The notes under the pieces: generated by a model | Database searches by the model: none | Told to the model about the DNA's origin: nothing | Seen by the model: only the letters and a program-made list of their open reading frames with translations | Source: Cyclobacteriaceae bacterium | GTDB taxonomy: Bacteria > Bacteroidota > Bacteroidia > Cytophagales > Cyclobacteriaceae | NCBI GenBank assembly: GCA_020436165.1 | Contig: JAGQYI010000076.1 | Span: 99,555-163,554 of the forward strand | Length of the DNA stretch: 64,000 bases | Direction of reading: 5' to 3' | Made by a program: the position numbers and the translations under genes | Shown: piece after piece, positions 1 through 64,000 of the stretch | How the letters are laid out: the number at the start of each line of letters is the position of its first letter | Numbering within the stretch: the first letter of the stretch is position 1

Positions 1-449
1 TTCTTTCGTAATCTCGACAAGGCGGTGTTGTACACAATCTTATACAACCAGCTCGAAAATTTGGCCTCTTCATTGTGCTGCATAATGTTTTTGTACACCT
101 TGATAAACGAGTCCGAAACAATCTCCTCTGCGTCTTCCCTGCTTTTTACAATATTATAAGCTACGGTGAACGCCAGATGCTGGTACGTTTCAACCAATTG
201 CTGAAATGCACCTGTATCTCCGGCCTTCACGCGCCTAACTAACTGTTTACTTGCAGGGTTGTCGCTCACTTAGTATATAGACTACCGTTCTGTTGGTGTG
301 GTTACATAAAATTAAAAATTATAGCATCATTGCTGTAAGTGTTGAGTAATGACGTTGGAAGATTTTTTTTCATTGGATGTGTAACCGCTACGCTCTCCGC
401 GTTGTCTTCCCCCATGTAAACACATTATTCAACTAAAACTCGAAATAAA

Positions 450-806
450 ATGGGATCAGAAGTAATTATTGTACCTGCCATGTTCTTGACCCTCTTTGGC
501 ATAATTTATTATTTTCTAATTACGCGCAACAAGGAACGACTGGCACTTATTGAAGCCGGAACAGATGCTAAATTGTTCAAAGGAGGATCGAACAGTTCGT
601 GGTACTTCGTAATTGTGCTGGGCATGCTGGCCATAGGCATTTCCCTGGGCGTTGGGCTGGGCTTTATTATTTTGCACTCCTCCGATGGATTTAACTCGGA
701 TTATGCACCAGGCGCATTTGTTTTCAGTATCTTCCTGTTTGCAGGCTTAAGCCTTTTGGCCTCTTTCTTCTTAATCAGAAAGATCAGAAAACAAGACGGA
801 GAATAA
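450..806 (+). CDS. small hypothetical integral membrane protein (3 predicted TM segments)
   Basis: Hydrophobic 118-aa ORF with AT-rich upstream region. Its 3' end is partially duplicated downstream. No recognisable family. Confidence 0.45.
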   Translation: MGSEVIIVPAMFLTLFGIIYYFLITRNKERLALIEAGTDAKLFKGGSNSSWYFVIVLGMLAIGISLGVGLGFIILHSSDGFNSDYAPGAFVFSIFLFAGLSLLASFFLIRKIRKQDGE

Positions 807-840
807 GAAATTCAATATAAAACTATCTGCATTACTAGAA

Positions 841-899
841 CTGGTTGCAGGCCTCCCTGCGACCAGTTTTTTATAGTCTCAGCGAGACGCTAAGACTAG
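841..899. repeat. REP-like composite (hairpin CTGGTTGCAGGCCTCCCTGCGACCAG plus AGTCTCAGCGAGACGCTAAGACTAG)
   Basis: Same two-module arrangement as at 44169-44227. Confidence 0.55.
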
Positions 900-989
900 A
901 TTTAGCATCTTTCTTTTTAATTCGAAAGATCAGAAAGCAGGACGGGGAATAAGCAAAAACTCAATATAAAACTATCTTTATATGGATAT

Positions 990-1022
990 CTAGGCGTAGT
1001 TTGAAACTACGCCTAGTTTTTT
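990..1022 (+). terminator. Rho-independent terminator hairpin (12-13 bp stem) plus T-run
   Basis: ctaggcgtagtt-tga-aactacgcctag followed by tttttt. Confidence 0.6.
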
Positions 1023-1110
1023 CAATTAAAGTTGACTTTTCTTAGGCCAGCTTACTTGCAATAGCATTCCAATTGGTCTCAGCGAGACTATAAGACTAAA
1101 TATAGATAAT

Positions 1111-2817
1111 TTAAGTGGTCTTCTTCGGCCAAACTGCCTGCAACACTACGGCAATAGCAACCACCAGCAAGGCTCCAATGGGGTTAAACCACAAATAGGT
1201 AATGCCCAACTTGCCCGCGCGGGAAAGGAAGTATAACCACACAATAATGCCTTCCGAAATAACCGTGGCTACAAAAACAGCGTTCGCTTTCACATATTTC
1301 ACCCCAAAGGCCACAATAAATATTCCCAGGATAGGCCCGTAGAATACTGAACCTAAAATATTCACTGCTTGGATAAGATTATCCAATTGAGTGGCGAAAA
1401 CAGCAAACAACAGAGCCAGAATACCCCAGAAAACCGTAAACAGGCGCGACATAAACAAATAATGCGCATCCGTAGCAGAATCGTTGACCATGCGTTTGTA
1501 AAAATCGATTACCGTAGTGGAGCCCAGCGCATTCAATTCGGAAGAAGTGGAACTCATGGCAGCCGAAAAGATCACGGCCATCAACAATCCAATAATACCA
1601 TGTGGCAAATACTTCATCACAAAGGTGATAAACACATAGTCCGAATCCTTGGAGTCCAGATCAGGGTTAATATCCTGCATTAGCCCCACAGCTTCCGCTT
1701 TGATGGATTCCTGTTGCTCCTGTAGTTTATTTACACGTTCTGTAAGTTGGGTCGTGCTTTCTTCATCTCCAGCCTTATCGGCTGCTACCAGCTCGCCCAA
1801 TAAAACACGTTTTTGGTCGAATACCTGCTGGTGCTGCTTACTGAGCTCGTTATATTGCTGTTCGTATTTGCTAGTGGCTAGTTTATCCGTTTCGGTCTTA
1901 TTAAAGAATATGGGTGGCATGGTAAACTGGTAGAAGATAAAAACCAGCACACCTATCAGCAATATTGAAAACTGCATGGGTATTTTAAACACCCCATTAA
2001 ACAGCAAGCCAAGTCGTATTTCCTTGATGCTTTTACCGGATAAATAGCGTTGAACCTGCGACTGGTCCGTTCCAAAATATGCCAGGAACAAAAACAGCGC
2101 TGCTGTAAGCCCCGACCAGATATTGTAGCGGTTAGTAGGGTCAAATTTCCAGTCGATCACATTCATTTTTCCCATTTTACCTGCCACCACCAATGACTCC
2201 TTAAAACCAATATGATCGGGTAATTTGACCAGCAACACCACAAAAGCCACAAACATGCCTGCCATAATAACTACCATTTGTTGCTTCTGCGTTTCAGCAA
2301 CGGCCTTGGTCCCTCCAGAAACAGTATAGATAATGACCAGCACTCCAATAATCAGAATGGTAATGTTAATATCCCAGTTGAGAATAGCCGTAAGAATAAT
2401 TGCTGGCGCATAAATGGTAATACCGGCTGCCAGCCCACGCGATACCAAAAATAAAAAAGCAGCCAACGCCCTTGATTTTAAGTCGAAACGCTGTTCCAGA
2501 AACTCGTAGGCCGTATATACCTTCAGTTTAAAGTATAGTGGCACCACCACGGCCGATAAGATGATCATGGCGATGGGCATACCAAAGTAAAACTGAACGA
2601 AACCCATCCCATCCTGGTAAGCCTGCCCCGGAGTTGATAAAAACGTAATGGCGCTTGCCTGAGTGGCCATCACTGAAAGCCCAATCGTGCCCCATTTCAT
2701 TGAGTTGTCGCCCAGCAAATACCCTTTTAGATCATGACTTTTACGAGTTTTCCAGGTGCCATACAAGGCAATAGCCAGCAGGGTTCCAAAAAGTACGATA
2801 AAATCAATACTATGCAT
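1111..2817 (-). CDS. sodium:solute symporter (SSS) family transporter with ~90-aa cytoplasmic coiled-coil insertion
   Basis: Multi-TM protein with SSS-like motifs (GTxGLSVMATQASAITFLSTPG, YTxSGG). Start moved to internal Met (MHSIDFIV, cat at 2815-2817) to remove a non-conserved N-terminal extension. Confidence 0.75.
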   Translation of the reverse strand: MHSIDFIVLFGTLLAIALYGTWKTRKSHDLKGYLLGDNSMKWGTIGLSVMATQASAITFLSTPGQAYQDGMGFVQFYFGMPIAMIILSAVVVPLYFKLKVYTAYEFLEQRFDLKSRALAAFLFLVSRGLAAGITIYAPAIILTAILNWDINITILIIGVLVIIYTVSGGTKAVAETQKQQMVVIMAGMFVAFVVLLVKLPDHIGFKESLVVAGKMGKMNVIDWKFDPTNRYNIWSGLTAALFLFLAYFGTDQSQVQRYLSGKSIKEIRLGLLFNGVFKIPMQFSILLIGVLVFIFYQFTMPPIFFNKTETDKLATSKYEQQYNELSKQHQQVFDQKRVLLGELVAADKAGDEESTTQLTERVNKLQEQQESIKAEAVGLMQDINPDLDSKDSDYVFITFVMKYLPHGIIGLLMAVIFSAAMSSTSSELNALGSTTVIDFYKRMVNDSATDAHYLFMSRLFTVFWGILALLFAVFATQLDNLIQAVNILGSVFYGPILGIFIVAFGVKYVKANAVFVATVISEGIIVWLYFLSRAGKLGITYLWFNPIGALLVVAIAVVLQAVWPKKTT

Positions 2818-2952
2818 TAGTAGGCAATAGTGAGGTAAGAAAACAATAACAGTTCTACTACAAAAAATATAATGGATGTTAGGTAGAAGGCTTTCCAATT
2901 GCCTAGAACAGGCGCTTCGGTATATTCCGGAGTTTTCAAAAAGTCCATGAAA

Positions 2953-5454
2953 CTATCGTTTTTCAACATGCGTGGTTGGGTTACTGCTTAGTGAAATTAT
3001 ATTGGCAAACAATCGATACGCTCCGGGCACTCCGGCAGGCAGTTCCCTGAAAAAGCTTAAGCCTGTATAAATGTAGTATCCTTTTCCATATTCGGTTACC
3101 AGCAAGCTGCTCTCATGTGCTTTTTCACCGGTGTCGTGCATAGACAAAGGAGCCTGGTAGTGCGCATCCCAATCGCTTGGGAAATAAAGCCCCCGCTCCT
3201 GCACCCATCCGTCAAAATCGTGCGCTGTTATGGCATTAGGATAACTAAGCACCGTTGCCTGCTTTTGTGTTATGGTTACATTGGCATCCTCCTCTGCTAC
3301 CCTGCTGGCAGCAGAACCACCACTGAATGTAAGCGGGTACGGAGCAAAATCTTTCCAGTCGAGCCCACGGGTAGTATTATACTGTGCAACCAGGGTGCCA
3401 CCTTTTTGAACATAGCCCAGCAAGGCATCGCGTTTATCTTTCAACCAATCGTTGGTATTTAAAGCACGAACCCCCAGAACAACTGCATCCAATGTGGCCA
3501 GATTTTCAGGCGTAATATCTGCCTCATTCATCATCCAAACCTTTACGCCCATTTGTTCCAGGGCCCTGGGCACCTCATCACCCGCTCCCATAATGTAACC
3601 CACTGTTTTAACCCCAATTGCTACATCGAGATTGACAGCTTTAGCTTCTGCCTTTGGCAGCAATACCTGGTAAGGAATATGGTCGTAAGCAATGGTTTGC
3701 ATGGATCGGGTGTACTCCTTGCCATTTGATGCAACAATCGCTCCAATCTCTACCTCGCCATGATCGTTTTGAGGTGGAGTTACGGTAAACTGAACAGAAT
3801 GCATTGAACCCTCTTTCAAATCGGAAAGCTTAATTTGTTCCGGTTGCGATTTCCACTTTGGCGGTAGCTTTAAGGATATAGTCGCTTCACTCATATTTCT
3901 GTTAGCCGAAACCTGAAGGCCAACTGTTTTAGAAGCCCCATTATCGAAGATGACCACAGGGTCTTCAAAAGTAGAAACCAGCGCAGGAACCACGTTAAGA
4001 GGTCGGTAGGATTCGCCTTTTACCCTGTCTGTCCATTTATACTCAACAGGAATAGTGTATTCAATCTTATCTCCTCCAAAATCTAACAACACGTTTACCG
4101 AATAAACCGGATCGTTTTCTGCTTTTCCTCGCTGGAGCTGATTCGAAACAGAATACATGCCCAGCGTTGGCTTTTCTTCCAACCAGTACGGTCCGCTATA
4201 ATTCTTATCTAAGGGTACCTTTAAACCAATGGCTAAATCTTCTTTCTGATTATTTTTTAAAATCAATTCTTTAGATAACTGTTCCTGATTGGCAAGCATT
4301 ATTGAGGTTACCTGAACAGGTATATTGCTCCGGTTTACAAGTTCAAAATTAACATGAAGCGAATCTCCCGGCACCACCAACGGGTTGCTTGATGTGGCAT
4401 CCATGAACAAACCCATGCATTCAGCAATAAGCATATCAATTTCAGACAACTTTTTGGTCCTCCAAAAATCATCAGCAATACCTTTCACCTTTTCACGAAG
4501 CGCAATCAAGCTTTTCACGGAAGTCTGAGGGTTCAACGGGTCGTAGTTTGCAATTATCTTGTCAACCTCCTCTGTCAATTCAGGATGTCCTACCCTGCCC
4601 CACGTGAGGTCAACACCTTCAAACAGGTTTTCCTTAGGTGCAGAGCCTAAAACAGGCTTCAGGTATTCGTATTGTTCACCACGGAAAGGAGTGGCACCAA
4701 ACCCCTGGCTTTTGTGCTGCGAGCGGCTTTCAGCCGCCATTTCAGTATAAGAAGTACCTAGAGCAGGATTGTAGGTTCCCACATCTATTTTAACGGTATT
4801 AGGCTGGTTTTCAATATCCGTATCCCACCAACGTCCCGAATTAAGCATTAAGCGGGTAGGCTGCCAAACACTTACGTATTTAAGTTGCTCAGGGTACGCG
4901 TTTTTATCACCTGCCAGTTTAAAGGCTTCTTCGGCCAATATAGCCGAAGTGGCGTGATGCCCGTGCCCCGCTCTGGCATCCGGTGGAAAGCGTGTAACAA
5001 TGGCATCAGGCCGAAAGTTGCGGATGACCCAGACCATATCGGAAAGCACTTGGTCTTTGTCCCATATCTTGAGTGTTTCATCCGAGGTCTTGGAATAACC
5101 GAAATCATTGGCTCTTGTGAAGAACTGTTGGCCACCATCAATTCTACGTGCTGCCAACAGTTCCTGGGTACGAATAACACCAAGTCCTTCCCGAAGCTCC
5201 GGGCCGATCAGGTTTTGTCCACCATCGCCACGCGTGGCGGCCAAATAGCCGGTATTCAATAGCATTTCGTTACTGAAATACGCAATCAAACGGGTATTCT
5301 CATCATCGGGGTGAGCTGCCAGATACAATACGTTTCCCAGAACATTTAGCTTTTCAATATCGCGAAGAATTGCAGAAGAAGGCTTTTGAACAGGTTGAGA
5401 AATGCCAATTGCTGACCAAAACAGCAAAGAGAATAATAGAATGGTCTTTTTCAT
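2953..5454 (-). CDS. PIG-L/LmbE-family N-acetylglucosaminyl deacetylase, large secreted multidomain form
   Basis: Signal peptide. N-terminal HPDDEN…RGDGGQN LmbE-like motif. 833 aa. Confidence 0.7.
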   Translation of the reverse strand: MKKTILLFSLLFWSAIGISQPVQKPSSAILRDIEKLNVLGNVLYLAAHPDDENTRLIAYFSNEMLLNTGYLAATRGDGGQNLIGPELREGLGVIRTQELLAARRIDGGQQFFTRANDFGYSKTSDETLKIWDKDQVLSDMVWVIRNFRPDAIVTRFPPDARAGHGHHATSAILAEEAFKLAGDKNAYPEQLKYVSVWQPTRLMLNSGRWWDTDIENQPNTVKIDVGTYNPALGTSYTEMAAESRSQHKSQGFGATPFRGEQYEYLKPVLGSAPKENLFEGVDLTWGRVGHPELTEEVDKIIANYDPLNPQTSVKSLIALREKVKGIADDFWRTKKLSEIDMLIAECMGLFMDATSSNPLVVPGDSLHVNFELVNRSNIPVQVTSIMLANQEQLSKELILKNNQKEDLAIGLKVPLDKNYSGPYWLEEKPTLGMYSVSNQLQRGKAENDPVYSVNVLLDFGGDKIEYTIPVEYKWTDRVKGESYRPLNVVPALVSTFEDPVVIFDNGASKTVGLQVSANRNMSEATISLKLPPKWKSQPEQIKLSDLKEGSMHSVQFTVTPPQNDHGEVEIGAIVASNGKEYTRSMQTIAYDHIPYQVLLPKAEAKAVNLDVAIGVKTVGYIMGAGDEVPRALEQMGVKVWMMNEADITPENLATLDAVVLGVRALNTNDWLKDKRDALLGYVQKGGTLVAQYNTTRGLDWKDFAPYPLTFSGGSAASRVAEEDANVTITQKQATVLSYPNAITAHDFDGWVQERGLYFPSDWDAHYQAPLSMHDTGEKAHESSLLVTEYGKGYYIYTGLSFFRELPAGVPGAYRLFANIISLSSNPTTHVEKR

Positions 5455-5656
5455 GAATTGTAGTTATCAACGGTTGCCAGTTCGAAAAGTTAATACAATT
5501 TTAGAAGATAGGCAGTTCAGTTGTATAGAACCCTTCAGCAATTATATAAACGGTCTGGCCAATCTGCCTTACATAGTTATAAATCGTTGATAAATGCGCT
5601 AAACCAATTGCAAAAACGGCAAATAATTGATTAATTGGTAATGAAATTCCTAATCT

Positions 5657-6466
5657 ATGAAAAAGCTTGTTCTGATTGCCTGCATTTTTGGGACTCCCTT
5701 TCTGTATGCACAATCAATGGAAGGTGAATGGCATGGTAAATTATTGGACGAAAATGGAGAGATAATAAATTACCTGAATATATCTATCGAAAATTCGGAT
5801 GGCAGACTGCATGCCATACGTAAGAAGCTAAACCCTAAAACAGATAACTGGGAGCCCGTAGCTGGAGATACTCAATTTGTATCTGCTAATAACAACGCTA
5901 TTCTTACTCAGATAAGTAAAGGAGATAAGTGGTCAGAGTCGGATGTTTTTTTGTTATCGTATATATCTGAAAAGAAAATATCGGTGATTTGGGTAAACCA
6001 GGTCAATAATTCAGGCACACCATATAATAAGGTAATTACAAAAACAGGAACCGGTTATCTTGAACCTTTTTACAATGGTAAAATTTATGAGAACTTATCT
6101 ATTGGAGGTACTTCCACCAACAGAGTTTCTATTGATCGGGTTGAGGTGGCCGATCCGGCTACCATCGTAACGTTTTCATACCACAATACATCGTTGGAAT
6201 CTGTAATGATGCGACTTACACCGCCTGGCTTTAGTGGGGCCTACTATATAACCCCACCTGACAGGTCTCGCAAATACACTATTGTTGATAAGGATAATAT
6301 CGCCTACGAGCCAGACAATACTGTGGTTGCTCCCAACAGTTACCACACCTTTAAAATATACTTTGAGCCAATCCCAGACTCTTTAAAGAGCTTTTCTATC
6401 CTGGAAGGAGATCCTCAGATACAGTCGGGAAAAGAATGGAATTTTTATGATATCCAGCTGAAATAA
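5657..6466 (+). CDS. hypothetical secreted protein
   Basis: Signal peptide (MKKLVLIACIFGTPFLYAQ). No known motif. Confidence 0.5.
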   Translation: MKKLVLIACIFGTPFLYAQSMEGEWHGKLLDENGEIINYLNISIENSDGRLHAIRKKLNPKTDNWEPVAGDTQFVSANNNAILTQISKGDKWSESDVFLLSYISEKKISVIWVNQVNNSGTPYNKVITKTGTGYLEPFYNGKIYENLSIGGTSTNRVSIDRVEVADPATIVTFSYHNTSLESVMMRLTPPGFSGAYYITPPDRSRKYTIVDKDNIAYEPDNTVVAPNSYHTFKIYFEPIPDSLKSFSILEGDPQIQSGKEWNFYDIQLK

Positions 6467-6472
6467 TTGCAA

Positions 6473-7060
6473 TCAGTCAGTTATTCCAAACTCATTCAAT
6501 TTCTCATAGATTTTCAGGCAAACCCAAGCATCTGTAGCAGCGTATACCTGTTGGCTCCTGTTCAACACAGGGTTTTCCCAATTAGAGGTTTGCTGAGATT
6601 TGGAAATACGAAAACCCAATATCATTGCCGCCAGTTTGCGTAAACCTGTGTTTACTACTCCATGTTTTTTAATAAGCGAATGAATATCCCTGAAGCCTTT
6701 AGGGCTAAACTTACCCAGCTTTTTAAGATCAATAATGTCATCGTGCAAGGCTACTCCCAGTTTTATTACATGTGGGTTTTCGAACAATGAACGGATTCGC
6801 TCTGTAAGACCAATTATGTTTATTCTAAATAGGTACACTTTGCCAGGTATGGCAAACTGAAGTAAGGAAACATGATGAAATTCGCCCTTCTGAAAAGATG
6901 GCTTTGATTCAGTATCAAACCCAACGATGGAGTGTTTCTCAATTTCCAAAACAGCTTCTTCTACATCCTCTTCTTTATCAATAAGGATTATCTTCCCAGA
7001 ATAGGCTCTGAGTGGCAAAGCATTCACTTCTTCCGATGAAATCCGTTCGCGCAGTGTCAT
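6473..7060 (-). CDS. 3'-5' exonuclease (RNase D-like DEDDy domain) protein
   Basis: VGFDTE…Y…D pattern typical of DnaQ-like 3'-5' exonuclease domain. 195 aa. Confidence 0.65.
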   Translation of the reverse strand: MTLRERISSEEVNALPLRAYSGKIILIDKEEDVEEAVLEIEKHSIVGFDTESKPSFQKGEFHHVSLLQFAIPGKVYLFRINIIGLTERIRSLFENPHVIKLGVALHDDIIDLKKLGKFSPKGFRDIHSLIKKHGVVNTGLRKLAAMILGFRISKSQQTSNWENPVLNRSQQVYAATDAWVCLKIYEKLNEFGITD

Positions 7061-8506
7061 TTATTCATTGTTGGGCTTAGAAACCAACTTGCGGATTTTT
7101 ATACCTAAATAGGCATAAGTGATCGTCATAAGCGGGCTCAGGTAATTAAAAAATGCGTAAGGTAAATAAGTAAAAGTGCTTACTCCCAAAACCGTTGATT
7201 GGTAGGCTCCGCATGTATTCCAGGGTACGATTGCAGAGGTTACCGTTCCGGAATCTTCCAATGTACGGCTCAGGTTTTCCGGAGCCAATCCTCTTTCGCG
7301 ATACGTTGGGGCATACATTCTGCCGGGCACAACAATAGAAATATATTGATCAGAAGCTGTTAAATTAAAAACCACGCAGGTTGCAGCTGTTGATGCTACC
7401 AAAGAACCCGTTGAATGAGCATACTGTATGATGCTATCTGCGATACGTTTTAGCATACCACTGGATTCCATTACTCCTCCAAAAGTCATCGCACAAATGA
7501 TCAGCCAAATGGTATTCATCATTCCGAACATACCACTTGCTGAAAGCAGTTCATCCACAGCCGCATTGCCGGTAACAATATTGGTTTGGCTATATAAGGC
7601 CAATAAAACTCCTTTGTAGTATGCCCATGCAGAAGGCACTGATGTTCCTGCAATTTCCAACACCAGGTTGGGTTGAAAAATAATTGCAAATACTCCACCT
7701 AATAAAGCACCCATTAGCAATGCGGGTATTGCAGGCGCTTTTTTAAGAATAGCTCCGATCACAACCAAAGGAACCACAAATAACCATGGAGTAATGGTAA
7801 ACTTAGATGCAATAGCTGTGTGAACTTCCTGTACGGTATCAATACTCGATTTGGTGTCTATAGTGAACCCCCAAATAAGAAAAATAAGGAGGGTTATTGA
7901 AATAGTTGGAACAGTAGTGTACGTCATGTAGCGTATGTGCGTAAACAGATCGGTACCGGCCATGGCAGGCGCCAGATTTGTTGTATCTGACATAGGCGAC
8001 ATCTTATCTCCAAAATAAGCTCCTGAAACGATTGCTCCTGCCACCAGGCCATCGTGAATACCCATTGCCTTTCCTATACCTACCAGTGCAATGCCAATGG
8101 TAGCAGCAGTAGTCCACGAGCTTCCAGTAGCAAGTGAAACAATTGCACTAACCACACATGCTGCAAAAAGAAAGATTGTAGGATTAAGAATGTCTAACCC
8201 GTAATAGATTAAGGCTGGTACAATGCCACTTAACAGCCATGTTCCTGCCAATGACCCAATCAGCATCAAAATAAGCATAGCCGACATGGCAGAGGTAATG
8301 CTCTTTACAATCCCATCAAGAATTTCATCCCACTTATACCCCAGACGTATGGCTATAATAGCGCCAACGGTAGCAGCAAACAATAACCCCATTTGGTTGG
8401 CTCCATAAGTGGCATCATCTCCAAAAAGCTGAACGTTGGTTACAAGTAAAAGTATTAACACTACTATAGGGAGAAGTGCTTGAAATAATGAGGGTCTTTT
8501 ATGCAT
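7061..8506 (-). CDS. nhaC: Na+/H+ antiporter NhaC family protein
   Basis: 481-aa polytopic membrane protein with NhaC-like repeated halves. Directly abuts downstream exonuclease gene. Confidence 0.75.
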   Translation of the reverse strand: MHKRPSLFQALLPIVVLILLLVTNVQLFGDDATYGANQMGLLFAATVGAIIAIRLGYKWDEILDGIVKSITSAMSAMLILMLIGSLAGTWLLSGIVPALIYYGLDILNPTIFLFAACVVSAIVSLATGSSWTTAATIGIALVGIGKAMGIHDGLVAGAIVSGAYFGDKMSPMSDTTNLAPAMAGTDLFTHIRYMTYTTVPTISITLLIFLIWGFTIDTKSSIDTVQEVHTAIASKFTITPWLFVVPLVVIGAILKKAPAIPALLMGALLGGVFAIIFQPNLVLEIAGTSVPSAWAYYKGVLLALYSQTNIVTGNAAVDELLSASGMFGMMNTIWLIICAMTFGGVMESSGMLKRIADSIIQYAHSTGSLVASTAATCVVFNLTASDQYISIVVPGRMYAPTYRERGLAPENLSRTLEDSGTVTSAIVPWNTCGAYQSTVLGVSTFTYLPYAFFNYLSPLMTITYAYLGIKIRKLVSKPNNE

Positions 8507-8555
8507 AGTAGAAAATTAATCGGGCAAATTAAAAAAGTGAAGGCACTTTACAAAC

Positions 8556-9668
8556 CTATAACTCCCTGAATTGGTAGATAACCCCGCGATCTGCCAGGTA
8601 TTTTACTACATAATTGAAATTATTCTCATCTTCCCCCACAAATTCAGGTGGGTTTATACCCTTACGATCAAATTTTCCTTCAAGCACCAGATTAGCAACA
8701 GCCGTACATGTATAGCCCGTTGTTCTGGCCATAGAAATAATAGTATTCTCACGATCGAACCGATCGAGCAGATAATATTCCAGATGTTTACCCTCTCCAT
8801 CAATCTGAATGCGCATAACGGTATAGTCTTCTTCTCCAGGTTGAAGTTTCCATTTCGGAAACAACAACTTCGCAGTAAGGTCCACCGGACGGATTTTTGT
8901 GCCGTTTATTTCCACTTCTTCATACGAAAAGAAACCGCTTTCTCTTAGCACACGCAAATACTCAATGCAACCAGGGTACCGAAGTGTTTTCTCAATCATA
9001 TTTGGAATATCCATGGTTTGAGCCAGGGTTCTAAGCCCATCCGAATTCCAGGCTTCCAAAGTTCCTATTCGATCAAAATCAACCAACTCAGCATCTGAAA
9101 GAGCTGGCTTGGTAATTAAATGCCCATTTTCAACATACCTTGCGGGTCGGATATACTCTTCAATTACATCAATAGGAGAAAAAACCGCTTTGTATTCATA
9201 AGGCCATTCGCGTACAACAGGCAGACCTCCTACAAGGCACTCATACCGGTCCACTTTCATTTTACTGTTGTGGTACCCCAAAATTATATTTCCCATTCCT
9301 GGTGCCACTCCACAGTCCGTAACCACAGTTACTCCTTTTTCCTGAGCCAGTTTATCTAACTGAAAAGGGTCTTCCGGAAAAAAAGAGATGTCCACTATGT
9401 CCTTTCCTGCTTCAATTACTTCCTTAACCATGGCATACCCCATAAAACCGGGAACCGCTCCAATAACAAGATCAAATGCCGCAACTACCTGTTTTACCGC
9501 ACCTGGTCTTGCCAAATCTTTAATAATGGTACTTACTCCCTTTTTTCGAAGTTTTTCCAGAGCCTCTTCCTTAAAATCTACAGAAGTTACATTGTGATTT
9601 TTGGATAGATCAAGGGCTATGGCGCTACCCACCAAACCTGCTCCAAGTACTACTATATTCTTTCCCAT
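8556..9668 (-). CDS. saccharopine dehydrogenase family NAD(P)-binding protein
   Basis: N-terminal Rossmann GxGxxG (VVLGAGLVGSAIA). 370 aa with Lys9/saccharopine DH-like C-terminal domain. Confidence 0.7.
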   Translation of the reverse strand: MGKNIVVLGAGLVGSAIALDLSKNHNVTSVDFKEEALEKLRKKGVSTIIKDLARPGAVKQVVAAFDLVIGAVPGFMGYAMVKEVIEAGKDIVDISFFPEDPFQLDKLAQEKGVTVVTDCGVAPGMGNIILGYHNSKMKVDRYECLVGGLPVVREWPYEYKAVFSPIDVIEEYIRPARYVENGHLITKPALSDAELVDFDRIGTLEAWNSDGLRTLAQTMDIPNMIEKTLRYPGCIEYLRVLRESGFFSYEEVEINGTKIRPVDLTAKLLFPKWKLQPGEEDYTVMRIQIDGEGKHLEYYLLDRFDRENTIISMARTTGYTCTAVANLVLEGKFDRKGINPPEFVGEDENNFNYVVKYLADRGVIYQFREL

Positions 9669-9721
9669 TTATGTAAATTTGAATACTATAAAAAATTGCT
9701 TGTAAAGCTAAGAAAAAGATC

Positions 9722-10231
9722 ATGCTAAATCCCACCAAAATTATAAAGAAGGCAAAGACTTCCCCCAGGTACCTTTGGTTACTTAATTACGGACTTGCCA
9801 GAAAAATACCCTTTAACAAACCTCATGGTTTTAGAATTTTAGAGATTGGCGACAATCATATTACTACATTTTTGCCATTTAAAAAGGCTAACCTTAACCA
9901 CATAAAAGGGCTGCATGCTTGTGCATTGGCTACACTATCTGAGTTTACAACAGGTCTTACATTAATTCAAAAGCTAAATGCTAAAAAATACAGGATCATT
10001 CTTAAGAATCTGAACCTCAACTACCATTACCAGGGTAAGTCTGGTGCTACTGCCACATTTGAAGCTAATGATGAATGGATTGATCGAAATGTACTGGACC
10101 CGCTTAAGTACGAAGATTCAGTAACGGTAGTATGCCCTGTAGATAGCTACGACACCAACAACAACCATTTATGTACCGGAATGGTGGAATGGCAAATTAA
10201 AGAATGGAAAAAAGTGAAGACAAAAGTGTAA
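9722..10231 (+). CDS. hotdog-fold (DUF4442-like) protein
   Basis: 169 aa. Similarity by eye to PaaI/DUF4442 thioesterase-like proteins. Confidence 0.45.
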   Translation: MLNPTKIIKKAKTSPRYLWLLNYGLARKIPFNKPHGFRILEIGDNHITTFLPFKKANLNHIKGLHACALATLSEFTTGLTLIQKLNAKKYRIILKNLNLNYHYQGKSGATATFEANDEWIDRNVLDPLKYEDSVTVVCPVDSYDTNNNHLCTGMVEWQIKEWKKVKTKV

Positions 10232-10288
10232 ACATATGCAACCCTTCTTACGTTGAACCCATCTATAAGTCAAAACTCAATAATAATT

Positions 10289-10975
10289 ATGAAAAAATTA
10301 ACTCTATCAATTCTAACCCTTTGCATTGCGTTTGCAGCACAGGCACAAAAAAAGGAAGAACGAAAAGTTGAAGCATTTAATTACGTTTCACTTGGTGTGA
10401 ATGCGGATTTGGTAATTACACAAGGCAAATCGTATAGTTTAACACTTGAAGGCGACCCTGACGACCTGGAAGAAATTGAAACCTATGTTTCAGATGGAAC
10501 TCTTAAGATCAGAAAAGACAATGACTGGAACTGGTTCGATAATATGGACGATGTTAAAATATATGTAACGCTTGTTGACTTTAAAGGAGCTAGTGTAAGT
10601 GGCTCGGGTAAAATCACCAATAGCAATAATTTAACTGGTGAGAATGTTAAATTTAGTGTAAGTGGCTCTGGAGATATTAACCTGTATGTTAATTGCAAAT
10701 CGGTAGATGCGCACATCTCCGGATCGGGTGATATAAACCTTGAAGGAAGTACGGATTCGATGGAGCTTTCTATTAGCGGCTCAGGCGATATGAACTCACT
10801 TGGCATGAGCGCTAATTCATTAGAAGCCCATATAAGCGGCTCGGGCTCTGCCAAAGTTAAGGTGAAAGAAGAAATTGATGCCCACATAAGTGGAAGTGGC
10901 AAGATTAGATACGAAGGCGATCCGAAAAAGATTTATGAGAAAGTTTCGGGCAGTGGTAGTGTAAGAAGCTTATAA
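10289..10975 (+). CDS. DUF2807/head GIN-domain putative adhesin (repeated SGSGDINL motif)
   Basis: Signal peptide. Five or more repeats of …AHISGSGD(I/M)N…. Start moved to MKKLTLSIL (atg at 10289). Confidence 0.7.
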   Translation: MKKLTLSILTLCIAFAAQAQKKEERKVEAFNYVSLGVNADLVITQGKSYSLTLEGDPDDLEEIETYVSDGTLKIRKDNDWNWFDNMDDVKIYVTLVDFKGASVSGSGKITNSNNLTGENVKFSVSGSGDINLYVNCKSVDAHISGSGDINLEGSTDSMELSISGSGDMNSLGMSANSLEAHISGSGSAKVKVKEEIDAHISGSGKIRYEGDPKKIYEKVSGSGSVRSL

Positions 10976-10980
10976 AAAAA

Positions 10981-11004
10981 GGGGACCATAAAGTCCCCTT
11001 TTTT
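10981..11004. terminator. bidirectional Rho-independent terminator
   Basis: ggggac-cataaa-gtcccc plus T-run, between convergent genes. Confidence 0.65.
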
Positions 11005-11010
11005 GTTATC

Positions 11011-13251
11011 TCACTTAATTTTATACCTCAAACCTACATAAATATTCCTGCCGAAAATCGGCCCCCATAGTAAGGTACTATCAAAATATTGACTAAAAGG
11101 ATCGGCACTAGCCAGAATAGGATTTTCCTGTTTATAGTTTAACAGATTTTCTACACCGGCATACACTTCAAACTTCTCCCTCCACACTTTCGTTACCTGC
11201 AAATTCATTACAAAATAGGCGGGCGAGTCTTCAGAAACCCGGTATTCCACCGGATTAGAAGCAGTTGAGGGTATTCTCTTTTTACCTTGCCAATTAACCG
11301 TAAAATCGAATTTCCAATAATTGCGTGTATGGTAGGCTAGATTTAAAAACGCCCTGTGCTTTGAAAGCAGTGGTTTTTCAAGCAACTCTGTACCATATGT
11401 GGTTTTAACATCGTACCAACGGTACGCAAGCCGTACATCGAGGCGTTTTATCAATTCGTAATCGAACTGTGCCTGGAAACTATTTGCATACGATTGGCCA
11501 TCCAGATTGTAGAAACGAACCTCTCTGGGATTCTCCAGATCAACAACGATCTGATTCTTAAAATCGGTACGGTACAGATCAAAACTGAGACTACCGTCTC
11601 TGTAGTCCACTGTAAACGATTGTGTGAAATTAAGACCGTAGTTCCAGGCAGATTCCTGATCTAAACCATATGGTTTTTTACTTCCGTCACTTTCAATAAT
11701 AAATTGCCTTGAACTTGCCAGCAAGCCGTTGTTTTCGGACAAGATATTGGCCGTTCTGTACCCTTTGCCAGCAGATGCTCTTAAAACCGAATTTTCGGTA
11801 ATAGCATACCTCAGATGCAGCCGTGGTGTAACAAAAGTACCGTACAAGTTATGATGATCGAGACGCAAACCGGCAACCAATCCAAATTTATCGAAGTAGT
11901 TGTAGGTGTATTCTGCGAATATCCCAGGTACCGCTTCCGTTCTGTCAAATGTTACGGAAGAAAGCTGCTCATTGTAATTATCCAGCTGCATGCTGGCCCC
12001 TACTTTGTACTTATGGCTTGTGGTACCAATGATGCTTTGATAAATAAGGTTGCCATAAAAAAAACGCTGGCTGGCATTGTACATTCGCAAACCAAAATAA
12101 GAATACTGATTGTGCACTCCGCCTGATAACTGTATTCCCAGGCTTTGGTAGGGCTTACCGGAATCGGCAAAGCCGATTTTGGACCAACCTTCCAATCGTT
12201 CGGTTTTGATGCTGGCGCCCCAGGCATTGGTGGTGCCTTCGTCCTGCTCCGGTCTAAAACTTGTCTGGCCCCCCAGGTTGTCAATAAACGTACCTTTAAT
12301 TCCAAACTGCAAGCGCATTTTAGAGCTAAACAACTCCCAACGATTTAACGCGATTAACTGATTCCCTACCGGCATATCCAGAAAACCATCTTTATTTCTA
12401 TCGTTTTTGATCATATTGCTCTTACCATGCAGTAGCAAAGCCGTTCCCCATTTTTTACCAACATCCTTTTTCAAATTTACATTCGCTTCCAGCCTTCCAC
12501 TTTCATTGGCATAAGCGTTCACATATAGCCTATCCATACTGGCAGGATTACGCAAATTCACATTTATTTGCCCCGCAATGCTCTCATATCCGTTAATTAC
12601 AGAACCTGCTCCTTTGTTTAGCTGAATGCTTTCTACCCAGGTGCCCGGTATATAGGTAAGGCCAAATAGTGAAGAAAGACCACGCACATCGGGCATGTTT
12701 TCCCTGTTAATCTGAATATACGGACCGGTAAGGCCCAACATTCTAATTTGCCGGGTTCCGGTAACGGCATCGGTAAAGGAAACGTCCACACTTGGGCTGG
12801 TTTCAAAGCTTTCACTCAGGTTACAACAAGCTGCTTTCAACAACTCTTTTTCGCCCATGGTCTCCGTCTTGTCAACTTTGGAGTAGTCAATTGTTGTTGA
12901 ATTTTGCCGATAGCTAATTTCAACCTCATCCAGTGTTTTCTCCTGATGAAGAGCTACCTCAACGACAGATTTATTTGCCACATCGATCGTGTCACTTACA
13001 TAACCAACATAGCTGATAATCAGTTTGGATGTTCCTTTTATCCTTTCGATGGCAAACTCGCCTTCATTATCGGTGGCAACTCCTTTAGTGGTACCCATCC
13101 AATATACATTGGCACCAATTAAAACCTCGGTATTACCGGATTCCGTTTTTTCCGTAACCCTCCCTTTCACAAATCCATTATTTGACTGCGCCCAAACAAT
13201 AGAAGGTAAAAAGAGAAACGGGAGCATCCTCTTTAAAAGTAAGACTACCAT
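11011..13251 (-). CDS. TonB-dependent outer-membrane receptor with N-terminal carboxypeptidase-regulatory-like domain
   Basis: Signal peptide. CarbopepD_reg-like N-terminus. C-terminal beta-barrel ending in aromatic residue motif (…GLRYKIK). Confidence 0.85.
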   Translation of the reverse strand: MVVLLLKRMLPFLFLPSIVWAQSNNGFVKGRVTEKTESGNTEVLIGANVYWMGTTKGVATDNEGEFAIERIKGTSKLIISYVGYVSDTIDVANKSVVEVALHQEKTLDEVEISYRQNSTTIDYSKVDKTETMGEKELLKAACCNLSESFETSPSVDVSFTDAVTGTRQIRMLGLTGPYIQINRENMPDVRGLSSLFGLTYIPGTWVESIQLNKGAGSVINGYESIAGQINVNLRNPASMDRLYVNAYANESGRLEANVNLKKDVGKKWGTALLLHGKSNMIKNDRNKDGFLDMPVGNQLIALNRWELFSSKMRLQFGIKGTFIDNLGGQTSFRPEQDEGTTNAWGASIKTERLEGWSKIGFADSGKPYQSLGIQLSGGVHNQYSYFGLRMYNASQRFFYGNLIYQSIIGTTSHKYKVGASMQLDNYNEQLSSVTFDRTEAVPGIFAEYTYNYFDKFGLVAGLRLDHHNLYGTFVTPRLHLRYAITENSVLRASAGKGYRTANILSENNGLLASSRQFIIESDGSKKPYGLDQESAWNYGLNFTQSFTVDYRDGSLSFDLYRTDFKNQIVVDLENPREVRFYNLDGQSYANSFQAQFDYELIKRLDVRLAYRWYDVKTTYGTELLEKPLLSKHRAFLNLAYHTRNYWKFDFTVNWQGKKRIPSTASNPVEYRVSEDSPAYFVMNLQVTKVWREKFEVYAGVENLLNYKQENPILASADPFSQYFDSTLLWGPIFGRNIYVGLRYKIK

Positions 13252-13254
13252 GGT

Positions 13255-13620
13255 TTAATGGTCCTCAGCATCCGATCTGCGATACTCGCAGCACATGGGC
13301 AATTTATCGTATGCTTCTTTAGTTGCCTTTACTTTTTCAGTGTCATGGCCATGCTCTGCGATGGCTTTTTGAATGGCAAGTTCATTTGTTTTGCCGGGCT
13401 TGTAAACTACCATAAGCATTTTGGTCTCCTTATTCCACTCGGCAAATTTCACCCCTTTTATAAGTGCGGCATTTTCAATTCGCTCTTTGCACATATTGCA
13501 AAGGCCTGATACCTTAAACTCCGTAGTAATTGTATTGTCCGATACATCCTGGGCATTGGATACTATTGAAATTGTGCTGAAGACCAGCATTAAAGCTATT
13601 GTTTTAAGAAAATATTTCAT
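13255..13620 (-). CDS. heavy-metal-associated (HMA) domain protein, secreted
   Basis: Signal peptide. GLCNMCKERIE metal-binding MxCxxC. C-terminal CC. Confidence 0.7.
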   Translation of the reverse strand: MKYFLKTIALMLVFSTISIVSNAQDVSDNTITTEFKVSGLCNMCKERIENAALIKGVKFAEWNKETKMLMVVYKPGKTNELAIQKAIAEHGHDTEKVKATKEAYDKLPMCCEYRRSDAEDH

Positions 13621-13689
13621 TTTTGATAATTTTTAAATTGAATAATCTGATTTGCGGAGATTAACTCCAGTCATAGAGTTCAATAAAAA

Positions 13690-14073
13690 TTATCCGTAAA
13701 ACGTTGGTGAACAAGCCAACAACCAGATGGGTTGTTTGGGTGGTGGTGGCAGATCAAATAATTCTGTATTTACCTTAGTTGCTACTTCTGTCTTCTCGTT
13801 GGTGTTGATTGTGATCATACAAACGTACGCAACCACAGGTGAATCTATTTGAATCGTTTTGACAAAATCCTGCTGGCCATCCAGATGATAGTAATAGGAC
13901 TCATCATCACAACAATCACCTTCTTTTTCAAAATCTTCACATACGCACCCTTTGGACTCTCTAAATACCTTTATGTCGGCAAGCCCACCCATGCAATAAT
14001 GCAGATTGATGGTTACCCCAACAGATGCCTGAAGGTAGAGAAGAACAAATAGTATGGTAAATACTCTTTTCAT
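13690..14073 (-). CDS. HYC_CC_PP family protein (Bacteroidetes-specific, secreted, Cys-rich)
   Basis: Signal peptide plus ordered motifs HYC (LHYCMGG), CC (GDCCDD), PP (LPPPPKQP). Confidence 0.55.
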   Translation of the reverse strand: MKRVFTILFVLLYLQASVGVTINLHYCMGGLADIKVFRESKGCVCEDFEKEGDCCDDESYYYHLDGQQDFVKTIQIDSPVVAYVCMITINTNEKTEVATKVNTELFDLPPPPKQPIWLLACSPTFYG

Positions 14074-14264
14074 GCTTTGAGTCGTAAAAGTAAAGAATTA
14101 AGAAATAAATTACCTCTATAATAATCAGCTTTATCCTTACCCTAAATCTTGATTAAGAACCTCAATTTAAGTAAATTAGCCTTCATATTAGTACAACCTT
14201 TTATGGTTAAAAAAAGCTGTACGTGATGTTTTAGGCGCAAAGTTCCATTCAAACATTAAACGTT

Positions 14265-15392
14265 ATGTACGACAAAAAATCAGATTTAGCCGGTCCGGGA
14301 ATTAGTACTTACAAAGAAGTAAGCAAAGTTCTTCCCAACAATTATCACGCACTGCTGCCTCCCCTAAAACGGATGGAAGCCCTTTACATGGTAAAAGAAT
14401 ACATTGAAAAAGGCCTCGCTAAGGCACTTAATCTACAAATGGTTCAGGTACCACTAATTGTTAGCAAAAACAGCGGTGTTAACGACTACCTGGACAGGGA
14501 TGGTTCCCGCACTCCAGTTGATTTTCCTGCTGGTTTAGGTCTACCAAGGAGAATTGAGGCCCAGGTTGTTCAGGCAGCAACAAAATGGAAAAGAATGGCG
14601 CTGGCACAATTTGATTGTGAGGTAGGCCAGGGAATAAATACTGATATGAGAGCGGTTCGCAAGGATTACTTCCTTGACCATGATCACTCATCGTATGTAG
14701 ATCAGTGGGACTGGGAGAAACGCATTACCGAGAAAGATCGTAATCTGAATTATTTGAAAGATACGGTTAAGAAAATATGGAGTGTAATTCGTGAAGCAGG
14801 AATGATGGTGAAAGAGAAATTCCCAGAATTGAATGACCCGGGATATCCTGATTTTCCAAAAGAATTAGAATTCTTCCACGCTGAAGAAATTCTTGATATG
14901 TACCCTAACCTTCCTCGAAAAGAAAGGGAAACACGATTGCTACAGGAGCATCCTGCAGTATTTATTATTGGAATTGGCTGGGTGCTTAAAGATGGATTTC
15001 CACACGAAATGCGTGCTGCCGATTATGACGATTGGGTTACTCCTACCATTCAGAAAAATGGCGAAATGATGCATGGGCTGAATGGTGACATTTTGGTATG
15101 GAATCCTGTTACCAAACGAAGACATGAGCTTACTTCCATGGGTATTCGCGTAACTAAAGAAAGCCTGCAAACGCAACTGGAAATGACCGGCCAAATGGAC
15201 TTTCTTGATATGCCTTATCATCAGGCAATAATGAACGATGAAATACCCTTGAGCATTGGTGGTGGAATAGGTCAGGCACGCACCTACATGTATCTGCTCA
15301 GAACAGCTCATTTGGGTGAAGTAACTGTTTCGGTATGGCCCGATGAATTGAAAAAGATCTGTGCTGAAAAGAACATTTATGTACTTGAGTAA
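14265..15392 (+). CDS. asnA: aspartate--ammonia ligase (asparagine synthetase A)
   Basis: Collinear similarity to E. coli AsnA (…VDQWDWE…, NGDILVWNPV, SMGIRV, GGGIGQ). Confidence 0.9.
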   Translation: MYDKKSDLAGPGISTYKEVSKVLPNNYHALLPPLKRMEALYMVKEYIEKGLAKALNLQMVQVPLIVSKNSGVNDYLDRDGSRTPVDFPAGLGLPRRIEAQVVQAATKWKRMALAQFDCEVGQGINTDMRAVRKDYFLDHDHSSYVDQWDWEKRITEKDRNLNYLKDTVKKIWSVIREAGMMVKEKFPELNDPGYPDFPKELEFFHAEEILDMYPNLPRKERETRLLQEHPAVFIIGIGWVLKDGFPHEMRAADYDDWVTPTIQKNGEMMHGLNGDILVWNPVTKRRHELTSMGIRVTKESLQTQLEMTGQMDFLDMPYHQAIMNDEIPLSIGGGIGQARTYMYLLRTAHLGEVTVSVWPDELKKICAEKNIYVLE

Positions 15393-15395
15393 TAT

Positions 15396-15680
15396 ATGGA
15401 AACGCACTTCAAAATATGCCAAAGTTGTGGCATGCCCTTAGAAGCTGACCCCAATAAGGGAGGCACCAATGCGGATCATAGCATTAGCTCCATGTATTGC
15501 AGTTTTTGCTTTAAGGATGGCAGGTTTTTGGATGAAGGAATAACCTTGAAAGAAAAAATCGACAAGAACGTTCGAATTGCCATGGCAAAAATGAACATAC
15601 CTGAAAGTGAAGCACGAGAATTGGCTGAAACTACATTGCCGGGTTTACAAAGGTGGAAACAAAATACAGCTAATACCTGA
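15396..15680 (+). CDS. zinc-ribbon domain protein
   Basis: CQSCGMPL…CSFC ribbon. 94 aa. 3-bp gap after asnA. Confidence 0.55.
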   Translation: METHFKICQSCGMPLEADPNKGGTNADHSISSMYCSFCFKDGRFLDEGITLKEKIDKNVRIAMAKMNIPESEARELAETTLPGLQRWKQNTANT

Positions 15681-15710
15681 TCTGAAAAAGTACTAGTTCA
15701 ACCAAAAACA

Positions 15711-15745
15711 AATGCCCCTCTTTTCTGATTCAGAGGGGCATTTTT
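15711..15745. terminator. bidirectional Rho-independent terminator
   Basis: atgcccctc…gaggggcat hairpin plus ttttt. Confidence 0.65.
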
Positions 15746-15769
15746 GTGGGTGTGAAACCCAGCAGTTTG

Positions 15770-17797
15770 TTATTCTAATTCCTTCACAATTCGGTTGGCA
15801 TTATATACATACTTCAAAGCAGCTAAAATACCACCGGCATGAACGGCCACCGTTCTGTTTGAAGTACTGTCATAAATAAAGTAGCCAGGCAAGCTTTCAA
15901 TGTTTCCATCAAAAACAAGGCCCACAACTTCCTGCTTTGCATTAATTACAGGGCTACCGGAGTTACCTCCAATAATGTCCGCTGTACAAACAAAGTCCAA
16001 TGGCGACTTAAGCAAATCCATAGAAGGGTTCAACCATTTTGCAGGTAAGTCCCACGGGTATTTTTTCTCATGACTGTAATACCTGTCGTACAGACCAAAG
16101 TATGTTGTAAAATAAGGGGCCTCTGTACCATTATAACTATAGCCCTTAACAACACCATCGGCAAGGCGCAATGAGAAAGTAGCATCAGGAGGGCTGCTCA
16201 AACCTGTAAGCCCAAATTGAAGGTTGGCTATCTTTTCTTCAAATTTCTTATTCTCTTTTGTTAGTTTCTTTATTTCATTACTAGCTTCCTCATACTTGGG
16301 AACCATAACTTCTGCAAATTGCATAAGCGGTTCGTTGTCCAGTTTTTTGGCTTTCAGTTTGAAAAATTTATCCTGATCATTTAGCAACAAACTTGTAGCA
16401 AATAATTCTTCCGTTTTGTCTGAAGGACTTTTTCCTCCTAACAATTGTGCTATATAATCCTGACGTGAATGTTCATTAAGCTCCTCTAAAAGCGCTGTAT
16501 AAAGTGCTCTTTCCAAGCTTTTATCAAACGATGACAGTGTTTTCCCAATGTCCTCTTTTGCTTTATCAATTGCTTCCTGATTTTCTGATGTCATGGCGTT
16601 TTTGTAATCATAAAGCTCATTCACTAATTGGTTTACTTTACCACGCGTTCCGTAAGGAGCCAATAGCAGTGATTCCGCATAATACTTTTCTGCTATCTGC
16701 GTGTTCTTTTCAAGTGCCTGCCATGGGTCTGTACCTTCCGTTGTCACGTTTGCTCTTGTTTGGTCTTCCTTTTTCTCCTTTTTGGTCATTAAAACAGGAT
16801 CGTAGAAACCATCCAGGCGACCGGTATAAGCTTTATCAGCATTGCTCAATCCAAATGCAAGGTTAACAACACTATCCTTTTTATATACATCATCAATGGC
16901 ATCTGCGACAGTCATTAAAATCTTAACCCTGTCTCTCAAAAAAGAAAGCACTGCTGGTACCGAAACATCTCTTTGGTAATAGAGCTGAGCCATTGTAAGA
17001 TACCTACCCGTGCTACCGGGATTACCAATTACAAAAACCAATTCGTTTTCTTTGGCCCCGTCTGCATTAAATTCAAAATAATTTTGCGGGTGTAATGGTT
17101 GTCCGTTTTCATCATAGGCCCTCCATAATGTAAAATCGAGATTATATCTCGGATACGTAAAGTTATCAGGGTCACCACCAAAATAACCTAGCGCCAATTC
17201 AGGGTACAGCACCAAACGAATATCGCTGTATCTTTTAAAGCCATAGAGTGAGTATTTGCCTCCACTGTAAAAGATTCGGGTTTCCATGTGTAAACCTTTC
17301 CAATCGTCTTTGGCTTCGTAGTTTTTTTGAACCACTTTCAGTGCTGAATCAGGTTCAATCGAACTCATTCCCTGAACCTGCGATGTGATGTCTGCTACTT
17401 TCACTAATTGATCCACATACAGATTGTCTACTCTTCGCTCGTCAGCAAGGTTTTCGGCATAAAATCCGTTGGCATCAAAGTTTTCGCCCTCCTTCATCAC
17501 AGAAGCAACCACACCTCTTGAGCAATGATGGTTGGTGAGTATCAAACCATTCTCCGAAATAAACGAAGCTGAACACCAGCTGGCAAATCGCAAAGCAGAT
17601 TTACGTGCGTCCTCCAACCATTCTTCTGTGGCTACAAAACCATAGGCTTCTTTGAAATAATCAACCGGAGGATTTTCAAAAGTCCACATTTTGCCCTGAT
17701 CAAATCGTCCGGGTTGCACATTTTTCAGGTCGGCAGGCGGTTGTGCACTTGCGCCAAAAGCAAATAGAACCAGTAAAAAAAGTATTTGTTTCTTCAT
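15770..17797 (-). CDS. S46 family serine peptidase (dipeptidyl-peptidase 7/11-like)
   Basis: Signal peptide. NGLILTNHHC catalytic His region. ~675 aa. Start moved to MKKQILFLL (cat at 17795-17797). Confidence 0.8.
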   Translation of the reverse strand: MKKQILFLLVLFAFGASAQPPADLKNVQPGRFDQGKMWTFENPPVDYFKEAYGFVATEEWLEDARKSALRFASWCSASFISENGLILTNHHCSRGVVASVMKEGENFDANGFYAENLADERRVDNLYVDQLVKVADITSQVQGMSSIEPDSALKVVQKNYEAKDDWKGLHMETRIFYSGGKYSLYGFKRYSDIRLVLYPELALGYFGGDPDNFTYPRYNLDFTLWRAYDENGQPLHPQNYFEFNADGAKENELVFVIGNPGSTGRYLTMAQLYYQRDVSVPAVLSFLRDRVKILMTVADAIDDVYKKDSVVNLAFGLSNADKAYTGRLDGFYDPVLMTKKEKKEDQTRANVTTEGTDPWQALEKNTQIAEKYYAESLLLAPYGTRGKVNQLVNELYDYKNAMTSENQEAIDKAKEDIGKTLSSFDKSLERALYTALLEELNEHSRQDYIAQLLGGKSPSDKTEELFATSLLLNDQDKFFKLKAKKLDNEPLMQFAEVMVPKYEEASNEIKKLTKENKKFEEKIANLQFGLTGLSSPPDATFSLRLADGVVKGYSYNGTEAPYFTTYFGLYDRYYSHEKKYPWDLPAKWLNPSMDLLKSPLDFVCTADIIGGNSGSPVINAKQEVVGLVFDGNIESLPGYFIYDSTSNRTVAVHAGGILAALKYVYNANRIVKELE

Positions 17798-18108
17798 CGT
17801 ATTGTTAGTTATTGGTAATGGTATAAAATTAGTGATTTTACTCCCATTAAACTTAACGAACAACAGGTTATTAAAAGCGACTGCAAAGTCAAAGGAAAAG
17901 AAACTCCCTATAAGCTGATTATTCGTAAACCCTGGTTCTTCTACACGTTGAAGTAATGCGAAGTTTACATACCCCTCTTTAAGTCACCAACTTACTTAAA
18001 GCGAGGGTCTATTTTAGAAGAGTTAGACTCCACTTTTTATGTTCAAATTGAAATGAATGCCATAAATAATAACTCAGCTAGTAAAACAATGAATAAGGTT
18101 TTCTAATT

Positions 18109-20394
18109 CTAGTCTTCTACTAGCATAAATTCATCTTCTAAAACATCTCTTGAATTTCCACCTACAAAAACTTTAAATTTCCCGGGCTCATATCCGTATG
18201 TATTGTTAGCCCGATAAAAAGATAAGTCGTCAATGGCTATTTTAAACTGAACAGTTTTTACCTCATTAGGCTCCATATAAACCTTTTCAAAGCCTCTTAG
18301 TTCTTTAACCGGCCTGGTGATGCTCGCCACCATATCTCGAATATATAATTGCACAACTTCCTCTCCTCCTGTTTCACTTTTGTTTTCAACATCAATAGAA
18401 ACTATTAGTGTATCATTAGTGCTCATATTCTCATTACTTATCTGGAGATTTTTGTAATCAAATGACGAATAACTAAGTCCATAGCCAAATGGAAACAAAG
18501 GGTTATAGTCCACATCAATGTAATGCGTATAAAATACTTGTGCTCCTGGTGATGGAGGACGACCGGTATTCTTATGATTGTAATAGATAGGCATTTGCCC
18601 TACTGAACGCGGGAATGTCATTGTCAATTTCCCGGATGGGTTGTATTCACCTGTCAGCACATCGGCTATTGCGTTACCAGCTTCTGATCCTAAATGCCAG
18701 GTTTCTACAATTGCAGGAATATGTTCGGCCTCCCAAGGAATTGCCAATGGCCTTCCATTCATAAGAACCAATACCACATTTTTATTGACATCAAATATTT
18801 TTTTAAGAAGTTCCAGTTGCAATCCGGGAAGTCCAATTTCCGACCTGCTTCTTCCCTCCCCGGACATGTAGGCTGTTTCGCCCAATACCATTATAACTAC
18901 CTCAACATTTTTAGCCACTTCAATGGCTTCTTCAAAACCCGATCGATCGTTTTGTTCAACAACAACTTCCTGAAAGAAGGTATTGGGCCCAATGGAAAGC
19001 TTACAACCTTGAGCATAAGGAATTGTCGTATTTGATAAGGTACTCATTCCTTCGTATAAAGATACAGCAGAACCCGCAACCGCTGCTGCCCGCCAATTAC
19101 CCAGCGGTGCATCTTTGTCTTTGGCAAGTGGACCAATAATACCAATTTTCTTATTCGGATTTAATGGCAATAATTTGCCATCATTTTTTAGAAGCACAAT
19201 TGATTTTCTGGCTACATCCCGAGCTATTTCAATATTTTTCTGACTTCCAATTTCTTGCTTTTCACGATCTGGATCACAATAGAGATAAGGGTTCTCAAAT
19301 AAACCCAGTTCGAATTTTACCCTAAGGGCTCTTCTTACTGCATCGTCTATAACTTTTTCTTCAACTGCTCCACTTTCGACCAATTGTTTAAGATTGTTTA
19401 TAAGAGCATCACCTTCCATGTCCATATCTGTTCCTGCTTTTATGGCTTGTTCGGAGGCTTCCTTCAAATCTTCAGCCGTTCCATGGTTAACCATTTCACC
19501 AATTGAATTCCAATCGGAAACAACCAATCCTTTAAAGCCCCATTCTCCTTTGAGTAAATCGCGCAATAAATAACTATTTGCCGTTGAGGGAACTCCATCT
19601 ATATCATTAAAAGCATTCATAAATGTGGCTACTCCGGCATCGCTGGCCGCTTTAAACGGAGGCAAAATAGTATTTAGCAAGGTAGATTTACCGATGTATA
19701 CATTGTTATAATCTTTACCACTTTCTACAAAACCATACCCTGCAAAATGTTTTGCACAAGCAGCAATTGTCTCAGCATATTCCAAATTCGATCCTTGAAA
19801 ACCCTTTACTCTTGCTTCAGCGATTCTGGAGCCAAGAAATGGGTCTTCACCTGCACCTTCCATTACTCTTCCCCAACGGGCATCACGGCTTATATCTACC
19901 ATAGGAGCAAACGTCCAGTTTACGCCAGCTGCACTTGTTTCTCGCGCAGCTGCGGCAGCTGCTCTTTCAATAGCATCGAGATCCCAGGATGAACTTTCTC
20001 CTAACGGTATGGGATACATTATGCGATACCCATGTATTACGTCAAAACCGAAGGTCAATGGTATCCCCAATCTTGAATTTTCAACAACCAACTTCTGAAG
20101 TTTATGAGTCTCCTCTGCTCCTAAAAGGTTTAACACAGAACCCACCTGGCCATTTAATAAACGTGCATATCTAATGCTATCTGTGCCTGTTTTATTGCCG
20201 GGGCCGGTCATATTTGGCCCAACTGAGTATTGGTTTAACTGACCAATTTTCTCATCGATTGTCATTAAAGCCAGAAGGCTATCTATTCTGTATTCGATCG
20301 AAGTTTCCTTATTCTCAAAAGCTGTATTGTGCTTTACACATCCTAAAAGAATGAAGAATAAGGACGCACTTATCCATACACTAAATTTTTTCAT
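18109..20394 (-). CDS. glycoside hydrolase family 3 beta-glucosidase
   Basis: GH3 N- and C-terminal domains (KHFxGYG, GFxGxVVSDW). Signal peptide. Last gene of PUL. Confidence 0.9.
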   Translation of the reverse strand: MKKFSVWISASLFFILLGCVKHNTAFENKETSIEYRIDSLLALMTIDEKIGQLNQYSVGPNMTGPGNKTGTDSIRYARLLNGQVGSVLNLLGAEETHKLQKLVVENSRLGIPLTFGFDVIHGYRIMYPIPLGESSSWDLDAIERAAAAAARETSAAGVNWTFAPMVDISRDARWGRVMEGAGEDPFLGSRIAEARVKGFQGSNLEYAETIAACAKHFAGYGFVESGKDYNNVYIGKSTLLNTILPPFKAASDAGVATFMNAFNDIDGVPSTANSYLLRDLLKGEWGFKGLVVSDWNSIGEMVNHGTAEDLKEASEQAIKAGTDMDMEGDALINNLKQLVESGAVEEKVIDDAVRRALRVKFELGLFENPYLYCDPDREKQEIGSQKNIEIARDVARKSIVLLKNDGKLLPLNPNKKIGIIGPLAKDKDAPLGNWRAAAVAGSAVSLYEGMSTLSNTTIPYAQGCKLSIGPNTFFQEVVVEQNDRSGFEEAIEVAKNVEVVIMVLGETAYMSGEGRSRSEIGLPGLQLELLKKIFDVNKNVVLVLMNGRPLAIPWEAEHIPAIVETWHLGSEAGNAIADVLTGEYNPSGKLTMTFPRSVGQMPIYYNHKNTGRPPSPGAQVFYTHYIDVDYNPLFPFGYGLSYSSFDYKNLQISNENMSTNDTLIVSIDVENKSETGGEEVVQLYIRDMVASITRPVKELRGFEKVYMEPNEVKTVQFKIAIDDLSFYRANNTYGYEPGKFKVFVGGNSRDVLEDEFMLVED

Positions 20395-20403
20395 GGTTTC
20401 TAT

Positions 20404-21618
20404 TTATTGTTTCTGGAATACACGAATGTAATCCACAATCATACGTTGAGGAAAAACTGTGGTAGCATCAGGACTGCCAGGCCAATTACCTCCTACCGCT
20501 ACATTAAAAATAAAAAAGAAGTTATTATGAAATTCGCTTAGTTCGGCAGGTGTAACATCTACTGTTTTGTACAGGTTATCATCTACATACCATTTTATAA
20601 AATTCTCATCCCAGGTTAATGTAAACACATGGTATTGGTCTGCAAAAACACCATTAGACAGAGAGTAACTATTATTCTGATCGCAGGTACAGGCGTATGT
20701 TCCATTATTATCCCAATGAAGCGTTCCATATACAGTAGCATCATTATCACCTCCTCCAATCAATTCCATAATATCTACCTCTCCACATGCCGGCCAGCCA
20801 ACTGTTGAAATATTTTCACCCAGCATCCATAAAGCTGGCCAAATTCCCTTTCCATAAGGTAATGCAGCTCTTATGTCTACTCGACCATACTTGAACTCAA
20901 ACTTGTCTTTCGTTATCATGCGGGAAGAAGTGTAGGACCTTCCTCCAAAATTTTCTTTTTTGGCCTCAATAATCAGGTTATTTTCGTAGATATAAGCATT
21001 TTCCCTACGGTAGTATTCCAATTCATTATTTCCCCAACCGTTGCTGCCGGTTCCAATCTCAAACGTCCAGTTAGCTTCATTAATTTCAGTTGAGTTAAAC
21101 TCATCCTGCCAGATCAAATCCATTCCAGAATAGCTTTCGGGTGTAGAATAACCAGTTTCGGGAATTACTGGATTAGGATTGACGATTACCTCTTCATCAT
21201 CGTTCAAAATAGTTATAGAAATCACTTTTTGTGCAATTTCAATGCTTGATGGGTTTGGGTCATGTATATTGATGAAAAACTCTTCAGTTTCTTCATGTAC
21301 ATCATCTCCAATAATGGTTATTGGAACTGAAACGGTTGTTTCACCTTTAGGGATCGTTACAACCAGGTTACTTAAAGCAACAAAATCACTTCCTGCGGTT
21401 GCAGTATAATCTTCTGTAGAAAGTTCAAAACTTACATCTTGCTGTAATGATTTATCTAAAGAGAAATCTAAATCAACAATTAAATTACTATTCGCTTCTG
21501 TTACCAGAGGAACCTCACTAAAACTTAGTTTGGCCGTTTCAACTACTTCATTTGAGGAACAAGAAAAAAATAAAAGCGAAGAGATAAGAAAATTGAGAAA
21601 TACAGAAGGCATTTTCAT
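20404..21618 (-). CDS. GH16 endo-beta-1,3-glucanase (laminarinase) with N-terminal Calx-beta domain, lipoprotein
   Basis: Lipoprotein signal (FFSCSS). Calx-beta-like segment (TATAGSDF…TIPKGETTVSVPI). GH16 catalytic ExDxxE-type region (GEVDIMELIGG). Confidence 0.85.
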   Translation of the reverse strand: MKMPSVFLNFLISSLLFFSCSSNEVVETAKLSFSEVPLVTEANSNLIVDLDFSLDKSLQQDVSFELSTEDYTATAGSDFVALSNLVVTIPKGETTVSVPITIIGDDVHEETEEFFINIHDPNPSSIEIAQKVISITILNDDEEVIVNPNPVIPETGYSTPESYSGMDLIWQDEFNSTEINEANWTFEIGTGSNGWGNNELEYYRRENAYIYENNLIIEAKKENFGGRSYTSSRMITKDKFEFKYGRVDIRAALPYGKGIWPALWMLGENISTVGWPACGEVDIMELIGGGDNDATVYGTLHWDNNGTYACTCDQNNSYSLSNGVFADQYHVFTLTWDENFIKWYVDDNLYKTVDVTPAELSEFHNNFFFIFNVAVGGNWPGSPDATTVFPQRMIVDYIRVFQKQ

Positions 21619-21691
21619 AGTGAATACAAATGTAACTTTTAAAATTGGGAGCCTCGCAATTGAAGCCCCCTGTTAATCAACCAAGTTATTC

Positions 21692-23419
21692 TTATTGTGC
21701 AACCAAATCCATGGTCCACCAAGCAGTACCATCCTGGTTTGCAGAAATATCAACAGAAACTTCTAAAGTTTGTGATGATCCTTCATCAAAATAAAGATTA
21801 ACTACGTAGGTAACAGATTGAGGTAAACTAGTATCACTCGAACTAATTTCTCCTCCGTTATACCCTTTGGAAAATCCTAAGAACGCACCTTCCCCATTAA
21901 CTGTAATTTTAGCTTTATCAGTTTCTGTGGCTTCTGTCAATGAAAATGTGTACCCTGTTGAAGAAGCAAATGCCGTAAAAATACCTGCCAAATCTGCATC
22001 TGGATGACATCCAAGTGGATCCATACCTGTATAACCATCTTCATAAATCTGGCCCTTAGAATCGTAATCAAAAGTTCCATCAGAATGGAAAATAAACTCA
22101 TCGTCAAACTGGCATGCTCTGTTGGTAACATCATCAACGCTACTTGCGAACCAGTCACCGCTTCCTATCGAAGGTCCAACTCTAAATGCACCTGCAACAG
22201 GTTTAAGTGTCCATGTTTTGCTTGATCCACCATGTAAATCGGCCGCTGTAGGATCGCTTATCCCGACATATACATCCTGTGTAAAATCAACAGTTCCGTT
22301 CGTATTTGTTCCAGTAAGTTTTACTGAATAAACACCAACCTCTGCATAGGTATGAGTAGGATTCTCATCTGTTGAAGTTCCTCCATCTCCAAAATCCCAG
22401 CTGTAAGAATCACATTCGTTAGATGTATTTGTGAACGTGGCTAATTTAGTTGCATTATCTACTGAAACTGTAAACGAAGGTTTTGGTTGTGGACCAACAA
22501 GTTCTGGCTCATCCGCAGCATTTTCATAGCTCACATATCTTGCTTTCCAATAATTCCCTAAGGAAGTGTAGTCAAAAATTACATCCAGGGTATCAACTCC
22601 AGAGTCACCACCGTCTGCTAATACAACGTTGAAGCCTTGACTCTCCTGAGGAGTGGTCACGTAACCATCAGTTCCTAATTTAATTAGTCCCATCCATGCT
22701 CCTGTTCCTATAAGGGTTATTTTGTTATTAGTAGCATCGAATGTATATGAATAATTATCTGAAGATAACCATGCACTGTAATCATTGCCATTAACAGTCA
22801 GGTTTTCAGTTGTAGCATCAAAACATGATTCCGCTAAATCAGCTTTATCTGTTCCATTGTAAACATCTCCTTCACCCCAGAAAGTACCATTATCATCATA
22901 AGCGAAGGTTCCGTCTCTGTAGAAGATAAATTCATCATCATAAAGACAGTTTCGTGAACCATCGTTTTGAAGATTAAACCACTGGGTCCAATTAGCAGCA
23001 TCAGGGCCAATTCCAAGCGATGCTCCTTCTCGAATTAATTTCCATGTTTTAGAAACATTTCCTGCAAGCAAGGTAAGTTGTTGATCAGGATCGCTTAATG
23101 TTACTTCCTGCGACTTTACAGAAGTAGTTCCATCGCTTGCAGTTGCTGTTAAGGTAACTGTGTATGTTCCAGCGGTCTCATATTCATGAGTTGGACTCTC
23201 TTCAGTTGACGTATTAGCATCTCCAAAATCCCAGCTATAAGAATTGGCGTTTTGCGAAAAGTTCGAAAATGTAACCAGTAAAAAGTTAGTGTCATCTACT
23301 TCGAACTGAAAACTAGCCACAGGGCCAGCAGCAGGCTCTTCTTTCTTACAAGAAGAGGTAAACAAAAATGGTACGAAAAGTAAAAGGTACCATAACTTGG
23401 TAAATTTGTTTAAATTCAT
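21692..23419 (-). CDS. PKD-domain surface glycan-binding lipoprotein (SusE/F-position)
   Basis: Lipoprotein signal (LFTSSC). Two PKD-like modules (WDFGDxxTSTxxxPTHxY…GxYxVxLT). Start moved to Met-19 (cat at 23417-23419). Confidence 0.7.
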   Translation of the reverse strand: MNLNKFTKLWYLLLFVPFLFTSSCKKEEPAAGPVASFQFEVDDTNFLLVTFSNFSQNANSYSWDFGDANTSTEESPTHEYETAGTYTVTLTATASDGTTSVKSQEVTLSDPDQQLTLLAGNVSKTWKLIREGASLGIGPDAANWTQWFNLQNDGSRNCLYDDEFIFYRDGTFAYDDNGTFWGEGDVYNGTDKADLAESCFDATTENLTVNGNDYSAWLSSDNYSYTFDATNNKITLIGTGAWMGLIKLGTDGYVTTPQESQGFNVVLADGGDSGVDTLDVIFDYTSLGNYWKARYVSYENAADEPELVGPQPKPSFTVSVDNATKLATFTNTSNECDSYSWDFGDGGTSTDENPTHTYAEVGVYSVKLTGTNTNGTVDFTQDVYVGISDPTAADLHGGSSKTWTLKPVAGAFRVGPSIGSGDWFASSVDDVTNRACQFDDEFIFHSDGTFDYDSKGQIYEDGYTGMDPLGCHPDADLAGIFTAFASSTGYTFSLTEATETDKAKITVNGEGAFLGFSKGYNGGEISSSDTSLPQSVTYVVNLYFDEGSSQTLEVSVDISANQDGTAWWTMDLVAQ

Positions 23420-23494
23420 GATTGTTTGATTTGTGTTTAACATGATTGAATAATTTTGCAAAGGCTGCAGCAACAGCCTTTGCTATTTTGTTAT

Positions 23495-25123
23495 TTATTG
23501 AAATAAACTTGCATCCGGGTAAGCAGTAAGTTTTTGATTAGTAACATCAATTTCCTTTTGCGCTATTGGAATCCACTCATCGTCAGCACTAAAATTTGCA
23601 CTACGCACAGGGTCGCCCGTAAAAAGATTTGAATTCGCTCTTCCTGAACGTACAAGATCGTACCAACGATCGCCTTCTCCAGCCAATTCCGCCCTTCTCT
23701 CATACCAGATGGCCTCAAGCAATGTCCAGCCTTCATCTGACATTAATTGAGAAACCGTTCTGAAGCTTCCAGTATTGTCACCGGGGCCTGCGGCTCTTTC
23801 TCTCACCATATCAATATAGGTTTCGGCCTCTGCATCATTCCCTGATCCACGATGCAACGCTTCCGCAAACATTAGCAACACATCTGCATAGCGAATTACA
23901 TATTCATTTGCATCAATTGTTAAGACTACATCACCACTATTGGGATTGGAATAACTTTTATAGATCGGATATTTTTCCTGCCAATAACCTGTATAATCCG
24001 ACATGTTTTGGTCACCCATATCAACATAGGATCCATTGCATGCGCCCGGGCTTACGGCCTCAATATCATCTTCTATTTCCTGAACTGAAAGTATCGCGGC
24101 ATCTCTTCTGTAGAAATCATCTGGCAAAAAAGAATCATACAAATTCTGTGTTGGCAACATAAAGCCCCAACCAGGTTTATAAGTAGGATGCTCAGCACAT
24201 AGACTACGAACTCCACATAATTGAACGAAAACATTTCCATCTATCCAGCTGTTGGGCCAATCCCAATTAGAAGGTGAAATATTGGAATGTTGAATTTCAA
24301 AAACAGACTCAACTGAATTATTGGTTCCGTAAGCAAATAATTCATCAAAATCGTCCAGTAGTTGATACTGACCTCCATCCACCACTGCACGGAAAGCATC
24401 TGCCGCTTTATCAAATTTTGCCACATCATCATTATCAAGGTCGGCCCAATACAAATATATTTTGCCCAGAAGGGCTTGAGCCGCTCCTTTTGTAATTCTT
24501 CCTTTTGTAGATTCCGAGTCAGTTAATGATAACAAAGGAATAGATTCTTCTAAATCCTTTACCATAAACTCAAAATTTTGCCGCATAGAGGACCTGGATT
24601 GAGAATAGTCATCAGGGCTCAATACATGATCCAAAACAACTGTGGGTCCATAATGCCTAAAGGCATCAAAATGATAATAGGCTCTTAAAAATTTAGCCTC
24701 TGCCTTATACCTGTTTATTGTAGCGGACTCGATTGCTATATTATTAAGAACAAGATTTGCCCGGTAAATTCCTGCATAACACTTGTTCCAAATCCATTGG
24801 CTTTCATTTGTTAGCGCTGTATTTGAAAAATCATCAAATTCTTGCCAGCCCGGCTGGTCATTATTGGAGGCATCACCTCCTGCATTTGCATTATCCGATC
24901 GAATTTCTCCGAACATAACAGGGCTTACCCAGTAACCTCCATTCATAGTCCACTGCAATGGATCATAAGCTGCTACAAGCGCATTAAATGCCTGCTCTTC
25001 AGTAGTATAGTAGTTCTCTTCCAAATACTTGGCTACCGGATCAACTTCCAAAAATTGATCTTTACAACTCATTGTGGAGAGTAACACTACAAGTGGTAAT
25101 ATTTTAAATAGTTTAGTTTTCAT
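23495..25123 (-). CDS. SusD/RagB family nutrient-binding outer-membrane lipoprotein
   Basis: Lipoprotein signal (LSTMSC). TPR-like SusD architecture. Immediately downstream of SusC. Confidence 0.85.
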   Translation of the reverse strand: MKTKLFKILPLVVLLSTMSCKDQFLEVDPVAKYLEENYYTTEEQAFNALVAAYDPLQWTMNGGYWVSPVMFGEIRSDNANAGGDASNNDQPGWQEFDDFSNTALTNESQWIWNKCYAGIYRANLVLNNIAIESATINRYKAEAKFLRAYYHFDAFRHYGPTVVLDHVLSPDDYSQSRSSMRQNFEFMVKDLEESIPLLSLTDSESTKGRITKGAAQALLGKIYLYWADLDNDDVAKFDKAADAFRAVVDGGQYQLLDDFDELFAYGTNNSVESVFEIQHSNISPSNWDWPNSWIDGNVFVQLCGVRSLCAEHPTYKPGWGFMLPTQNLYDSFLPDDFYRRDAAILSVQEIEDDIEAVSPGACNGSYVDMGDQNMSDYTGYWQEKYPIYKSYSNPNSGDVVLTIDANEYVIRYADVLLMFAEALHRGSGNDAEAETYIDMVRERAAGPGDNTGSFRTVSQLMSDEGWTLLEAIWYERRAELAGEGDRWYDLVRSGRANSNLFTGDPVRSANFSADDEWIPIAQKEIDVTNQKLTAYPDASLFQ

Positions 25124-25127
25124 GATC

Positions 25128-28100
25128 TTAGAAAGTAATGTTTAAACCAGCACCAACCGTTTTATTCTGAGGATAGAAACCTTTATCTATTCCGGTATCG
25201 AGTATCCAACCATAAGTCCCTATTTCGGGGTCATATCCTGAATAGCCTGTTATTGTCAGGATGTTATCAAACGATACATAAAAGCGAGCACGTTGGATTA
25301 GCAGTTTATCAAGAATTGTTTTGGGAATAGTATATCCCAGTTGCACATTTCTTAATCGTAAAAAACTGGCATCTTCTACATAGAAATCACTAGGACGTTG
25401 ATTCCCATTATTGTCAACTAATACCAGGCGTGGATAGCTGCCTCCTGTGTTAGTCTCAGTCCAACGATTCAACCAAGTATCCTGATAATTATTGTAAGAA
25501 ACATCCTGACGTTCGTAAACCCTATAAACATCATTGCCAATATTCGAATTAAGCAATACTCTTAGGTCAAATCCTTTGTAATTAAAGCTTAAATTCATTC
25601 CAATAATAAGATCCGCCCAGGGTTTACCAATGTCAGTAATGTCCAAATCGTCAATTACTCCATCTCCATTTACATCAACAAATTTGATGTCACCGGGTTG
25701 AGCATTGGGTTGAATCAAATCACCATTGGAATTGATGTAAGAGAAAACATCTGCTTGAGTCGCGAATATTCCATCTGTTTTATAGCCTCTGAAATATCCA
25801 ACAGGAAGTTCTTCGGTCATTTGGGTAATTACAAAGTTCCTAACAGGCCAAGGGTATCCTTGAATGGAAGGATTTTCACCTTCCCCAGCTACTTTTACTG
25901 CTGTGTTTTTATTGGTGGTTAGGTTCAATCCACCAGAAAATTTAAGGCCGTTCCATTCATCATTGTAATTAATAGCTAACTCAAATCCCTGATTTAACAT
26001 TTCTCCCGTGTTAAGAATAGGTGCATTGTTACCAACCAACCCTGGTATAACTCCTTGCATTAATAAATCCTTGGTCTTTTTTGAATAGTAGTCTAAATCA
26101 ATACCTACCTTTCCTTGTAAAATATCAATTTCAAACCCAATATCCCACTGAACACTCTCTTCCCATTTTATATCAGGGTTTGAAATTGCTATAGGAGCTT
26201 CTCCGAAGTATTGAACCTCATCATTTGGTCTCCCAAATTGATAGGTATAACGTTCGTTACTTATTACAGAGGTGTATTGAAGATCATTAATCCCATCATT
26301 GCCATTGATTCCCCAGCTTGCTTTAAACTTGGCGAAATTTATAAATGAAACATTAAAAAAGTTTTCTTCTGAAAAAACCCAACCGGCTGAAAATGAAGGA
26401 AATATTCCATACCTGTTATTTGGGCCAAACTTAGAAGAGCCATCTCTCCGAATTGAAGCCGTTGCAAGATATTTTTCTTTGTAATTGTATAGTGCCCTGG
26501 CAAAGTAACTTTGGAGTGTAATTCTCGGATTAGCAAGGCCATAATTTCTGGCAGAAGACTCTAGGCCTGCGCTGACAAACCACCAATTAGGGTCCAATTG
26601 TTGAGAAAATGGAATATCTTGGCGTGACCCTCCTGCATATTCACTATTAGATTCGCGTGCCGAAATTCCAAGTACTGCATTTATACTATGACTTCCAAAG
26701 TTTTTTGAGTAGGAAACATAATTTTCCCATTGCCAGGTAAATCCTGACGAATACCCCTGAAATGCCTCATTATTTTCATTTTGGAAGTCTACTCTGAAAT
26801 AATATTTAGGAGTAAAGGCGCTTTGATAGGTATAACTATAATCCACGGCAATGTCAGTCCTGAATGTTAATCCTTCTATAGGAGATATTTCAGCATAGAT
26901 ATTGCCCTGAATCCTATCTGACCTATTAAATCCATTGGATATAAATGTTCGTGCAAAAGGATTTATATATTCTTTTCCAACATAAGGTGATATAGCAAAC
27001 CCAAAGGTTGTATCGGTATAATTAGTATAAATTTCAGTTAACGGATCATAGTTAAAAGCATCGGCTAGTACAGAGCCAAAAGCATTATTCTCTGGTATAG
27101 ATTTTCTTTCACTATGTGTAATTGAAATATTCTCACCTATTGCAATAATCTTATTGATAGTCGATTTCGAATTGACTCTAGCTGTATAACGCTTAAAGTT
27201 TGATTTATCACCACCCACAACTCCATCTTGGTCCCAATAACCAAGACTTATATAATAGCTGCTTTTATCACCTCCTTTTCCAATTGAAATTGAATGATTT
27301 TGAGTTAGGGCAGGTGAAACAACCTCGTTCATCCAATTTGTAGTATTATACCCCTCTCCTACTTGTGGAAAATTAGTATTCAAAGATCCAGTTGAATTAC
27401 TATTTGCAAATTTTTCTCTAATGGCAGTAACATACTGATCTGAGTTCATCATTGTAGGTAACCTCCACGGTTTGGATGAACCTATAAATCCGCTATACTC
27501 CAAAGTAGCCTTGTCTTGCTCTCCCTTTTGAGTGGTTACAATTATTACACCGTTGGCACCACGTGCTCCGTAAATGGCAGTTGATGCTGCATCTTTGAGT
27601 ACCTCCATTGAGGCTATATCCGAAGGGTTGATGTTAGAAATATCTTTAGTTACCAAACCATCAACTATATAAAGTGGACTATTATCACCATTGCTCCCAG
27701 CTCCTCTAATAATTATTGTTTGATTTGAGCCTGGTTGTCCAGAAGCAGGTGCTACATAAACTCCAGTTACTTGCCCCTGTAAAGTTTGTTCAACGCTTTG
27801 AAAATTTATACCCTCCAGTTTTTCCTTTCCTACGCTAGCAACAGCCCCCGTTGATACACTCTTTTTCTGCTCACCATAGCCAATTACAACAACTTCACTT
27901 AATTCTGTAAAGTCATCTTCCAACACTACATTGATAACAGTTTGCGAGCCAACCGCTACTTCTTTTGGTTTGTAACCAACAAAAGAATAAACCAAAGTAG
28001 TAGTAGCATCAGGAACCATTAGTTTATAATTACCATCAATGTCGGTTACGGTTCCAACACTTGTTCCTTTAACTACAACATTTACACCTGGTAATGCCCC

Positions 28101-28196
28101 ATCATCAGATGTAACTGTACCACTTACTTCAAATCCTTGACCATAGATCAAAGGGTGCAAAAGAAGCAGTACACAAAAAAGTAAAAGTTTCTTCAT
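25128..28196 (-). CDS. SusC/RagA family TonB-linked outer-membrane transporter
   Basis: 1022 aa. N-terminal carboxypeptidase-like/plug domains. TonB box. C-terminal barrel ending GLNITF. Confidence 0.9.
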   Translation of the reverse strand: MKKLLLFCVLLLLHPLIYGQGFEVSGTVTSDDGALPGVNVVVKGTSVGTVTDIDGNYKLMVPDATTTLVYSFVGYKPKEVAVGSQTVINVVLEDDFTELSEVVVIGYGEQKKSVSTGAVASVGKEKLEGINFQSVEQTLQGQVTGVYVAPASGQPGSNQTIIIRGAGSNGDNSPLYIVDGLVTKDISNINPSDIASMEVLKDAASTAIYGARGANGVIIVTTQKGEQDKATLEYSGFIGSSKPWRLPTMMNSDQYVTAIREKFANSNSTGSLNTNFPQVGEGYNTTNWMNEVVSPALTQNHSISIGKGGDKSSYYISLGYWDQDGVVGGDKSNFKRYTARVNSKSTINKIIAIGENISITHSERKSIPENNAFGSVLADAFNYDPLTEIYTNYTDTTFGFAISPYVGKEYINPFARTFISNGFNRSDRIQGNIYAEISPIEGLTFRTDIAVDYSYTYQSAFTPKYYFRVDFQNENNEAFQGYSSGFTWQWENYVSYSKNFGSHSINAVLGISARESNSEYAGGSRQDIPFSQQLDPNWWFVSAGLESSARNYGLANPRITLQSYFARALYNYKEKYLATASIRRDGSSKFGPNNRYGIFPSFSAGWVFSEENFFNVSFINFAKFKASWGINGNDGINDLQYTSVISNERYTYQFGRPNDEVQYFGEAPIAISNPDIKWEESVQWDIGFEIDILQGKVGIDLDYYSKKTKDLLMQGVIPGLVGNNAPILNTGEMLNQGFELAINYNDEWNGLKFSGGLNLTTNKNTAVKVAGEGENPSIQGYPWPVRNFVITQMTEELPVGYFRGYKTDGIFATQADVFSYINSNGDLIQPNAQPGDIKFVDVNGDGVIDDLDITDIGKPWADLIIGMNLSFNYKGFDLRVLLNSNIGNDVYRVYERQDVSYNNYQDTWLNRWTETNTGGSYPRLVLVDNNGNQRPSDFYVEDASFLRLRNVQLGYTIPKTILDKLLIQRARFYVSFDNILTITGYSGYDPEIGTYGWILDTGIDKGFYPQNKTVGAGLNITF

Positions 28197-28401
28197 TAGT
28201 TGTTTTTTAGGTGTGAAATTCAGGTTCGAATATCAAAAAATGAGGCTCTCATTACAACTAATCATATACATCAAGAATACATCAATAGAAAAAACTAACT
28301 ACATTTTAATTACATCAATCAGTAATAAAAAATGCTTATATATAAAATATTAAGCTATTTTAGGAATCAAAACTATTTCTCGAAATAACAGTTACTATAA
28401 A

Positions 28402-31275
28402 ATGCATTTCATCAATAGAGTATTCTTACTTTTAGTTTTTCTTGCTCCAAGCTTTGAAATATATGCTCAAGTTGGTTTGCCGCTTACAAAGAATTTTAGC
28501 CCAGATGATTATAAGGGGGGGATACAAAATTGGCAAATAACTCAAGATGAACGTGGAGTGATATATGTTGCCAATAATTTTGGTTTATTACAATTTGATG
28601 GAAACGACTGGCGCTCTTATTCAATACAGGAAGCATCGAAATTAAGAAGCATTGCTATGGGTCCTAACAATATTATTTATGCCGGGTGCCAAGGTGATTT
28701 TGGCTATTATAAAACGGACTCTGCTGGTGTACTTACATACTATTCTCTTAAAAACAAGATACCAGAAGAAGCCAGAGGCATTGATGAAACCTGGAAAACG
28801 TACATTATAAACAATAAGGTTTATTTCTGCACCTTTTCAAAGCTATATGAATACAGCAACGATAAGATAAAAGTCATTTCATATCCTAAACCACTCGATA
28901 TTTCTTACTCAGTTAATAATTCGTTATTTACTTATGTTCCCGGTGAAGGTTTGAAGGTACTTGTAAAAGATAAACTTGTTGCCTCACCATTTGGATCAGC
29001 ATTTAAAAATCAGATCGTATCTGGAATCATATCCTTGCATCAAAACGAGTGGCTTATCACCACAATGCGTAATGGCATATTTGTAGTTGATAATTCTTCT
29101 GTAATGCCATGGAAAAAAAGCTTGAATAAACTTTTCTCAGAGACATTTATAAACAATGCGCTTTTGTTGTCTAATGGAAATATAGCAATTGGCACACAGC
29201 ACAGCGGAGTTTATATTATCGACCAACAGGGGCAAATACTTTTACATATGGATAAAGGGAGAGGCTTATTGAGTCGCACAATTTTGAGTCTTTATGAAGA
29301 TCAAAATCACAATTTGTGGGTTGGACAGAATAACGGGATTACGTTTGTTGAACTAAAATCACCTTTTAGTCAAATAAATGAAGAGCTGGGGCTTCCCGGT
29401 ACTGGTTATACAGCATTGCCAACAGAAGATAGTTTATTTCTTGGTACTAATAATGGTGTTTTTTTAGACACTAAGGGCAAAATAGAACTAATTGAAGGGT
29501 CAGAAGGCCAGGTATACAGCATCCAATCCATTAACAACACCGTTTTTGTTGGCCACAATAATGGTGCATTATTAATTGAGAATGGAATGGCAAAAAATAT
29601 TGATGCTTCTACCGGTGCCTGGATGTTCTTGAAAATAAACAACTATTTACTTCAAGGAACATATACTGGAATTAAAATTCGCGAGGCGGATAACCTAAAG
29701 GAATTAGGTAAAGTGAAGGACTTAAACGAATCGTCCCGAATTCTTGTAAAGGAAAACGATAGTACCATTTGGATGTCGCATGGATACAAGGGAATTTATA
29801 AAATCAAGTTTGAAAATTCAACTTTGACAAAGTCAAAAATCGAATTCTACAATGCGGAAAACAAATTACCTACCAACCTTTATAATTCGGTTTACAGAAT
29901 TAATGGTCAACTGAAATTTTCTACTCAGCAAGGAATCTTCGATTATATTGAAAGTACAGATGAATTTGAACTTGATACTAACTTAAGTTCATTTTTTATT
30001 GGAGAACAAATAAACTCACTCAAAAATGATATTTATGGTAATATTTATTTTATAACCAATAATGGTGTTGGATTCCTCGAAAAAACAGGAAAGTCAAAAT
30101 TTAGTAAACATACCAGTCCTTTTAATGCAATTCGCAATTTATTAAATGACGATTTGCCGAATATTAGCATAATTAGCCCTAATTTGGTTTTGTTTGGAGC
30201 AAAGGAGGGGTTTATTGTTTTCGATAGAAATCTTTTTTGGACAACAGAAAACGAAACATTCAATACCATAATCAGACAAGTAAGGTCTAAAGGAACCAAA
30301 AACGATTTACTGTACGATGGAAACAGTTCAATGAATGATCTGGATATTGATGAATCAAAAAGAAACTCCACCAAATTAACTTATAATAACAATACCGTTT
30401 CTTTCACTTTTGCTTCAACCTCCTTCAGTTCTACCCTGGCCCCGGAGTTTATGTATAAATTGAACGGGTTTGATAAAGATTGGCATGATTGGACTGAAAG
30501 TAATTTTAAGGAATATACAAATCTTAAAGAGGGCGAATATACATTTCAGGTTAAATCAAGAAATGCCAGCCATGTGGAAAGTGAAATCGCTAATTATTCT
30601 TTCATTATTTTACCACCCTGGTACAGGTCTTCATTTGCTTACATTGTTTATGCTATTCTAACTGTTACAGCACTTATAGGCTTCGTTTTAGTTATAGATA
30701 AAAGACATCAAAAAGAAAAAAGAGTACTTGAACAGAAACGCGTAACTGAGCTTTCAGAAAAAGATAGACAATTGGATACCATTACAAAGAAAAGCGAGAC
30801 AGAAATCAATCAATTAAGGAATGAAAAATTAGAATCAGAAATACGTCACATAAATACCGAACTGGCTACAAATACGATGCATTTGCTCAACAAAAACGAA
30901 TTTATTAATAGTATTAAATCCACTTTAGGTGGTGTTGTTAAAAAAAGTACCAATCAGGAAGTAAAAAGTCAAATTGGTAGAATAATCAAGAACATAGAAA
31001 AAAATATTGAAACAGATGGCGATTGGGATAGTTTTCAGATTCATTTCGACAAAGTGCATGGTGATTTTTCGAAGCGTATACAACAGGAATTCCCAAGTTT
31101 AACTCCACAAGACATTAAACTAAGTGCCTACCTGAGACTTAACTTATCCACGAAAGAGATTGCCAATCTATTAAATATTTCTGTAAGAGGCGTTGAAATA
31201 GCCCGTTATAGACTAAGAAAAAAACTAAATCTTGAGCGAAGTCAAAACCTGACAGAATTCATTTTAAATTACTAA
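28402..31275 (+). CDS. one-component transmembrane regulator: periplasmic two-component-regulator-propeller/Y_Y_Y sensor, single TM, cytoplasmic coiled coil, C-terminal LuxR-type HTH
   Basis: Signal peptide. Repeated beta-propeller blades. TM YIVYAILTVTALIGFVLVI. C-terminal …LSTKEIANLLNISVRGVEIARYRLRKKL. No kinase or receiver domain. Confidence 0.75.
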   Translation: MHFINRVFLLLVFLAPSFEIYAQVGLPLTKNFSPDDYKGGIQNWQITQDERGVIYVANNFGLLQFDGNDWRSYSIQEASKLRSIAMGPNNIIYAGCQGDFGYYKTDSAGVLTYYSLKNKIPEEARGIDETWKTYIINNKVYFCTFSKLYEYSNDKIKVISYPKPLDISYSVNNSLFTYVPGEGLKVLVKDKLVASPFGSAFKNQIVSGIISLHQNEWLITTMRNGIFVVDNSSVMPWKKSLNKLFSETFINNALLLSNGNIAIGTQHSGVYIIDQQGQILLHMDKGRGLLSRTILSLYEDQNHNLWVGQNNGITFVELKSPFSQINEELGLPGTGYTALPTEDSLFLGTNNGVFLDTKGKIELIEGSEGQVYSIQSINNTVFVGHNNGALLIENGMAKNIDASTGAWMFLKINNYLLQGTYTGIKIREADNLKELGKVKDLNESSRILVKENDSTIWMSHGYKGIYKIKFENSTLTKSKIEFYNAENKLPTNLYNSVYRINGQLKFSTQQGIFDYIESTDEFELDTNLSSFFIGEQINSLKNDIYGNIYFITNNGVGFLEKTGKSKFSKHTSPFNAIRNLLNDDLPNISIISPNLVLFGAKEGFIVFDRNLFWTTENETFNTIIRQVRSKGTKNDLLYDGNSSMNDLDIDESKRNSTKLTYNNNTVSFTFASTSFSSTLAPEFMYKLNGFDKDWHDWTESNFKEYTNLKEGEYTFQVKSRNASHVESEIANYSFIILPPWYRSSFAYIVYAILTVTALIGFVLVIDKRHQKEKRVLEQKRVTELSEKDRQLDTITKKSETEINQLRNEKLESEIRHINTELATNTMHLLNKNEFINSIKSTLGGVVKKSTNQEVKSQIGRIIKNIEKNIETDGDWDSFQIHFDKVHGDFSKRIQQEFPSLTPQDIKLSAYLRLNLSTKEIANLLNISVRGVEIARYRLRKKLNLERSQNLTEFILNY

Positions 31276-31277
31276 AA

Positions 31278-32723
31278 TTATTTATCAGGCTCGTCCTTTT
31301 TGGGTTTCTTCATAATTTTTGCATCTTCAGAAGGCTTCTTTTCTTCCTTTTTAACTTCACTGGCTAATTGCTTAATCTCTTCCGGAGACTTCCCCTTCAA
31401 ATACTCAGGCAACTCCATTCCTGCCATATTAAACATTTCCTCCAAAGGCGGAACCGACTTGTAAAGACCCGAAATAAAATTAGCGGTTGAGGTCTTTCCG
31501 TCTGTACTATTGCCCCCTTCCCAAACCGTAACTTTATCGATCTTGATATTCTTAATAGCCTCAGTCTGCAAGCGCACCAGTTCAGGCAGCTTGTCAGCCA
31601 CAAGCAGTAGTACAGCATCTTTTGAATTGCTTCCTGCCGCTGCAACAATCTGCTTAAGACCTTCAGCCTGTTTGGTGAGTATTTCAAAAATACCTTTCGC
31701 CTCAGCCTGCTTTTTAAATAATATGGCATCAGCCTCTCCTTTTGCCCTTCTACGAATCATTTCAGCTTCAGCTTCGGCAGCAATTTCCACACGTTCCTTG
31801 TCAATTTGTGCCGGCACCACTATGTCTGCAGTTTGAGCAGCCTTATCTCTTGTAGCACGGGCATTTTCTGCAATTTGTTCCGCTGCATAGGCTTCTTCAA
31901 GTGCCTTTGCCGCCTGTACTTTTTCAGCTGCGGTCGCAACTTTTCTTGCCTCCGCTTCTTTTTCAATCCTCAATGCATCCGACTGCGCCACTTTGATTTT
32001 TGCCGTGTTTTCACCTTCTACTGCTCGTGCATTGGCATCAGCAACCTGAACACGTTCATCCTGGTGGGCATTGGCCTGGCCAATAGCGCCATCCCTATCC
32101 TTTTCAGCTACCGATCGCTTGGCATCGTTAATAGCTTTGGCTGCTGCTTCCTTACCCAACGCTTCAATGTAACCCGATTCATCTTTGATATCGGTTACGT
32201 TAACGTTGATGAGCTTCAACCCTATCTTTTTTAGTTCTGCCTCCACATTAGAAGCCACATTGGCCAAAAACTTATCCCTGTTGCTATTGATCTCCTCAAT
32301 ATCCATGGTTGCCACTACCAGCCTTAACTGACCAAAAATTATGTCTTTGGCAAGATCGTGTATATTAGCTTGGCTCTGGCCTAACAGACGTTCAGCCGCA
32401 TTGTTCATTACACCCGGCTCCGTTGAGATACCCACCGTAAATCGCGAGGGCACATCCACACGTATATTCTGACGACTCAACGCATTGGTTAGCATAACTT
32501 CAATTGAAATAGGAGTTAAATCCAAAAACTCATAATCCTGAAAAATAGGCCATATAAAGGCTGCTCCTCCATGGATACAATTGGCAGAACCACCGCCTAC
32601 CTTACCGTATATAACCAAAATACGGTCGGAAGGGCAACGTTTGTAACGTCTGAAAAATGTTACCAGAATAACGAACACGAATAGTGCCGCCAGAGCTAAA
32701 ATAGGTAAGGTTAATACACTCAT
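31278..32723 (-). CDS. flotillin/SPFH (band-7) family protein, YqiK-like
   Basis: N-terminal TM. SPFH domain. Long Ala/Glu-rich coiled coil. Lys-rich tail. Confidence 0.8.
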   Translation of the reverse strand: MSVLTLPILALAALFVFVILVTFFRRYKRCPSDRILVIYGKVGGGSANCIHGGAAFIWPIFQDYEFLDLTPISIEVMLTNALSRQNIRVDVPSRFTVGISTEPGVMNNAAERLLGQSQANIHDLAKDIIFGQLRLVVATMDIEEINSNRDKFLANVASNVEAELKKIGLKLINVNVTDIKDESGYIEALGKEAAAKAINDAKRSVAEKDRDGAIGQANAHQDERVQVADANARAVEGENTAKIKVAQSDALRIEKEAEARKVATAAEKVQAAKALEEAYAAEQIAENARATRDKAAQTADIVVPAQIDKERVEIAAEAEAEMIRRRAKGEADAILFKKQAEAKGIFEILTKQAEGLKQIVAAAGSNSKDAVLLLVADKLPELVRLQTEAIKNIKIDKVTVWEGGNSTDGKTSTANFISGLYKSVPPLEEMFNMAGMELPEYLKGKSPEEIKQLASEVKKEEKKPSEDAKIMKKPKKDEPDK

Positions 32724-33310
32724 TATAATTTACTTTTTGAGACCATTAAAATAGAATCGTTTATAATATTGGTTACTGTTACAACAGCACCCGGTTTAAT
32801 ATCTTCTTCATCGTCAGTAAGCGCCTCGAGGGTGCGCAAACTACCTTGTACTGTTACCTGAATCTGTCCGATATTTCCTCTTTTTGCCTTTATTTCCATG
32901 TATACTTCGCCAACAGCACCAACAGCATTTTTCATTTTCAGTGTTCCACTGGCTGTAGCTTTACCCAGTAGATAAAAGATACCACCCATCACCAGCATCA
33001 TCGCCAAACCGGCAATCAATGAAATAAAGATGGATGTGCCATGACTAAGTCCTGAATCGAGACTTGCAATGCCTGTCCAGGCAAAAATGGTGAAGAAGGC
33101 AATCAAATTTTTTAAGGTAAAAAACTGGAATGATATGCCATGATCGGTTTCTACGTCAAAATCTGCATCGCCATCGTGCGGTACATCGCCACCAAAAAAT
33201 GTGAGAATAAGCTGTAAAATAAAGAATAATGTAAAAGGAATAGCAATACCCCAATAGATCTTTGCCAGCAACTCGAGGCCACTCCACCACTCAGAAAAGT
33301 TTGATGCCAT
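32723..33310 (-). CDS. NfeD-family membrane protein (flotillin-associated)
   Basis: Membrane N-terminal half plus C-terminal OB-fold-like segment. Stop/start overlap with downstream flotillin. Confidence 0.7.
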   Translation of the reverse strand: MASNFSEWWSGLELLAKIYWGIAIPFTLFFILQLILTFFGGDVPHDGDADFDVETDHGISFQFFTLKNLIAFFTIFAWTGIASLDSGLSHGTSIFISLIAGLAMMLVMGGIFYLLGKATASGTLKMKNAVGAVGEVYMEIKAKRGNIGQIQVTVQGSLRTLEALTDDEEDIKPGAVVTVTNIINDSILMVSKSKL

Positions 33311-33466
33311 AGAACTTGTAATTTTCCTTGGTTAAATTAGATTAATTATTTTAAACTAAAAAACGCAAAACTTAAATTATTGATAATTTTCCCAACTATT
33401 TTTTTGAAGAAATGTTATTTCTCGACTTAAGAAATTGAAAAGCCTGTTTAGCATTAAAGAAACAGT

Positions 33467-33877
33467 TTACTCCCCTCTCCTCCACCTTTTCTTATCGCTC
33501 AGCTTTTTCTTTGCCTCCAATCGCTTTTCAACTGAAGCTTTCGTGGGTTTGGTAGGTTTTCGCTTTTTCCTTACTGCAAAAGCTTTTGCAAGCAGTACTT
33601 CCAGTTTAGCCAGCACATCTTCCTTGTTGGCCAACTGAGAGCGGCCAGCCTGAGAAGAAAGCACGAGCTCCCCCTCATTCGTTAACCGAGTATGAAGTTT
33701 TTTAAGAAGCAAAGCTCTTTGTTCCTCCGTAAGAATTTGAGAGTTGGCTACGTTCCAACGTAGTATAACTTTGGTGTTTACTTTGTTTACATGCTGGCCC
33801 CCCGGCCCTCCGCTGCGCGAAAAGCCAAACTCCAGCTCGCTGGAAATACCTTCAACCGAAACCTTTTGGATTGCCAT
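33467..33877 (-). CDS. arfB: alternative ribosome-rescue factor ArfB (peptidyl-tRNA hydrolase domain)
   Basis: GGQ motif (GPGGQHVNK) and basic C-terminal tail. Start moved to MAIQKV (cat at 33875-33877). Confidence 0.8.
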   Translation of the reverse strand: MAIQKVSVEGISSELEFGFSRSGGPGGQHVNKVNTKVILRWNVANSQILTEEQRALLLKKLHTRLTNEGELVLSSQAGRSQLANKEDVLAKLEVLLAKAFAVRKKRKPTKPTKASVEKRLEAKKKLSDKKRWRRGE

Positions 33878-33967
33878 TACACCCGCAAGTTGCAAAAACG
33901 ATAGCAAAAAGCATAAAAAAAGCCGGGACAAGCCCGGCTTTTGCAACGCAAAAAATATAACGTACTG

Positions 33968-34255
33968 TTATGCTACGTTAGACTTCAAATACTTCACTTC
34001 CATCCAACTACCTACGTTCAACACGTTTTCAACGCCTTGATTTCTTAAATAAGCCTCTGCATAGCCACTTCTGTTGCCGGATGCACAGCAAAGAAGAACC
34101 ATACCGCTCATTTGTCTGAATTCCTCAACCCTGGCCGGTACCTCATCCAGTGGGATATTTATAGTGCCTTCAGCACTTGCATAATCAAATTCAAATGTGC
34201 CACGTACATCAACAATTGTGTTGTTCGGGTCATTAATAAGTTCTCTTAAATCCAT
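33968..34255 (-). CDS. single-domain rhodanese sulfurtransferase (active-site Cys present)
   Basis: 95 aa. CCASGNRS active-site loop. Confidence 0.8.
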   Translation of the reverse strand: MDLRELINDPNNTIVDVRGTFEFDYASAEGTINIPLDEVPARVEEFRQMSGMVLLCCASGNRSGYAEAYLRNQGVENVLNVGSWMEVKYLKSNVA

Positions 34256-34317
34256 AGTTTAATGCCTAATTTTGGTTTCATAGTACTGCAAAAAAAAGAA
34301 CATGCTTACATCCTCAT

Positions 34318-34333
34318 TGTGAAATGCATCACA
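34318..34333. promoter_or_regulatory. perfect CRP-type palindrome TGTGA-N6-TCACA
   Basis: tgtgaaatgcatcaca. About 70 bp upstream of rhodanese start in the rhodanese/patB divergent region. Confidence 0.55.
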
Positions 34334-34533
34334 TACTACTCAAAAACATATATTTTAGGTAAAATACCTATTAAAGAACACCCTATTTCTTGAGCCTCAA
34401 ATGCTTCTTAAGGTTTTATGGATGCAAATTGACCCTCATTTTTTTTCAGATCTTCATCATCAAACCTTATCAATTAGTACAACCTGTTTTTAGATTGTTA
34501 ACGGTTTTGTTAATTTCAACAAAATTTAAAGCC

Positions 34534-35715
34534 ATGAGTGCCAAATTCGATAAGTATAAAAAAGAGATTGATCGTTCTACGTTTATCCGATACAGCGATA
34601 GTTATTTAAACTCCTTATTTGGTTCAACCAAAGTAGCTCCGCTTTGGGTAGCCGATTCCGATTTTATCGTAATGCCTGAATTGGTTAAAGCGATGAAAAA
34701 GGTAGCCAAACGTGGGCTGTATCCCTATGAGTTAAAAACACCTGCCATAAAACAACCTCTTATCGATTGGTTTACAAAACGTCATAAAATCAAACTTAAA
34801 ATGGATGGACTCCTGTTTACATCAAGCGTTCTTACCGGACTTGCCGCAGCAATTGATGAACTAACCTCAGAAGGAGATGGAATAATAATACAACCGCCTG
34901 TGTATAATGCCTTCAAAGGGTTAATAGAAGGCGTGGAAAGAAAGGTAGTGTTTAACCAACTTAAGCTGGTGGATGGTGCTTATGAAATGGATTTTGATGA
35001 TCTGAAAAAGAAAGCAGCTGAAAAAAAAACGAAAGCAATAATCCTTTGCAGCCCTCATAATCCAATCGGCAGGGTTTGGACCCGGAAAGAGCTTGAAAAA
35101 GTAGCCGAGATCTGCGTTGCCAATAATGTGCTCATGCTAACAGATGAAATACATTGCGATATCGTTTTCTCAAAAAGTAAGTTTGTTGGTATGACGGAAA
35201 TATATTCCGGTAAGTCTGATCAAATTATCATGTTTGGTTCAGCAGGAAAATCGTTCGGAATTCCGGGTTTGGTAGACTCGTTTATTTACACCCCAAATGA
35301 GGAATACAAAAAGGCCCTTCAAAGTAGAATTATGCGTTTCCACTTAGGCAAAAGCAATTCGTTTGGTATAGTAGCCATGAAAACCGTATACAAGCACGGA
35401 CACAAATGGCTGGACAAAAAACTGAGTTACCTTGAGAAAACCGTATTGATGATAGATGAATTCCTGAAAAAACACTTGCCAGAAGTTAAGTTGATTAAGC
35501 CTGAGGGCACCTATCAGGTGTGGCTTGATTTTAATGAGGTAGCAAAAAGTGATGAAGAATTGAGTGAATTACTCTTCAAAAAGGCCAAAGTGGGCATTGG
35601 CCTGGGCAGCATGTATAGCCCTAATGGCGAAGGTTTTGCCCGCATGAACATCGCCTCCCCTCAGCCGATGATTATGGATGCTTTGAAACAAATTGAGAAA
35701 GCTGTACATGTATAA
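34534..35715 (+). CDS. PLP-dependent C-S lyase (MalY/PatB-type cystathionine beta-lyase, aminotransferase class I/II)
   Basis: Collinear MalY/PatB-like sequence (…SPHNPIGRVW…, Lys in SAGKSFG). Start moved to MSAKFDKY (atg at 34534). Confidence 0.75.
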   Translation: MSAKFDKYKKEIDRSTFIRYSDSYLNSLFGSTKVAPLWVADSDFIVMPELVKAMKKVAKRGLYPYELKTPAIKQPLIDWFTKRHKIKLKMDGLLFTSSVLTGLAAAIDELTSEGDGIIIQPPVYNAFKGLIEGVERKVVFNQLKLVDGAYEMDFDDLKKKAAEKKTKAIILCSPHNPIGRVWTRKELEKVAEICVANNVLMLTDEIHCDIVFSKSKFVGMTEIYSGKSDQIIMFGSAGKSFGIPGLVDSFIYTPNEEYKKALQSRIMRFHLGKSNSFGIVAMKTVYKHGHKWLDKKLSYLEKTVLMIDEFLKKHLPEVKLIKPEGTYQVWLDFNEVAKSDEELSELLFKKAKVGIGLGSMYSPNGEGFARMNIASPQPMIMDALKQIEKAVHV

Positions 35716-35778
35716 TGTCATCCCTGCGAAGGCAGGGATCCTTTCGTTATTACCTCAAAATCGTGATGATGGTTCTTA

Positions 35779-37647
35779 TCAATTAAATTCCGGCACCTTA
35801 CATTGTTCGCTCATTTGCGAAAGCAACTCTTTAAAATCTTTATGGATGGACTGTTGCATTAATTCAGAATTCTGATCGTGGCAGGTAAAACAGGCCCCCA
35901 CGGTAAGTATTTTCTTCTGCTCTTTAACCGAGAAAGCCCTGAAGGTTAACCTCGTTGAGGTTTTGGGCATTGGTTCCTGCAAAAAACCAATCCATGCATC
36001 TGCAGGCAAACCGTCCTGAGCCAGATTCACATATTTTGGCGTAAATATCCATTCCGAAGTGCTTTTATCAAACGAAAGCTTGCCATGTCCATACCCCAGA
36101 GCAACTGGGTTGTTGTGGCACGATTTGCAATCACGACCTTTCGTGGCCGTAGTGTGGGGGGCGGCCGGTGCAAACAATCGATGAAAGGATGTATCGTTTA
36201 GCATCTTACCAGGGAAAGCAGTTTGATCCAACGTGAAAATCATACCCGGAATAGCCGAATGCACCTCCCGTTCCCCATTCTTTTCACTCACACCAAGGGT
36301 AGTTGGCCCTGCCAGAAATTCACCTGCGTATTCTATCCAGGAACCTTTAATATACTTTTTATCCAATAAGTCATAGCCATTGGCATCAGGATCGTAGTCC
36401 ACATGGCAACCAATGCACTGGGGCGCCCAACTCGAGTGGCAACTCGAACAAGTAAGGTCTTTATGGCCAAACTCCCTGGTACATACGCTTGCAGGTTGGT
36501 TTAGCGGATACTCAATTCCGTTACTTTTTCCTATCATAAACGCCTTGTTATCCTCTTTTACAAACGTGTTAAGCAAAGGTGAGGCATCTTTTTGTGTTAT
36601 TAAAAACTGCCTATGCGAGTATCCGCGTAAATTGTAAATACTTTTATCAATAAACTTTAAGCTATCAACATTTACTGTATTCCTTTCTTCGTTAAAAGAA
36701 TGACAGTCCTCGCAGCTAATTTTAACTGCATCTTCCTCATGTACGTACGTTTTTCCATCGCCCATTACATCCGAATACGTATGGCAATCAATACAGATAA
36801 GTCCCTTTGTATGGTGTACATCTTCGGCTATGTATTTAAAAACACGATCATCCTGCAACACCCTGTACCCCTCCATCGACTGTAAACTGTCTTTATGCAG
36901 CAATGTCTCGTGGTATCCTTCGTAATTGGTGGCAATACGGCCCGAACGGCTATGGCAACCAAAGCAATGCTCGTTGGTAATATTCAAATCCAACGAAGGG
37001 TGAATTTGAGGAAGATGGCTTGAATCCCTTATATAAGCCGAATGTGCTTCTATACCATCAGTCGTATAGTTCAAATGGCACGCATTGCACCCTCCTCCCC
37101 TCGAAAGCTGGTCTACAGGGCCGGTTTCGGTTTTCTCGTTTCCCAAATGACAACGAGAACATAAATTTCGCAAATGCTCATCTGCAGCACTATGCCCTAT
37201 GTAAGCCATATGAGCCGGAATATCAGGAGAAGGCCTTTCACCGAAAATATATTTGTCTACACTCACAATACCACTATTGGTGGTCATCATTGAGGCACGA
37301 ATATTTTGAACTGCTTCTGCATGGCATGTACCACACGTTTTTTCCATTGAAGAAACGTTTCCGGGAATAACCACCATACCGGCATGTGCTTCCTCAATCG
37401 TTTTGGCTTTATTGTTACCCATATGGCAGGAAGTGCACCCAATATTCACATGGCTTTTGCTCATTCCTGTAACTTGCACATGGCAGCTAACACATTCGCC
37501 ACCAGACGCATAGGATGTTTCATAGCTATTTGTAGTGAGGTTACTGTCAGTAGATACGCTATCAGCATCGTGCAACCACTGAATGGCAACCAAAAGCACC
37601 ATTAAGGACAGTATTACAACAAGAATAGTATAAAATGTATTTCTCAA
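35779..37647 (-). CDS. membrane-anchored dodecaheme c-type cytochrome
   Basis: N-terminal TM/signal anchor. Twelve CxxCH motifs counted directly. No CxxCK. Confidence 0.85.
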   Translation of the reverse strand: MRNTFYTILVVILSLMVLLVAIQWLHDADSVSTDSNLTTNSYETSYASGGECVSCHVQVTGMSKSHVNIGCTSCHMGNNKAKTIEEAHAGMVVIPGNVSSMEKTCGTCHAEAVQNIRASMMTTNSGIVSVDKYIFGERPSPDIPAHMAYIGHSAADEHLRNLCSRCHLGNEKTETGPVDQLSRGGGCNACHLNYTTDGIEAHSAYIRDSSHLPQIHPSLDLNITNEHCFGCHSRSGRIATNYEGYHETLLHKDSLQSMEGYRVLQDDRVFKYIAEDVHHTKGLICIDCHTYSDVMGDGKTYVHEEDAVKISCEDCHSFNEERNTVNVDSLKFIDKSIYNLRGYSHRQFLITQKDASPLLNTFVKEDNKAFMIGKSNGIEYPLNQPASVCTREFGHKDLTCSSCHSSWAPQCIGCHVDYDPDANGYDLLDKKYIKGSWIEYAGEFLAGPTTLGVSEKNGEREVHSAIPGMIFTLDQTAFPGKMLNDTSFHRLFAPAAPHTTATKGRDCKSCHNNPVALGYGHGKLSFDKSTSEWIFTPKYVNLAQDGLPADAWIGFLQEPMPKTSTRLTFRAFSVKEQKKILTVGACFTCHDQNSELMQQSIHKDFKELLSQMSEQCKVPEFN

Positions 37648-37822
37648 ATCGAGGCTGTATAAATCGTGTTTTCAAAGAAACTATTAATTACCGACTCCTG
37701 CATGTTACCAACTCCATTTTATTAGGCCCTAAACCTTTTTTTATTCATCTTTTTAACTGACTAAGGTCATGTTTCTGCAATTATATGAGAGGTAATTTTG
37801 ATGTGAATTTCAAGAGATCATG

Positions 37823-37844
37823 TGCTGAATTAAGCGGTTCAGCA
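37823..37844. promoter_or_regulatory. 22-bp palindrome TGCTGAA-N8-TTCAGCA in cytochrome/psrA divergent promoter
   Basis: Perfect 7-bp inverted arms, about 75 bp upstream of Mo-oxidoreductase start. Confidence 0.4.
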
Positions 37845-37908
37845 ATTTTTTAATGGGTATGATTTACGCTCAAAAAAGAATCAAATTTTTAACTAATCGA
37901 TTATTCTC

Positions 37909-40149
37909 ATGCGTACAAATCGAAGACAGTTTATTAAAATATCAGCTTTAGGAGCTGGTGGGGTAGCAGCCGTTTCCTCAACCAGTTTTGGCGGCTCATT
38001 TCTGTCCATCTTCGACTCTTCCGAGGATATCAGAGACATTGACTTCAAAAGGGTTCCAACCTATTGCGAAGTTTGTTTCTGGAAATGTGCCGGCTGGACT
38101 AATGTTGATAAAAAGGGCAATGTTGTTAAAATAATTGGCAACGAAGACGACCCTCATTGTAATGGACGCCTGTGTCCACGTGGTACAGGTGGAGTTGGTA
38201 TGTATACCGATACTGACCGACTAAAAACCCCTCTTATAAGAGTAAAGGGAGCAAATGGCGAAGAAGACACTTTCCGTGAAGCAACCTGGGACGAAGCACT
38301 TGACCTAATTGCAACAAAAATGAAAGGTGTGAAAGAAAAGTATGGGCCAGAAAGCTTTGCTTTACTTAAACACGGATCGTCAGGAGCACATTTTGAGCAT
38401 CTGTTCAAAGCTTATGGTTCTGACACCATTGGCGAGCCTGCCTATGCACAATGCCGCGGACCTCGTGAACAGGGTTTTGGTGCCACATTTGGAAGTTGGG
38501 TAGGTTCTCCTGAACCAACTGATATCCGCGATACCAAGTGCCTGGTGCTTATAGGTTCTCACATTGGTGAAAACATGCACAACAGCCAGGTACAGGAATT
38601 GGCTGACGCCATTGATAAAAAAGCAACAATCATAACCGTTGACCCACGTCTTTCAACCGTGGCTGGTAAATCACAGTACTGGCTGCCAATAAAACCTGCT
38701 ACTGATATTGCACTTTTATTATCCTGGATGCACGTACTTATCTATGAAAACCTGGTAGATGAAAAGTATATTGAAAAATATACCTACGGATTCAATGAGC
38801 TAAAAGAACACGTTAAAAATTATACTCCTGAGTGGGCTTACGGAATTACAACCATTGAACCAAGTGTGATAAGGAAAACAGCACGCGAAATGGCTGATGC
38901 TGCTCCTTCGGTAATTGTTCACCCTGGTCGCCACGTAACATGGTATGGAGATGATACACAAAGATCACGCGCCATAGCTATTTTAAATGGCTTGCTTGGC
39001 TCTTGGGGTAAACGAGGTGGTTTCTATCTGAAAGAGAAACTGGCTATTCCTAAATACCCTCAACCTCCATACCCACATCCGGAATGGGGATGGGAACAAA
39101 TTGGTGAAAAATACCCATTGGCTCAAATGGGAGTTACCAATGAGATTATTCGATGCTCAATCCCTGAAGAAGATACAGAATACAAGGTTAAAGCCTGGTT
39201 TGTTAGTGGAACCAACCTGCCAAAGAGTATTCCTGACAAAGACCAATTAGGAAAAGCGCTGGATTCGATCGAATTCCTGGCCGTTTGCGATACCATGCCA
39301 ATGGATATTACCGGTTATGCCGATGTAATCCTTCCTGAAGCAACCTATCTGGAAAGATACGATGGTTTGAGATCTGCTACCAACAGAGAGCCTTCGGTTG
39401 CTTTAAGGGCACCAGCCGTTGAACCTAAATACAATTCCAAACCATCGTGGTGGATGGCCAAGCAAATCGGAGAAAGATTAGGTTTGGGCGCATACTTTAA
39501 CTATAAAGATTATGCAGATGTACTTGACTGGCAATTGAAAAAAATCGGTTCTTCACTGGAAGAAATGAAACGCATTGGTGTGAAGAAGTTTGACCGCAAA
39601 AGTGGTCCTCTTTACATTGGCGATGGTGAAGATTACGAATTTGCTACCAATACAGGTAAAATAGAGCTTTACTCTACTGAATTGGCAAATATGGGTCACG
39701 ACCCTATGCCTAAGTACACTGCTCATGACGAACCTGATCAAGGATACTATCGATTGATCTACGGAAGAGCTCCAATGCATACCTTCAGTAGAACATCCAA
39801 CAACCCTAACCTGCACGACCTAATGAGTGAAAATAAGGTTTGGGTAAACCCACGTGTAGCCAAGATCTGGAATTTGCGAAACAACCAGGAGGTTTACCTT
39901 CAGAACCAGGACGGTGTTGTAAGTTCTTTCCCTGTTAAAGTTAGAGTTACGGAGCGTATCCGTTGGGACTCTGTCTATATGGTTCACGGCTTTGGCAATA
40001 CAGATAAACACTTAACCAGAGCTTACGGCAAGGGAGCAAGCGATACTGAATTAATAACTAAAGTATCAATCGATCCTTTGATGGGAGGAACCGGTATGAG
40101 AGGAAACTTTGTAACATTTATTACGGACAAAAATTTAGTTGAGTCATGA
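37909..40149 (+). CDS. TAT-exported molybdopterin (bis-MGD) oxidoreductase catalytic subunit, PsrA/PhsA/TtrA-like
   Basis: Twin-arginine signal (TNRRQFIKISALGAG). N-terminal Cys cluster C-x2-C-x3-C…C for [4Fe-4S]. 746 aa. Confidence 0.85.
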   Translation: MRTNRRQFIKISALGAGGVAAVSSTSFGGSFLSIFDSSEDIRDIDFKRVPTYCEVCFWKCAGWTNVDKKGNVVKIIGNEDDPHCNGRLCPRGTGGVGMYTDTDRLKTPLIRVKGANGEEDTFREATWDEALDLIATKMKGVKEKYGPESFALLKHGSSGAHFEHLFKAYGSDTIGEPAYAQCRGPREQGFGATFGSWVGSPEPTDIRDTKCLVLIGSHIGENMHNSQVQELADAIDKKATIITVDPRLSTVAGKSQYWLPIKPATDIALLLSWMHVLIYENLVDEKYIEKYTYGFNELKEHVKNYTPEWAYGITTIEPSVIRKTAREMADAAPSVIVHPGRHVTWYGDDTQRSRAIAILNGLLGSWGKRGGFYLKEKLAIPKYPQPPYPHPEWGWEQIGEKYPLAQMGVTNEIIRCSIPEEDTEYKVKAWFVSGTNLPKSIPDKDQLGKALDSIEFLAVCDTMPMDITGYADVILPEATYLERYDGLRSATNREPSVALRAPAVEPKYNSKPSWWMAKQIGERLGLGAYFNYKDYADVLDWQLKKIGSSLEEMKRIGVKKFDRKSGPLYIGDGEDYEFATNTGKIELYSTELANMGHDPMPKYTAHDEPDQGYYRLIYGRAPMHTFSRTSNNPNLHDLMSENKVWVNPRVAKIWNLRNNQEVYLQNQDGVVSSFPVKVRVTERIRWDSVYMVHGFGNTDKHLTRAYGKGASDTELITKVSIDPLMGGTGMRGNFVTFITDKNLVES

Positions 40150-40679
40150 GATACGCAATGGCAATAGACACCTTAAAATGTGTCGGATGTAGCGACTGTG
40201 TTGTCGCATGTCAAACAGAAAATAATGTGCCGATAGGCTACTGTCGCGACTGGATCACTGAGACAGTAGATGGTACCTATCCGCAACTGGAAATAGAATT
40301 ACGATCAGAACGATGCAACCACTGCGAAACCGCTCCTTGCGTACGCTGCTGCCCTACAGGTGCCAGCCAGATTGTAGACGGAGGTATCGTTATCGTGGAA
40401 CACGATGAGTGCATCGGTTGTGGAGCATGTATAGAATCGTGCCCTTACGAAGCACGTTACACCCACCCGGAAGGCTATGTAGACAAGTGTACTTTCTGCT
40501 TACACAGAGTAAAAGAAGGTTTACAACCTGCGTGTGTGGCCGCATGCCCTACCAAGTGTATGTACTTTGGAGATATTGACGACCCTAACAGCGAAATATC
40601 TCACATGCTTAAGACAAGAAAACAGAAAACACTTGCACCTGAAGCAGGTACTAATCCTCATATTTTTTACTTAATCTGA
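40146..40679 (+). CDS. 4x[4Fe-4S] ferredoxin-type electron-transfer subunit (PsrB-like)
   Basis: Four Cys clusters (CxxCxxCxxxCP pattern). 4-bp overlap with upstream gene. Confidence 0.85.
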   Translation: MRYAMAIDTLKCVGCSDCVVACQTENNVPIGYCRDWITETVDGTYPQLEIELRSERCNHCETAPCVRCCPTGASQIVDGGIVIVEHDECIGCGACIESCPYEARYTHPEGYVDKCTFCLHRVKEGLQPACVAACPTKCMYFGDIDDPNSEISHMLKTRKQKTLAPEAGTNPHIFYLI

Positions 40680-40686
40680 TTGAATC

Positions 40687-41637
40687 ATGAAAGAAGAATT
40701 AATCATTAGTGGAAGAAACCTGCCTCATATAGACCCACACCTTAGTTTGTGGCACTGGCCAATCTCCCTCTATCTTTTCCTGGGTGGTCTGGCAGCAGGA
40801 ATTTTGTTCTTTGCAGCTTTGGTAACACTCTTCCGTAAAGAAGAAAAATACCTGGGAGCAGTAAAATACGCAACCATTATACCTCCTATCGCACTTTCGG
40901 TTGGTTTGCTCGCACTGTTGTACGACTTAACCCACCTTTGGTACGCATGGAGACTTTATATGGTTATCAGGATCGAGTCGCCTATGTCGTGGGGTGCCTG
41001 GACACTCCTTTTGGTAACTCCTATCTCCTTCTTATGGATGATCAGTTACTTTAAAGAGTACTTCCCTAACTGGAAATGGCAGCAAGGTGTATGGAATTAT
41101 GCCAGCATTGCAATTGATTTTATTAATAAATACAAACGTGTGATGGCGTGGATACTCGTTCCATCAACCATTATATTAGGCATTTACACCGGTATTTTGC
41201 TGTCAGCGTTCAATGCACGTCCGTTGTGGAACAACTCTATTTTAGGGCCCTTATTCCTTACTTCAGGATTGTCAACCGGGGCTGCTGCCATTATTGTGCT
41301 TTCCAAATCGCACGATGAACGCAGAATGTTTAGCATGATCGACCTTGTTTTAATAGGTATCGAATTGTTCCTAATCACCCATATGTTGATGGGTATGCTT
41401 GCAGGCTCACAGGTACAACTGGAGGCTTCCGAGCTTTTACTGGGAGGTGAATTTACCGTTGCGTTCTGGGTGTTTGTAATTATCCTGGGACTCGCATTCC
41501 CTGCCGTTCTCGAAATATTTGAACTGATTGGATATAAGGTTCCTGCCGTAATACCTGCTTTACTGGTATTGCTGGGTGGTATGATCTTCAGATTTATAAT
41601 GGTAGATGCAGGACAGATAACAAGGTATTTATATTGA
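40687..41637 (+). CDS. NrfD/PsrC-family polytopic membrane quinol-interacting anchor subunit
   Basis: 316 aa, ~8 TM. Follows the A and B subunits by 7 bp. Confidence 0.8.
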   Translation: MKEELIISGRNLPHIDPHLSLWHWPISLYLFLGGLAAGILFFAALVTLFRKEEKYLGAVKYATIIPPIALSVGLLALLYDLTHLWYAWRLYMVIRIESPMSWGAWTLLLVTPISFLWMISYFKEYFPNWKWQQGVWNYASIAIDFINKYKRVMAWILVPSTIILGIYTGILLSAFNARPLWNNSILGPLFLTSGLSTGAAAIIVLSKSHDERRMFSMIDLVLIGIELFLITHMLMGMLAGSQVQLEASELLLGGEFTVAFWVFVIILGLAFPAVLEIFELIGYKVPAVIPALLVLLGGMIFRFIMVDAGQITRYLY

Positions 41638-41663
41638 TTTTATAACAAGCTAAAGACAGAATT

Positions 41664-42197
41664 ATGAGCTTTTGGAAAGAAGATAAATCGCACGTGTATT
41701 GGAACCCCTACTTTGGTGGTTTCATGCTAGGCCTGCTGCTTATCCTTACCTTTTATATTACCGGTAGAGGTGTAGGAGCTACAGGAGGCACAAAAAGTGC
41801 AGTTATAACCACGGTTGAAACAATTTCGCCTGAATATGCCCAACGGTCAAAGTATTATTCCAAATACTATGACGAAGGCACCAACCCTATGAAAAACTGG
41901 CTGGTGTTCGAAACCATTGGTATTCTGGCAGGTGCTTTCCTTTCAGGAGCACTTGCTGGTCGTGCTAAGTTCAGGATCCAGCATCCTCCTCACATTACAT
42001 CCAACAAACGTTTGGTGTTTGCTTCTATCGGAGGTTTACTTTTCGGATTCGGATCACAGTTTGCAAGAGGCTGTACCAGCGGTGCAGCGCTTAGCGGAGC
42101 GGCAGTGCTCTCTCTTGGTGGGTTCATCACCATGATTGGTATTTTCGGCACTGCCTACCTGGCTGCTTATTTCTTTAGAAAACTGTGGATTAATTAA
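41664..42197 (+). CDS. YeeE/YedE family protein, half-size (N-terminal repeat type)
   Basis: 4-TM half transporter with conserved FARGCTSGAALSG motif. Confidence 0.75.
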   Translation: MSFWKEDKSHVYWNPYFGGFMLGLLLILTFYITGRGVGATGGTKSAVITTVETISPEYAQRSKYYSKYYDEGTNPMKNWLVFETIGILAGAFLSGALAGRAKFRIQHPPHITSNKRLVFASIGGLLFGFGSQFARGCTSGAALSGAAVLSLGGFITMIGIFGTAYLAAYFFRKLWIN

Positions 42198-42216
42198 CCT
42201 TAAGAATTAGAATACT

Positions 42217-42807
42217 ATGGGACCTCTTACATATTTTGGAGAAATTTCAACAGAGTGGAACTACGTGATAGCACTCTTTATAGGTATGGCTTTTGGCTAT
42301 ATCATGGAAGCCTCGGGCTTCTCATCATCGCGTAAGCTTATCGGAGTGTTTTACGGATACGACTTTGCCGTAATACGCGTATTCTTTACCGCCACCCTGG
42401 TAGCCATTATAGGGCTGCTTTACATGGGCTATTTCGGATGGATCGATTATTCCGTATTGTTTGTTCACCCAACCTTTGTGGCCTCGGCTGCTATTGGTGG
42501 TGTTATTATGGGGCTGGGCTTTATTATGGGTGGTTTCTGCCCGGGAACGAGCCTTTGTGCCGTAGCTATTGGCAAGCTGGACGGATGGGTATTTACCATT
42601 GCACTGTTTGTGGGAATCTTTCTTTACTCTCAGGTGTTTCCCTGGATAGAGCCCTTGTACAATGCAGGTGATATGGGACATATTAAAATAACCGAGTACT
42701 TTGGTATTTCACAGGGGTGGTTTGCCTTTGGTTTTGCCGTAGTAGCGGTAGCTGTCTTCTTTATCACCACATTGATAAGAAGAAAAGTAAAAGATGTTAG
42801 ATATTAA
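42217..42807 (+). CDS. YeeE/YedE family protein, half-size (second repeat)
   Basis: GGFCPGTSLCAVAIG motif. 19 bp after first half. Confidence 0.75.
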   Translation: MGPLTYFGEISTEWNYVIALFIGMAFGYIMEASGFSSSRKLIGVFYGYDFAVIRVFFTATLVAIIGLLYMGYFGWIDYSVLFVHPTFVASAAIGGVIMGLGFIMGGFCPGTSLCAVAIGKLDGWVFTIALFVGIFLYSQVFPWIEPLYNAGDMGHIKITEYFGISQGWFAFGFAVVAVAVFFITTLIRRKVKDVRY

Positions 42808-42818
42808 ATAACATAACT

Positions 42819-43436
42819 ATGTCAAAAAGATATATTTTTCTGGCCGTACTCTTAATAGGATCTGCATTTGGCCTCACGCAATTGCCCGAAAAGCCAAATA
42901 AAAAACAGATTCCACCCGATGAGCTGCTGATCAAAATCTATGATCAGGCCAGGTACCTTACCACACGTGAAATAGCCAAGCGAATTATCGATCGCGATCC
43001 AAGTATTTTCCTGGTGGATGTACGCACACCAAGCGAATACGAGGAGTACGCTATTCCGGGTGCTTTTAATATCCCGTTGGAAAACATTTTGGACGACCAA
43101 TGGAGAGATTATCTTAATCAGGATGGTGTAGATGTTATCTTCTATTCGAATGGAACCATCTATGCCGATCAGGCATGGGATCTCATCGCCCAGCGGGGAA
43201 TTAAGAACCTGTACATTATGAAAGGCGGACTTAACGAATGGTTTGCCACCATCATAAAACCGGTTGCTCCGGATGAAACCGCTCCTTCCGAAGCGTTTGA
43301 TCAGTATGCTTTTGAAAAAGCAGCTAGTATTTACTTTGGTGGTTCCTCCGCAGGAGTTGATGCTGCCGCACCTGCTGAAAAGAAAGAAGTAGTAGTACGT
43401 AAAAAGAAAAAGAAAGCAGCCGAAGGTGGTTGTTAA
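42819..43436 (+). CDS. membrane-anchored catalytically Cys-less rhodanese-like protein with C-terminal KKKKKAAEGGC tail (paralog 1)
   Basis: N-terminal signal/anchor. Rhodanese-like fold (…VDVRTPSEYEEYAIPGAFNIP…) with Ser in place of active Cys. Low-complexity linker. Sole Cys is the last residue. Confidence 0.65.
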   Translation: MSKRYIFLAVLLIGSAFGLTQLPEKPNKKQIPPDELLIKIYDQARYLTTREIAKRIIDRDPSIFLVDVRTPSEYEEYAIPGAFNIPLENILDDQWRDYLNQDGVDVIFYSNGTIYADQAWDLIAQRGIKNLYIMKGGLNEWFATIIKPVAPDETAPSEAFDQYAFEKAASIYFGGSSAGVDAAAPAEKKEVVVRKKKKKAAEGGC

Positions 43437-43458
43437 TTAATTACTTAAACAATTAATT

Positions 43459-44085
43459 ATGGAAGAGTTAAAGAGAACAAAACGGATAACCATAGGAGTA
43501 ATTGCTTTCATTGCGGTGTTAGTTATAGGTTTCTTAACAGTAAAAAAACCTGTGGCTGTTTACAAATTGAGCCCTCAGCAAATGAACGATGACCTCATTA
43601 TGGTGTACCAGGTTACCCCTGAAGAAGCCTCTGAAATGATGGGCGACTCGGTAAAAAATGTTTTTGTAGATATCAGAAGCATTTACGACTACGAAAAAGA
43701 CCACCTGTATGGTGCTGTAAATATCCCTATTCCTAATCTGTTGGATAAGGAGATTCAGGAACAGTTCGATCAGTGGAAAAAGGATTCGGTAACGGTAGTG
43801 CTGTATGGCAATGACCAGCTACAGGCCAATTCACCCTGGATGCTCATGTACCAATTGGGGTACGACAATACTCGAGTACTTTTAGGTGGCATAAAGTATT
43901 ACGATGACTTTATGAATGGCCGACTAGCCGAAAACGAAACTTTTGAAATGGAAAACCCTGCCTACGACTTTAAGAAAATTATTGCAGAAGGCAGTAGTGA
44001 TAATTCATCGGTTGCCGCACAGGCGCCACAAAAAGAGGTAGTCGTACGCAAAAAGAAGAAGAAGGCTGCCGAAGGAGGTTGTTAA
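43459..44085 (+). CDS. membrane-anchored Cys-less rhodanese-like protein with identical C-terminal tail (paralog 2)
   Basis: N-terminal TM anchor. Rhodanese-like domain (…VDIRSIYDYEKDHLYGAVNIP…). Sole Cys is the last residue. Confidence 0.65.
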   Translation: MEELKRTKRITIGVIAFIAVLVIGFLTVKKPVAVYKLSPQQMNDDLIMVYQVTPEEASEMMGDSVKNVFVDIRSIYDYEKDHLYGAVNIPIPNLLDKEIQEQFDQWKKDSVTVVLYGNDQLQANSPWMLMYQLGYDNTRVLLGGIKYYDDFMNGRLAENETFEMENPAYDFKKIIAEGSSDNSSVAAQAPQKEVVVRKKKKKAAEGGC

Positions 44086-44111
44086 CCTAACGTAACAATC
44101 TTGTTTGTTTA

Positions 44112-44143
44112 GGCTGTCTGCCCATCGGTGGATGGCCTTTTTT
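44112..44143 (+). terminator. Rho-independent terminator of the sulfur operon (copy 1 of duplicated element)
   Basis: ggctgtctgcccatcggtggatggcc plus tttttt. Confidence 0.6.
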
Positions 44144-44168
44144 ATGTCCATTAAATGAAATAAATGAT

Positions 44169-44227
44169 GGTCGTAGGGTCTCCCTGCGACCTAGCTAGAA
44201 ATGGTCTTAGCGAGACGCTCAGACCAG
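44169..44227. repeat. REP-like composite: hairpin GGTCGTAGGG-TCTC-CCTGCGACC followed by palindrome GGTCTTAGCGAGACGCTCAGACCAG
   Basis: Related copies at 841-899, 1075-1099, 44351-44430. Confidence 0.6.
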
Positions 44228-44232
44228 AAAAA

Positions 44233-44264
44233 GGCTGTCTGCCCATCGGTGGATGGCCTTTTTT
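44233..44264 (+). repeat. exact second copy of terminator element
   Basis: Identical 32-mer 121 bp downstream of copy 1. Confidence 0.6.
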
Positions 44265-44705
44265 GTTATTAACATTCAATTACTGTAGAGGCAGGGATCT
44301 GCTAAATTAGAAGGGATTCCCACTTGCGTGGGAATGACGTTGCTTTCACTGGTCGTAGGGTCTCCCTGCGACCAATTGTTTCAATATCTGGTCTCAGCCT
44401 GCCAGCCGCAGGCGGGCGAGATGCTAAACCTTGTCAGCCATTACTTCTTAAATCTACCCCAAAAACCACACAAATAAGAAGGAATAAATAGGAGTTTGCA
44501 CTTTTAGACTATTGTCTAAGCTCCCCGGCCACCGTGCCGGGGTCTCCTTCTAACCTTTTGTGCAGACCATTAGCTCTAAATGCGGGTTTAAGAGAGTGGA
44601 AAAGACACCCTCCGCTTGCTTCGCAACCACCTCCCTCAAGGGAGGATTTGTGGAGTGTCCCCTTGAGGGGGCTTTAAGGGGTGTTTCTACCCTGCATAAC
44701 AAAAA

Positions 44706-44811
44706 ACGCCCTTCGACTTTTCTACATCCCCCTAATCCCCCTTCAAAGGGGGACTTCATCTTTTGGTCAGAAGGAATGTCCCCTTGAGGGGACTTTAAGG
44801 GGGTGTTAAAA
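44706..44811 (+). repeat. ~105-bp GC-rich direct repeat, left copy flanking DUF559 gene
   Basis: Near-identical to 45203-45310. Contains hairpins cccccttcaaaggggg and ccccttgagggg. A third copy of the 32-bp core lies at 44655-44686. Confidence 0.7.
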
Positions 44812-44835
44812 GCTATTTCCGTAATTTAGCCATCT

Positions 44836-45147
44836 GTGAAAAACAAAATCATCCCATACCGTAAAGATTTAAAGGAAAAGGCCAGAGAATTAAGAAAACA
44901 CGGCACACTTGCAGAAGTTCTTCTATGGCAAGAAATTAAAGGCAAACAAATCAAAGGTTTCCAATTTCACAGGCAGGTTCCCATGCTGGATTACATTGTC
45001 GATTTCTATTGCCATGAACTTTCTCTCGTAATCGAAATTGATGGAGATAGCCATTATCACGATGATGCACCCATAAAAGATGCAATCAGGCAAAAACGGA
45101 TTGAATCGTATGGGTCAATTTTCTTCGATTTGATGATGTGGATGTAA
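44836..45147 (+). CDS. DUF559 endonuclease-domain protein (Vsr/restriction-endonuclease-like fold)
   Basis: …RQVPMLDYIVDFYCHELSLVIEIDGDSHY… characteristic DUF559 core. 103 aa. Confidence 0.7.
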   Translation: MKNKIIPYRKDLKEKARELRKHGTLAEVLLWQEIKGKQIKGFQFHRQVPMLDYIVDFYCHELSLVIEIDGDSHYHDDAPIKDAIRQKRIESYGSIFFDLMMWM

Positions 45148-45202
45148 AACAGAATATGGGGTATGTAATGTCTTCAATAATTGAGTGGATAGAGAATAGA
45201 TA

Positions 45203-45310
45203 GGACACCCTCGGCTTTTCTACATCCCCCTAATCCCCCTTCAAAAGGGGGACTTCATCTTTTGGTCAGAAGGAATGTCCCCTTGAGGGGACTTTAAGGG
45301 GGTGTTAAAC
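45203..45310 (+). repeat. ~105-bp GC-rich direct repeat, right copy
   Basis: See left copy. Confidence 0.7.
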
Positions 45311-45317
45311 CTACTAA

Positions 45318-47144
45318 CTATTCCCTGAACATCATACCCGAACCGGGAATATCTTCTGTGGTATCCCAGGCGGGAAACCAAAAGTGTGCGGTTCGCTGCC
45401 TGCCATTTTCGTCAAAATCGTAGTAGCCTAGGTCCAGCCGCACAGTTGACCAATCCTTCTGTTGCATCTTATCCAGATAAGCCACCGGAATAGCCAACTC
45501 CAACTGCACACCTGTGGGCGTCCTCTTTACGGCAGACTCTACCTTTACAGGCAAATGTGACTCTCCATAAACCGGAGACTCTTCTCTAAAAGTCCGCAAA
45601 TAACCCAACCAGTCACTACCCCTACCCTCGCCTTCGTTAAATGCGCTTACATATTCCGTACGTGCATCCAGGCCCAACAGAAAAGCATCCTGGCTCCAGT
45701 AAGAGCCTTTTTCATCAATATACAACTCGTCATCGGTAATCTGCACCGCCACATACAAATTGTCTTTATCATAACCGGTGGCAAACTTCATCGAGAAATC
45801 CGCATCTCCCTTGTAGTCAAAAGGACTTCCCTGAAAATTCTTTACATCAATCCATTCCCCCTTCCATTCCTTTAAATCTCCATCCACCTTTACTTTCTTA
45901 ACCTCACCGATCTTATATTTCTCAAATGGCGAGAAATTAAGAGCATTGGAAAAACTCACATTGGGTTGATTCTCAAACTCGTAGGTAATATCTGCCTTCA
46001 CCACCAACGGCTCAGGATTTGAAAGATCAAACTTCTCAAGGTTTTGCAGGTCCAGTTTCAGAAGCTGCACATCATTGGGTTCTACTGTCAATTCTCGCTC
46101 ATTGAGCGTATAAAAGATATCCGGGTGTATCATGCCGGTCAGCTTCACTTTCATGCGTGTATCCGAGCTGTTGGTTACTCTTATCTCAGCCTCTGCTGCG
46201 TGCTCAGCATCCCCCGCAAGATAAACCGGCTCTAAACGCACAGGAAACGGGCGATCTCTTACCAGCTCAACCAAATCCTCTGTTACTACATTTTCATCCC
46301 AAATACCGTCCAGAAAAAGATTGGCAATAATGGGGCCTTCGTTCGTCATGGTTACCCATGCAACTTCATCAAATTCTCCGTACGCTCTGCCCCTGAGCCT
46401 GCTGGCTCCTCCCGTTGTGGCAAGCGCTATGTATTTGCCATTATTTCTTACAGATTTCCAATACCGGTGGTAGTGTCCGGCAAATACGGTATGTTCTCTG
46501 TCCTGCAATAGTTTTTCAACATCGTTCCATCGCTTCGTATCTTCCTGCACCCACAATGGCTGATGAAGAAAAACCAGAGTCCATTTTACTTCCTCATTTT
46601 CGGCCAGTGTCTTTTTTATATATTCGTATTGTTCATCATCTATAGTTCCCCTGCCCGATCCACGATGGTTATCCTCAGAGTTGAGGCACAGAAAAAGCAC
46701 ATCGTTGTACACAAAATGGTAGTAGGATACCCCAAAAAGCTCGTTCCACTTTTCGGCCATAACCGCATTGGTGATATCATGATTGCCCGGAACATAGAAA
46801 AAAGGCACCTGCAGGCTATCAATAAACCCTCTGAATTCTTTCCACTCGGCATTCAAACGTACCGTATCTTCGGTGTATCCTTCAATAAGATCGCCCACGC
46901 TCATAACAAACTCCGGTTGCAGCAGGTTAAGTTTTTTAATGGCCATGGGAAAAATACCGTGCCTATGCCCCCCGGTACGGTCTGTAACAATTGCAAACTG
47001 AAACTGGGACTCGGAAGTATTCCAGTTCAAATTATTCCAGGGTTTCTGCTGGCTTGGAATATCAATGTAAATGGTAGGTTTCTCCTGACCAAAGCTGTAA
47101 AAGCCGGTCGTTAAGACGGCACATAGGAGGATAAGTTTTTTCAT
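45318..47144 (-). CDS. secreted calcineurin-like metallophosphoesterase with C-terminal carbohydrate-binding-like domain
   Basis: Signal peptide. GDxxY…GNHD…GHxH metallophosphatase motifs in N-terminal half. Confidence 0.65.
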   Translation of the reverse strand: MKKLILLCAVLTTGFYSFGQEKPTIYIDIPSQQKPWNNLNWNTSESQFQFAIVTDRTGGHRHGIFPMAIKKLNLLQPEFVMSVGDLIEGYTEDTVRLNAEWKEFRGFIDSLQVPFFYVPGNHDITNAVMAEKWNELFGVSYYHFVYNDVLFLCLNSEDNHRGSGRGTIDDEQYEYIKKTLAENEEVKWTLVFLHQPLWVQEDTKRWNDVEKLLQDREHTVFAGHYHRYWKSVRNNGKYIALATTGGASRLRGRAYGEFDEVAWVTMTNEGPIIANLFLDGIWDENVVTEDLVELVRDRPFPVRLEPVYLAGDAEHAAEAEIRVTNSSDTRMKVKLTGMIHPDIFYTLNERELTVEPNDVQLLKLDLQNLEKFDLSNPEPLVVKADITYEFENQPNVSFSNALNFSPFEKYKIGEVKKVKVDGDLKEWKGEWIDVKNFQGSPFDYKGDADFSMKFATGYDKDNLYVAVQITDDELYIDEKGSYWSQDAFLLGLDARTEYVSAFNEGEGRGSDWLGYLRTFREESPVYGESHLPVKVESAVKRTPTGVQLELAIPVAYLDKMQQKDWSTVRLDLGYYDFDENGRQRTAHFWFPAWDTTEDIPGSGMMFRE

Positions 47145-47312
47145 CAGGTGTTTTTCTTTTAAAGATTGTAAATCAACCTGAAAAAATCACCACTTTCCGG
47201 TTAAAAAATAGTTAAGTATGTTTTCGAATAAAGTAGGGCTTACACAAGGTAAAATGAAAAAGGGCTATCCACTCAAGGTGAACAGCCCCTATCTAAAACT
47301 AACTCAAAAAAC

Positions 47313-47675
47313 TTATGAAACCACTAATAATTCCTTCTCAATTACGTCTTTCAACACATTTTTTGGAAGTGCACCAGCCTGCATTTTAGGAGTATCATTC
47401 AAAGGAATAAACAACATGCTAGGTATGCTACGGATTCCAAATACAGCCGAAAGCTCTTGCTCAGCTTCTGTATCCACCTTGAATATATCGATCTTACCAG
47501 CGTATTCCTCTGATAACTCTTCCAAAATAGGTGCTACCATTTTACAAGGTCCACACCAGTCTGCGTAAAAGTCGATTAAAGCAGGTTTGTCGCCTGCAAA
47601 TTCCCATTCGGTTTTTGTTGTATAATCAAAAACTTTTTTCTTAAAATCTTCAGTACTTAATAATGTCGTTGCCAT
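47313..47675 (-). CDS. thioredoxin
   Basis: 120 aa with WCGPCK active site. Confidence 0.9.
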   Translation of the reverse strand: MATTLLSTEDFKKKVFDYTTKTEWEFAGDKPALIDFYADWCGPCKMVAPILEELSEEYAGKIDIFKVDTEAEQELSAVFGIRSIPSMLFIPLNDTPKMQAGALPKNVLKDVIEKELLVVS

Positions 47676-47723
47676 GATAAATTCTTATTTAGTACAAAGG
47701 AAAAGTGCTAATAATAAGCTTAT

Positions 47724-47739
47724 TGTGATGTAAGTCACA
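47724..47739. promoter_or_regulatory. perfect CRP-type palindrome TGTGA-N6-TCACA in trx/sqr divergent promoter
   Basis: tgtgatgtaagtcaca, about 60 bp from both start codons. Confidence 0.55.
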
Positions 47740-47795
47740 TGGCTAAATCATTTTTTTTTGCGAGATTAGGAAATTCAACATTTAATCAATTTCTT

Positions 47796-49142
47796 ATGAG
47801 TAATAGCAAGCATCAAATAGTAATTATAGGTGGAGGAACAGGAGGTATTATGGCTGCTGCACAGTTGTTAAGAGCGCGAAAAGGTTTGGATGTAGCAGTA
47901 ATTGAACCCTCTGAGCAACATATGTATCAGCCCGCATGGACATTGGTAGGTGCCGGCCTGATGAAGAAATCGGCCACCATTAAACCTGAGAAAAAAGTAA
48001 TGCCCAAAGGGGCTACTTGGATAAAGGAATATGTGGAAACCATCAATCCCGATGAAAACGAAGTAGTGCTTCAAAACGGAGACAAGATAAACTACGAATA
48101 TCTTATTGCTGCTCCTGGCATTCAGATTAACCTGGATGGCATTGAGGGGCTTAAAGAAACCTTTGGTAAAAATGGAGTTTGCTCCAATTATGTGGATCCC
48201 GACTACACCTGGGAGGTGCTTCAAAACTTTAAAAGCGGAGTTGGTTTGTTCACGCAACCTGCCACTCCAATTAAATGCCCGGGGGCACCACAAAAAATAA
48301 TGTACCTGGCTGCAGATTACTTAAGAAGGAAGAAAAGGGAAAGTGATACGCAGCTTGTATTTGCCACTCCCGGTACCGTAATTTTTGGTACTGAGCCATT
48401 TAAATCAGAGCTTACCCACTACATAAACGATGTGTACAATATACCTCAACGCTATGGCTACAAGCTGGTAAAAGTTGACGGTGAAAAGAAAGAGGCACAT
48501 TATGAGCGCTTAGCGCTACCCGATGGCCGTACTGATTATGTAGTAAATGACGAACGTAACGCTGCAGGTTGTATTGGCTATGTATGGGATGGACAGGAAC
48601 AATACGTGGTAGAAGAGGAGAACAATCATATTGATGAATTGAAAGAGGGCACAAATTTCATTATCAAATTTGATATGCTGCACCTGGCACCGCCTCAATC
48701 AGCTCCCGGCTGGTTCCAGAAAACCAAACTGGCTAATCCGGATGGCCCTAACAAAGGCTGGATGGCAGTAGATGATGCTACACTTCAAAGTAGATTTTAC
48801 CCCAATGTATTTGGTATTGGCGATGTTACCGATCTTCCTACGGCAAGAACAGGTGCCGCTATTCGAAAGGAGGCACCAACTGTGGTTAAAAACCTGTTAA
48901 GCATAATGGATGGCAAGGCAGCCGATTATAAAGGTTACAATGGATATTCCTCTTGCCCTTTGGTAGTATCGCACAATAAAATGCTACTTGCCGAATTTAA
49001 ATATGGAAATGTTCGCAGCTCAGATCCATTGCTTTCTAAATTCTTTAATTTGGGCAAAGCCAGCTACCCTATGTGGTTGATGAAACGCTACGGACTTCCC
49101 AACCTTTACTGGCATGCCATGCTTAAAGGATATCAATTTTAG
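47796..49142 (+). CDS. sulfide:quinone oxidoreductase-like FAD-dependent pyridine nucleotide-disulfide oxidoreductase
   Basis: N-terminal GGGTGG FAD fold. Conserved Cys in …IKCPGAPQK… and …YSSCPLV…. Genomic context. Start moved to MSNSKHQIVIIGGG (atg at 47796). Confidence 0.7.
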   Translation: MSNSKHQIVIIGGGTGGIMAAAQLLRARKGLDVAVIEPSEQHMYQPAWTLVGAGLMKKSATIKPEKKVMPKGATWIKEYVETINPDENEVVLQNGDKINYEYLIAAPGIQINLDGIEGLKETFGKNGVCSNYVDPDYTWEVLQNFKSGVGLFTQPATPIKCPGAPQKIMYLAADYLRRKKRESDTQLVFATPGTVIFGTEPFKSELTHYINDVYNIPQRYGYKLVKVDGEKKEAHYERLALPDGRTDYVVNDERNAAGCIGYVWDGQEQYVVEEENNHIDELKEGTNFIIKFDMLHLAPPQSAPGWFQKTKLANPDGPNKGWMAVDDATLQSRFYPNVFGIGDVTDLPTARTGAAIRKEAPTVVKNLLSIMDGKAADYKGYNGYSSCPLVVSHNKMLLAEFKYGNVRSSDPLLSKFFNLGKASYPMWLMKRYGLPNLYWHAMLKGYQF

Positions 49143-49162
49143 AAAATAACTTTTTAGTCAGA

Positions 49163-49190
49163 AAGGCTTCTGAATTCAGAAGCCTTTTTT
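49163..49190 (+). terminator. Rho-independent terminator
   Basis: aaggcttctgaattcagaagcctt plus tttttt. Confidence 0.65.
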
Positions 49191-49266
49191 CTTAAAGACC
49201 GAAATGATTATTAAATTTCACTTTCATTTATGATTCTTGAAATCATGAAGGTTTTAATTTAGCACT

Positions 49267-49905
49267 ATGCGCGAACTGGTAGAGAAACACTTTCCTTTTT
49301 TCAAAGAACCCGAATTAGTGGATGCCATTGTAAATGTGGGAAAGGAAATAATTGTGAAAGAAGGTGAGCCTATTATTAAAATAGGTGAATTCATTAAAAG
49401 CACACCCCTTATCACAGAAGGGCTTTTAAAAGTAATTCGTCAGGACGAAAGCGGAAATGAAATTTTGCTCTACTACCTGGAAGGAGGCAATACTTGTGTA
49501 ATGACAGTTACGTGTTGTATGCACCAGGAAAAAAGTAAGATAAAGGCAATTGCCGAAAAAGACTCCCACCTTATTCTTATTCCCTTCCATTACATGGACG
49601 ATTGGATGCGTAATTTCCGAACCTGGAGAAACTTTATTCTCCAAACATATTCATCCCGTTTCGAAGAAATGCTTTCAACGCTGGATGCCACTGCTTTTGA
49701 AAGCCTTGACAACCGATTGATCAAATACCTGAACGATAAGCAAACGGTTATGGGCACCGATGAGTTCAGGGTCACGCATCAGCAAATTGCTTCAGAACTT
49801 AACTCCTCACGTGAGGCGGTAAGCCGGCTTTTGAAAAAACTGGAAATTCTTAAAGCCATTCAATTAGGAAGAAACAAAATAAAGATTCTAAAAGAACTGC
49901 ATTAA
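49267..49905 (+). CDS. Crp/Fnr-family transcriptional regulator (cNMP-binding-like sensor plus C-terminal HTH) with C-x5-CC cluster
   Basis: Beta-roll region with GGNTCVMTVTCC. HTH …IASELNSSREAVSRLLKKLE with CRP-like R-E-x-x-x-R recognition helix. Confidence 0.8.
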   Translation: MRELVEKHFPFFKEPELVDAIVNVGKEIIVKEGEPIIKIGEFIKSTPLITEGLLKVIRQDESGNEILLYYLEGGNTCVMTVTCCMHQEKSKIKAIAEKDSHLILIPFHYMDDWMRNFRTWRNFILQTYSSRFEEMLSTLDATAFESLDNRLIKYLNDKQTVMGTDEFRVTHQQIASELNSSREAVSRLLKKLEILKAIQLGRNKIKILKELH

Positions 49906-49910
49906 TTCCC

Positions 49911-51086
49911 ATGCCAAAAACGTACAAAATATTGATAATAAGCCTATTATCACTGATGACAGTGTATGTAATAGGCACAAAGCTAGCTGCCTATTTTGTT
50001 GATAGCGGTTATAACAAAGTCGCCCAAAAACCACCTTACCGTACTACTGCCCAGGTACGAGCGCTTTACTACAACCTGCCGTTTGTGGCCGACCTGCACA
50101 GCGATGTTCTACTTTGGAACCGAAACATAGAAAAAAGGCATAAGTACGGCCATGAAGATATTCCGAGAATGATCGATGCCAACCTGGCGCTTCAGGCGTT
50201 TACCATCGTTAGTAAAACGCCCAAGAATATGAATTTCGATCACAACGATGATAAAACAGACAACATAACTGCCCTAATGTTTGCCACCGGAAGGCCTCCT
50301 TCCACCTGGTTTAGTTTGAAGGAAAGGGCTTTAGAACAATGTAGCGAACTATACCAGTATGCCCGTGTTTCTAAAGGAAGATTAAGGGTAATCACAAACC
50401 AATCTGAGCTGAAGCGATACATCAAAGACAGATCGGTAAACCCAAATCAAACCGCTGGTTTTCTGGGCGTAGAAGGCATGCAGGTGCTGGAGGGCGATAT
50501 TAACAATGTGCAGGCCATGTTCGATGCCGGAATTCGTATGATGGCACCCACACATTTTTTTGACAATAAGTTGGGAGGCTCGGCCCATGGAATCAACAAA
50601 GGAGGCCTCACCCCTTTTGGTGCAGAGGTGATAAAAAAAATGGAGAGCATGCACATGATCGTTGATCTGGCTCATGCCTCACCTGCACTCATAGATGATG
50701 TGCTGGACATAGCTACCCGGCCTCTTTTGGTCTCGCACACCGGTGTTAAGGGCACCTGTAACAACGTTAGAAATCTTTCAGATGAACACCTGAAAAGAAT
50801 TGCCGCAGGCGGAGGAATTGTTGGCATTGCAGTGTTTGAGCAAGCCGTTTGTGGAACGGATGCAGCTTCAACCGCACAGGCAATCAAGTACGCTTCGGAC
50901 CTTATTGGCTACGAGCATGTAGCGCTAGGCTCAGATTTTGATGGAGCCATACAAGCGCATTTTGATGTTACGGGTTTTCCGCTAATTGTTCAGGAATTGT
51001 TGAAGCTTGGCTTTAACGAAAAAGAAATTGCCGCCATTATGGGAGGCAATGTCCGAGATTTTTTGTTGAAGAATTTGCCGGAGTAA
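49911..51086 (+). CDS. membrane dipeptidase (peptidase M19 family)
   Basis: N-terminal anchor. DLHSD, VDLAH, SHTG, GSDFDG motifs. 6 bp after crp-family gene. Confidence 0.8.
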   Translation: MPKTYKILIISLLSLMTVYVIGTKLAAYFVDSGYNKVAQKPPYRTTAQVRALYYNLPFVADLHSDVLLWNRNIEKRHKYGHEDIPRMIDANLALQAFTIVSKTPKNMNFDHNDDKTDNITALMFATGRPPSTWFSLKERALEQCSELYQYARVSKGRLRVITNQSELKRYIKDRSVNPNQTAGFLGVEGMQVLEGDINNVQAMFDAGIRMMAPTHFFDNKLGGSAHGINKGGLTPFGAEVIKKMESMHMIVDLAHASPALIDDVLDIATRPLLVSHTGVKGTCNNVRNLSDEHLKRIAAGGGIVGIAVFEQAVCGTDAASTAQAIKYASDLIGYEHVALGSDFDGAIQAHFDVTGFPLIVQELLKLGFNEKEIAAIMGGNVRDFLLKNLPE

Positions 51087-51087
51087 T

Positions 51088-51960
51088 CTATTTATGCCTT
51101 TTAAAGGGTTCAATATTTTGCCCTCCAAATCCTTGCGGATAGTTTTCAATATCTTCAAAACCTAACTTAATGTCGCGCCCTGAATGCGGTATGTGGGCTG
51201 TTTTGAAAATATAATCCCAAATACTCAACGTTATACCGTAATTAATACCGTATGGGTGGTCTTCCGGCAACTCTTTTGAATGATGCCAGATGTGCATAGC
51301 AGGATTATTCAGTAGATACTTAAAAGGCCCATATGTAATATTCAGGTTTGAGTGATTCAAATGACCAATCATTATATTAAAAGCATGCATTACAAACAAG
51401 TCATTAAGCCCAAACCCTATCATTGTTAATGGAACAAAAAGTGCTGTTTTGTAAAAAATATTTTCCATCCAATGGTATCGAAGATGCGCAGCAAACCCCA
51501 TTTCCTCTACCGAATGGTGTACTTTATGAAACTGCCACATCCAATCTACCCGATGTAGCATAACATGCACGCTCCATTGAATGAAATCGGAAAGAAGAAA
51601 AAGAATTAAAAAACGAGCCCAGATAGGCAAGCTATCCAATTCAATGGCTATAACGTTTTCAACTCCGAACAGACCTAAAAAATTGTTAAAAAGTTCTACC
51701 CCCACATTTGAAATGGCATTATAAGCGACCAAAGAGAATATGAAGAAGTTGAAGAACATGTAAAAAGCATCAAGCCAGAAATCCTTACGAAAGACCGCCT
51801 GGTTTTTTCGCCATGGAAAAGCCAATTCCAGTCCCCAAACAAGTAAGGAAAGCACAATAAGATAGTAAAAGTAATTGCCCCATCCCGGGTGCGTAATTTC
51901 ATATACCATGTAATTCCAATAGCCGGTATATGAGTCGTATATGGTTTTCCAAATGTCCAT
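51088..51960 (-). CDS. sterol desaturase/fatty-acid hydroxylase superfamily membrane protein
   Basis: Histidine boxes HRVDWMWQFHKVHH, HLRYHW, HIWHH. Confidence 0.8.
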   Translation of the reverse strand: MDIWKTIYDSYTGYWNYMVYEITHPGWGNYFYYLIVLSLLVWGLELAFPWRKNQAVFRKDFWLDAFYMFFNFFIFSLVAYNAISNVGVELFNNFLGLFGVENVIAIELDSLPIWARFLILFLLSDFIQWSVHVMLHRVDWMWQFHKVHHSVEEMGFAAHLRYHWMENIFYKTALFVPLTMIGFGLNDLFVMHAFNIMIGHLNHSNLNITYGPFKYLLNNPAMHIWHHSKELPEDHPYGINYGITLSIWDYIFKTAHIPHSGRDIKLGFEDIENYPQGFGGQNIEPFKRHK

Positions 51961-51966
51961 TCAGAA

Positions 51967-52188
51967 TTAAAATTTTATTTTTTTATCAGTTTTAGGAGGC
52001 TCAATTTCACAACTGTTACTACCGGGAGTAAAACCACAACCCGTATTAGCAATAGCCTGGTATAAAAGAATACCAGCAAAGAAAAGAACGAAATACTCTT
52101 TGTCCATAATAGCTGATACACCAAAATAAAGCCCTAAAAAAAGGCGAAGAAACCTTGCGAATCCCCACCCTTTCAAAATCGTTTCCAT
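51967..52188 (-). CDS. DUF2892 (YgaP C-terminal-like) small membrane protein
   Basis: 73 aa, two TM. Immediately downstream of rhodanese (2-bp gap), like the split form of E. coli YgaP. Confidence 0.5.
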   Translation of the reverse strand: METILKGWGFARFLRLFLGLYFGVSAIMDKEYFVLFFAGILLYQAIANTGCGFTPGSNSCEIEPPKTDKKIKF

Positions 52189-52189
52189 A

Positions 52190-52651
52190 TTATTTACCAG
52201 TTGGTAAGCCTTGTTGCCTCCAGGCGTTTATTCCACCTGCAAGGTTATAAACTTCTTTAAAACCCATGCTATTAAGCACTTGCATAGCGCTTCCGCTTCT
52301 TCCTCCAACAGCGCAATACACCATTACAGGAGCATTTTTATCAAGAGTCTTTAGCTGTTCTTTAAAATCCGGGGCGTAAAAATTCATATGTACACTGCCG
52401 ACTATTGCTCCCTGAGCTACCTCTTGAGGTGTTCTTACATCCAGTATAACACCATTCTTCTTGGTTTCTATTAATTGTTTAAACTCCGTAGTGTTAACAT
52501 TTTTTGCAATGCTTTCAGAAGACACCGTAGTTTTATTGGTAGCAGCCTGTGCAGATTTCTGATTTTGAGAATTTCCACACGATGCAAGCCCAAGTGATAA
52601 AGTGAGGGCTACGCCAAAAATCGCAATTCGTTTCATAGTAAAGTTGTTCAT
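52190..52651 (-). CDS. rhodanese-domain sulfurtransferase lipoprotein (active-site Cys present)
   Basis: Lipoprotein signal (LGLASCGN). CAVGGRSG active loop. Confidence 0.8.
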   Translation of the reverse strand: MNNFTMKRIAIFGVALTLSLGLASCGNSQNQKSAQAATNKTTVSSESIAKNVNTTEFKQLIETKKNGVILDVRTPQEVAQGAIVGSVHMNFYAPDFKEQLKTLDKNAPVMVYCAVGGRSGSAMQVLNSMGFKEVYNLAGGINAWRQQGLPTGK

Positions 52652-52707
52652 CTAAAAATTATACCTAATAACAAACCACAAATTAAAAAGTTCAAAATTT
52701 ATGCTCG

Positions 52708-52723
52708 TGTGATAAAGAACACA
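52708..52723. promoter_or_regulatory. CRP-type palindrome with one mismatch (TGTGA-N6-ACACA)
   Basis: tgtgataaagaacaca in rhodanese/sulP divergent region. Confidence 0.4.
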
Positions 52724-52818
52724 TTGAGACACTGCAATTGAACCTTATTTTGCTAACTTACACAAAACACTCCTGGGCAAAGGGTTTGACGTAATTCTGA
52801 ATAACGAACAACCGTAAA

Positions 52819-54492
52819 ATGAAAAAATACCTTCCTATTTTAACCTGGTTGCCGGGCTATAAAAAAGAATTTCTTTCGGGTGATCTCTCAGCTGGCTTAA
52901 CGGTTGGGGTTATGCTCATACCCCAGGGCATGGCCTATGCCATGATAGCTGGCCTTCCTCCGGTTTATGGCCTTTATGCCGCTATGATTCCTCAAGTAGT
53001 TTATGCAATTTTTGGAACCTCCCGACAACTGGGCGTTGGTCCTGTTGCCATGGACTCGCTTCTTGTAGCTGCGGGCGTATCGGTAATTGCAGAAGCAGGA
53101 AGCGAAAACTATATTTCGCTTGCTATCCTGCTTGCCTTTATGATGGGCGTAATACAACTTTTGCTAGGCATCTTCAGGATGGGGTTTCTTGTCAATTTTT
53201 TATCAAAACCGGTAATCAGTGGATTTACTTCCGCAGCTGCTTTAATAATTGCCCTTAACCAACTAAAGCATCTGATTGGTGTAAATATTACCAGAAACAA
53301 CAACATATTCCTGATTCTTTACGATGCCATTTTGAAATTTAATCAATTTCACTGGCTTTCCATTCTCATAGGTATTGTTGGGATTATTATTCTCAAAAAC
53401 ATTAAAAAAATTCACAAAGCCATTCCGGGTGCTCTGGTGGCAGTTGTTTTAGGCATTCTCGCAGTAAAGTTCTTTAAGTTAGAGGGTTATGGAGTAAAAA
53501 TTGTTGGCGATGTTCCCAAAGGAATGCCTGACTTCGCCATACCCGCCATTCATTCCGAGCATTTCAACGATTTGATTCCCATCGCCCTAACTTTGGCACT
53601 CATTGCCTTTATGGAAGCCATATCCGTTGCAAAGGCATTGCAATCAAAACATAAAGACGAGTACAAACTAAATGCGAACCAGGAACTTATTGGTTTGGGT
53701 ATGGGAAATCTGGTAGGCTCATTCTTTAGTTGCTACCCAACAACAGGAGGTTTTAGTAGGTCAGCTGTAAACGAACAGACTGGTGCACGAACAAACCTTG
53801 CTGCCATTATTAGTGCTTCACTTGTAGCACTTACTCTTTTGTTTTTGACTCCTGTGTTTTACTTCTTGCCAAAATCTATTCTTGCCGCAATCATAATGGT
53901 GGCAGTATTTGGATTAATAGATCTAAAATTCCCAGTACTTCTATGGAAGACAAAAAAGGAAGACCTGGTAATGCTACTTATCGCTTTTGGTGTAACGCTT
54001 GGTTTTGGTATTAAAGAAGGCATTGGTGTAAGTGTGGTTATTTCACTGCTCGCCATGATCTATAGAAGTACTAAGCCACATTATGCGGTTCTGGGTAAAA
54101 TGCCTGATTCCAAGGAATACAGAAATATTGAACGCTTTCCCAACGTTGAAATCAGAGAGGATATTTTGGTTATCAGATACGATGCTGACCTTTATTTCGC
54201 CAATACCAACCATTTTGTGGAAACGCTAACGGAAGAAGTTGATAAAAAAGGAGATAAGCTTAAGCTTATAGTTTTGCATGGAGGCAGCATTGCCCATATG
54301 GACACCACAGCATACCAGGCACTCGCTGAATTTATTCAGTATGTTAAAAAAAGTGGAATTGAGGTCCATTTTGCTTATGTTATTGGCCCCACGAGAGACT
54401 TTTTAAGTAAAGCCGGGCTTAGAAATATTATAGGAGAAGACAAGTGCTTCTTAGATATTGAAAGTGCCATAAGTGCATACGATAAAAAATAA
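52819..54492 (+). CDS. SulP family anion permease with C-terminal STAS domain
   Basis: 557 aa. SulP TM core. STAS (…IVLHGGSIAHMDTTAYQAL…). Confidence 0.9.
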   Translation: MKKYLPILTWLPGYKKEFLSGDLSAGLTVGVMLIPQGMAYAMIAGLPPVYGLYAAMIPQVVYAIFGTSRQLGVGPVAMDSLLVAAGVSVIAEAGSENYISLAILLAFMMGVIQLLLGIFRMGFLVNFLSKPVISGFTSAAALIIALNQLKHLIGVNITRNNNIFLILYDAILKFNQFHWLSILIGIVGIIILKNIKKIHKAIPGALVAVVLGILAVKFFKLEGYGVKIVGDVPKGMPDFAIPAIHSEHFNDLIPIALTLALIAFMEAISVAKALQSKHKDEYKLNANQELIGLGMGNLVGSFFSCYPTTGGFSRSAVNEQTGARTNLAAIISASLVALTLLFLTPVFYFLPKSILAAIIMVAVFGLIDLKFPVLLWKTKKEDLVMLLIAFGVTLGFGIKEGIGVSVVISLLAMIYRSTKPHYAVLGKMPDSKEYRNIERFPNVEIREDILVIRYDADLYFANTNHFVETLTEEVDKKGDKLKLIVLHGGSIAHMDTTAYQALAEFIQYVKKSGIEVHFAYVIGPTRDFLSKAGLRNIIGEDKCFLDIESAISAYDKK

Positions 54493-54539
54493 TCTAATAG
54501 GTAAATTCGATTTTGCGATAGATTATTTTGATTTTCTTA

Positions 54540-54555
54540 TGTAATTTTAATCACA
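54540..54555. promoter_or_regulatory. CRP-type palindrome with one mismatch (TGTAA-N6-TCACA; extended TATGTAA-N6-TCACATA)
   Basis: About 77 bp upstream of persulfide dioxygenase fusion gene. Confidence 0.45.
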
Positions 54556-54624
54556 TAGAAACCAGCAAGCAATGCGTAAACTTGCATAAGTTCAAGAAAA
54601 GTACAATTAAACAAACAACATATC

Positions 54625-56040
54625 ATGCCAGTAGAACAGATATACACAGGCTGTTTAGCCGAAGCCGCTTACTACATACACTCTAATGGAGAAGCCGCTA
54701 TCATTGATCCATTGAGAGAGACTACCCCCTATGTTACCAGGGCTGCTGACGATGGAGTTAAAATAAAATACATTTTCCTTACCCACTTCCATGCAGACTT
54801 TGTGTCGGGTCACGTGGATCTTGCCAGAAAAACTGGAGCTACTATTGTTTACGGACCAAATGCCGTGGCAGAGTTCGATTTTCACCAGGCAAAAGACAAT
54901 GAAGAATTTAAAATTGGTGCTTTGACATTGAAAGTCCTTCATACTCCAGGCCATACCATGGAATCAACTACTTATCTGTTGATCGATGAAGAAGGGAAAA
55001 AACACAGTATTTATACAGGAGATACTTTGTTTATCGGTGATGTTGGACGCCCTGATCTTGCAGTTAAAACACATTTAACTCAAGAAGACCTTGCAGGTCA
55101 TCTGTATGATTCATTGAGAAACAAAATCATGACCTTGCCAGATGATGTAATTGTATATCCTGGTCATGGTGCAGGTTCTGCTTGTGGCAAAAACATGAGC
55201 AGCGAAACTTTCGACACCCTTGGTCATCAGAAAGAAACGAACTATGCACTTCGTGCAGACATGACAAAAGAGGAGTTCATCAAAGAAGTACTAACCGGAT
55301 TGGTTCAACCACCTCAGTACTTCCCTAAAAACGTGATGATGAACAAAGGAATAAACACCAGCTACTCTGATATTATTGCCCATGGTGTTCGCCCTCATCC
55401 GGCAGCTGAATTCAAGAACCTGATGGAAACAACAGAAGGAGTTATTGTGTTGGATACCCGTCATGAGCAAACATTCAAAGATGGTTTCATTCCTGGTTCG
55501 TACAACTTCAATATTGACGATAACTTCGCTCCTTGGGTAGGTGCTGTAATTGAAAACATTGAAGCTCCAATACTTATAGTTGCGGATGACGGACGCGAAG
55601 AAGAAGTTGTTACTCGTCTTGCACGTGTAGGGTACGATAACTCAATAGGATATCTTCAGGGTGGTATTGAAGCTTGGGAAGAGGCTGGTTATCCAATCGA
55701 TTCAATTGTTTCAATTACTCCTGACGAATTGAAAGTTAAAATGATGGGTAAAATCAACATTGTTGATGTTAGAAAGAAATCAGAATATGATTCTGAGCAT
55801 ATTGATTATGCAGGAGTTGTTAATAGACCCCTTGATTTCATCAACAAAAACATGAAAGAATACGATAAAAATCAAGAGTACTATTTCCACTGTGTGGGTG
55901 GATATCGTTCAATGATTGCAGCATCTATTCTTAAAGCTCATGGAATTAAAAATGTGATCGACATAAAAGGAGGTTTCAGAGACATCAAAGAAAGTGGTGT
56001 TAAAGTAACTGAATATGTTTGCCCTACTACATTATTATAA
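54625..56040 (+). CDS. persulfide dioxygenase (MBL-fold, ETHE1-like) fused to two rhodanese domains (CstB/Blh-like)
   Basis: HxHxDH (THFHADFVSGH), HTPGHT. First rhodanese lacks Cys. Second has CVGGYRS. Confidence 0.85.
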   Translation: MPVEQIYTGCLAEAAYYIHSNGEAAIIDPLRETTPYVTRAADDGVKIKYIFLTHFHADFVSGHVDLARKTGATIVYGPNAVAEFDFHQAKDNEEFKIGALTLKVLHTPGHTMESTTYLLIDEEGKKHSIYTGDTLFIGDVGRPDLAVKTHLTQEDLAGHLYDSLRNKIMTLPDDVIVYPGHGAGSACGKNMSSETFDTLGHQKETNYALRADMTKEEFIKEVLTGLVQPPQYFPKNVMMNKGINTSYSDIIAHGVRPHPAAEFKNLMETTEGVIVLDTRHEQTFKDGFIPGSYNFNIDDNFAPWVGAVIENIEAPILIVADDGREEEVVTRLARVGYDNSIGYLQGGIEAWEEAGYPIDSIVSITPDELKVKMMGKINIVDVRKKSEYDSEHIDYAGVVNRPLDFINKNMKEYDKNQEYYFHCVGGYRSMIAASILKAHGIKNVIDIKGGFRDIKESGVKVTEYVCPTTLL

Positions 56041-56061
56041 TTAGTAACTAAATTTTTTATT

Positions 56062-56091
56062 AGCCCTGACGGTATCGTCAGGGCTTTTTTT
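56062..56091 (+). terminator. Rho-independent terminator
   Basis: agccctgacggtatcgtcagggct plus ttttttt. Confidence 0.7.
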
Positions 56092-56104
56092 AAACCATTT
56101 TTTA

Positions 56105-56365
56105 ATGAATACTACCGCAAAAAAAGCTGCAAAACCAAACCTTATAAAAAACTTTTTCTTTGCCAGTTTAACCTTAGGCCTTGCTCCCTGGGGGCTCATG
56201 GGCGAACCACATATAATTGGGAAAATTCGCTGGATATGGGGTGGTGCAGTTGGAATGCAACCCATAGATTGGTTCGATTTTTTTCTTCATGGAACGCCCT
56301 GGTTTCTGTTAATCGGAGCCATTGTATGGGAGGGCAAGAAAAAATTCTTCCCTGCAAAGGCGTAA
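56105..56365 (+). CDS. possible small membrane protein (hypothetical)
   Basis: 86-aa ORF with two hydrophobic segments, directly after a terminator. No family recognised. Confidence 0.3.
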   Translation: MNTTAKKAAKPNLIKNFFFASLTLGLAPWGLMGEPHIIGKIRWIWGGAVGMQPIDWFDFFLHGTPWFLLIGAIVWEGKKKFFPAKA

Positions 56366-56427
56366 ACCATTGCTACATTTCGGCTCATTGAGTTGAGCCT
56401 TGAGTGGTTTCGTTTTACCTTTGGTAA

Positions 56428-57669
56428 ATGCAGGAACTCACCCTTTCCGAACTCAACCAACAAATAAAAAAAACTCTTGAAGAGCAGCTGGAACGCTCCT
56501 ATTGGGTAATTGCTGAAATCGGACAAATCCAAATTAACCAAAGCGGGCACTGCTATCTTGAACTTGTACAAAAAGAGAATAACCAGGTGGTTGCCAAAGC
56601 CAAGGCAACAATTTGGGCGTATGCCTATAGAAATATATCGGCCTGGTTTGAGCGAATAGCAGGAAGTGAACTGACTATGGGCATGAAAATACTAGCCAAT
56701 GCCACAGTCAACTTTCACGAAGTATATGGCTTAAGTTTGAACATAAAAGACATTGACCCGTCCTACACCCTTGGTGAACGAGAAAAAGCCAGACAAGGGG
56801 TAATACGAAAATTGGAGCAGGATGGAATAATGGATATGAACAAAGGGCTGCCCCTACCTATTGTACCACAAAAAATAGCCATCATAAGTGCCGAAACGGC
56901 TGCAGGATATGGTGATTTTATCAACCAGTTGGAAAACAATTTGTATGGTTATAAAATACATCACAGGCTTTATCAATCTGTGATGCAAGGTGTCAAAGCT
57001 GCGGAGAGCATCGTAGAGGCGCTGCATCAAATTCATTCCAACAACTCGGTAGACCTGGTTGTAATTATACGAGGAGGAGGCTCTCAATTGGATTTGGATT
57101 GTTTTGATGATTATGAGCTTTGCAGTCATATTGCTCAATTCCCATTACCAATATTAACAGGTATAGGCCATGAGCGCGATACAACAATTGCTGACATGGT
57201 TGCCCACACACAGCTTAAAACCCCAACGGCAGTAGCTGAATTCCTGCTGCAGGGATTCATGTCCTTTCAGGCGCAAGTGGAAGATTATTTTAACTCCATA
57301 AGAACCAGTACGCTAGGTCGCTTAGGGGTAGAAAAAGAGGTGATTTACACCATTCAGTCAGGTATTAAACATTATGCCGAACTTCAAATTCATAGACAGG
57401 ATACATTGCTCAATTCACTAACGCAAAGCATTAAACACATTACAAGAGCTCAAATAAAGGCCGCTAAAAACTCTTTGAGCACATTGGAACAAAAGATCGA
57501 TTTGATCAACCCCAAACATATTTTGCAAAAAGGATACGCTATTGTTTATAAAAATGGAAAGCCAATTGGAGACAAAACAGTTGCATCGGGTGACACTCTT
57601 GAAACGGTAACGGCCAGGCAAAAGATTAAAAGTACAGTAAACACAACTACCAGCTTAAAAAACTTATGA
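56428..57669 (+). CDS. xseA: exodeoxyribonuclease VII large subunit
   Basis: OB-fold N-terminus plus catalytic core. Followed by overlapping xseB. Confidence 0.9.
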   Translation: MQELTLSELNQQIKKTLEEQLERSYWVIAEIGQIQINQSGHCYLELVQKENNQVVAKAKATIWAYAYRNISAWFERIAGSELTMGMKILANATVNFHEVYGLSLNIKDIDPSYTLGEREKARQGVIRKLEQDGIMDMNKGLPLPIVPQKIAIISAETAAGYGDFINQLENNLYGYKIHHRLYQSVMQGVKAAESIVEALHQIHSNNSVDLVVIIRGGGSQLDLDCFDDYELCSHIAQFPLPILTGIGHERDTTIADMVAHTQLKTPTAVAEFLLQGFMSFQAQVEDYFNSIRTSTLGRLGVEKEVIYTIQSGIKHYAELQIHRQDTLLNSLTQSIKHITRAQIKAAKNSLSTLEQKIDLINPKHILQKGYAIVYKNGKPIGDKTVASGDTLETVTARQKIKSTVNTTTSLKNL

Positions 57670-57869
57670 GCAAATTCAATTATAAAAAGGCCATGGAAAG
57701 GCTCAATGAAATAGTTTCTGAAATGGAATCAGGAGAACTTGATATTGATAAAATAAGCGCACTTGTAAAGGAATCAAGCACTTTACTTAAAGCATGTAAA
57801 AAGGCGCTTACATCTACAGAAGAAGAGATCAACAGAGTTATTGAAAACGATGGGGAACCATCTGAATAA
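57666..57869 (+). CDS. xseB: exodeoxyribonuclease VII small subunit
   Basis: 67 aa helical. 4-bp overlap with xseA. Confidence 0.8.
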   Translation: MSKFNYKKAMERLNEIVSEMESGELDIDKISALVKESSTLLKACKKALTSTEEEINRVIENDGEPSE

Positions 57870-57928
57870 TTTTTATACGTATGTCTTTCTTATTTTAGTA
57901 TTTTGGCTCTGCTATTTTTAATCCAATT

Positions 57929-62272
<4,344 letters not shown>

Positions 62273-62273
<1 letters not shown>

Positions 62274-63142
62274 TGAAAGAGCTCGAAGGACTTGGCGTGG
62301 CGTTGGTTACACCATTCAATGAAAACGGAAGCATTGATTTCAATGGCTTAGAAAGACTTTTAGAGCACACATATAAAGGAGGTGTTGATTACTGGGTAGT
62401 CATGGGGTCAACCGGAGAAGCCGCAACCCTTTCTGAAAAAGAACAGGTGGAAATATTAAGTTTCGTTACCCATCATAATCCGGGCAACCTGCCTATTGTT
62501 TTCGGAATTGGAGGAAACAATACCCAATTGCTGGTTCAGCGTTTAAAAGAAACCGATTTAAGTGGTGTTACAGCAGTTTTATCATCATCTCCTGCCTATA
62601 ATAAGCCTTCCCAATTGGGTATTATCGCACATTTTAAAGAACTGGCTGATAACTCTCCTAAGCCTATTTTATTATACAATGTACCTGGAAGAACTTCTTC
62701 CAACATGCTTGCTAAAACTACCATTGAGCTTTCATTGCACCCAAACATAATAGGTATTAAGGAGGCCTCAGCAGACCTCTTGCAGATACTTGAAATTGCA
62801 GAAAGTACCTCGGATGATTTTTTGGTGACTTCTGGTGATGACCTGCTTACACCTGCTATTACCAGTATTGGAGGCAAAGGCCTGATATCAGTTATGGCAA
62901 ATGCCAAACCAAATGAATTTAAAAGAATGGTGCATAGTGCACTGGATGGTGATTTTGCTACCAGTAGAAGAATCGCTAGCAGCCTTCTTCAACTTAATAG
63001 TTTAATGTACAAAGAGGGCAACCCAGCAGGGGTTAAAGAATTGCTCAATCAAATGAACATATGCAAAAATCATGTTCGTCTGCCACTTGTTCCGGCTTCA
63101 GATAGTTTGTCGAAAGAAATTGCCAGCGCTGCAAAAAAATAA
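62273..63142 (+). CDS. dapA: 4-hydroxy-tetrahydrodipicolinate synthase
   Basis: DapA motifs (GSTGE, catalytic Lys in GIKEAS). Confidence 0.9.
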
Positions 63143-63172
63143 AGGCGACTAGAAAGCCGCCTTTATTTAAAA
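63143..63172. terminator. bidirectional Rho-independent terminator
   Basis: aaaggcgactagaaagccgcctttattt between convergent dapA and histone-like gene. Confidence 0.6.
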
Positions 63173-63189
63173 TTTATAAATCGTTAATG

Positions 63190-63363
63190 TTAGCCGTTCT
63201 TTTTGTTCTGAACCTCTACACGAATAGCTTGAGCCATGTTTTTCAACTCTTGCATTCCTTTCCTAACTCTTGTTCCAGCTGCGTTGTTCCCTTTATCATA
63301 GAACTTTTCGAAATCAGCTTCAAGTCCATCAACTAGGCTTTTTAAGTCATTAAATTTTCCCAT
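63190..63363 (-). CDS. histone H1-like small DNA-binding protein (57 aa, missing from ORF track because below the length cutoff)
   Basis: Translation MGKFNDLKSLVDGLEADFEKFYDKGNNAAGTRVRKGMQELKNMAQAIRVEVQNKKNG has the KAAGTRVRK core of Bacteroidetes histone H1-like proteins. Confidence 0.6.
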   Translation of the reverse strand: MGKFNDLKSLVDGLEADFEKFYDKGNNAAGTRVRKGMQELKNMAQAIRVEVQNKKNG

Positions 63364-63467
63364 TTCAGTTTAAAGTTTTAAGGTTATTGATAATTCTTTA
63401 AAATATTTATGAAGGCAATATAGTCAAAATGTGCATAAAACAACACTCTAACGCATTTTTTTGCCTC

Positions 63468-64000
63468 TTATTCGCTAAATTCTACGAGTTTTTGTTCTCG
63501 ATAGTAGCCATCGTCAAGCTTTTTCTTAATATCTACAAAAGCAGTAATAGTTTGTTCTACATCCTGAAGCGTATGCACTGCTGTTGGAATAATCCTAAGA
63601 ATAATGGTTCCTCTTGGCACTACAGGATAGATTACCACAGAGCAGAAAATACCATAATTTTCACGCAAATCCATCGCCAAATTAGCAGCTTCTCCCACTG
63701 TTCCATTAAGCACTACAGGTGTTACAGGGCTCTTAGTGGTACCAATATTGAAGCCGTTCTTTCTATAGCCATCCTGCAAAGCATTAACTATTTTCCAAAG
63801 GTTTTCTTTCAATTCAGGTTGGGTACGAAGCAATTCAAGTCGTTTTAAAGCGCCCTGAACCAATGGCATGGGTACTGATTTAGCAAAAATCTGCGATCTG
63901 GTATTAAAGCGCAGGTATTCAATTATGCCTTTATCTCCTGCAATGAACGCTCCAATACTCGCCATTGATTTTGCAAATGTTGAAAAATAAAGATCTATCT
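63468..64000 (-). CDS. PLP-dependent alpha-oxoamine synthase family acyltransferase (BioF/Kbl/SPT-like), C-terminal part only; gene continues beyond window end
   Basis: C-terminal domain similarity. The ORF-track Met at 63965 is internal and the open frame continues to 64000. Confidence 0.65.
   Translation of the reverse strand, partial: IDLYFSTFAKSMASIGAFIAGDKGIIEYLRFNTRSQIFAKSVPMPLVQGALKRLELLRTQPELKENLWKIVNALQDGYRKNGFNIGTTKSPVTPVVLNGTVGEAANLAMDLRENYGIFCSVVIYPVVPRGTIILRIIPTAVHTLQDVEQTITAFVDIKKKLDDGYYREQKLVEFSE

Follow-up and report, generated by a model that had tools for sequence, protein, structure and literature searches.

The window analysed here is a 64,000-nucleotide stretch of Cyclobacteriaceae DNA that carries an island of sulfur genes. 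Profile and structure-database matches agree with the gene identities that a first-pass annotation had read from the sequence: a rhodanese, a PatB-type C-S lyase, a thioredoxin, a sulfide:quinone oxidoreductase (SQR), a Crp/Fnr regulator, a second rhodanese, a SulP protein and an MBL-plus-rhodanese persulfide dioxygenase (PDO) fusion. For SQR, the start is corrected from 47739 to the ATG at 47796. The genes considered here are:

33968..34255, minus strand: rhd1, single-domain rhodanese (Pfam Rhodanese, 7.6e-10)
34390..35715, plus strand: PatB-family C-S lyase (NCBIfam TIGR04350, 357.5 against a cutoff of 340)
47313..47675, minus strand: trx, thioredoxin, divergent from sqr (Pfam Thioredoxin, 3.2e-25)
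47796..49142, plus strand: sqr, SQR, type II-like (phmmer against the PDB: human SQR, 2e-92; Pfam Pyr_redox_2)
49267..49905, plus strand: Crp/Fnr-family regulator (Pfam cNMP_binding and HTH_Crp_2)
49911..51086, plus strand: M19 membrane dipeptidase, 5 nt downstream of the regulator gene (Pfam Peptidase_M19, 6e-64)
51088..51960, minus strand: FA_hydroxylase-superfamily membrane protein, downstream of rhd2 (Pfam FA_hydroxylase, 2.5e-26)
52190..52651, minus strand: rhd2, rhodanese with an N-terminal signal or lipoprotein-like segment (Pfam Rhodanese, 5.4e-21)
52819..54492, plus strand: SulP-family anion transporter with a STAS domain (NCBIfam sulP, 512.6 against a cutoff of 380)
54625..56040, plus strand: pdo-rhd, persulfide dioxygenase (MBL fold) with two rhodanese domains (Pfam Lactamase_B and two Rhodanese stretches)

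The PDO-rhodanese fusion matches MBL-rhodanese proteins of the PDB (3tp9 and 3r2u) over its full length and also matches ETHE1. The regulator gene probably shares a transcript with its upstream neighbour sqr and with the M19 dipeptidase gene that follows it, and the synteny of regulator and dipeptidase is kept in close relatives (L001-L010). The FA_hydroxylase-superfamily gene is likewise conserved in the cluster by synteny; no role is assigned to it.

Four TGTGA-N6-TCACA boxes, two perfect and two with one mismatch, are present where the first-pass annotation had placed them:

34318..34333, no strand: predicted operator box 1, TGTGAAATGCATCACA, perfect match, 17.8 bits, intergenic between rhd1 (minus) and patB (plus)
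47724..47739, no strand: predicted operator box 2, TGTGATGTAAGTCACA, perfect match, 20.2 bits, common to the divergent trx and sqr promoters
52708..52723, no strand: predicted operator box 3, TGTGATAAAGAACACA, one mismatch, 14.7 bits, at -41.5 for the rhd2 and sulP promoters
54540..54555, no strand: predicted operator box 4, TGTAATTTTAATCACA, one mismatch, 20.9 bits, upstream of pdo-rhd

The two perfect palindromes compare with 0.03 expected in the window, and none of 100 dinucleotide shuffles contained two or more. When up to one mismatch was allowed, the four boxes compared with 1.97 expected and 10 of 100 shuffles reached four, so the imperfect pair (boxes 3 and 4) is not significant by count alone; what validates these two is that they are conserved in orthologous promoters and fit the promoter geometry. 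The window was also scanned with a position weight matrix derived from orthologous sites, for which these same four boxes were part of the training set. It gave four hits of at least 14 bits where 0.33 were expected, and 500 shuffles never gave more than 3. The hits were the boxes listed above, with no further site in the window; none lay outside sulfur promoters or in the window's 28 kb of unrelated genes, and the matrix scan found no box at a neighbouring psrABC-like operon of the same island. The operator consensus is tGTGAt-N4-aTCACa.

To assess conservation, we examined 94 related loci from Cytophagales and Flavobacteriaceae, comprising 14 genome loci and 80 metagenome loci, the latter with regulators only 42-52% identical. 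The boxes are conserved across these loci. In the 14 genome loci they are again found in front of the rhd1, trx/sqr, rhd2/sulP and pdo orthologues and of the regulator gene. Box 1 has counterparts upstream of rhd1 in L002 and L009-L013, and box 3 has orthologous boxes in L009, L010, L012 and L013, while GTGA and TCACA of box 2 are invariant in an alignment of seven orthologous intergenic regions. A site was found for 27 of the 29 PDO orthologues that have an upstream gap and for 14 of 21 sulP orthologues. Membership of patB in the regulon is doubtful: none of its five orthologues has a site under the strict scan, no -7 box was found at +36.5 in its direction from box 1, and its likely start, the ATG at 34534, lies 208 nt from the box centre.

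Sites in the related loci are concentrated at sulfur genes. Across the 94 loci, 100 of 133 sulfur-family genes had a site compared with 43 of 520 other genes (odds ratio 33.6); the sampling favours DNA near the regulator gene, and these counts are not whole-genome. Every matrix hit of at least 12 bits was intergenic (38/38), and strict palindromes occurred at 0.757 per kb in intergenic DNA compared with 0.033 per kb in coding DNA. The target families, counted by loci, were PDO-Rhd (31), TauE (17), SulP (14), SQR (12), YeeE (8), Trx (7), YgaP-like (5) and CydA (2). Boxes also occur upstream of rhodaneses, only occasionally upstream of cytochrome bd, and in some loci at EB_dh/FeS/NrfD oxidoreductase operons. 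The conserved boxes, their concentration at sulfur genes and the lack of any other window site support the sulfur-gene regulon first proposed from this stretch alone. By sequence comparison, with no binding experiment, the four boxes are judged to be real, conserved operator sites.

The boxes also stand at a fixed distance from their promoters, for which we inferred the following elements:

34289..34296, minus strand: inferred rhd1 -7 box, TTTTTTTG (minus strand), G 36.5 nt from the box 1 centre, inferred transcription start site (TSS) ~34284
47695..47702, minus strand: inferred trx -7 box, TTCCTTTG (minus strand), inferred TSS ~47690
47762..47769, plus strand: inferred sqr -7-like box, weak, GAGATTAG, G at +37.5 from the box 2 centre
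52679..52686, minus strand: inferred rhd2 -7 box, TTAATTTG (minus strand), inferred TSS ~52674
52745..52752, plus strand: inferred sulP -7 box, TTATTTTG, inferred TSS ~52757
54577..54584, plus strand: inferred pdo -7 box, TAAACTTG, inferred TSS ~54589

The distance from box centre to the G of TTTG is exactly +36.5 nt for 44 of the 82 site-gene pairs and +35.5 for another 5. Box 3 has TTTG on either side, each at 36.5 nt, and CAAA of the trx -7 box is invariant in the intergenic alignment; the sqr promoter is looser in its spacing than the others. The full T-A-n-n-T-T-T-G profile emerged in the aligned promoters although nothing selected for it, and these promoters contain no conserved -33 TTG, an element that is weak or undetectable across Flavobacteria generally (PMC7366714). 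In Flavobacterium, TAnnTTTG occupies -12 to -5 (PMC9723704), so a box centre 36.5 nt upstream of its G falls at -41.5, as for box 1 relative to the rhd1 -7 box. This position matches that of a class II Crp/Fnr-dependent promoter, where the dimer site is centred near -41.5 and adjoins or stands in for the upstream promoter element; the value depends on the -7 box position reported for Flavobacterium psychrophilum, and the TSSs are inferred and unmapped in this lineage. Measured from box centre to start codon, the distances are 56 nt (trx), 64.5 (sqr), 64 (rhd2), 70 (rhd1), 77.5 (pdo) and 103.5 (sulP). These values correct the 55-80 bp spacing initially ascribed to the boxes. The trx start codon is 54-60 nt from the box in all seven loci.

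The regulator gene, correctly assigned to Crp/Fnr in the same island, is the only one of its superfamily in the window. Its product satisfies the superfamily definition (an N-terminal cNMP-binding-type beta-roll, a long dimerisation helix and a C-terminal Crp-type HTH), with Pfam PF00027, PF13545 and PF00325 above their cutoffs and no CsoR, ArsR or sigma-54 enhancer-binding domains detected by Pfam. The AF2 model (pLDDT 87.8) matches 3dv8, CRP, FNR and GlxR at TM 0.7-0.84. Its sole low-confidence part is the cysteine loop at residues 80-86 (pLDDT <50), the geometry of which is unresolved. The motif here, C77-x5-C83-C84, holds the only cysteines of the window protein. All three are invariant in 118 family members and kept in 89/89, 89/89 and 88/89 of the locus regulators, and the database patterns that fetched the loci did not contain them. 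By BLASTP alignment the motif falls on CRP residues 71-83, in the region of the cAMP pocket. The cAMP phosphate-binding cassette, which in CRP has Arg82 and Ser83, is not intact: the serine is retained as S90, but K89, itself variable in distant relatives, stands in place of R82, and a 3-residue insertion accompanies C77, C83 and C84. The three cysteines and nearby Met and His would be compatible with a haem or Fe-S cofactor.

We considered and rejected orthology with two well-known family members. An E. coli-type CRP is ruled out by a score of 35.5 bits against the NF008732 cutoff of 266 and by the lack of CRP R82. FNR is ruled out by a score of 27.7 against the NF008365 cutoff of 228 and by an operator of TGTGA type; FNR has an N-terminal Cys cluster that with Cys122 holds a [4Fe-4S] centre, and an operator TTGAT-N4-ATCAA, whereas the regulator has cysteines at 77, 83 and 84 only and no FNR-type N-terminal cluster. 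The best match in both sequence (1.4e-22) and fold (TM 0.84) is PDB 3dv8, a structural-genomics Crp/Fnr-family protein of Eubacterium rectale whose corresponding loop has C-x5-C and whose helix has R-E-x3-R. 3dv8 differs in lacking the second cysteine of the CC pair and in coming from a different phylum, and its function and genomic context are not known.

The recognition helix of the regulator reads S-R-E-A-V-S-R, and R182, E183 and R187 align with CRP R180, E181 and R185, fulfilling the R-E-x3-R triad. Within the family this triad determines specificity, E181 and R185 making the contacts to base pairs 7 and 8 (PMC2677863). Where the regulators of relatives carry E to V, their boxes change from GTGA to GTAA, a natural G-to-A exchange at the base pair that E181 contacts in E. 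coli CRP: half-sites number 49 G and 13 A for E-type regulators, and 3 G and 73 A for V-type regulators. The V-type regulators form one clade, and a nested E-type group has G-type sites again. This covariation of specificity residue and box sequence links the protein to the site, and the local Crp/Fnr protein is the likely binder of the boxes, in the absence of binding data. The covariation represents few independent events (a minimum of two on a neighbour-joining tree) with an exception at one locus, L080, where the regulator is V-type but the boxes read GTGAT. The same S-R-E-V-x-S-R helix is found in many Bacteroidota paralogues without C-x5-CC; some residual possibility of cross-talk or of another binder remains.

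Collectively, the analysis establishes site conservation, sulfur-gene enrichment, fixed promoter geometry and protein-site covariation computationally. We consider it probable that the boxes are operators through which the neighbouring Crp/Fnr regulator activates sulfide-oxidation genes in class II fashion, in response to a sulfur signal read by its cysteines. A regulator dimer would bind tGTGAt-N4-aTCACa through the CRP-like helix residues R182, E183 and R187, at boxes centred at -41.5 of weak sigma-A promoters, with three boxes each serving two divergent promoters. SQR would convert sulfide to persulfide, and the PDO-rhodanese fusion and free rhodaneses would carry persulfide on to sulfite and thiosulfate. 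The oxidised product would probably leave the cell through SulP (export is inferred), a role that TauE may fill in relatives, and thioredoxin, together with the relatives' YeeE, YgaP-like proteins and cytochrome bd, would round out the pathway. The regulator's own operon, sqr-crp-M19, would be under the same control. The motif C77-x5-C83-C84, placed where the cAMP phosphate-binding cassette would be, is proposed to be modified or bridged by sulfane sulfur derived from sulfide, turning the regulator on; a cofactor bound to the same cysteines could do the same job. This role of the cysteines is inferred, not shown, as is the sulfide-derived nature of the signal: the term 'sulfide-responsive' is drawn from the gene content of the regulon, which matches that controlled by known persulfide sensors (PMC13467558).

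Two other readings would keep the boxes and the regulator but change the signal. Oxygen or general thiol redox could act through a disulfide switch, or through a cofactor (haem or an O2-labile Fe-S cluster) of the kind used by FNR, CooA or HcpR, with the genes tuned to oxygen availability. Crp/Fnr members commonly sense O2, NO or CO, the fold resembles FNR, PDO requires O2, and boxes stand at cytochrome bd and the EB_dh/FeS/NrfD operons in some loci. NreB offers a precedent for a three-cysteine [2Fe-2S] sensor, but of sulfide (PMC13478379). The regulon, however, consists mostly of sulfane-sulfur detoxification and export rather than respiratory or fermentative genes, and the regulator has neither the FNR-type cysteine cluster nor an adequate score to the FNR model; we regard an oxygen or redox signal as unlikely. 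We think it quite unlikely that a small sulfur metabolite (sulfite, thiosulfate, cysteine or a low-molecular-weight thiol or persulfide) binds non-covalently in the old cAMP pocket, with the cysteines merely lining it. The cysteine motif does stand in for the phosphate-binding cassette, and PrfA, which glutathione activates and which would be the analogue, has company within the family in NtcA-2-oxoglutarate and CprK-chlorophenol. Three invariant cysteines including a vicinal CC, kept over 42-100% identity, are nevertheless more typical of redox or covalent chemistry or metal ligation.

The direction of control is also inferred, as no experiment bears on activation versus repression. The protein might instead sit on the -33 region until an inducer releases it, like CstR, SqrR and BigR; among well-studied dithiol persulfide sensors, FisR alone is not a repressor (PMC13467558), a site over -49 to -34 could occlude sigma region 4, and the absent -33 element is non-diagnostic given its general weakness in Flavobacteria. 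The box-to--7 spacing, by contrast, is rigid to a single nucleotide in most promoters, as is typical of activators that touch RNA polymerase, whereas the sites of repressors tend to vary in position, as the PSOS-1 motif of Chlorobiaceae is reported to do. Two divergent promoters, moreover, have one box between them that is placed symmetrically, at -41.5 to each. Crp/Fnr proteins bound at this position classically act as activators, and we judge repression very unlikely. Hardly tenable is the suggestion that the boxes belong to global catabolite control of the cAMP-CRP type, or are palindromes that arose by chance, with only an incidental sulfur link. The box is identical to the E. coli CRP consensus and the one-mismatch pair fails by count, but conservation, enrichment and covariation contradict this view, as do the restriction of window boxes to sulfur promoters and the regulator's distance from the CRP equivalog.

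Activation as favoured here shares with E. coli CRP at class II promoters a cNMP-type beta-roll and winged HTH, R-E-x3-R, TGTGA-N6-TCACA and the -41.5 position. It differs in a non-orthologous regulator that has lost the cAMP phosphate Arg and carries C-x5-CC inserted in the pocket, in a small, sulfur-dedicated regulon rather than global catabolite control, and in promoters of the Bacteroidota sigma-A type (-7 TAnnTTTG). The gene set is that of CstR (CsoR family), SqrR/BigR/YgaV (ArsR family) and FisR (sigma-54 activator), namely SQR, PDO or a PDO-rhodanese fusion, rhodaneses, TauE-type exporters and YeeE/YedE; as in those systems, the regulator gene lies within the cluster and conserved cysteines are the probable sensing element. 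The control expected of a reactive-sulfur sensor, over SQR, PDO, sulfurtransferases and sulfite or thiosulfate transporters, is likewise predicted here, from sites and with no expression data. Sensors of this kind also have conserved cysteines that persulfide drives into di- or polysulfide links with a change in DNA binding; for the regulator the evidence is the invariance of its cysteines alone. In contrast to those sensors, the regulator belongs to the unrelated Crp/Fnr family, has three cysteines with a vicinal pair in one loop rather than two distant cysteines, and is a predicted class II activator of sigma-A promoters rather than acting by derepression (CstR, SqrR and BigR) or with sigma-54 (FisR). 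FNR, CooA, Dnr and HcpR are of the same superfamily and use the sensor domain for small reactive molecules, FNR and CooA being class II activators, although FNR has the N-terminal cluster. NreB demonstrates that three cysteines can hold a sulfide-sensing Fe-S cluster, but is a PAS-domain kinase and no member of Crp/Fnr.

The primary sensors listed in a 2026 review all belong to the CsoR, ArsR or Fis families (PMC13467558), and we found no dedicated Crp/Fnr-type sulfide or persulfide regulator in the searchable literature, in line with the novelty that the first-pass annotation claimed, for this lineage, for a Crp-family regulator of SQR and PDO genes. What emerges looks like a Bacteroidota-wide switch for sulfide-oxidation genes, apparently undescribed before, with its signal unproven. 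The closest lead comes from a 2017 preprint on Chlorobaculum tepidum (bioRxiv 10.1101/172254), in which psrABC and cydAB, both induced by sulfide, were linked to an untested 'CRP-like motif' (CLM). CLM is a prediction only, with sites ~57-58 nt upstream of the TSS; SQR of C. tepidum is under a different motif and the repressor CT1277, and CT1719, the Crp/Fnr protein proposed as the binder, is missing from the other Chlorobiaceae examined. CLM is nonetheless a CRP/PrfA-like palindrome in a sister phylum, and has a PrfA-like core, TAAC-N4-GTTA, similar to GTAAC-N4-GTTAC, the V-type box of the loci examined here.

The first-pass annotation had proposed four CRP-type boxes (TGTGA-N6-TCACA) beside sulfur genes, together with a Crp/Fnr-family regulator gene in the same island. 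All four boxes were recovered exactly, and no other Crp/Fnr gene was found within the window, leaving the regulator as the only one.

34318 (16 bp): box 1, perfect palindrome, between the rhodanese gene rhd1 and patB
47724 (16 bp): box 2, perfect palindrome, between thioredoxin (trx) and sulfide:quinone oxidoreductase (sqr)
49267-49905, plus strand: the Crp/Fnr-family regulator
52708 (16 bp): box 3, one mismatch, between the rhodanese gene rhd2 and the transporter gene sulP
54540-54555: box 4, one mismatch, upstream of pdo, the persulfide dioxygenase-rhodanese fusion

The two perfect palindromes exceed chance (2 versus 0.03 expected; at least two in 0 of 100 shuffles). By count alone the one-mismatch boxes are not significant, as four sites with at most one mismatch compare with 1.97 expected and were reached in 10 of 100 shuffles. 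Matrix hits of at least 14 bits in the window comprise these four boxes only (0.33 expected), in DNA of ~40% G+C from a metagenome-assembled genome of the Cyclobacteriaceae (Cytophagales, Bacteroidota). The flanking genes have the identities first given to them, namely rhodanese, PatB-type C-S lyase, thioredoxin, SQR, regulator, rhodanese, SulP and PDO fusion. The SQR, starting at the ATG at 47796, has human SQR as its best solved relative (2e-92), in the pdo product an MBL-fold persulfide dioxygenase is joined to two rhodanese domains, and an M19 dipeptidase gene comes next after the regulator gene. A search of the window against Rfam at gathering thresholds found no RNA elements.

Conservation of the box in orthologous promoters, on which the proposed regulon had been made to depend, was seen in both close (14) and distant (80) loci carrying relatives of the regulator. 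In the close set of genome loci (L numbers denote loci; regulators 52-88% identical to the window protein), the rhd1-patB box is present in L002 and L009-L011, the trx-sqr box in L002, L004, L009-L011 and L014, and the rhd2-sulP box in L009, L010, L012 and L013, with a box 5′ of pdo in L009-L013. A symmetric matrix derived from the close-relative sites has the consensus tGTGAt-N4-aTCACa, and all 38 of its hits of at least 12 bits in the window and the 14 loci are intergenic. When seven trx-sqr intergenic regions were aligned, the conserved islands were the box and the trx -7 element. The distant set came from a metagenome scan based on an alignment of family members, using search patterns without the cysteine motif described below, and added 80 loci with regulators 42-52% identical. 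Where enough flank was available, the regulator mostly adjoins PDO-rhodanese, SulP, rhodanese or thioredoxin genes. The box there takes the form cTGTAAC-N4-GTTACag and lies 5′ of 25/29 pdo and 14/19 sulP genes, 52-63 nt before the start codon. Such regulators are present in cultured Flavobacteriaceae (Flagellimonas, Muricauda and Allomuricauda).

A general CRP regulon, with the motif equally upstream of unrelated genes, would have refuted the proposal. We assessed this in 1.10 Mb (the window plus 94 loci), a sample that has flanks of at most 10 kb around the relatives and over-represents the surroundings of the regulator. The strict palindrome GT[GA]A[TC]N4[GA]T[CT]AC gave 141 intergenic matches (0.757 per kb) against 30 within ORFs (0.033 per kb). 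Among genes with an upstream gap of at least 50 bp, a site was carried by 100/133 sulfur-family genes versus 43/520 others (odds ratio 33.6). A general regulon is thus not what we see in the DNA sampled, which included no whole genomes.

Genes downstream of sites in the 1.10 Mb sampled
PDO-Rhd and rhodanese: 36 ORFs in 31 loci
TauE/SafE sulfite exporter: 17
SulP: 14
SQR: 12
Regulator itself: 10
YeeE/YedE: 8
Thioredoxin: 7
YgaP-like membrane protein: 5
Small zinc-ribbon membrane protein: 5
EB_dh haem protein: 4
Outer-membrane efflux protein: 4
SAM methyltransferase: 3
Cytochrome bd subunit I: 2
Cytochrome c: 2

The same gene set is governed in other phyla by CstR, SqrR/BigR and FisR, and includes a sulfide-resistant oxidase turned on under sulfide stress (PMC13467558). 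In two distant loci, a box 55-58 nt before the start codon of the cytochrome bd subunit I gene (L051 17347, L071 19086) suggests that a sulfide-insensitive oxidase is in the regulon of some Flavobacteriaceae.

The recognition helix of the regulator, S-S-R-E-A-V-S-R, aligns to S-R-E-T-V-G-R of Escherichia coli CRP, with R182, E183 and R187 in the places of R180, E181 and R185. Throughout the family the R-E-x3-R triad determines which operator is bound; in CRP, the G and A of TGTGA (base pairs 7 and 8) are contacted by E181 and R185 (PMC2677863). Relatives carry either S-R-E-[AV]-x-S-R (E-type) or S-R-V-V-x-S-R (V-type). At the base pair contacted by E181, half-sites in sulfur promoters divide into 49 G and 13 A for E-type regulators and 3 G and 73 A for V-type regulators (Fisher 1.7e-21, uncorrected for phylogeny). 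V-type regulators form one large clade in a neighbour-joining tree, and nested inside it is an E-type group (L040, L053 and L088) whose boxes are again G-type, indicating at least two coordinated changes of protein and site. The one clear exception is the V-type regulator at L080 5876 (S-R-V-V-I-S-R), whose neighbouring pdo gene has the perfect G-type box TGTGATAATTATCACA. By analogy, this natural covariation mirrors the E181V/L/K mutants of CAP, reportedly shown by Ebright and colleagues to shift preference to A:T at base pair 7. An S-R-E-V-x-S-R helix is common to many Bacteroidota paralogues, a caveat for any assignment of the binder. Co-location, the matching recognition helix and the covariation nevertheless make the local regulator the best candidate to bind the boxes, a prediction for which there are no binding data.

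The pdo box keeps one A-type half-site (TGTAA...TCACA) both in the window (54540-54555) and in three close relatives (L009 17630, L010 17169 and L011 14061), all genomes with E-type regulators; other promoters there, unlike the pdo box, are G-type in both halves. This asymmetric box may be a deliberately weaker operator that raises the induction threshold of PDO.

The boxes also hold a rigid position relative to the promoter. In 44/82 site-gene pairs the distance from the box centre to the G of a TTTG is exactly +36.5 nt; in 5 it is +35.5, and each other offset is seen at most twice. Selecting on TTG alone at that position yields the Bacteroidota sigma-A -7 box (T 0.90, A 0.75, n, n, T 0.90, T, T, G). 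In Flavobacterium psychrophilum the -7 box spans -12 to -5 (PMC9723704), which, combined with the observed spacing, places the box centre at -41.5. The site-gene promoter profile contains no conserved -33 TTG, and the inferred 5′ UTR has a median length of 19 nt. A centre at -41.5 is the classical class II Crp/Fnr position. The spacing rule is kept by promoters of TauE (12/17), YeeE (6/8), the efflux protein (4/4) and the zinc-ribbon protein (5/5) and, in the window, by those of rhd1, trx, rhd2, sulP and pdo; the sqr promoter, at +37.5, is one nucleotide off and has a weaker -7 box. Boxes 2 and 3 stand at about -41.5 for two divergent promoters simultaneously. Because the spacing is rigid to the single nucleotide, contact with RNA polymerase is favoured, and activation rather than repression is probable, with transcription starts inferred rather than mapped. 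PatB is a doubtful member of the regulon, since the patB side of box 1 does not follow the rule, having no correctly spaced -7 box. A strict-scan site was present in 0/5 patB orthologues.

In the window the regulator gene sits downstream of sqr. In close relatives without a preceding sqr, a box lies ~110-185 nt 5′ of the regulator gene but lacks -41.5 geometry toward it, and direct autoregulation there is uncertain. The regulator gene in close relatives is divergent from an operon for an EB_dh haem protein, a 4Fe-4S protein and NrfD, with sites beside that operon at L001 7146, L015 2806, L005 9877, L008 9871, L003 9876 and L007 9809, and also at L001 4252 and L003 2363. On the operon side, a further conserved element (AATAATGGGGGTCAT or a TGAGT-N2-ACTCA palindrome) follows 21 nt past the box, and the -7 box is ~58.5 nt from the box centre. 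The site is thus near -63.5, an architecture different from the -41.5 type, and a second factor may be involved. In 13 distant loci the gene directly 5′ of the regulator gene encodes a protein of ~120-137 aa that has no Pfam hit and combines two or three membrane helices with a zinc-ribbon-like CPRC...C motif at its N terminus (L049 1485-1898, L034 9525-9893, L046 5276-5644, L048 1885-2241, L078 9571-9912 and 8 more loci). In five loci its gene is preceded by a box with -41.5 geometry, so that this gene and the regulator gene may constitute an autoregulated operon.

By domains and fold the regulator belongs to the Crp/Fnr superfamily. It is not a CRP orthologue (35.5 against an NCBIfam cutoff of 266), and it falls far below the NCBIfam cutoffs for NtcA and FNR. 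Its sole cysteines, C77, C83 and C84, lie in the motif G-G-N-T-C-x5-C-C-M. These three residues do not vary among 118 family members, and of 89 full-length locus regulators 89, 89 and 88, respectively, have them. The motif aligns to the phosphate-binding cassette for cAMP in CRP, with a three-residue insertion and Lys for Arg82, and the structure model has low confidence only in residues 80-86 of this cysteine loop. Searching 1.84 billion cluster representatives with a profile returned 480 clusters at E ≤1e-30; in the best 150 of these, 51 had C-x5-CC, 25 had C-x5-C and 74 had neither, indicating that the motif marks a subfamily. The closest solved structure, 3dv8 of Eubacterium rectale, has C-x5-C like the regulator.

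Computation supports the operator, the regulon and the geometry well. For the signal and the cysteine chemistry we rely on inference from the content of the regulon and on analogy with dithiol persulfide sensors and with NreB, a three-cysteine [2Fe-2S] sulfide sensor (PMC13478379). In the mechanism we propose, sulfide entering or formed in the cell would be oxidized to sulfane sulfur, which would modify or bridge the loop cysteines or alter a cofactor that they hold. This change would order the former nucleotide pocket and switch on DNA binding, and a dimer at -41.5 would bring RNA polymerase to the weak promoters flanking it on one side or both. The outcome would be higher expression of SQR, PDO-rhodanese, rhodaneses, thioredoxin and a product exporter (SulP or TauE), as well as of the regulator through the sqr-crp-M19 operon. 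That C-x5-CC proteins sense sulfide-derived sulfane sulfur directly, with a covalent bridge between loop cysteines replacing the allosteric role of cAMP in a class II activator, or else through a sulfide-binding three-cysteine cofactor, is a tentative hypothesis to which we give somewhat less than even weight. If true, Bacteroidota would have their first primary reactive-sulfur sensor, one of a new structural class in which the Crp/Fnr nucleotide pocket has been converted to a thiol switch.

Marine sediments, particles and guts all harbour Bacteroidota in abundance and, to our knowledge, the sulfide sensing and detoxification of these bacteria are essentially unknown; all the characterized dedicated persulfide sensors that we know of are proteins of three other families, from Proteobacteria and Firmicutes. 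In a 2026 review, the primary reactive-sulfur sensors are confined to the CsoR, ArsR and Fis families (PMC13467558). A Crp-family regulator of SQR or PDO, considered new for this lineage in the first-pass annotation, was absent from the literature searched, which left most subscription journals outside, and an earlier description is possible. The closest lead is a CRP/PrfA-like motif predicted in a 2017 preprint 5′ of the sulfide-induced psrABC and cydAB of Chlorobaculum tepidum, with the Crp/Fnr protein CT1719 named as its candidate binder, untested (bioRxiv 10.1101/172254). The SQR of that organism has a different motif and a different repressor (bioRxiv 10.1101/172254). Relative to CstR, SqrR and FisR, we regard the regulator as a Crp/Fnr class II activator recruited to the same role but with a distinct cysteine-based sensor loop, signal and activation both being inferred. 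If confirmed, these findings would supply a regulator, operator and regulon for a whole phylum, a new activator-type scaffold for sulfide biosensors and a natural example of the E181 specificity switch of CRP, operator and protein having changed jointly. The experimental path would be clear, as cultured strains of Flagellimonas, Muricauda and Allomuricauda carry close relatives.

Boxes 1 and 2 enclose a second sulfur module.

35779-37647, minus strand: multihaem cytochrome c
37909-41637: psrABC-like molybdopterin/4Fe-4S/NrfD operon
41664-42197 and 42217-42807: YeeE/YedE gene, split into two ORFs
42819-44085: two rhodaneses

The matrix scan found no box of at least 12 bits in this module (35779-44085), which therefore appears to be under separate control. 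Next to it, a non-coding, repeat-rich patch (44086-45317) surrounds a DUF559 gene (Vsr-like endonuclease domain; 44836-45147) flanked by 83-nt direct repeats (92% identical; 44728-44810 and 45227-45309), with 24-33-nt repeats nearby at 44111-44373; the patch has the look of a small insertion. At 51088-51960 (minus strand) a weakly OlsE-like membrane protein of the fatty-acid-hydroxylase superfamily is encoded, which is conserved beside rhd2 or the regulator in many close and distant loci. An 86-aa ORF with no Pfam or NCBIfam family match (56105-56365, plus strand) is conserved directly 3′ of pdo-rhd in L010-L013, L079 and L093. The first 28 kb of the window hold unrelated transport and polysaccharide-utilization genes. 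The polysaccharide-utilization-type cluster upstream of the sulfur island (18109-31275) includes GH3 and GH16, an unannotated 1022-aa ORF that is possibly a SusC-type receptor (25128-28196, minus strand) and a hybrid regulator with Y_Y_Y and Reg_prop domains (28402-31275).

Follow-up and report, generated by a model that had tools for sequence, protein, structure and literature searches.

SoxY, a periplasmic protein with an immunoglobulin-like beta-sandwich fold, bears its only functional thiol on a flexible C-terminal carrier peptide that ends in GGCGG-COOH. In the sulfur-trafficking proteins DsrC and TusE a reactive Cys also sits on a flexible C-terminal arm, which inserts into the active site of a partner enzyme. 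Sud of Wolinella succinogenes, reportedly described by Klimmek in 1999 as a polysulfide-sulfur transferase, is a soluble periplasmic protein of rhodanese fold that contains one Cys and acts together with the polysulfide reductase PsrABC. A further group, the inactive rhodanese homology domains (such as Alr3790; PDB 3k9r and 3ilm), has the rhodanese fold without the active-site Cys. Finally, TusA and YeeD (TsuB) are small single-Cys proteins encoded beside the YeeE channel and needed for its function (PMC11582611; PMC13047784).

The window analyzed here, a stretch of 64,000 nucleotides from a Cyclobacteriaceae bacterium, encodes two paralogous rhodanese-like proteins, RhdA (205 aa; 42819..43436, + strand) and RhdB (208 aa; 43459..44085, + strand), whose reading frames lie exactly where the original prediction had placed them. 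The same prediction held that no family of this architecture had been described, and this agrees with our searches: Pfam and NCBIfam gave no model specific to the family, and no description of it was found in the literature.

Comparison with the described systems is nevertheless instructive. As in SoxY, the thiol of the Rhd proteins is carried, most likely in the periplasm, on a flexible C-terminal arm whose last residues include Gly-Gly-Cys, most members ending in GGC-COOH; unlike in SoxY, the fold is that of a rhodanese, neither SoxZ nor any sox gene is present, no residue usually follows the Cys, the arm is polybasic and runs to about 30 residues, the protein is tethered to the membrane or fused to YeeE, and the partner would be a Psr/Phs-type molybdoenzyme. 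With Sud they share the rhodanese fold, the single Cys and the probable periplasmic location, and the co-location of the rhd genes with psrABC speaks for an association with a polysulfide reductase, but the essential Cys of Sud lies in the rhodanese active-site loop whereas that of the Rhd proteins tips a disordered tail, and Sud is soluble and has no known association with YeeE whereas the Rhd proteins are membrane-tethered and encoded beside it. Sud was also considered as a close relative and rejected, as it is absent from the best 60 of the 75 PDB sequence matches (E <= 0.01). DsrC differs in being cytoplasmic, in its unrelated fold, in its two arm cysteines and in its partner, DsrAB. The inactive rhodanese domains resemble the Rhd proteins in lacking the active-site Cys (in a PDB profile alignment the Alr3790 loop aligns with YGAGDEQ) but have no membrane anchor, no conserved extra helix and no Cys-tipped tail.

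Architecture and membrane topology of RhdA and RhdB

Both proteins belong to the rhodanese fold by every comparison made. They match Pfam Rhodanese PF00581 well above its cutoff of 22.2 bits (RhdA, E 7.9e-16, 58.8 bits; RhdB, E 6e-15, 56.0 bits), profile alignments to PDB entries return rhodaneses, and the best Foldseek matches of the AF2 model of RhdA (mean pLDDT 86) are single-domain rhodaneses, with a TM-target of up to 0.82. Homology searches retrieved 483 homologues for RhdA and 106 for RhdB, and the label attached to such homologues in databases is "rhodanese-related sulfurtransferase". Outside their shared ending, the two paralogues are 37% identical.

Each protein begins with a single N-terminal hydrophobic helix. 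In RhdA this occupies approximately residues 3–23 (42825..42887, + strand; helix 3–20 in AF2, 5–23 by hydropathy), with MSKR on the N side of the hydropathy segment, and reads as a signal-anchor or possibly a cleavable signal; the natural fusions to YeeE retain it as a sixth transmembrane helix. RhdB likewise has a transmembrane anchor, and some of its orthologues carry a lipoprotein signal in that place. The rhodanese-fold domain of RhdA spans residues 33–146 (42915..43256, + strand) and is followed by a conserved extra helix, residues 157–173 (43287..43337, + strand), that carries the motif FEKAASIYFGG, is modelled with a pLDDT of about 95 across the blocks from 151 to 170 (dropping to 70 in block 171–180) and contains three residues, F165, A169 and F173, that are invariant in 116 sequences. 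The fused family carries a similar motif, QIAAYFSG. The remainder of RhdA, residues 175–205 (43341..43433, + strand), is a linker and tail of low pLDDT: from residue 181 the 10-residue blocks average 44–48, and the segments 179–188, 196–199 and 202–205 fall below 50.

The original prediction that the catalytic Cys is missing from the domain holds. The canonical column, which was fixed by motif inspection, by an HMMER alignment with rhodaneses from the PDB and by reference to four homologues in which LYC is retained, contains Ser110 in RhdA and Gly117 in RhdB, and the PDB profile alignment places the Y-S of the Rhd proteins opposite the Y-C of an active rhodanese. Across the family the column is Ser in 117 of 119 RhdA-type proteins and Gly in 85 of 97 RhdB-type proteins, and a Cys, such as opens the active-site loop of active rhodaneses of the GlpE, PspE and Sud type, occurs in only 4 of the 216 homologues, all four being RhdB-type. 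Careful alignment, which could have restored a catalytic Cys and with it an ordinary enzyme, did the opposite. RhdA and RhdB contain one Cys each, the C-terminal residue; with the catalytic position lost, no conserved thiol is left other than that of the tail.

The domain and the tail are most likely periplasmic. The arguments come from several places: the lipoprotein signals on some orthologues; the twin-arginine signal on the neighbouring PsrA; the natural fusions, in which a K/R-rich loop and a further transmembrane helix precede the rhodanese domain; and the adjacent channel subunit YeeE2, in which five hydrophobic segments separate an N-terminal loop without K or R from a C-terminal loop with five, to be set beside the N-out, C-in topology of StYeeE (PMC7449682). 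The original prediction had likened the Rhd proteins to TusA and YeeD, but those partners of YeeE are cytoplasmic, on what appears to be the wrong side of the membrane; they have a TusA-like fold with the Cys in a structured N-terminal motif, whereas the Rhd proteins are rhodaneses, and neither RhdA nor RhdB gives a TusA- or SirA-type match in Pfam or NCBIfam. Given the most likely periplasmic location, the comparison is thus misplaced, and the SoxY arm and Wolinella Sud are better analogues.

Conservation and co-variation of the Cys-tipped tail

RhdA and RhdB end in the same sequence, KEVVVRKKKKKAAEGGC, encoded at 43383..43433 in rhdA (with the codon for Cys205 at 43431..43433) and at 44032..44082 in rhdB (Cys208, 44080..44082), both on the + strand. 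The identity of the two endings had been noticed before, with a length of 16 residues; it is in fact 17. Likewise, the six kinds of synonymous difference then listed are right, but they occupy seven positions within 16 codons, as aaa/aag occurs twice.

No part of the Rhd proteins is better conserved across phyla than the tail. A terminal Gly-Cys is present in 118 of 120 close RhdA-type homologues, in 102 of 104 close RhdB-type homologues and in all 120 of the fused proteins listed (from 770 matches in all). Clustering at 50% left 148 retrieved representatives, 131 of them short proteins, whose endings are GGC (89), EGC (19), VGC (1) or GGC plus one residue (18; GGCG, GGCS, GGCD or GGCE); 127 of the 131 therefore fit a Gly-Cys ending, and the other four look truncated or divergent. 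Had homologues routinely lacked the tail or its Cys, the whole proposal would have lost its basis, but hundreds of them keep it, and its conservation is far beyond chance. The pattern is also specific. A degenerate DNA scan for KKxAEGGC followed by a stop codon across 185,579 species genomes yielded 59 matches, and those on long ORFs were confined to the Rhd family; one short match (37 aa, at locus L029, without a family match of its own) is an RhdB truncated where the locus stops. Twelve of the 59 were set aside as chance, being short or non-family ORFs (5–57 aa, plus a 155-aa ORF in a Lentisphaerae MAG). The same pattern had no match in viral contigs.

The last 16 residues of RhdA and RhdB agree within a genome at 12.47 of 16 positions on average, against 9.72 ± 0.26 when the A and B partners are shuffled between genomes (none of 10000 shuffles reached 12.47), and the 16 residues that precede the tail agree at only 3.53 of 16. 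Tail variants differ between genomes (VVVRKKKKKAAEGGC, VIKLTKKKKKVAEGGC, KKVKKKVEEEEEGC and KKRKKKEVEGGCG) and yet are shared within them: KKVKKKVEEEEEGC ends both proteins at locus L062, TAGGC ends both at L060, and at L064 KKRKKKEVEGGCG stands on two different rhodanese architectures. At identical tail residues 42% of the codons differ between A and B within a genome, compared with 49% between genomes, so that within-genome tail codons are near synonymous saturation. That the two tails co-vary between lineages with their codons in this state points to a docking site shared by both. These codon figures, together with the seven synonymous differences in the window, also bear out the earlier claim that the tail is held by strong purifying selection and not by recent duplication. 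Recent gene conversion as the source of the identical tails is ruled out by the same comparison of codons and by the divergent linker, but ancient or sporadic conversion with subsequent selection may have contributed.

The arm had been expected to be flexible, and AlphaFold predicts disorder for the last ~30 residues, whether RhdA is modelled by itself or the tail belongs to a natural fusion, with means of about 41–52 for the 10-residue pLDDT blocks of the tail. Docking of the tail was not seen in the models of RhdA alone or of the YeeE-half fusion, where its pLDDT is below about 50; because these models contain neither the YeeE C-half nor PsrA, this result is uninformative rather than negative.

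The psr-yeeE-rhd cassette and its natural fusions

The original prediction tied the Rhd proteins to YeeE and Psr, and this link has proved very strong. The gene order psrA-psrB-psrC-yeeE(C-half)-yeeE(N-half)-rhdA-rhdB is conserved across Bacteroidota, with L002 as the one exception among the Bacteroidota loci long enough to show it, and it is kept even where the tails are of the variant types EEEEEGC and GGCG. The exception, L002, has yeeE-yeeE-rhdA-rhdB with no adjacent psr, and thus Psr may not be obligatory.

In the window the cassette lies wholly on the + strand. It opens with psrA (37909..40149), a psrA/phsA-like gene identified through Pfam, NCBIfam and the PDB as coding for the molybdopterin catalytic subunit, which has the twin-arginine signal RRQFIK; its product matches NCBIfam PhsA at E 3e-141, though under the cutoff of that model, and its best PDB match, over the full length, is Thermus thermophilus PsrA (2VPW, E 1.6e-187). 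There follow psrB (40146..40679), a 4Fe-4S electron-transfer subunit matching Pfam Fer4_11, and psrC (40687..41637), an NrfD-type quinol-interacting membrane subunit (Pfam NrfD, E 1.2e-45). With a bis-MGD catalytic subunit exported by Tat, a 4Fe-4S protein and a membrane subunit of NrfD type, these three genes specify an enzyme of the Psr/Phs/Sre type; neither the direction in which such an enzyme works nor its substrate (polysulfide, thiosulfate or sulfur) can be read from sequence (PMC8359478).

The next two genes encode half-size Sulf_transp proteins with one conserved Cys each, as in split YeeE/YedE channels of the PmpAB or YedE1E2 type, where that Cys lies in a re-entrant loop. YeeE1 (177 aa; 41664..42197) is C-half-like, matching positions 173–309 of Pfam Sulf_transp, and has Cys137 in the motif ARGCTSG; YeeE2 (196 aa; 42217..42807) is N-half-like, matching positions 12–155, with an H7-like fifth transmembrane helix and Cys108 in GGFCPGTS. 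Both are longer than the halves of PmpAB, which are of about 130 aa (PMC11582611). By homology, Cys137 of YeeE1 is the counterpart of StYeeE C293, a residue that looks onto the indentation on the periplasmic side of that channel (PMC7449682; PMC11582611). These two cysteines and the terminal Cys of RhdA are each invariant in 36 of 36 cassettes. Just after rhdB, a terminator-like hairpin with a T-run (44111..44143, + strand, repeated at 44232..44264 as direct repeat D2) likely marks the end of the operon.

Around the cassette, a gene for a membrane-anchored 12-haem cytochrome c (35779..37647, - strand; 12 CxxCH motifs, Pfam cytochrome c7/c3) diverges from it, and a homologue upstream of psrA in eight loci makes this a conserved neighbour. 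A thioredoxin gene is found near the cassette in the window and at two other loci, L034 and L069. An Rfam search of the window gave no match.

In Gemmatimonadota, Latescibacterota and Delongbacteria the association is physical, in that the YeeE N-half, a transmembrane helix, the rhodanese domain and the tail form one polypeptide, encoded directly after psrABC and the yeeE C-half. These fused systems have one tail-bearing rhodanese per cassette where Bacteroidota have two. In all, the family is present in at least five phylum-level lineages, and cultured carriers of the cassette include the marine Flavobacteriaceae Lutibacter maritimus DSM 24450, Mariniflexile fucanivorans DSM 18792, Polaribacter sp. 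R77954 and Algibacter sp. R77976.

A proposed role for the terminal thiol

How might these elements work together? By analogy with SoxY, we lean towards a reading in which the Rhd pair are swinging-arm carriers of sulfane sulfur, with PsrA at one end of the path and the YeeE pore at the other. RhdA and RhdB would be periplasmic carriers tethered to the inner membrane, the rhodanese domain without its catalytic Cys probably serving as a docking or scaffold module, and the arm would consist of the ~30 disordered residues, with a basic run and then small or acidic residues leading to the invariant Gly-Cys-COOH. The terminal thiol would bind sulfane sulfur covalently, as a persulfide, polysulfide or thiosulfonate, and the arm would swing between two places on the periplasmic side, the molybdenum site of PsrA and the mouth of the split channel, where Cys137 of YeeE1 could receive the sulfur and hand it on to the cytoplasm-facing Cys108 of YeeE2. 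Two directions can be envisioned: PsrA may reduce the carrier-bound sulfur to sulfide, much as in the Sud-Psr system of Wolinella, or it may work the other way round, charging the arm with sulfur that YeeE then imports. There is precedent for parts of this scheme, in that a split YedE1E2 imports zero-valent sulfur (PMC10812762) and a transfer from SoxYZ to the YeeE-like importer SoxT1A has been proposed (PMC11582611). In StYeeE the indentation on the periplasmic face carries positive charge (PMC7449682), which fits an anionic E-G-G-C-COO- tip and not the polylysine run. A point against a carrier is that a lone thiol in the oxidizing periplasm could be blocked or drawn into disulfides; the scheme also assigns no part to the polybasic stretch and gives no reason for two carriers in Bacteroidota.

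A bolder form of the proposal, which we put forward tentatively and think unlikely as it stands, is that the whole cassette is an unrecognized relay from periplasm to cytoplasm, in which a Psr-type sulfide (or polysulfide or thiosulfate):quinone oxidoreductase loads the Cys arms, the Gly-Cys tip threads the split pore, and sulfur passes from the tail Cys to C137 of YeeE1 and on to C108 of YeeE2. If true, it would establish a new carrier class, built from a dead rhodanese scaffold and a co-evolving docking tail, and the first defined periplasmic donor for an importer of the YeeE family.

Several other roles can be envisioned for the tail. Rather than carry sulfur covalently, it may gate or plug the YeeE channel or PsrA, or act on either of them as a peptide that regulates or tethers: the anionic tip would mimic thiosulfate or sulfide in the YeeE indentation or the PsrA funnel, with the Cys acting as a ligand, as a hydrogen-bond partner or through a reversible mixed disulfide with a channel Cys. 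Physical association is evident from the invariant cassette and from the proteins fused to half of YeeE, the co-variation of the tails shows a specific docking site, and StYeeE itself holds thiosulfate beside C293 by hydrogen bonds and not covalently (PMC7449682), all of which would suit such a peptide. What it leaves unexplained is why more than 95% of members across phyla keep a terminal or penultimate Cys after Gly, and why Bacteroidota have two copies. Moreover, the carrier arms that share the G-G-C signature, SoxY being the example, are covalent carriers, and we consider a gate or plug improbable.

Slightly less credible again is a structural or redox thiol that forms a disulfide between RhdA and RhdB or with a periplasmic thiol-disulfide oxidoreductase, or that acts as a reductant resolving persulfides on other proteins. 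Two identical tails per Bacteroidota genome, an oxidizing periplasm and the thioredoxin gene near three of the loci would be in keeping with it, but the fused systems have a single tail per cassette, two polylysine tails would be expected to repel each other, and the thioredoxin gene, besides being an inconstant neighbour, encodes a protein on which no signal peptide is obvious.

The original prediction had also allowed for lipidation or sorting. A polybasic stretch beside a terminal Cys does resemble eukaryotic prenylation and acylation signals, and the co-variation indicates that the tail is recognized specifically, so a modification signal or a second membrane attachment can be imagined. 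We think it very unlikely: the cassette holds only Psr, YeeE and Rhd genes and no candidate modifying enzyme, the proteins already possess an N-terminal anchor or lipoprotein signal, and, unlike a general sorting signal, the pattern was found on no other protein family in the genomes scanned. To our knowledge, no system for lipidation of a C-terminal Cys is known in bacteria. That these are ordinary sulfurtransferases or substrate-binding pseudo-rhodaneses with an incidental low-complexity tail, as the generic Pfam match and the database label would have it, is scarcely credible for proteins that lack the catalytic Cys and whose most conserved part, under strong purifying and co-evolutionary selection, is the tail itself.

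Returning to the swinging-arm carrier, its wider interest is that the hand-over of sulfur from a periplasmic enzyme to a YeeE-family channel is an open question, for which the SoxYZ/SoxT proposal is the only published idea we found (PMC11582611), and in the Rhd family it can be put to the test in a system that is widespread and genetically compact. Its lineage-specific tails, alike within each genome, amount to a natural experiment for mapping a peptide–receptor interface. For annotation, the label "rhodanese-related sulfurtransferase" sits on proteins without a catalytic Cys, and psrABC, in Bacteroidota and Gemmatimonadota commonly interpreted simply as "polysulfide reductase", is accompanied there by what appears to be a dedicated carrier and channel module, which should alter the sulfur-cycling roles inferred for psrABC from metagenomes.

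A rhodanese pair without its catalytic cysteine

The genes rhdA (42819..43436, 205 aa) and rhdB (43459..44085, 208 aa) are open reading frames on the plus strand, at exactly the coordinates originally reported, and their products, described at the time as only loosely similar outside the ending, share 37% identity overall. Each contains a single Cys, which is indeed the final residue. Both match the Pfam Rhodanese model well over threshold (58.8 bits for RhdA, 56.0 bits for RhdB), and neither matches an NCBIfam model at or over that model's cutoff. The AlphaFold model of RhdA (mean pLDDT 86) comprises a TM helix (residues 3-20), a rhodanese domain (33-146) and an extra conserved helix (157-173), after which the chain is of low confidence from about residue 175, with means of 44-48 over 10-residue blocks from residue 181 onward. 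Foldseek searches with this model returned generic single-domain rhodaneses only.

Across 216 aligned homologues, the active-site column holds Ser in 117 of 119 RhdA-type and Gly in 85 of 97 RhdB-type proteins. The register of this alignment is fixed because four RhdB-type homologues (P0197, P0199, P0204 and P0205) keep a Cys in the canonical column (LYCN/LYCG); these also have the terminal Cys, and could be ancestral intermediates or reversions. When the family profile was compared with solved rhodaneses using HMMER, the family's Y-s-n-d faced the Y-C-G-G of 6mxv. Both comparisons uphold the replacement by Ser or Gly noted originally, and the canonical catalytic Cys is indeed absent from RhdA and RhdB. 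In 27 of 36 cassettes, mostly of Flavobacteriaceae, RhdA has another Cys at residue 123, in the helix that follows the degenerate active-site loop (...LCNRLGY); since the RhdA of the window has Ile there (about 43185..43187), it is not a conserved family feature.

A shared cysteine-tipped tail

The C-terminal 17 residues of the two proteins are identical (KEVVVRKKKKKAAEGGC), and the final 16 codons differ at seven synonymous positions; the original prediction was thus right about the identity and the synonymous changes, having put the ending at 16 residues and the differences at six. Homologues do not routinely lose the tail or its Cys: among the matches listed, GGC is the ending of 118 of 120 RhdA homologues, with two that look frameshifted, and GC that of 102 of 104 RhdB homologues. 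When 1.84 billion representatives were searched with a profile, 367 clusters matched at E <= 1e-30. The 148 representatives retrieved included 131 short proteins, whose endings are GGC (89), EGC after a Glu run (19), GGC plus one residue (18) or VGC (1), except in four that appear truncated or divergent. A scan for KKxAEGGC-stop in one genome for each of 185,579 species found 59 loci; 47 have rhdA and/or rhdB or a YeeE fusion (counting L029, where RhdB is cut by the locus edge) and the other 12 matches are short or non-family ORFs, and the tail is therefore specific to the RhdA/RhdB family. Bacteria with this tail include cultured Flavobacteriaceae (Lutibacter, Polaribacter, Mariniflexile, Algibacter, Gaetbulibacter, Yeosuana, Thalassobellus) as well as Cyclobacteriaceae, Marinilabiliaceae, Rikenellaceae and other Bacteroidales, and the tail marks out a large family.

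The two tails of a genome also vary together. Over 34 distinct genome pairs, RhdA and RhdB of the same genome are identical at 12.47 of the last 16 residues, as against 9.72 +/- 0.26 when pairings are shuffled between genomes (none of 10000 shuffles gave as high a value) and 3.53 of 16 in the residues directly N-terminal to the tail, while codons for identical amino acids differ at 42% within genomes and 49% between genomes. Selection therefore keeps the tails alike in each genome while lineages diverge, which bears out the purifying selection proposed earlier. Both proteins end in ...TPKKVVPKKVKKKVEEEEEGC in L062, with 12 of 72 nucleotides differing, and in TAGGC in L060; in L064, RhdA shares the tail KKKVKKRKKKEVEGGCG with a tandem rhodanese, a lipoprotein of 375 aa that retains catalytic Cys residues. 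This last is the third of three rhodanese genes in its cassette (6794..7921), the middle one (6140..6769) encoding a tailless 209-aa protein with a lipoprotein signal and a Cys at the catalytic position. Such co-variation would be expected if both tails dock at one co-evolving site; the likeness may also stem from ancient conversion and later selection.

The cassette and its fused form

The neighbours of the tail-bearing genes are YeeE and Psr genes, and the order seen in the window, psrA (37909..40149), psrB (40146..40679), psrC (40687..41637), yeeE C-half (41664..42197), yeeE N-half (42217..42807), rhdA and rhdB, all on the plus strand, is found in every sufficiently long Bacteroidota locus but one, including distant members and those with the tail variants EEEEEGC and GGCG. 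The exception, a Flavobacteriales MAG (L002), has yeeE-yeeE-rhdA-rhdB (4789..7138) with no psrABC found in the 4.8 kb upstream, where a menD-like gene and hypothetical genes lie instead, which suggests the YeeE-Rhd unit as the core module. PsrA has a Tat signal and, among solved proteins, is closest to T. thermophilus PsrA (2VPW, E 1.6e-187); sequence does not separate Psr, Phs and Sre enzymes, and in sulfur oxidisers Psr-like enzymes may work in reverse (PMC8359478).

Exactly three cysteines are invariant in 36 cassettes: C137 of the C-half subunit YeeE1 (ARGCTSG), C108 of the N-half subunit YeeE2 (GGFCPGTS) and the terminal Cys of RhdA. By homology, the first two correspond to C293, in the periplasmic indentation, and C91, on the cytoplasmic side, of StYeeE (PMC7449682, PMC11582611).

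In L026 and L058, the tail-bearing protein is a YeeE N-half continued by one extra TM helix, a Cys-less rhodanese, a Pro-rich spacer, KKKK and GGC, a physical tie between the putative carrier and YeeE. This fused family, present in Gemmatimonadota, Latescibacterota, Delongbacteria and Longimicrobiales, has 770 database matches, and GC is the ending of all 120 of those listed. Its invariant residues include the Cys of YeeE and the Gly-Cys at the C-terminus, and the gene lies directly 3' of psrABC and the yeeE C-half. An ArsR/SmtB-family (HTH_5/HTH_20) regulator lies directly 5' of psrA in three of four fused-type cassettes examined (L066 4378..4725, L067 4437..4763, L026 735..1085) and is absent in L068; the two Cys of the L026 protein recall persulfide-sensing SqrR/BigR-type repressors. 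L026 also has a tandem pair of psrC (NrfD) genes (3836..5818).

Divergent from psrA in the window is a gene for a membrane-anchored cytochrome c with 12 CxxCH motifs (35779..37647, minus strand), a possible electron partner for the cassette. Eight other loci have a homologue at this position (L011, L030, L034, L041, L047, L049, L057, L060); that of L060 is joined in one protein with a cytochrome b domain and adjoins a Rieske protein. A Crp/Fnr-family regulator (49267..49905, plus strand) lies about 5 kb downstream of rhdB, and directly downstream of it in many Flavobacteriaceae loci (L005, L010, L011, L046, L055, L056 and others). Also nearby are a thioredoxin (WCGPC; 47313..47675, minus strand), as in L034 and L069, and a type III SQR-like flavoprotein (47739..49142, plus strand; NCBIfam SQR_III E 1.2e-58, below cutoff), as in L005, L032 and L060. 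The intergenic region after rhdB (44111..44802) is dense in short repeats, namely a 33-nt terminator-like hairpin (44111, 44232), a 24-nt unit (44168, 44202, 44350) and a 30-nt unit (44652, 44773), and had no match in Rfam.

Membrane side and putative function

In StYeeE the N-terminus lies outside and the C-terminus inside, and helix H7 links two halves of opposite topology (PMC7449682). The YeeE2 of the window has five hydrophobic segments, with no K/R in the N-terminal loop and five in the C-terminal stretch, consistent with N-out, C-in; in the fusions, the K/R-rich loop and sixth TM helix after the YeeE N-half put the rhodanese domain outside; and several orthologues have a lipoprotein signal in place of the TM anchor. 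Because of these features, the rhodanese domain and tail are most likely periplasmic, as is PsrA.

The best-supported reading is that RhdA and RhdB are putative periplasmic swinging-arm sulfur carriers. The dead rhodanese domain would be a docking or scaffold part, and an arm of about 30 residues would offer its terminal thiol to bind sulfane sulfur and shuttle it between the active site of PsrA and the mouth of YeeE, in a reductive or an oxidative/import direction. SoxY, which carries a GGCGG arm, is a precedent. Further precedents are the transfer proposed from SoxYZ to a YeeE-like importer (PMC11582611), the split YedE1E2, an importer of zero-valent sulfur (PMC10812762), and Sud, which works with Psr, together with rhodaneses that supply sulfur to sulfur reductases (PMC6378623). 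AlphaFold models of RhdA alone and of a natural YeeE-half fusion, built without the relevant partners, gave no tail docking signal. Less well supported are a tail that plugs or regulates YeeE or PsrA non-covalently, a function of the terminal Cys in disulfide formation or redox chemistry, and a lipidation or sorting signal; the data contradict a fourth reading, in which the rhodaneses are ordinary and their tails incidental.

Neither protein matches a Pfam or NCBIfam model other than the generic rhodanese domain, database names are "hypothetical" or "rhodanese-related sulfurtransferase", and a literature search found no description of the family, in line with the original view of this architecture. 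Carrier arms with a C-terminal Cys are known in principle, and so are partnerships of rhodaneses with Psr; the family itself is widespread and undescribed, with an unusual co-evolving tail, and the co-variation between the tails of RhdA and RhdB is a new observation of this analysis.

Follow-up and report, generated by a model that had tools for sequence, protein, structure and literature searches.

A Crp/Fnr-family regulator with cysteines in its former cAMP pocket is a strong candidate for a sulfur-stress sensor in Bacteroidota

The described regulators closest in predicted function to the one analysed here are CstR (CsoR fold), SqrR/BigR/YgaV (ArsR fold) and the sigma-54 activator FisR, which control the gene set found beside members of the present family: sqr, pdo/cstB, rhodanese, tauE, yeeE and ygaP-like genes. 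In these systems, as here, the regulator gene lies inside the cluster and conserved cysteines could form a polysulfide bridge. In SqrR, persulfide is sensed by way of a tetrasulfide between two cysteines, since the disulfide form of this protein is structurally frustrated. A review of August 2026 recognises only three families of primary RSS sensors, namely CsoR, ArsR and Fis. None of these is known to account for Bacteroidota, a phylum dominant in sediments, oceans and guts, where sulfide is abundant. Our literature searches, in which 'Fnr' and 'Crp' could only be entered separately, found no paper in which a Crp/Fnr regulator is tied to persulfide sensing or to sqr or pdo; the nearest item was a CRP-like motif that precedes psrABC in Chlorobaculum and has no assigned regulator.

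We analysed a Crp/Fnr-family gene and its surroundings in a 64-kb window, by which we mean the whole stretch of Cyclobacteriaceae DNA under study. The features of the window are collected in Table 1, and relatives of the regulator are encoded in at least 597 genome stretches.

Table 1. Features of the 64-kb window, in order of position
Feature	Position	Strand	Basis and remarks
Single-domain rhodanese gene, 95 aa, CCASGNRS loop	33968..34255	-	ORF list; 71 nt from centre of 34318 box
Predicted operator TGTGAAATGCATCACA	34318..34333	.	Between small rhodanese (-) and PatB-type C-S lyase (+); perfect match; PWM 17.7
PatB-family C-S lyase gene	34534..35715	+	TIGR04350 357.5 bits, cut-off 340; likely start MSAKFD, open frame from 34390
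Thioredoxin gene (trx), predicted regulon member	47313..47675	-	TIGR01068 105.8 bits, cut-off 96.8; 47724 box common with sqr
Predicted operator TGTGATGTAAGTCACA	47724..47739	.	Between divergent trx and sqr; perfect match; PWM 18.9, top score in window
Type II (human SQOR-like) SQR gene (sqr)	47796..49142	+	PDB 6oi5 E 2e-92; box at 47724
Terminator-like hairpin and U-run between sqr and regulator gene	49160..49196	+	RNA fold -20.7 kcal/mol, z -4.5; 0/200 shuffles as good
Crp/Fnr-family regulator gene, 212 aa	49267..49905	+	ORF, ATG start, translation; Pfam; AF2
Codons G73-C84 (GGNTCVMTVTCC), residues 73-84	49483..49518	+	C77, C83, C84 here; aligns with CRP cAMP phosphate-binding cassette
Recognition helix R182-E183-A-V-S186-R187-L-L-K190 (REAVSRLLK, residues 182-190)	49810..49836	+	Aligns with CRP R180-E181-x-x-x-R185
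M19 membrane dipeptidase gene	49911..51086	+	Pfam Peptidase_M19 E 6e-64; starts 5 nt past regulator gene
Three-gene unit read from 52708 box	51088..52651	-	Pfam; order FAH< sm73< Rhd< kept in L004, L007, L008, L009
Fatty-acid-hydroxylase-family gene (FAH)	51088-51960	-	Pfam; in unit read from 52708 box
73-aa membrane protein gene (sm73)	51967-52188	-	In unit read from 52708 box
Rhodanese lipoprotein gene (Rhd)	52190-52651	-	Pfam; in unit read from 52708 box
Predicted operator TGTGATAAAGAACACA	52708..52723	.	Between divergent rhodanese operon and sulP; one mismatch; PWM 12.7, fourth in window
SulP-family anion transporter gene with STAS domain (sulP)	52819..54492	+	TIGR00815 512.6 bits, above cut-off
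Predicted operator TGTAATTTTAATCACA	54540..54555	.	Upstream of PDO-rhodanese gene; one mismatch; PWM 17.3
Gene for CstB-like persulfide dioxygenase (MBL fold) with two fused rhodanese domains	54625..56040	+	Pfam Lactamase_B and 2x Rhodanese

The β-roll of the regulator matches cNMP_binding (PF00027, 30.0 bits, cut-off 27.5) and its DNA-binding domain matches HTH_Crp_2 (PF13545, 39.3 bits, cut-off 27) and Crp (PF00325, 24.9 bits, cut-off 21); no Pfam domain of the CsoR, ArsR or sigma-54 AAA+ type is present. The AF2 model (mean pLDDT 93.5) has a CRP/FNR fold, with the β-roll at residues 26-106, a long dimerisation C-helix at 118-144 and the HTH at 171-194. Foldseek placed PDB entry 3dv8 at the top (TM 0.84), followed by FNR and CRP, with TM 0.7-0.84 over the three, and profile comparison matched 3dv8 (E 7.5e-44) and CRP (E 1.9e-22); both CooA (haem) and FNR (Fe-S) were among the fold or profile matches. 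The original prediction, made from the letters of the DNA, had named the protein a Crp/Fnr-family regulator with a CRP-like recognition helix; the domains and fold agree with the first part, and the alignment of its R-E-x-x-S-R element to the CRP helix agrees with the second.

C77, C83 and C84 are the only cysteines in the protein. Alignment to E. coli CRP by hhalign pairs C77 with I70, V78 with G71, M79 with E72, C83 with F76, C84 with E77, K89 with R82 and S90 with S83. All cysteines thus fall within residues 77-84 of the sensor domain, as had been proposed, and an FNR-type N-terminal Fe-S cluster is ruled out since no cysteine lies beyond this segment. The loss of cyclic-nucleotide contacts that the prediction had named as a check is likewise seen in the alignment, where E72, R82, T127 and S128 of CRP are replaced by M79, K89, M135 and L136; the R82-equivalent position is K or Q throughout the family. 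Of the CRP pocket, only S83 (here S90) and R123 (here R131) are retained, and both are nearly invariant. An ordinary cAMP-responsive CRP that sits near sulfur genes by accident would account for the CRP-like helix and for TGTGA-N6-TCACA boxes in the DNA. We consider it extremely improbable, because the pocket contacts are replaced, the NCBIfam CRP equivalog model (NF008732) gives the protein 35.5 bits where 266 are required, and the window holds only four sites, all ahead of sulfur genes in a linkage that is conserved across families. We rejected the reading as a cAMP receptor on the lost pocket residues and the equivalog score.

All three cysteines are invariant in the 120 closest homologues (120/120, 52-100% identity). 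Among 151 representatives of 50%-identity clusters, reaching down to about 33% identity, C77 is kept in 146 (97%), whereas C83 and/or C84 occur in 106 and both positions are variable. Two sets of 80 loci were compared. The genome set was collected with the Cys motif among the search patterns, so its loci are not independent evidence for cysteine conservation. The metagenome set was picked by the recognition helix alone, with the cysteines ignored, and served as the unbiased set; C77 is present in 80/80 of these loci. The conservation in the close homologues, the cluster representatives and the metagenome loci means that the motif is not a chance occurrence. Over the family as a whole, near-invariance in the sensor domain is limited to Y69, G74, C77, S90, P106, W120 and R131. 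C77 is the sole cysteine of the three in 41/151 representatives and 9/80 metagenome loci, so an intramolecular bridge is not a family-wide mechanism. The predicted C-x5-CC cluster therefore describes this protein and its close homologues correctly, but over-describes the conserved unit, because relatives with C77 and C83 only, or with C77 only, adjoin the same sulfur genes. Conservation of the cysteines in orthologues next to sqr had been put forward as a check, and they are conserved in orthologues next to sqr or pdo; in the family at large C77 is the universal residue, C83 is common and C84 is dispensable.

The gene neighbourhood of the family is rich in sulfur genes. In both 80-locus sets the neighbours include TauE, CstB-like persulfide dioxygenase-rhodanese (PDO-Rhd), SQR, rhodaneses, SulP, YeeE and thioredoxin, and a phmmer query with the 95-aa rhodanese of the window (Rhd95) matches neighbours of many family members. 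A core sulfur gene lies within 6 kb in 53/80 genome loci (37/51 where at least 3 kb is available on both sides), and sulfur neighbours occur in 62/80 metagenome loci (47/50 given at least 2.5 kb of downstream DNA). About one third of the genome loci, mainly from Saprospiraceae with the order ArsR> DUF983> CRP>, lack any recognised sulfur gene in the surrounding 6 kb. Those members that carry only C77, or C77 and C83/84, adjoin a rhodanese, thioredoxin, YeeE or YgaP-like TM protein, and the four Cys-less relatives examined (4/4) are without sulfur-gene neighbours.

In the window, the regulator gene follows sqr at a distance of 124 nt, in line with the predicted position downstream of an SQR-like gene, and the terminator-like hairpin lies between the two; a generic terminator scan missed this hairpin and RNA folding revealed it. 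The sqr open reading frame begins at 47739, but orthologues begin MSN(S/I)KHQ, as seen in locus L001. The M19 dipeptidase gene is probably co-transcribed with the regulator gene, and the same order is found in L001-L006. The structural matches of the PDO-Rhd protein are PDB 3tp9 (E 1e-62) and Staphylococcus aureus 3r2u (E 7e-57). Rfam and tRNA scans of the window gave no matches.

The original prediction had also listed TGTGA boxes, and perfect or one-mismatch copies of TGTGA-N6-TCACA are indeed found at 34318, 47724, 52708 and 54540. These four intergenic boxes have the top four PWM scores of the 64-kb window and each stands ahead of sulfur genes. On the trx side of the 47724 box a -7-like element, TTCCTTTG, lies 20 nt after the box, and orthologous boxes are present in L001, L003, L006 and L007. 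The 52708 box has -7-like elements 21 nt off on both sides and orthologues in L008 and L009; boxes precede the SulP genes of these two loci and of L016, L021, L049 and L058. The element TAAACTTG lies 21 nt downstream of the 54540 box, and boxes are found ahead of PDO-Rhd in many loci. At 34318 the element TTTTTTTG lies 21 nt off on the rhodanese side, and the rhodanese/box/lyase layout recurs in L001 and L007; the PatB-family C-S lyase is a possible regulon member. The regulator has no box of its own upstream of 49267 in the window, although relatives carry one, and the PWM scan found no upstream box above background at the Psr/Phs-like cluster (35779-44085).

Residue 183 of the recognition helix co-varies with the operator across clades: an R-E helix goes with TGTGA-N6-TCACA and an R-V helix with TGTAAC-N4-GTTACA. 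The ratio of TGTGA to TGTAA boxes was 26:3 for the E183 type and 11:74 for the V183 type (p 6e-14), and the co-variation was replicated with 40:4 against 6:68 (p 2e-20). Boxes are of one or the other form, with no FNR-type TTGAT-N4-ATCAA operators. A -7-like TAnnTTTG starts 20-22 nt past the box in 78 cases, as against at most 8 at any other offset. By analogy, the position of the box relative to the Bacteroidota -7 element is that of a class-II activator; both this comparison and the promoter consensus draw on what is established for E. coli CRP and for Bacteroidota sigma-A promoters, and not on transcription starts mapped here. The observed cysteine conservation, the sulfur neighbours, the operator co-variation, the -7 spacing and the four top-scoring sites of the window make it almost certain that the regulator is an activator dedicated to a sulfide/persulfide-detoxification regulon, with activation as the effect that we infer.

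The gene content of the predicted regulons bears on the nature of the signal. Lactobacillus casei FLP and Desulfitobacterium CprK are Crp/Fnr regulators whose activity is set by the oxidation state of their cysteines, with redox-active Cys pairs, and the present regulator might be a general thiol-oxidation or disulfide-stress switch of the same kind, responding to ROS, diamide-type stress or O2 and not specifically to sulfane sulfur. The thioredoxin and peroxiredoxin genes of several predicted regulons would suit such a switch. The conserved predicted targets, however, are sulfide-specific (SQR, CstB-like PDO-rhodanese, TauE, YeeE, rhodaneses and cytochrome bd) and do not include catalase, AhpC or OxyR-type genes. 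The predicted geometry of the Cys segment also disfavours a simple disulfide: with C77 capping the helix 78-86 and C83/C84 within it, the i to i+6/7 spacing would be about 9-10.5 Å, so that a disulfide would need unwinding and a polysulfide could span the distance. We regard a general thiol switch as quite unlikely.

Two further readings keep the sulfur-regulon regulator and change the chemistry of its pocket. The cysteines could ligate a cofactor that reacts with sulfide, O2 or NO: an Fe-S cluster, a thiophilic metal, or a haem bound by the thiolate of C77. C77, as the lone near-universal pocket cysteine, has the pattern of an axial or metal ligand; the pocket is abundant in Met, Cys and hydrophobic residues; and FNR and CooA, which carry such cofactors, are relatives. 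With a shallow alignment AF2 modelled the Cys segment at pLDDT below 50, as is frequent for apo cofactor sites, but a deeper alignment gave a confident helix with no cofactor present. Besides the cysteines, the family also conserves no His, Asp or Cys that could act as a fourth ligand, and C83 and C84 are gained and lost singly, unlike a cluster-binding triad. A cofactor-based sensor is therefore unlikely, and so, in its particular form, is an Fe-S triad at C77/C83/C84, where the three cysteines are not co-inherited and the fourth ligand is absent.

Alternatively, a non-covalent effector such as thiosulfate, sulfite or a low-molecular-weight thiol persulfide could occupy a remodelled pocket that the cysteines merely line. 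Most characterised Crp/Fnr members use reversible ligands, among them PrfA, which binds glutathione, and NtcA, which binds 2-oxoglutarate, and the nearly invariant S90 and R131 would fit an anionic sulfur oxyanion. Such a ligand leaves unexplained why position 77 is Cys, and not any small residue, in 97% of the representatives, and why the sulfur context is lost in the four Cys-less relatives; we give this reading a low probability.

The putative mechanism with the best support is the one that the original prediction had suggested, in which the pocket cysteines become S-sulfurated or bridged by polysulfide; its signal and thiol chemistry are what we infer. As a homodimer, the regulator would occupy TGTGA-N6-TCACA boxes whose centres lie about 42 bp ahead of the transcription start, in place of a -33 element, and would turn on trx/sqr, the CstB-like persulfide dioxygenase-rhodanese, the rhodaneses and the SulP transporter. 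Family members of other Bacteroidota would also turn on cytochrome bd oxidase, TauE and YeeE. The signal would be sulfane sulfur (persulfide or polysulfide) arising once SQR oxidises sulfide, and it would be read in the former cAMP pocket. There it may S-sulfurate C77, which in most members could then be joined through a polysulfide to C83 or C84 of the short helix next to it. This covalent change would take the role of cAMP, ordering the cassette and the long C-helix and freeing the DNA-binding domains, and the thioredoxin of the regulon would reset the switch. For the model as a whole, a Crp/Fnr-fold activator of sulfide and reactive-sulfur detoxification that reads sulfane sulfur with its pocket cysteines, we estimate a probability of roughly 0.55.

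If the model is true, a Crp/Fnr-type sensor fills the Bacteroidota gap in reactive-sulfur sensing. The regulon and operator of the family would be compact and predictable, the helix would specify the base by a code in which E183 goes with G and V183 with A, and the cyclic-nucleotide pocket would have been re-used in a new way, with a covalent sulfur adduct replacing the nucleotide. Further candidates for a part in sulfur trafficking follow from the regulon prediction: DUF983, YgaP-like TM peptides, a Tll0287-like cytochrome and TPMT-type methyltransferases. Relatives are abundant in gut Clostridia and include the crystal structure 3dv8, which would make the idea directly testable and connect it with the way sulfide is dealt with in the human gut.

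The closest solved relative is this 3dv8 protein, a Crp/Fnr regulator of Eubacterium rectale from structural genomics. It keeps the equivalents of C77 and C83 (C-x5-C) and differs in having Ile at position 84, in its identity of about 26% to our regulator and in its phylum. Near-identical gut-Clostridia relatives adjoin an operon of thioredoxin, a CoA-disulfide-reductase-rhodanese fusion and ferredoxin, and have a candidate operator, GTGA-N5-TCAC, overlapping a sigma-70-type promoter.

With E. coli CRP the regulator shares the β-roll, the long C-helix and the wHTH, the R-E-x-x-x-R helix, the 16-bp TGTGA-N6-TCACA operator and an operator position as in class-II promoters, about -41.5. CRP acts globally, whereas this regulator is predicted to run a small local regulon, and the cAMP contacts intact in CRP are lost here, with cysteines in the phosphate-binding cassette. 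FNR has the same fold, Cys-dependent sensing (predicted for our protein) and the E-x-x-S-R helix element (REAVSR); it differs in its N-terminal C-x2-C-x5-C and central Cys, absent from this regulator, and in its TTGAT-type specificity, where R182 gives a CRP-type one here. The Fnr model NF008365 scores 27.7 bits on the regulator against a cut-off of 228. In FLP and CprK the cysteines lie elsewhere (at the N-terminus and the junction of β-roll and C-helix, or at the N-terminus and in the DNA-binding domain) and form plain disulfides, and these regulators are not known to be linked to sulfide-oxidation genes.

In hundreds of Bacteroidota genomes a CRP-like switch with cysteines in the cAMP pocket is thus found among sulfide-detoxifying genes, with its predicted boxes ahead of them, and it is a strong candidate for a sulfur-stress sensor of a kind not yet described. 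We put at slightly below even odds the reading that the family adds a fourth structural class to the dedicated persulfide/polysulfide sensors, one with a Crp/Fnr fold and a covalent pocket-Cys effector that governs sulfide detoxification Bacteroidota-wide and, through the 3dv8-type relatives that adjoin CoA-persulfide-reductase-like genes, probably also in gut Clostridia. CstR, SqrR and FisR have unrelated folds, and the cysteines of the present regulator are housed where a nucleotide once bound. CstR and SqrR repress until modification releases them, and FisR works with sigma-54; the present regulator is predicted to be an activator that acts from about -42 and would do so with sigma-A.

The gene that the original prediction had placed downstream of an SQR-like gene encodes 212 aa, in which Pfam recognizes a divergent cNMP-binding domain (30.0 bits against a cut-off of 27.5) as well as a Crp-type HTH (39.3 and 24.9 bits). 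Its upstream neighbor does encode a human-SQOR-like type II sulfide:quinone oxidoreductase (SQR), with a strong terminator-like hairpin between the two. An identical protein recorded from a Cyclobacteriaceae MAG carries no annotation beyond 'Crp/Fnr family transcriptional regulator'. Within 8 kb are genes for thioredoxin, two rhodaneses, a SulP transporter, and a CstB-like fusion of a persulfide dioxygenase with two rhodanese domains (PDO-Rhd); a Phs/Psr-like molybdoenzyme, a split YeeE, and additional rhodaneses lie farther upstream. The mechanical SQR ORF begins inside an operator box, and since SQR orthologues start with MSN(S/I)KHQ, corresponding to 47796, its first 19 codons are probably untranslated. 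Loci L001-L006, from Cyclobacteriaceae, keep the order of the regulator and an M19 membrane dipeptidase gene. Dipeptides of the Cys-Gly type are substrates of M19 enzymes, so the pairing hints at a connection with the turnover of low-molecular-weight thiols.

An operator PWM was built from orthologous boxes. Its top four scores in the whole window are intergenic (47724, 34318, 54540, and 52708, in that order); all lower-ranked sites score less, and those placed on the ORF map fall inside genes. The box type can be predicted from the residue that follows the first recognition-helix Arg, with S-R-E matching TGTGA-N6-TCACA and S-R-V matching TGTAAC-N4-GTTACA. Intergenic TGTGA:TGTAA counts are 26:3 for S-R-E versus 11:74 for S-R-V (Fisher p = 6e-14), and 40:4 versus 6:68 in an independent metagenome set (p = 2e-20), in agreement with the earlier suggestion that the CRP-like helix REAVSRLLK suits TGTGA boxes. 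CRP E181 reads a G:C pair, and the same pair differs between the two box types; the co-variation thus ties the boxes to this regulator, not to another Crp paralogue. Genes behind predicted boxes include those for SQR, PDO-Rhd, TauE (often as part of a crp-tauE operon), SulP, rhodaneses, YeeE, and cydA. A −7-like TAnnTTTG starts 20–22 nt past the box in 78 cases, as compared to at most 8 at any other offset, and the window's own four boxes obey this rule. Bacteroidota sigma-A promoters have a −33 TTTG and a −7 TAnnTTTG, so the box would replace the −33 element with its center near −42, which from established promoter knowledge we infer to be the class-II position of CRP/FNR activators. The regulator probably activates its regulon.

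At least 597 stretches of genomic DNA encode relatives; they belong to Cyclobacteriaceae, other Cytophagales, Saprospiraceae, Flavobacterium, Aequorivita, Reichenbachiella, and Fulvivirga. We called genes in the fetched loci with a crude longest-ORF heuristic, clustered the neighbors, and annotated them by blast/phmmer with window proteins and by Pfam on cluster representatives. Three layouts recur: (SQR>) CRP> TauE> PDO-Rhd> in Flavobacterium; CRP> c-type cytochrome/Tll0287-like> TPMT methyltransferase> ... PDO-Rhd, SQR in Aequorivita; and Trx< SQR> CRP> ... Rhd< SulP> PDO-Rhd> in Cytophagales. A core sulfur gene lies within 6 kb in 53/80 genome loci (37/51 where at least 3 kb is present on both sides) and nearby in 62/80 metagenome loci (47/50 where downstream DNA reaches at least 2.5 kb). 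It is therefore very probable that the protein is a dedicated local regulator of a sulfide/persulfide-detoxification regulon.

Several loci carry further genes. In Saprospiraceae-type and some metagenome loci (L025, at 12428, L043, L054, L104, L111, L114, and L127) cydA falls within the regulator's box or neighborhood; its product, cytochrome bd oxidase, is a terminal oxidase insensitive to sulfide, in keeping with a response to sulfide. Seven Aequorivita loci (L022, L028, L031, L045, L068, L073, and L078) have TGTAAC-N4-GTTACA boxes upstream of a c-type cytochrome gene (342 aa, Tll0287-like domain); next come genes for a TPMT-type methyltransferase and an ICMT-like membrane protein, and none of these is characterized as a sulfur-stress gene. 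Upstream of the regulator gene in seven loci from Saprospiraceae and others (L014, L015, L016, L018, L024, L034, and L054) are genes for a DUF983 membrane protein and a small ArsR-family protein with a Cys-rich C-terminus (CLENCQCNM), which may be a second thiol-based regulator of the same locus.

In the window, a 95-aa single-domain rhodanese gene, below usual ORF length thresholds, diverges from a PatB-type C-S lyase gene across the perfect 34318 box; the mechanical lyase ORF is ∼48 codons too long. A second sulfur cluster has genes for an ExtM-like multihaem cytochrome (−), a PhsA/PsrABC-like molybdopterin oxidoreductase, and two membrane-anchored rhodaneses, along with a YeeE/TsuA-like transporter whose halves are separate genes; the PWM scan of the window found no regulator box for it. 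The adjoining repeat-rich intergenic stretch looks like a small insertion or REP-like elements.

Coordinates of the features discussed (in the window unless a locus is named)
Feature	Position	Strand	Remark
95-aa rhodanese gene	33968-34255	-	
PatB-type lyase ORF	34390		likely start 34534
Second sulfur cluster	35779-44085		
Repeat-rich stretch	44100-45310		
Duplicated hairpin-like elements	44111-44143 = 44232-44264; 44168-44191 = 44350-44373		
83-nt direct repeats	44728-44810; 45227-45309		92% identical
DUF559 endonuclease-like gene	44836-45147		between the direct repeats
First 19 codons of mechanical SQR ORF	47739-47795		
Regulator gene	49267-49905	+	ORF
Cysteine segment	49483-49518		GGNTCVMTVTCC
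REAVSRLLK helix	residues 182-190		
M19 dipeptidase gene	49911-51086	+	begins 5 nt past regulator gene
3dv8-relative gene, L093-L096	6001-6660		
Neighboring operon, L093-L096	6711-9591	-	

The regulator contains exactly three cysteines, C77, C83, and C84, all in one short segment. The proposed C-x5-CC cluster holds for the 120 nearest homologues (52–100% identity), where all three are invariant, but farther out only C77 is near-universal. C77 is present in 146 of 151 cluster representatives (50%-identity clusters; 33–47% identical), and C83 and C84 vary independently (77/83/84 patterns: CCC 55, CC- 23, C-C 27, C-- 41, none 4). The 80 metagenome loci, retrieved by recognition-helix pattern alone, have C77 in 80, C83 in 70, and C84 in 46. 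Judging from these alignments, the conserved unit of the family is C77, usually plus C83, and 'CC' is a trait of particular clades. A sulfur gene accompanies each pattern in the 50 metagenome loci with sufficient downstream DNA (CCC 26/29, CC- 17/17, C-- 4/4), and downstream of C77-only or C77+C84 members are rhodanese+thioredoxin+DUF983, YeeE halves, or a YgaP-like TM peptide. The Cys-less relatives clearly lie outside sulfur gene context in a small sample (n = 4), adjoining HTTM/DUF1800, P-type ATPase, or MOSC genes.

AlphaFold2, run on an alignment of 144 relatives, gave a canonical beta-roll, C-helix, and wHTH (mean pLDDT 93.5); with a shallower alignment the mean was 88.1 and residues 81–85 fell below 50. 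Foldseek matched the model first to 3dv8, a Crp/Fnr structure from Eubacterium rectale (TM 0.84), then to FNR, CRP, GlxR, and NtcA, and the family profile scored 7.5e-44 against 3dv8 versus 1.9e-22 against CRP. As predicted, the cysteines sit in the sensor domain and not at an FNR-like N-terminus: profile alignment to E. coli CRP (C77=I70, V78=G71, M79=E72, C83=F76, C84=E77, K89=R82, S90=S83) puts them exactly at the phosphate-binding cassette, and in the better model C77 caps a helix (78–86) containing C83 and C84. With the ungapped C-helix register (R131=R123, M135=T127, L136=S128), the replacements of E72, R82, T127, and S128 by M79, K89, M135, and L136 leave cAMP without its ribose, phosphate, and adenine contacts, bearing out the suspected pocket loss. 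Scores fall far below every cut-off of the NCBIfam CRP, Fnr, and NtcA models. An ordinary cAMP-CRP, which the CRP-like recognition helix and operator would suit, is thus highly improbable.

One fixed pocket cysteine, a frequent second one on the cassette helix at a distance of 6–7 residues, and the context of the Cys-less relatives point to cysteine chemistry as the sensing principle. Ligation of a cofactor by C77 would accommodate its conservation, and the family alignment yielded no further potential ligand residue conserved together with the cysteines; we regard it as unlikely. Equally doubtful is a non-covalent sulfur ligand, which would account neither for the fixed C77 nor for the departure of the Cys-less relatives from sulfur genes. 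In the model an i/i+6–7 spacing on a helix (∼9–10.5 Å) disfavors a simple disulfide, and a tri-, tetra-, or penta-sulfide could span it; a non-specific thiol-oxidation switch appears less likely still. SqrR gains its selectivity for persulfide in the same way, with a disulfide disfavored and a polysulfide bridge possible. Spacing and precedent favor S-sulfuration of C77, with or without a polysulfide bridge to C83/C84, as the most likely input, and the modified residue would be a covalent mimic of cAMP. We give this whole model, a sulfur-regulon regulator sensing by pocket-cysteine S-sulfuration or polysulfide, a probability of about 0.55.

The C-x5-C spacing is retained in 3dv8, the closest solved structure. 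Gut Clostridia carry its relatives in extremely large numbers, with clusters that count 25,610 and 3,778 sequences. Relatives on four contigs (L093-L096) keep it, are 86–98% identical across genera, and share one gene context, an operon for thioredoxin, a Pyr_redox_2/Pyr_redox_dim/Rhodanese fusion, ferredoxin, and a 191-aa protein. By its domains the fusion resembles a CoA-disulfide-reductase-rhodanese, CoA-persulfide-reductase-like. A GTGA-N5-TCAC palindrome lies at the operon's promoter, with GGTGATAACATCACA after a TTGACA, upstream of trx.

Among known systems, CRP proper fails on pocket residues and equivalog score, FNR on the cysteine cluster and operator, and CsoR, ArsR, and Fis-type sensors on fold. 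The latter three are the only families named as primary reactive sulfur species sensors in a review dated August 2026. A literature search that covered only part of the subscription journals found nothing relevant that links Crp or Fnr to persulfide, sqr, pdo, rhodanese, TauE, Bacteroidota, or Flavobacterium; nearest to it comes a CRP-like motif with no assigned regulator, upstream of psrABC in Chlorobaculum. What would be new is a Crp/Fnr protein with a new sensory module and physiological role, its mechanism standing at the odds of the whole model. The regulon matches those of CstR, SqrR, and FisR, and the regulator resembles CRP in its mode of working at DNA and, as proposed here, SqrR and CstR in its mode of working at the signal.
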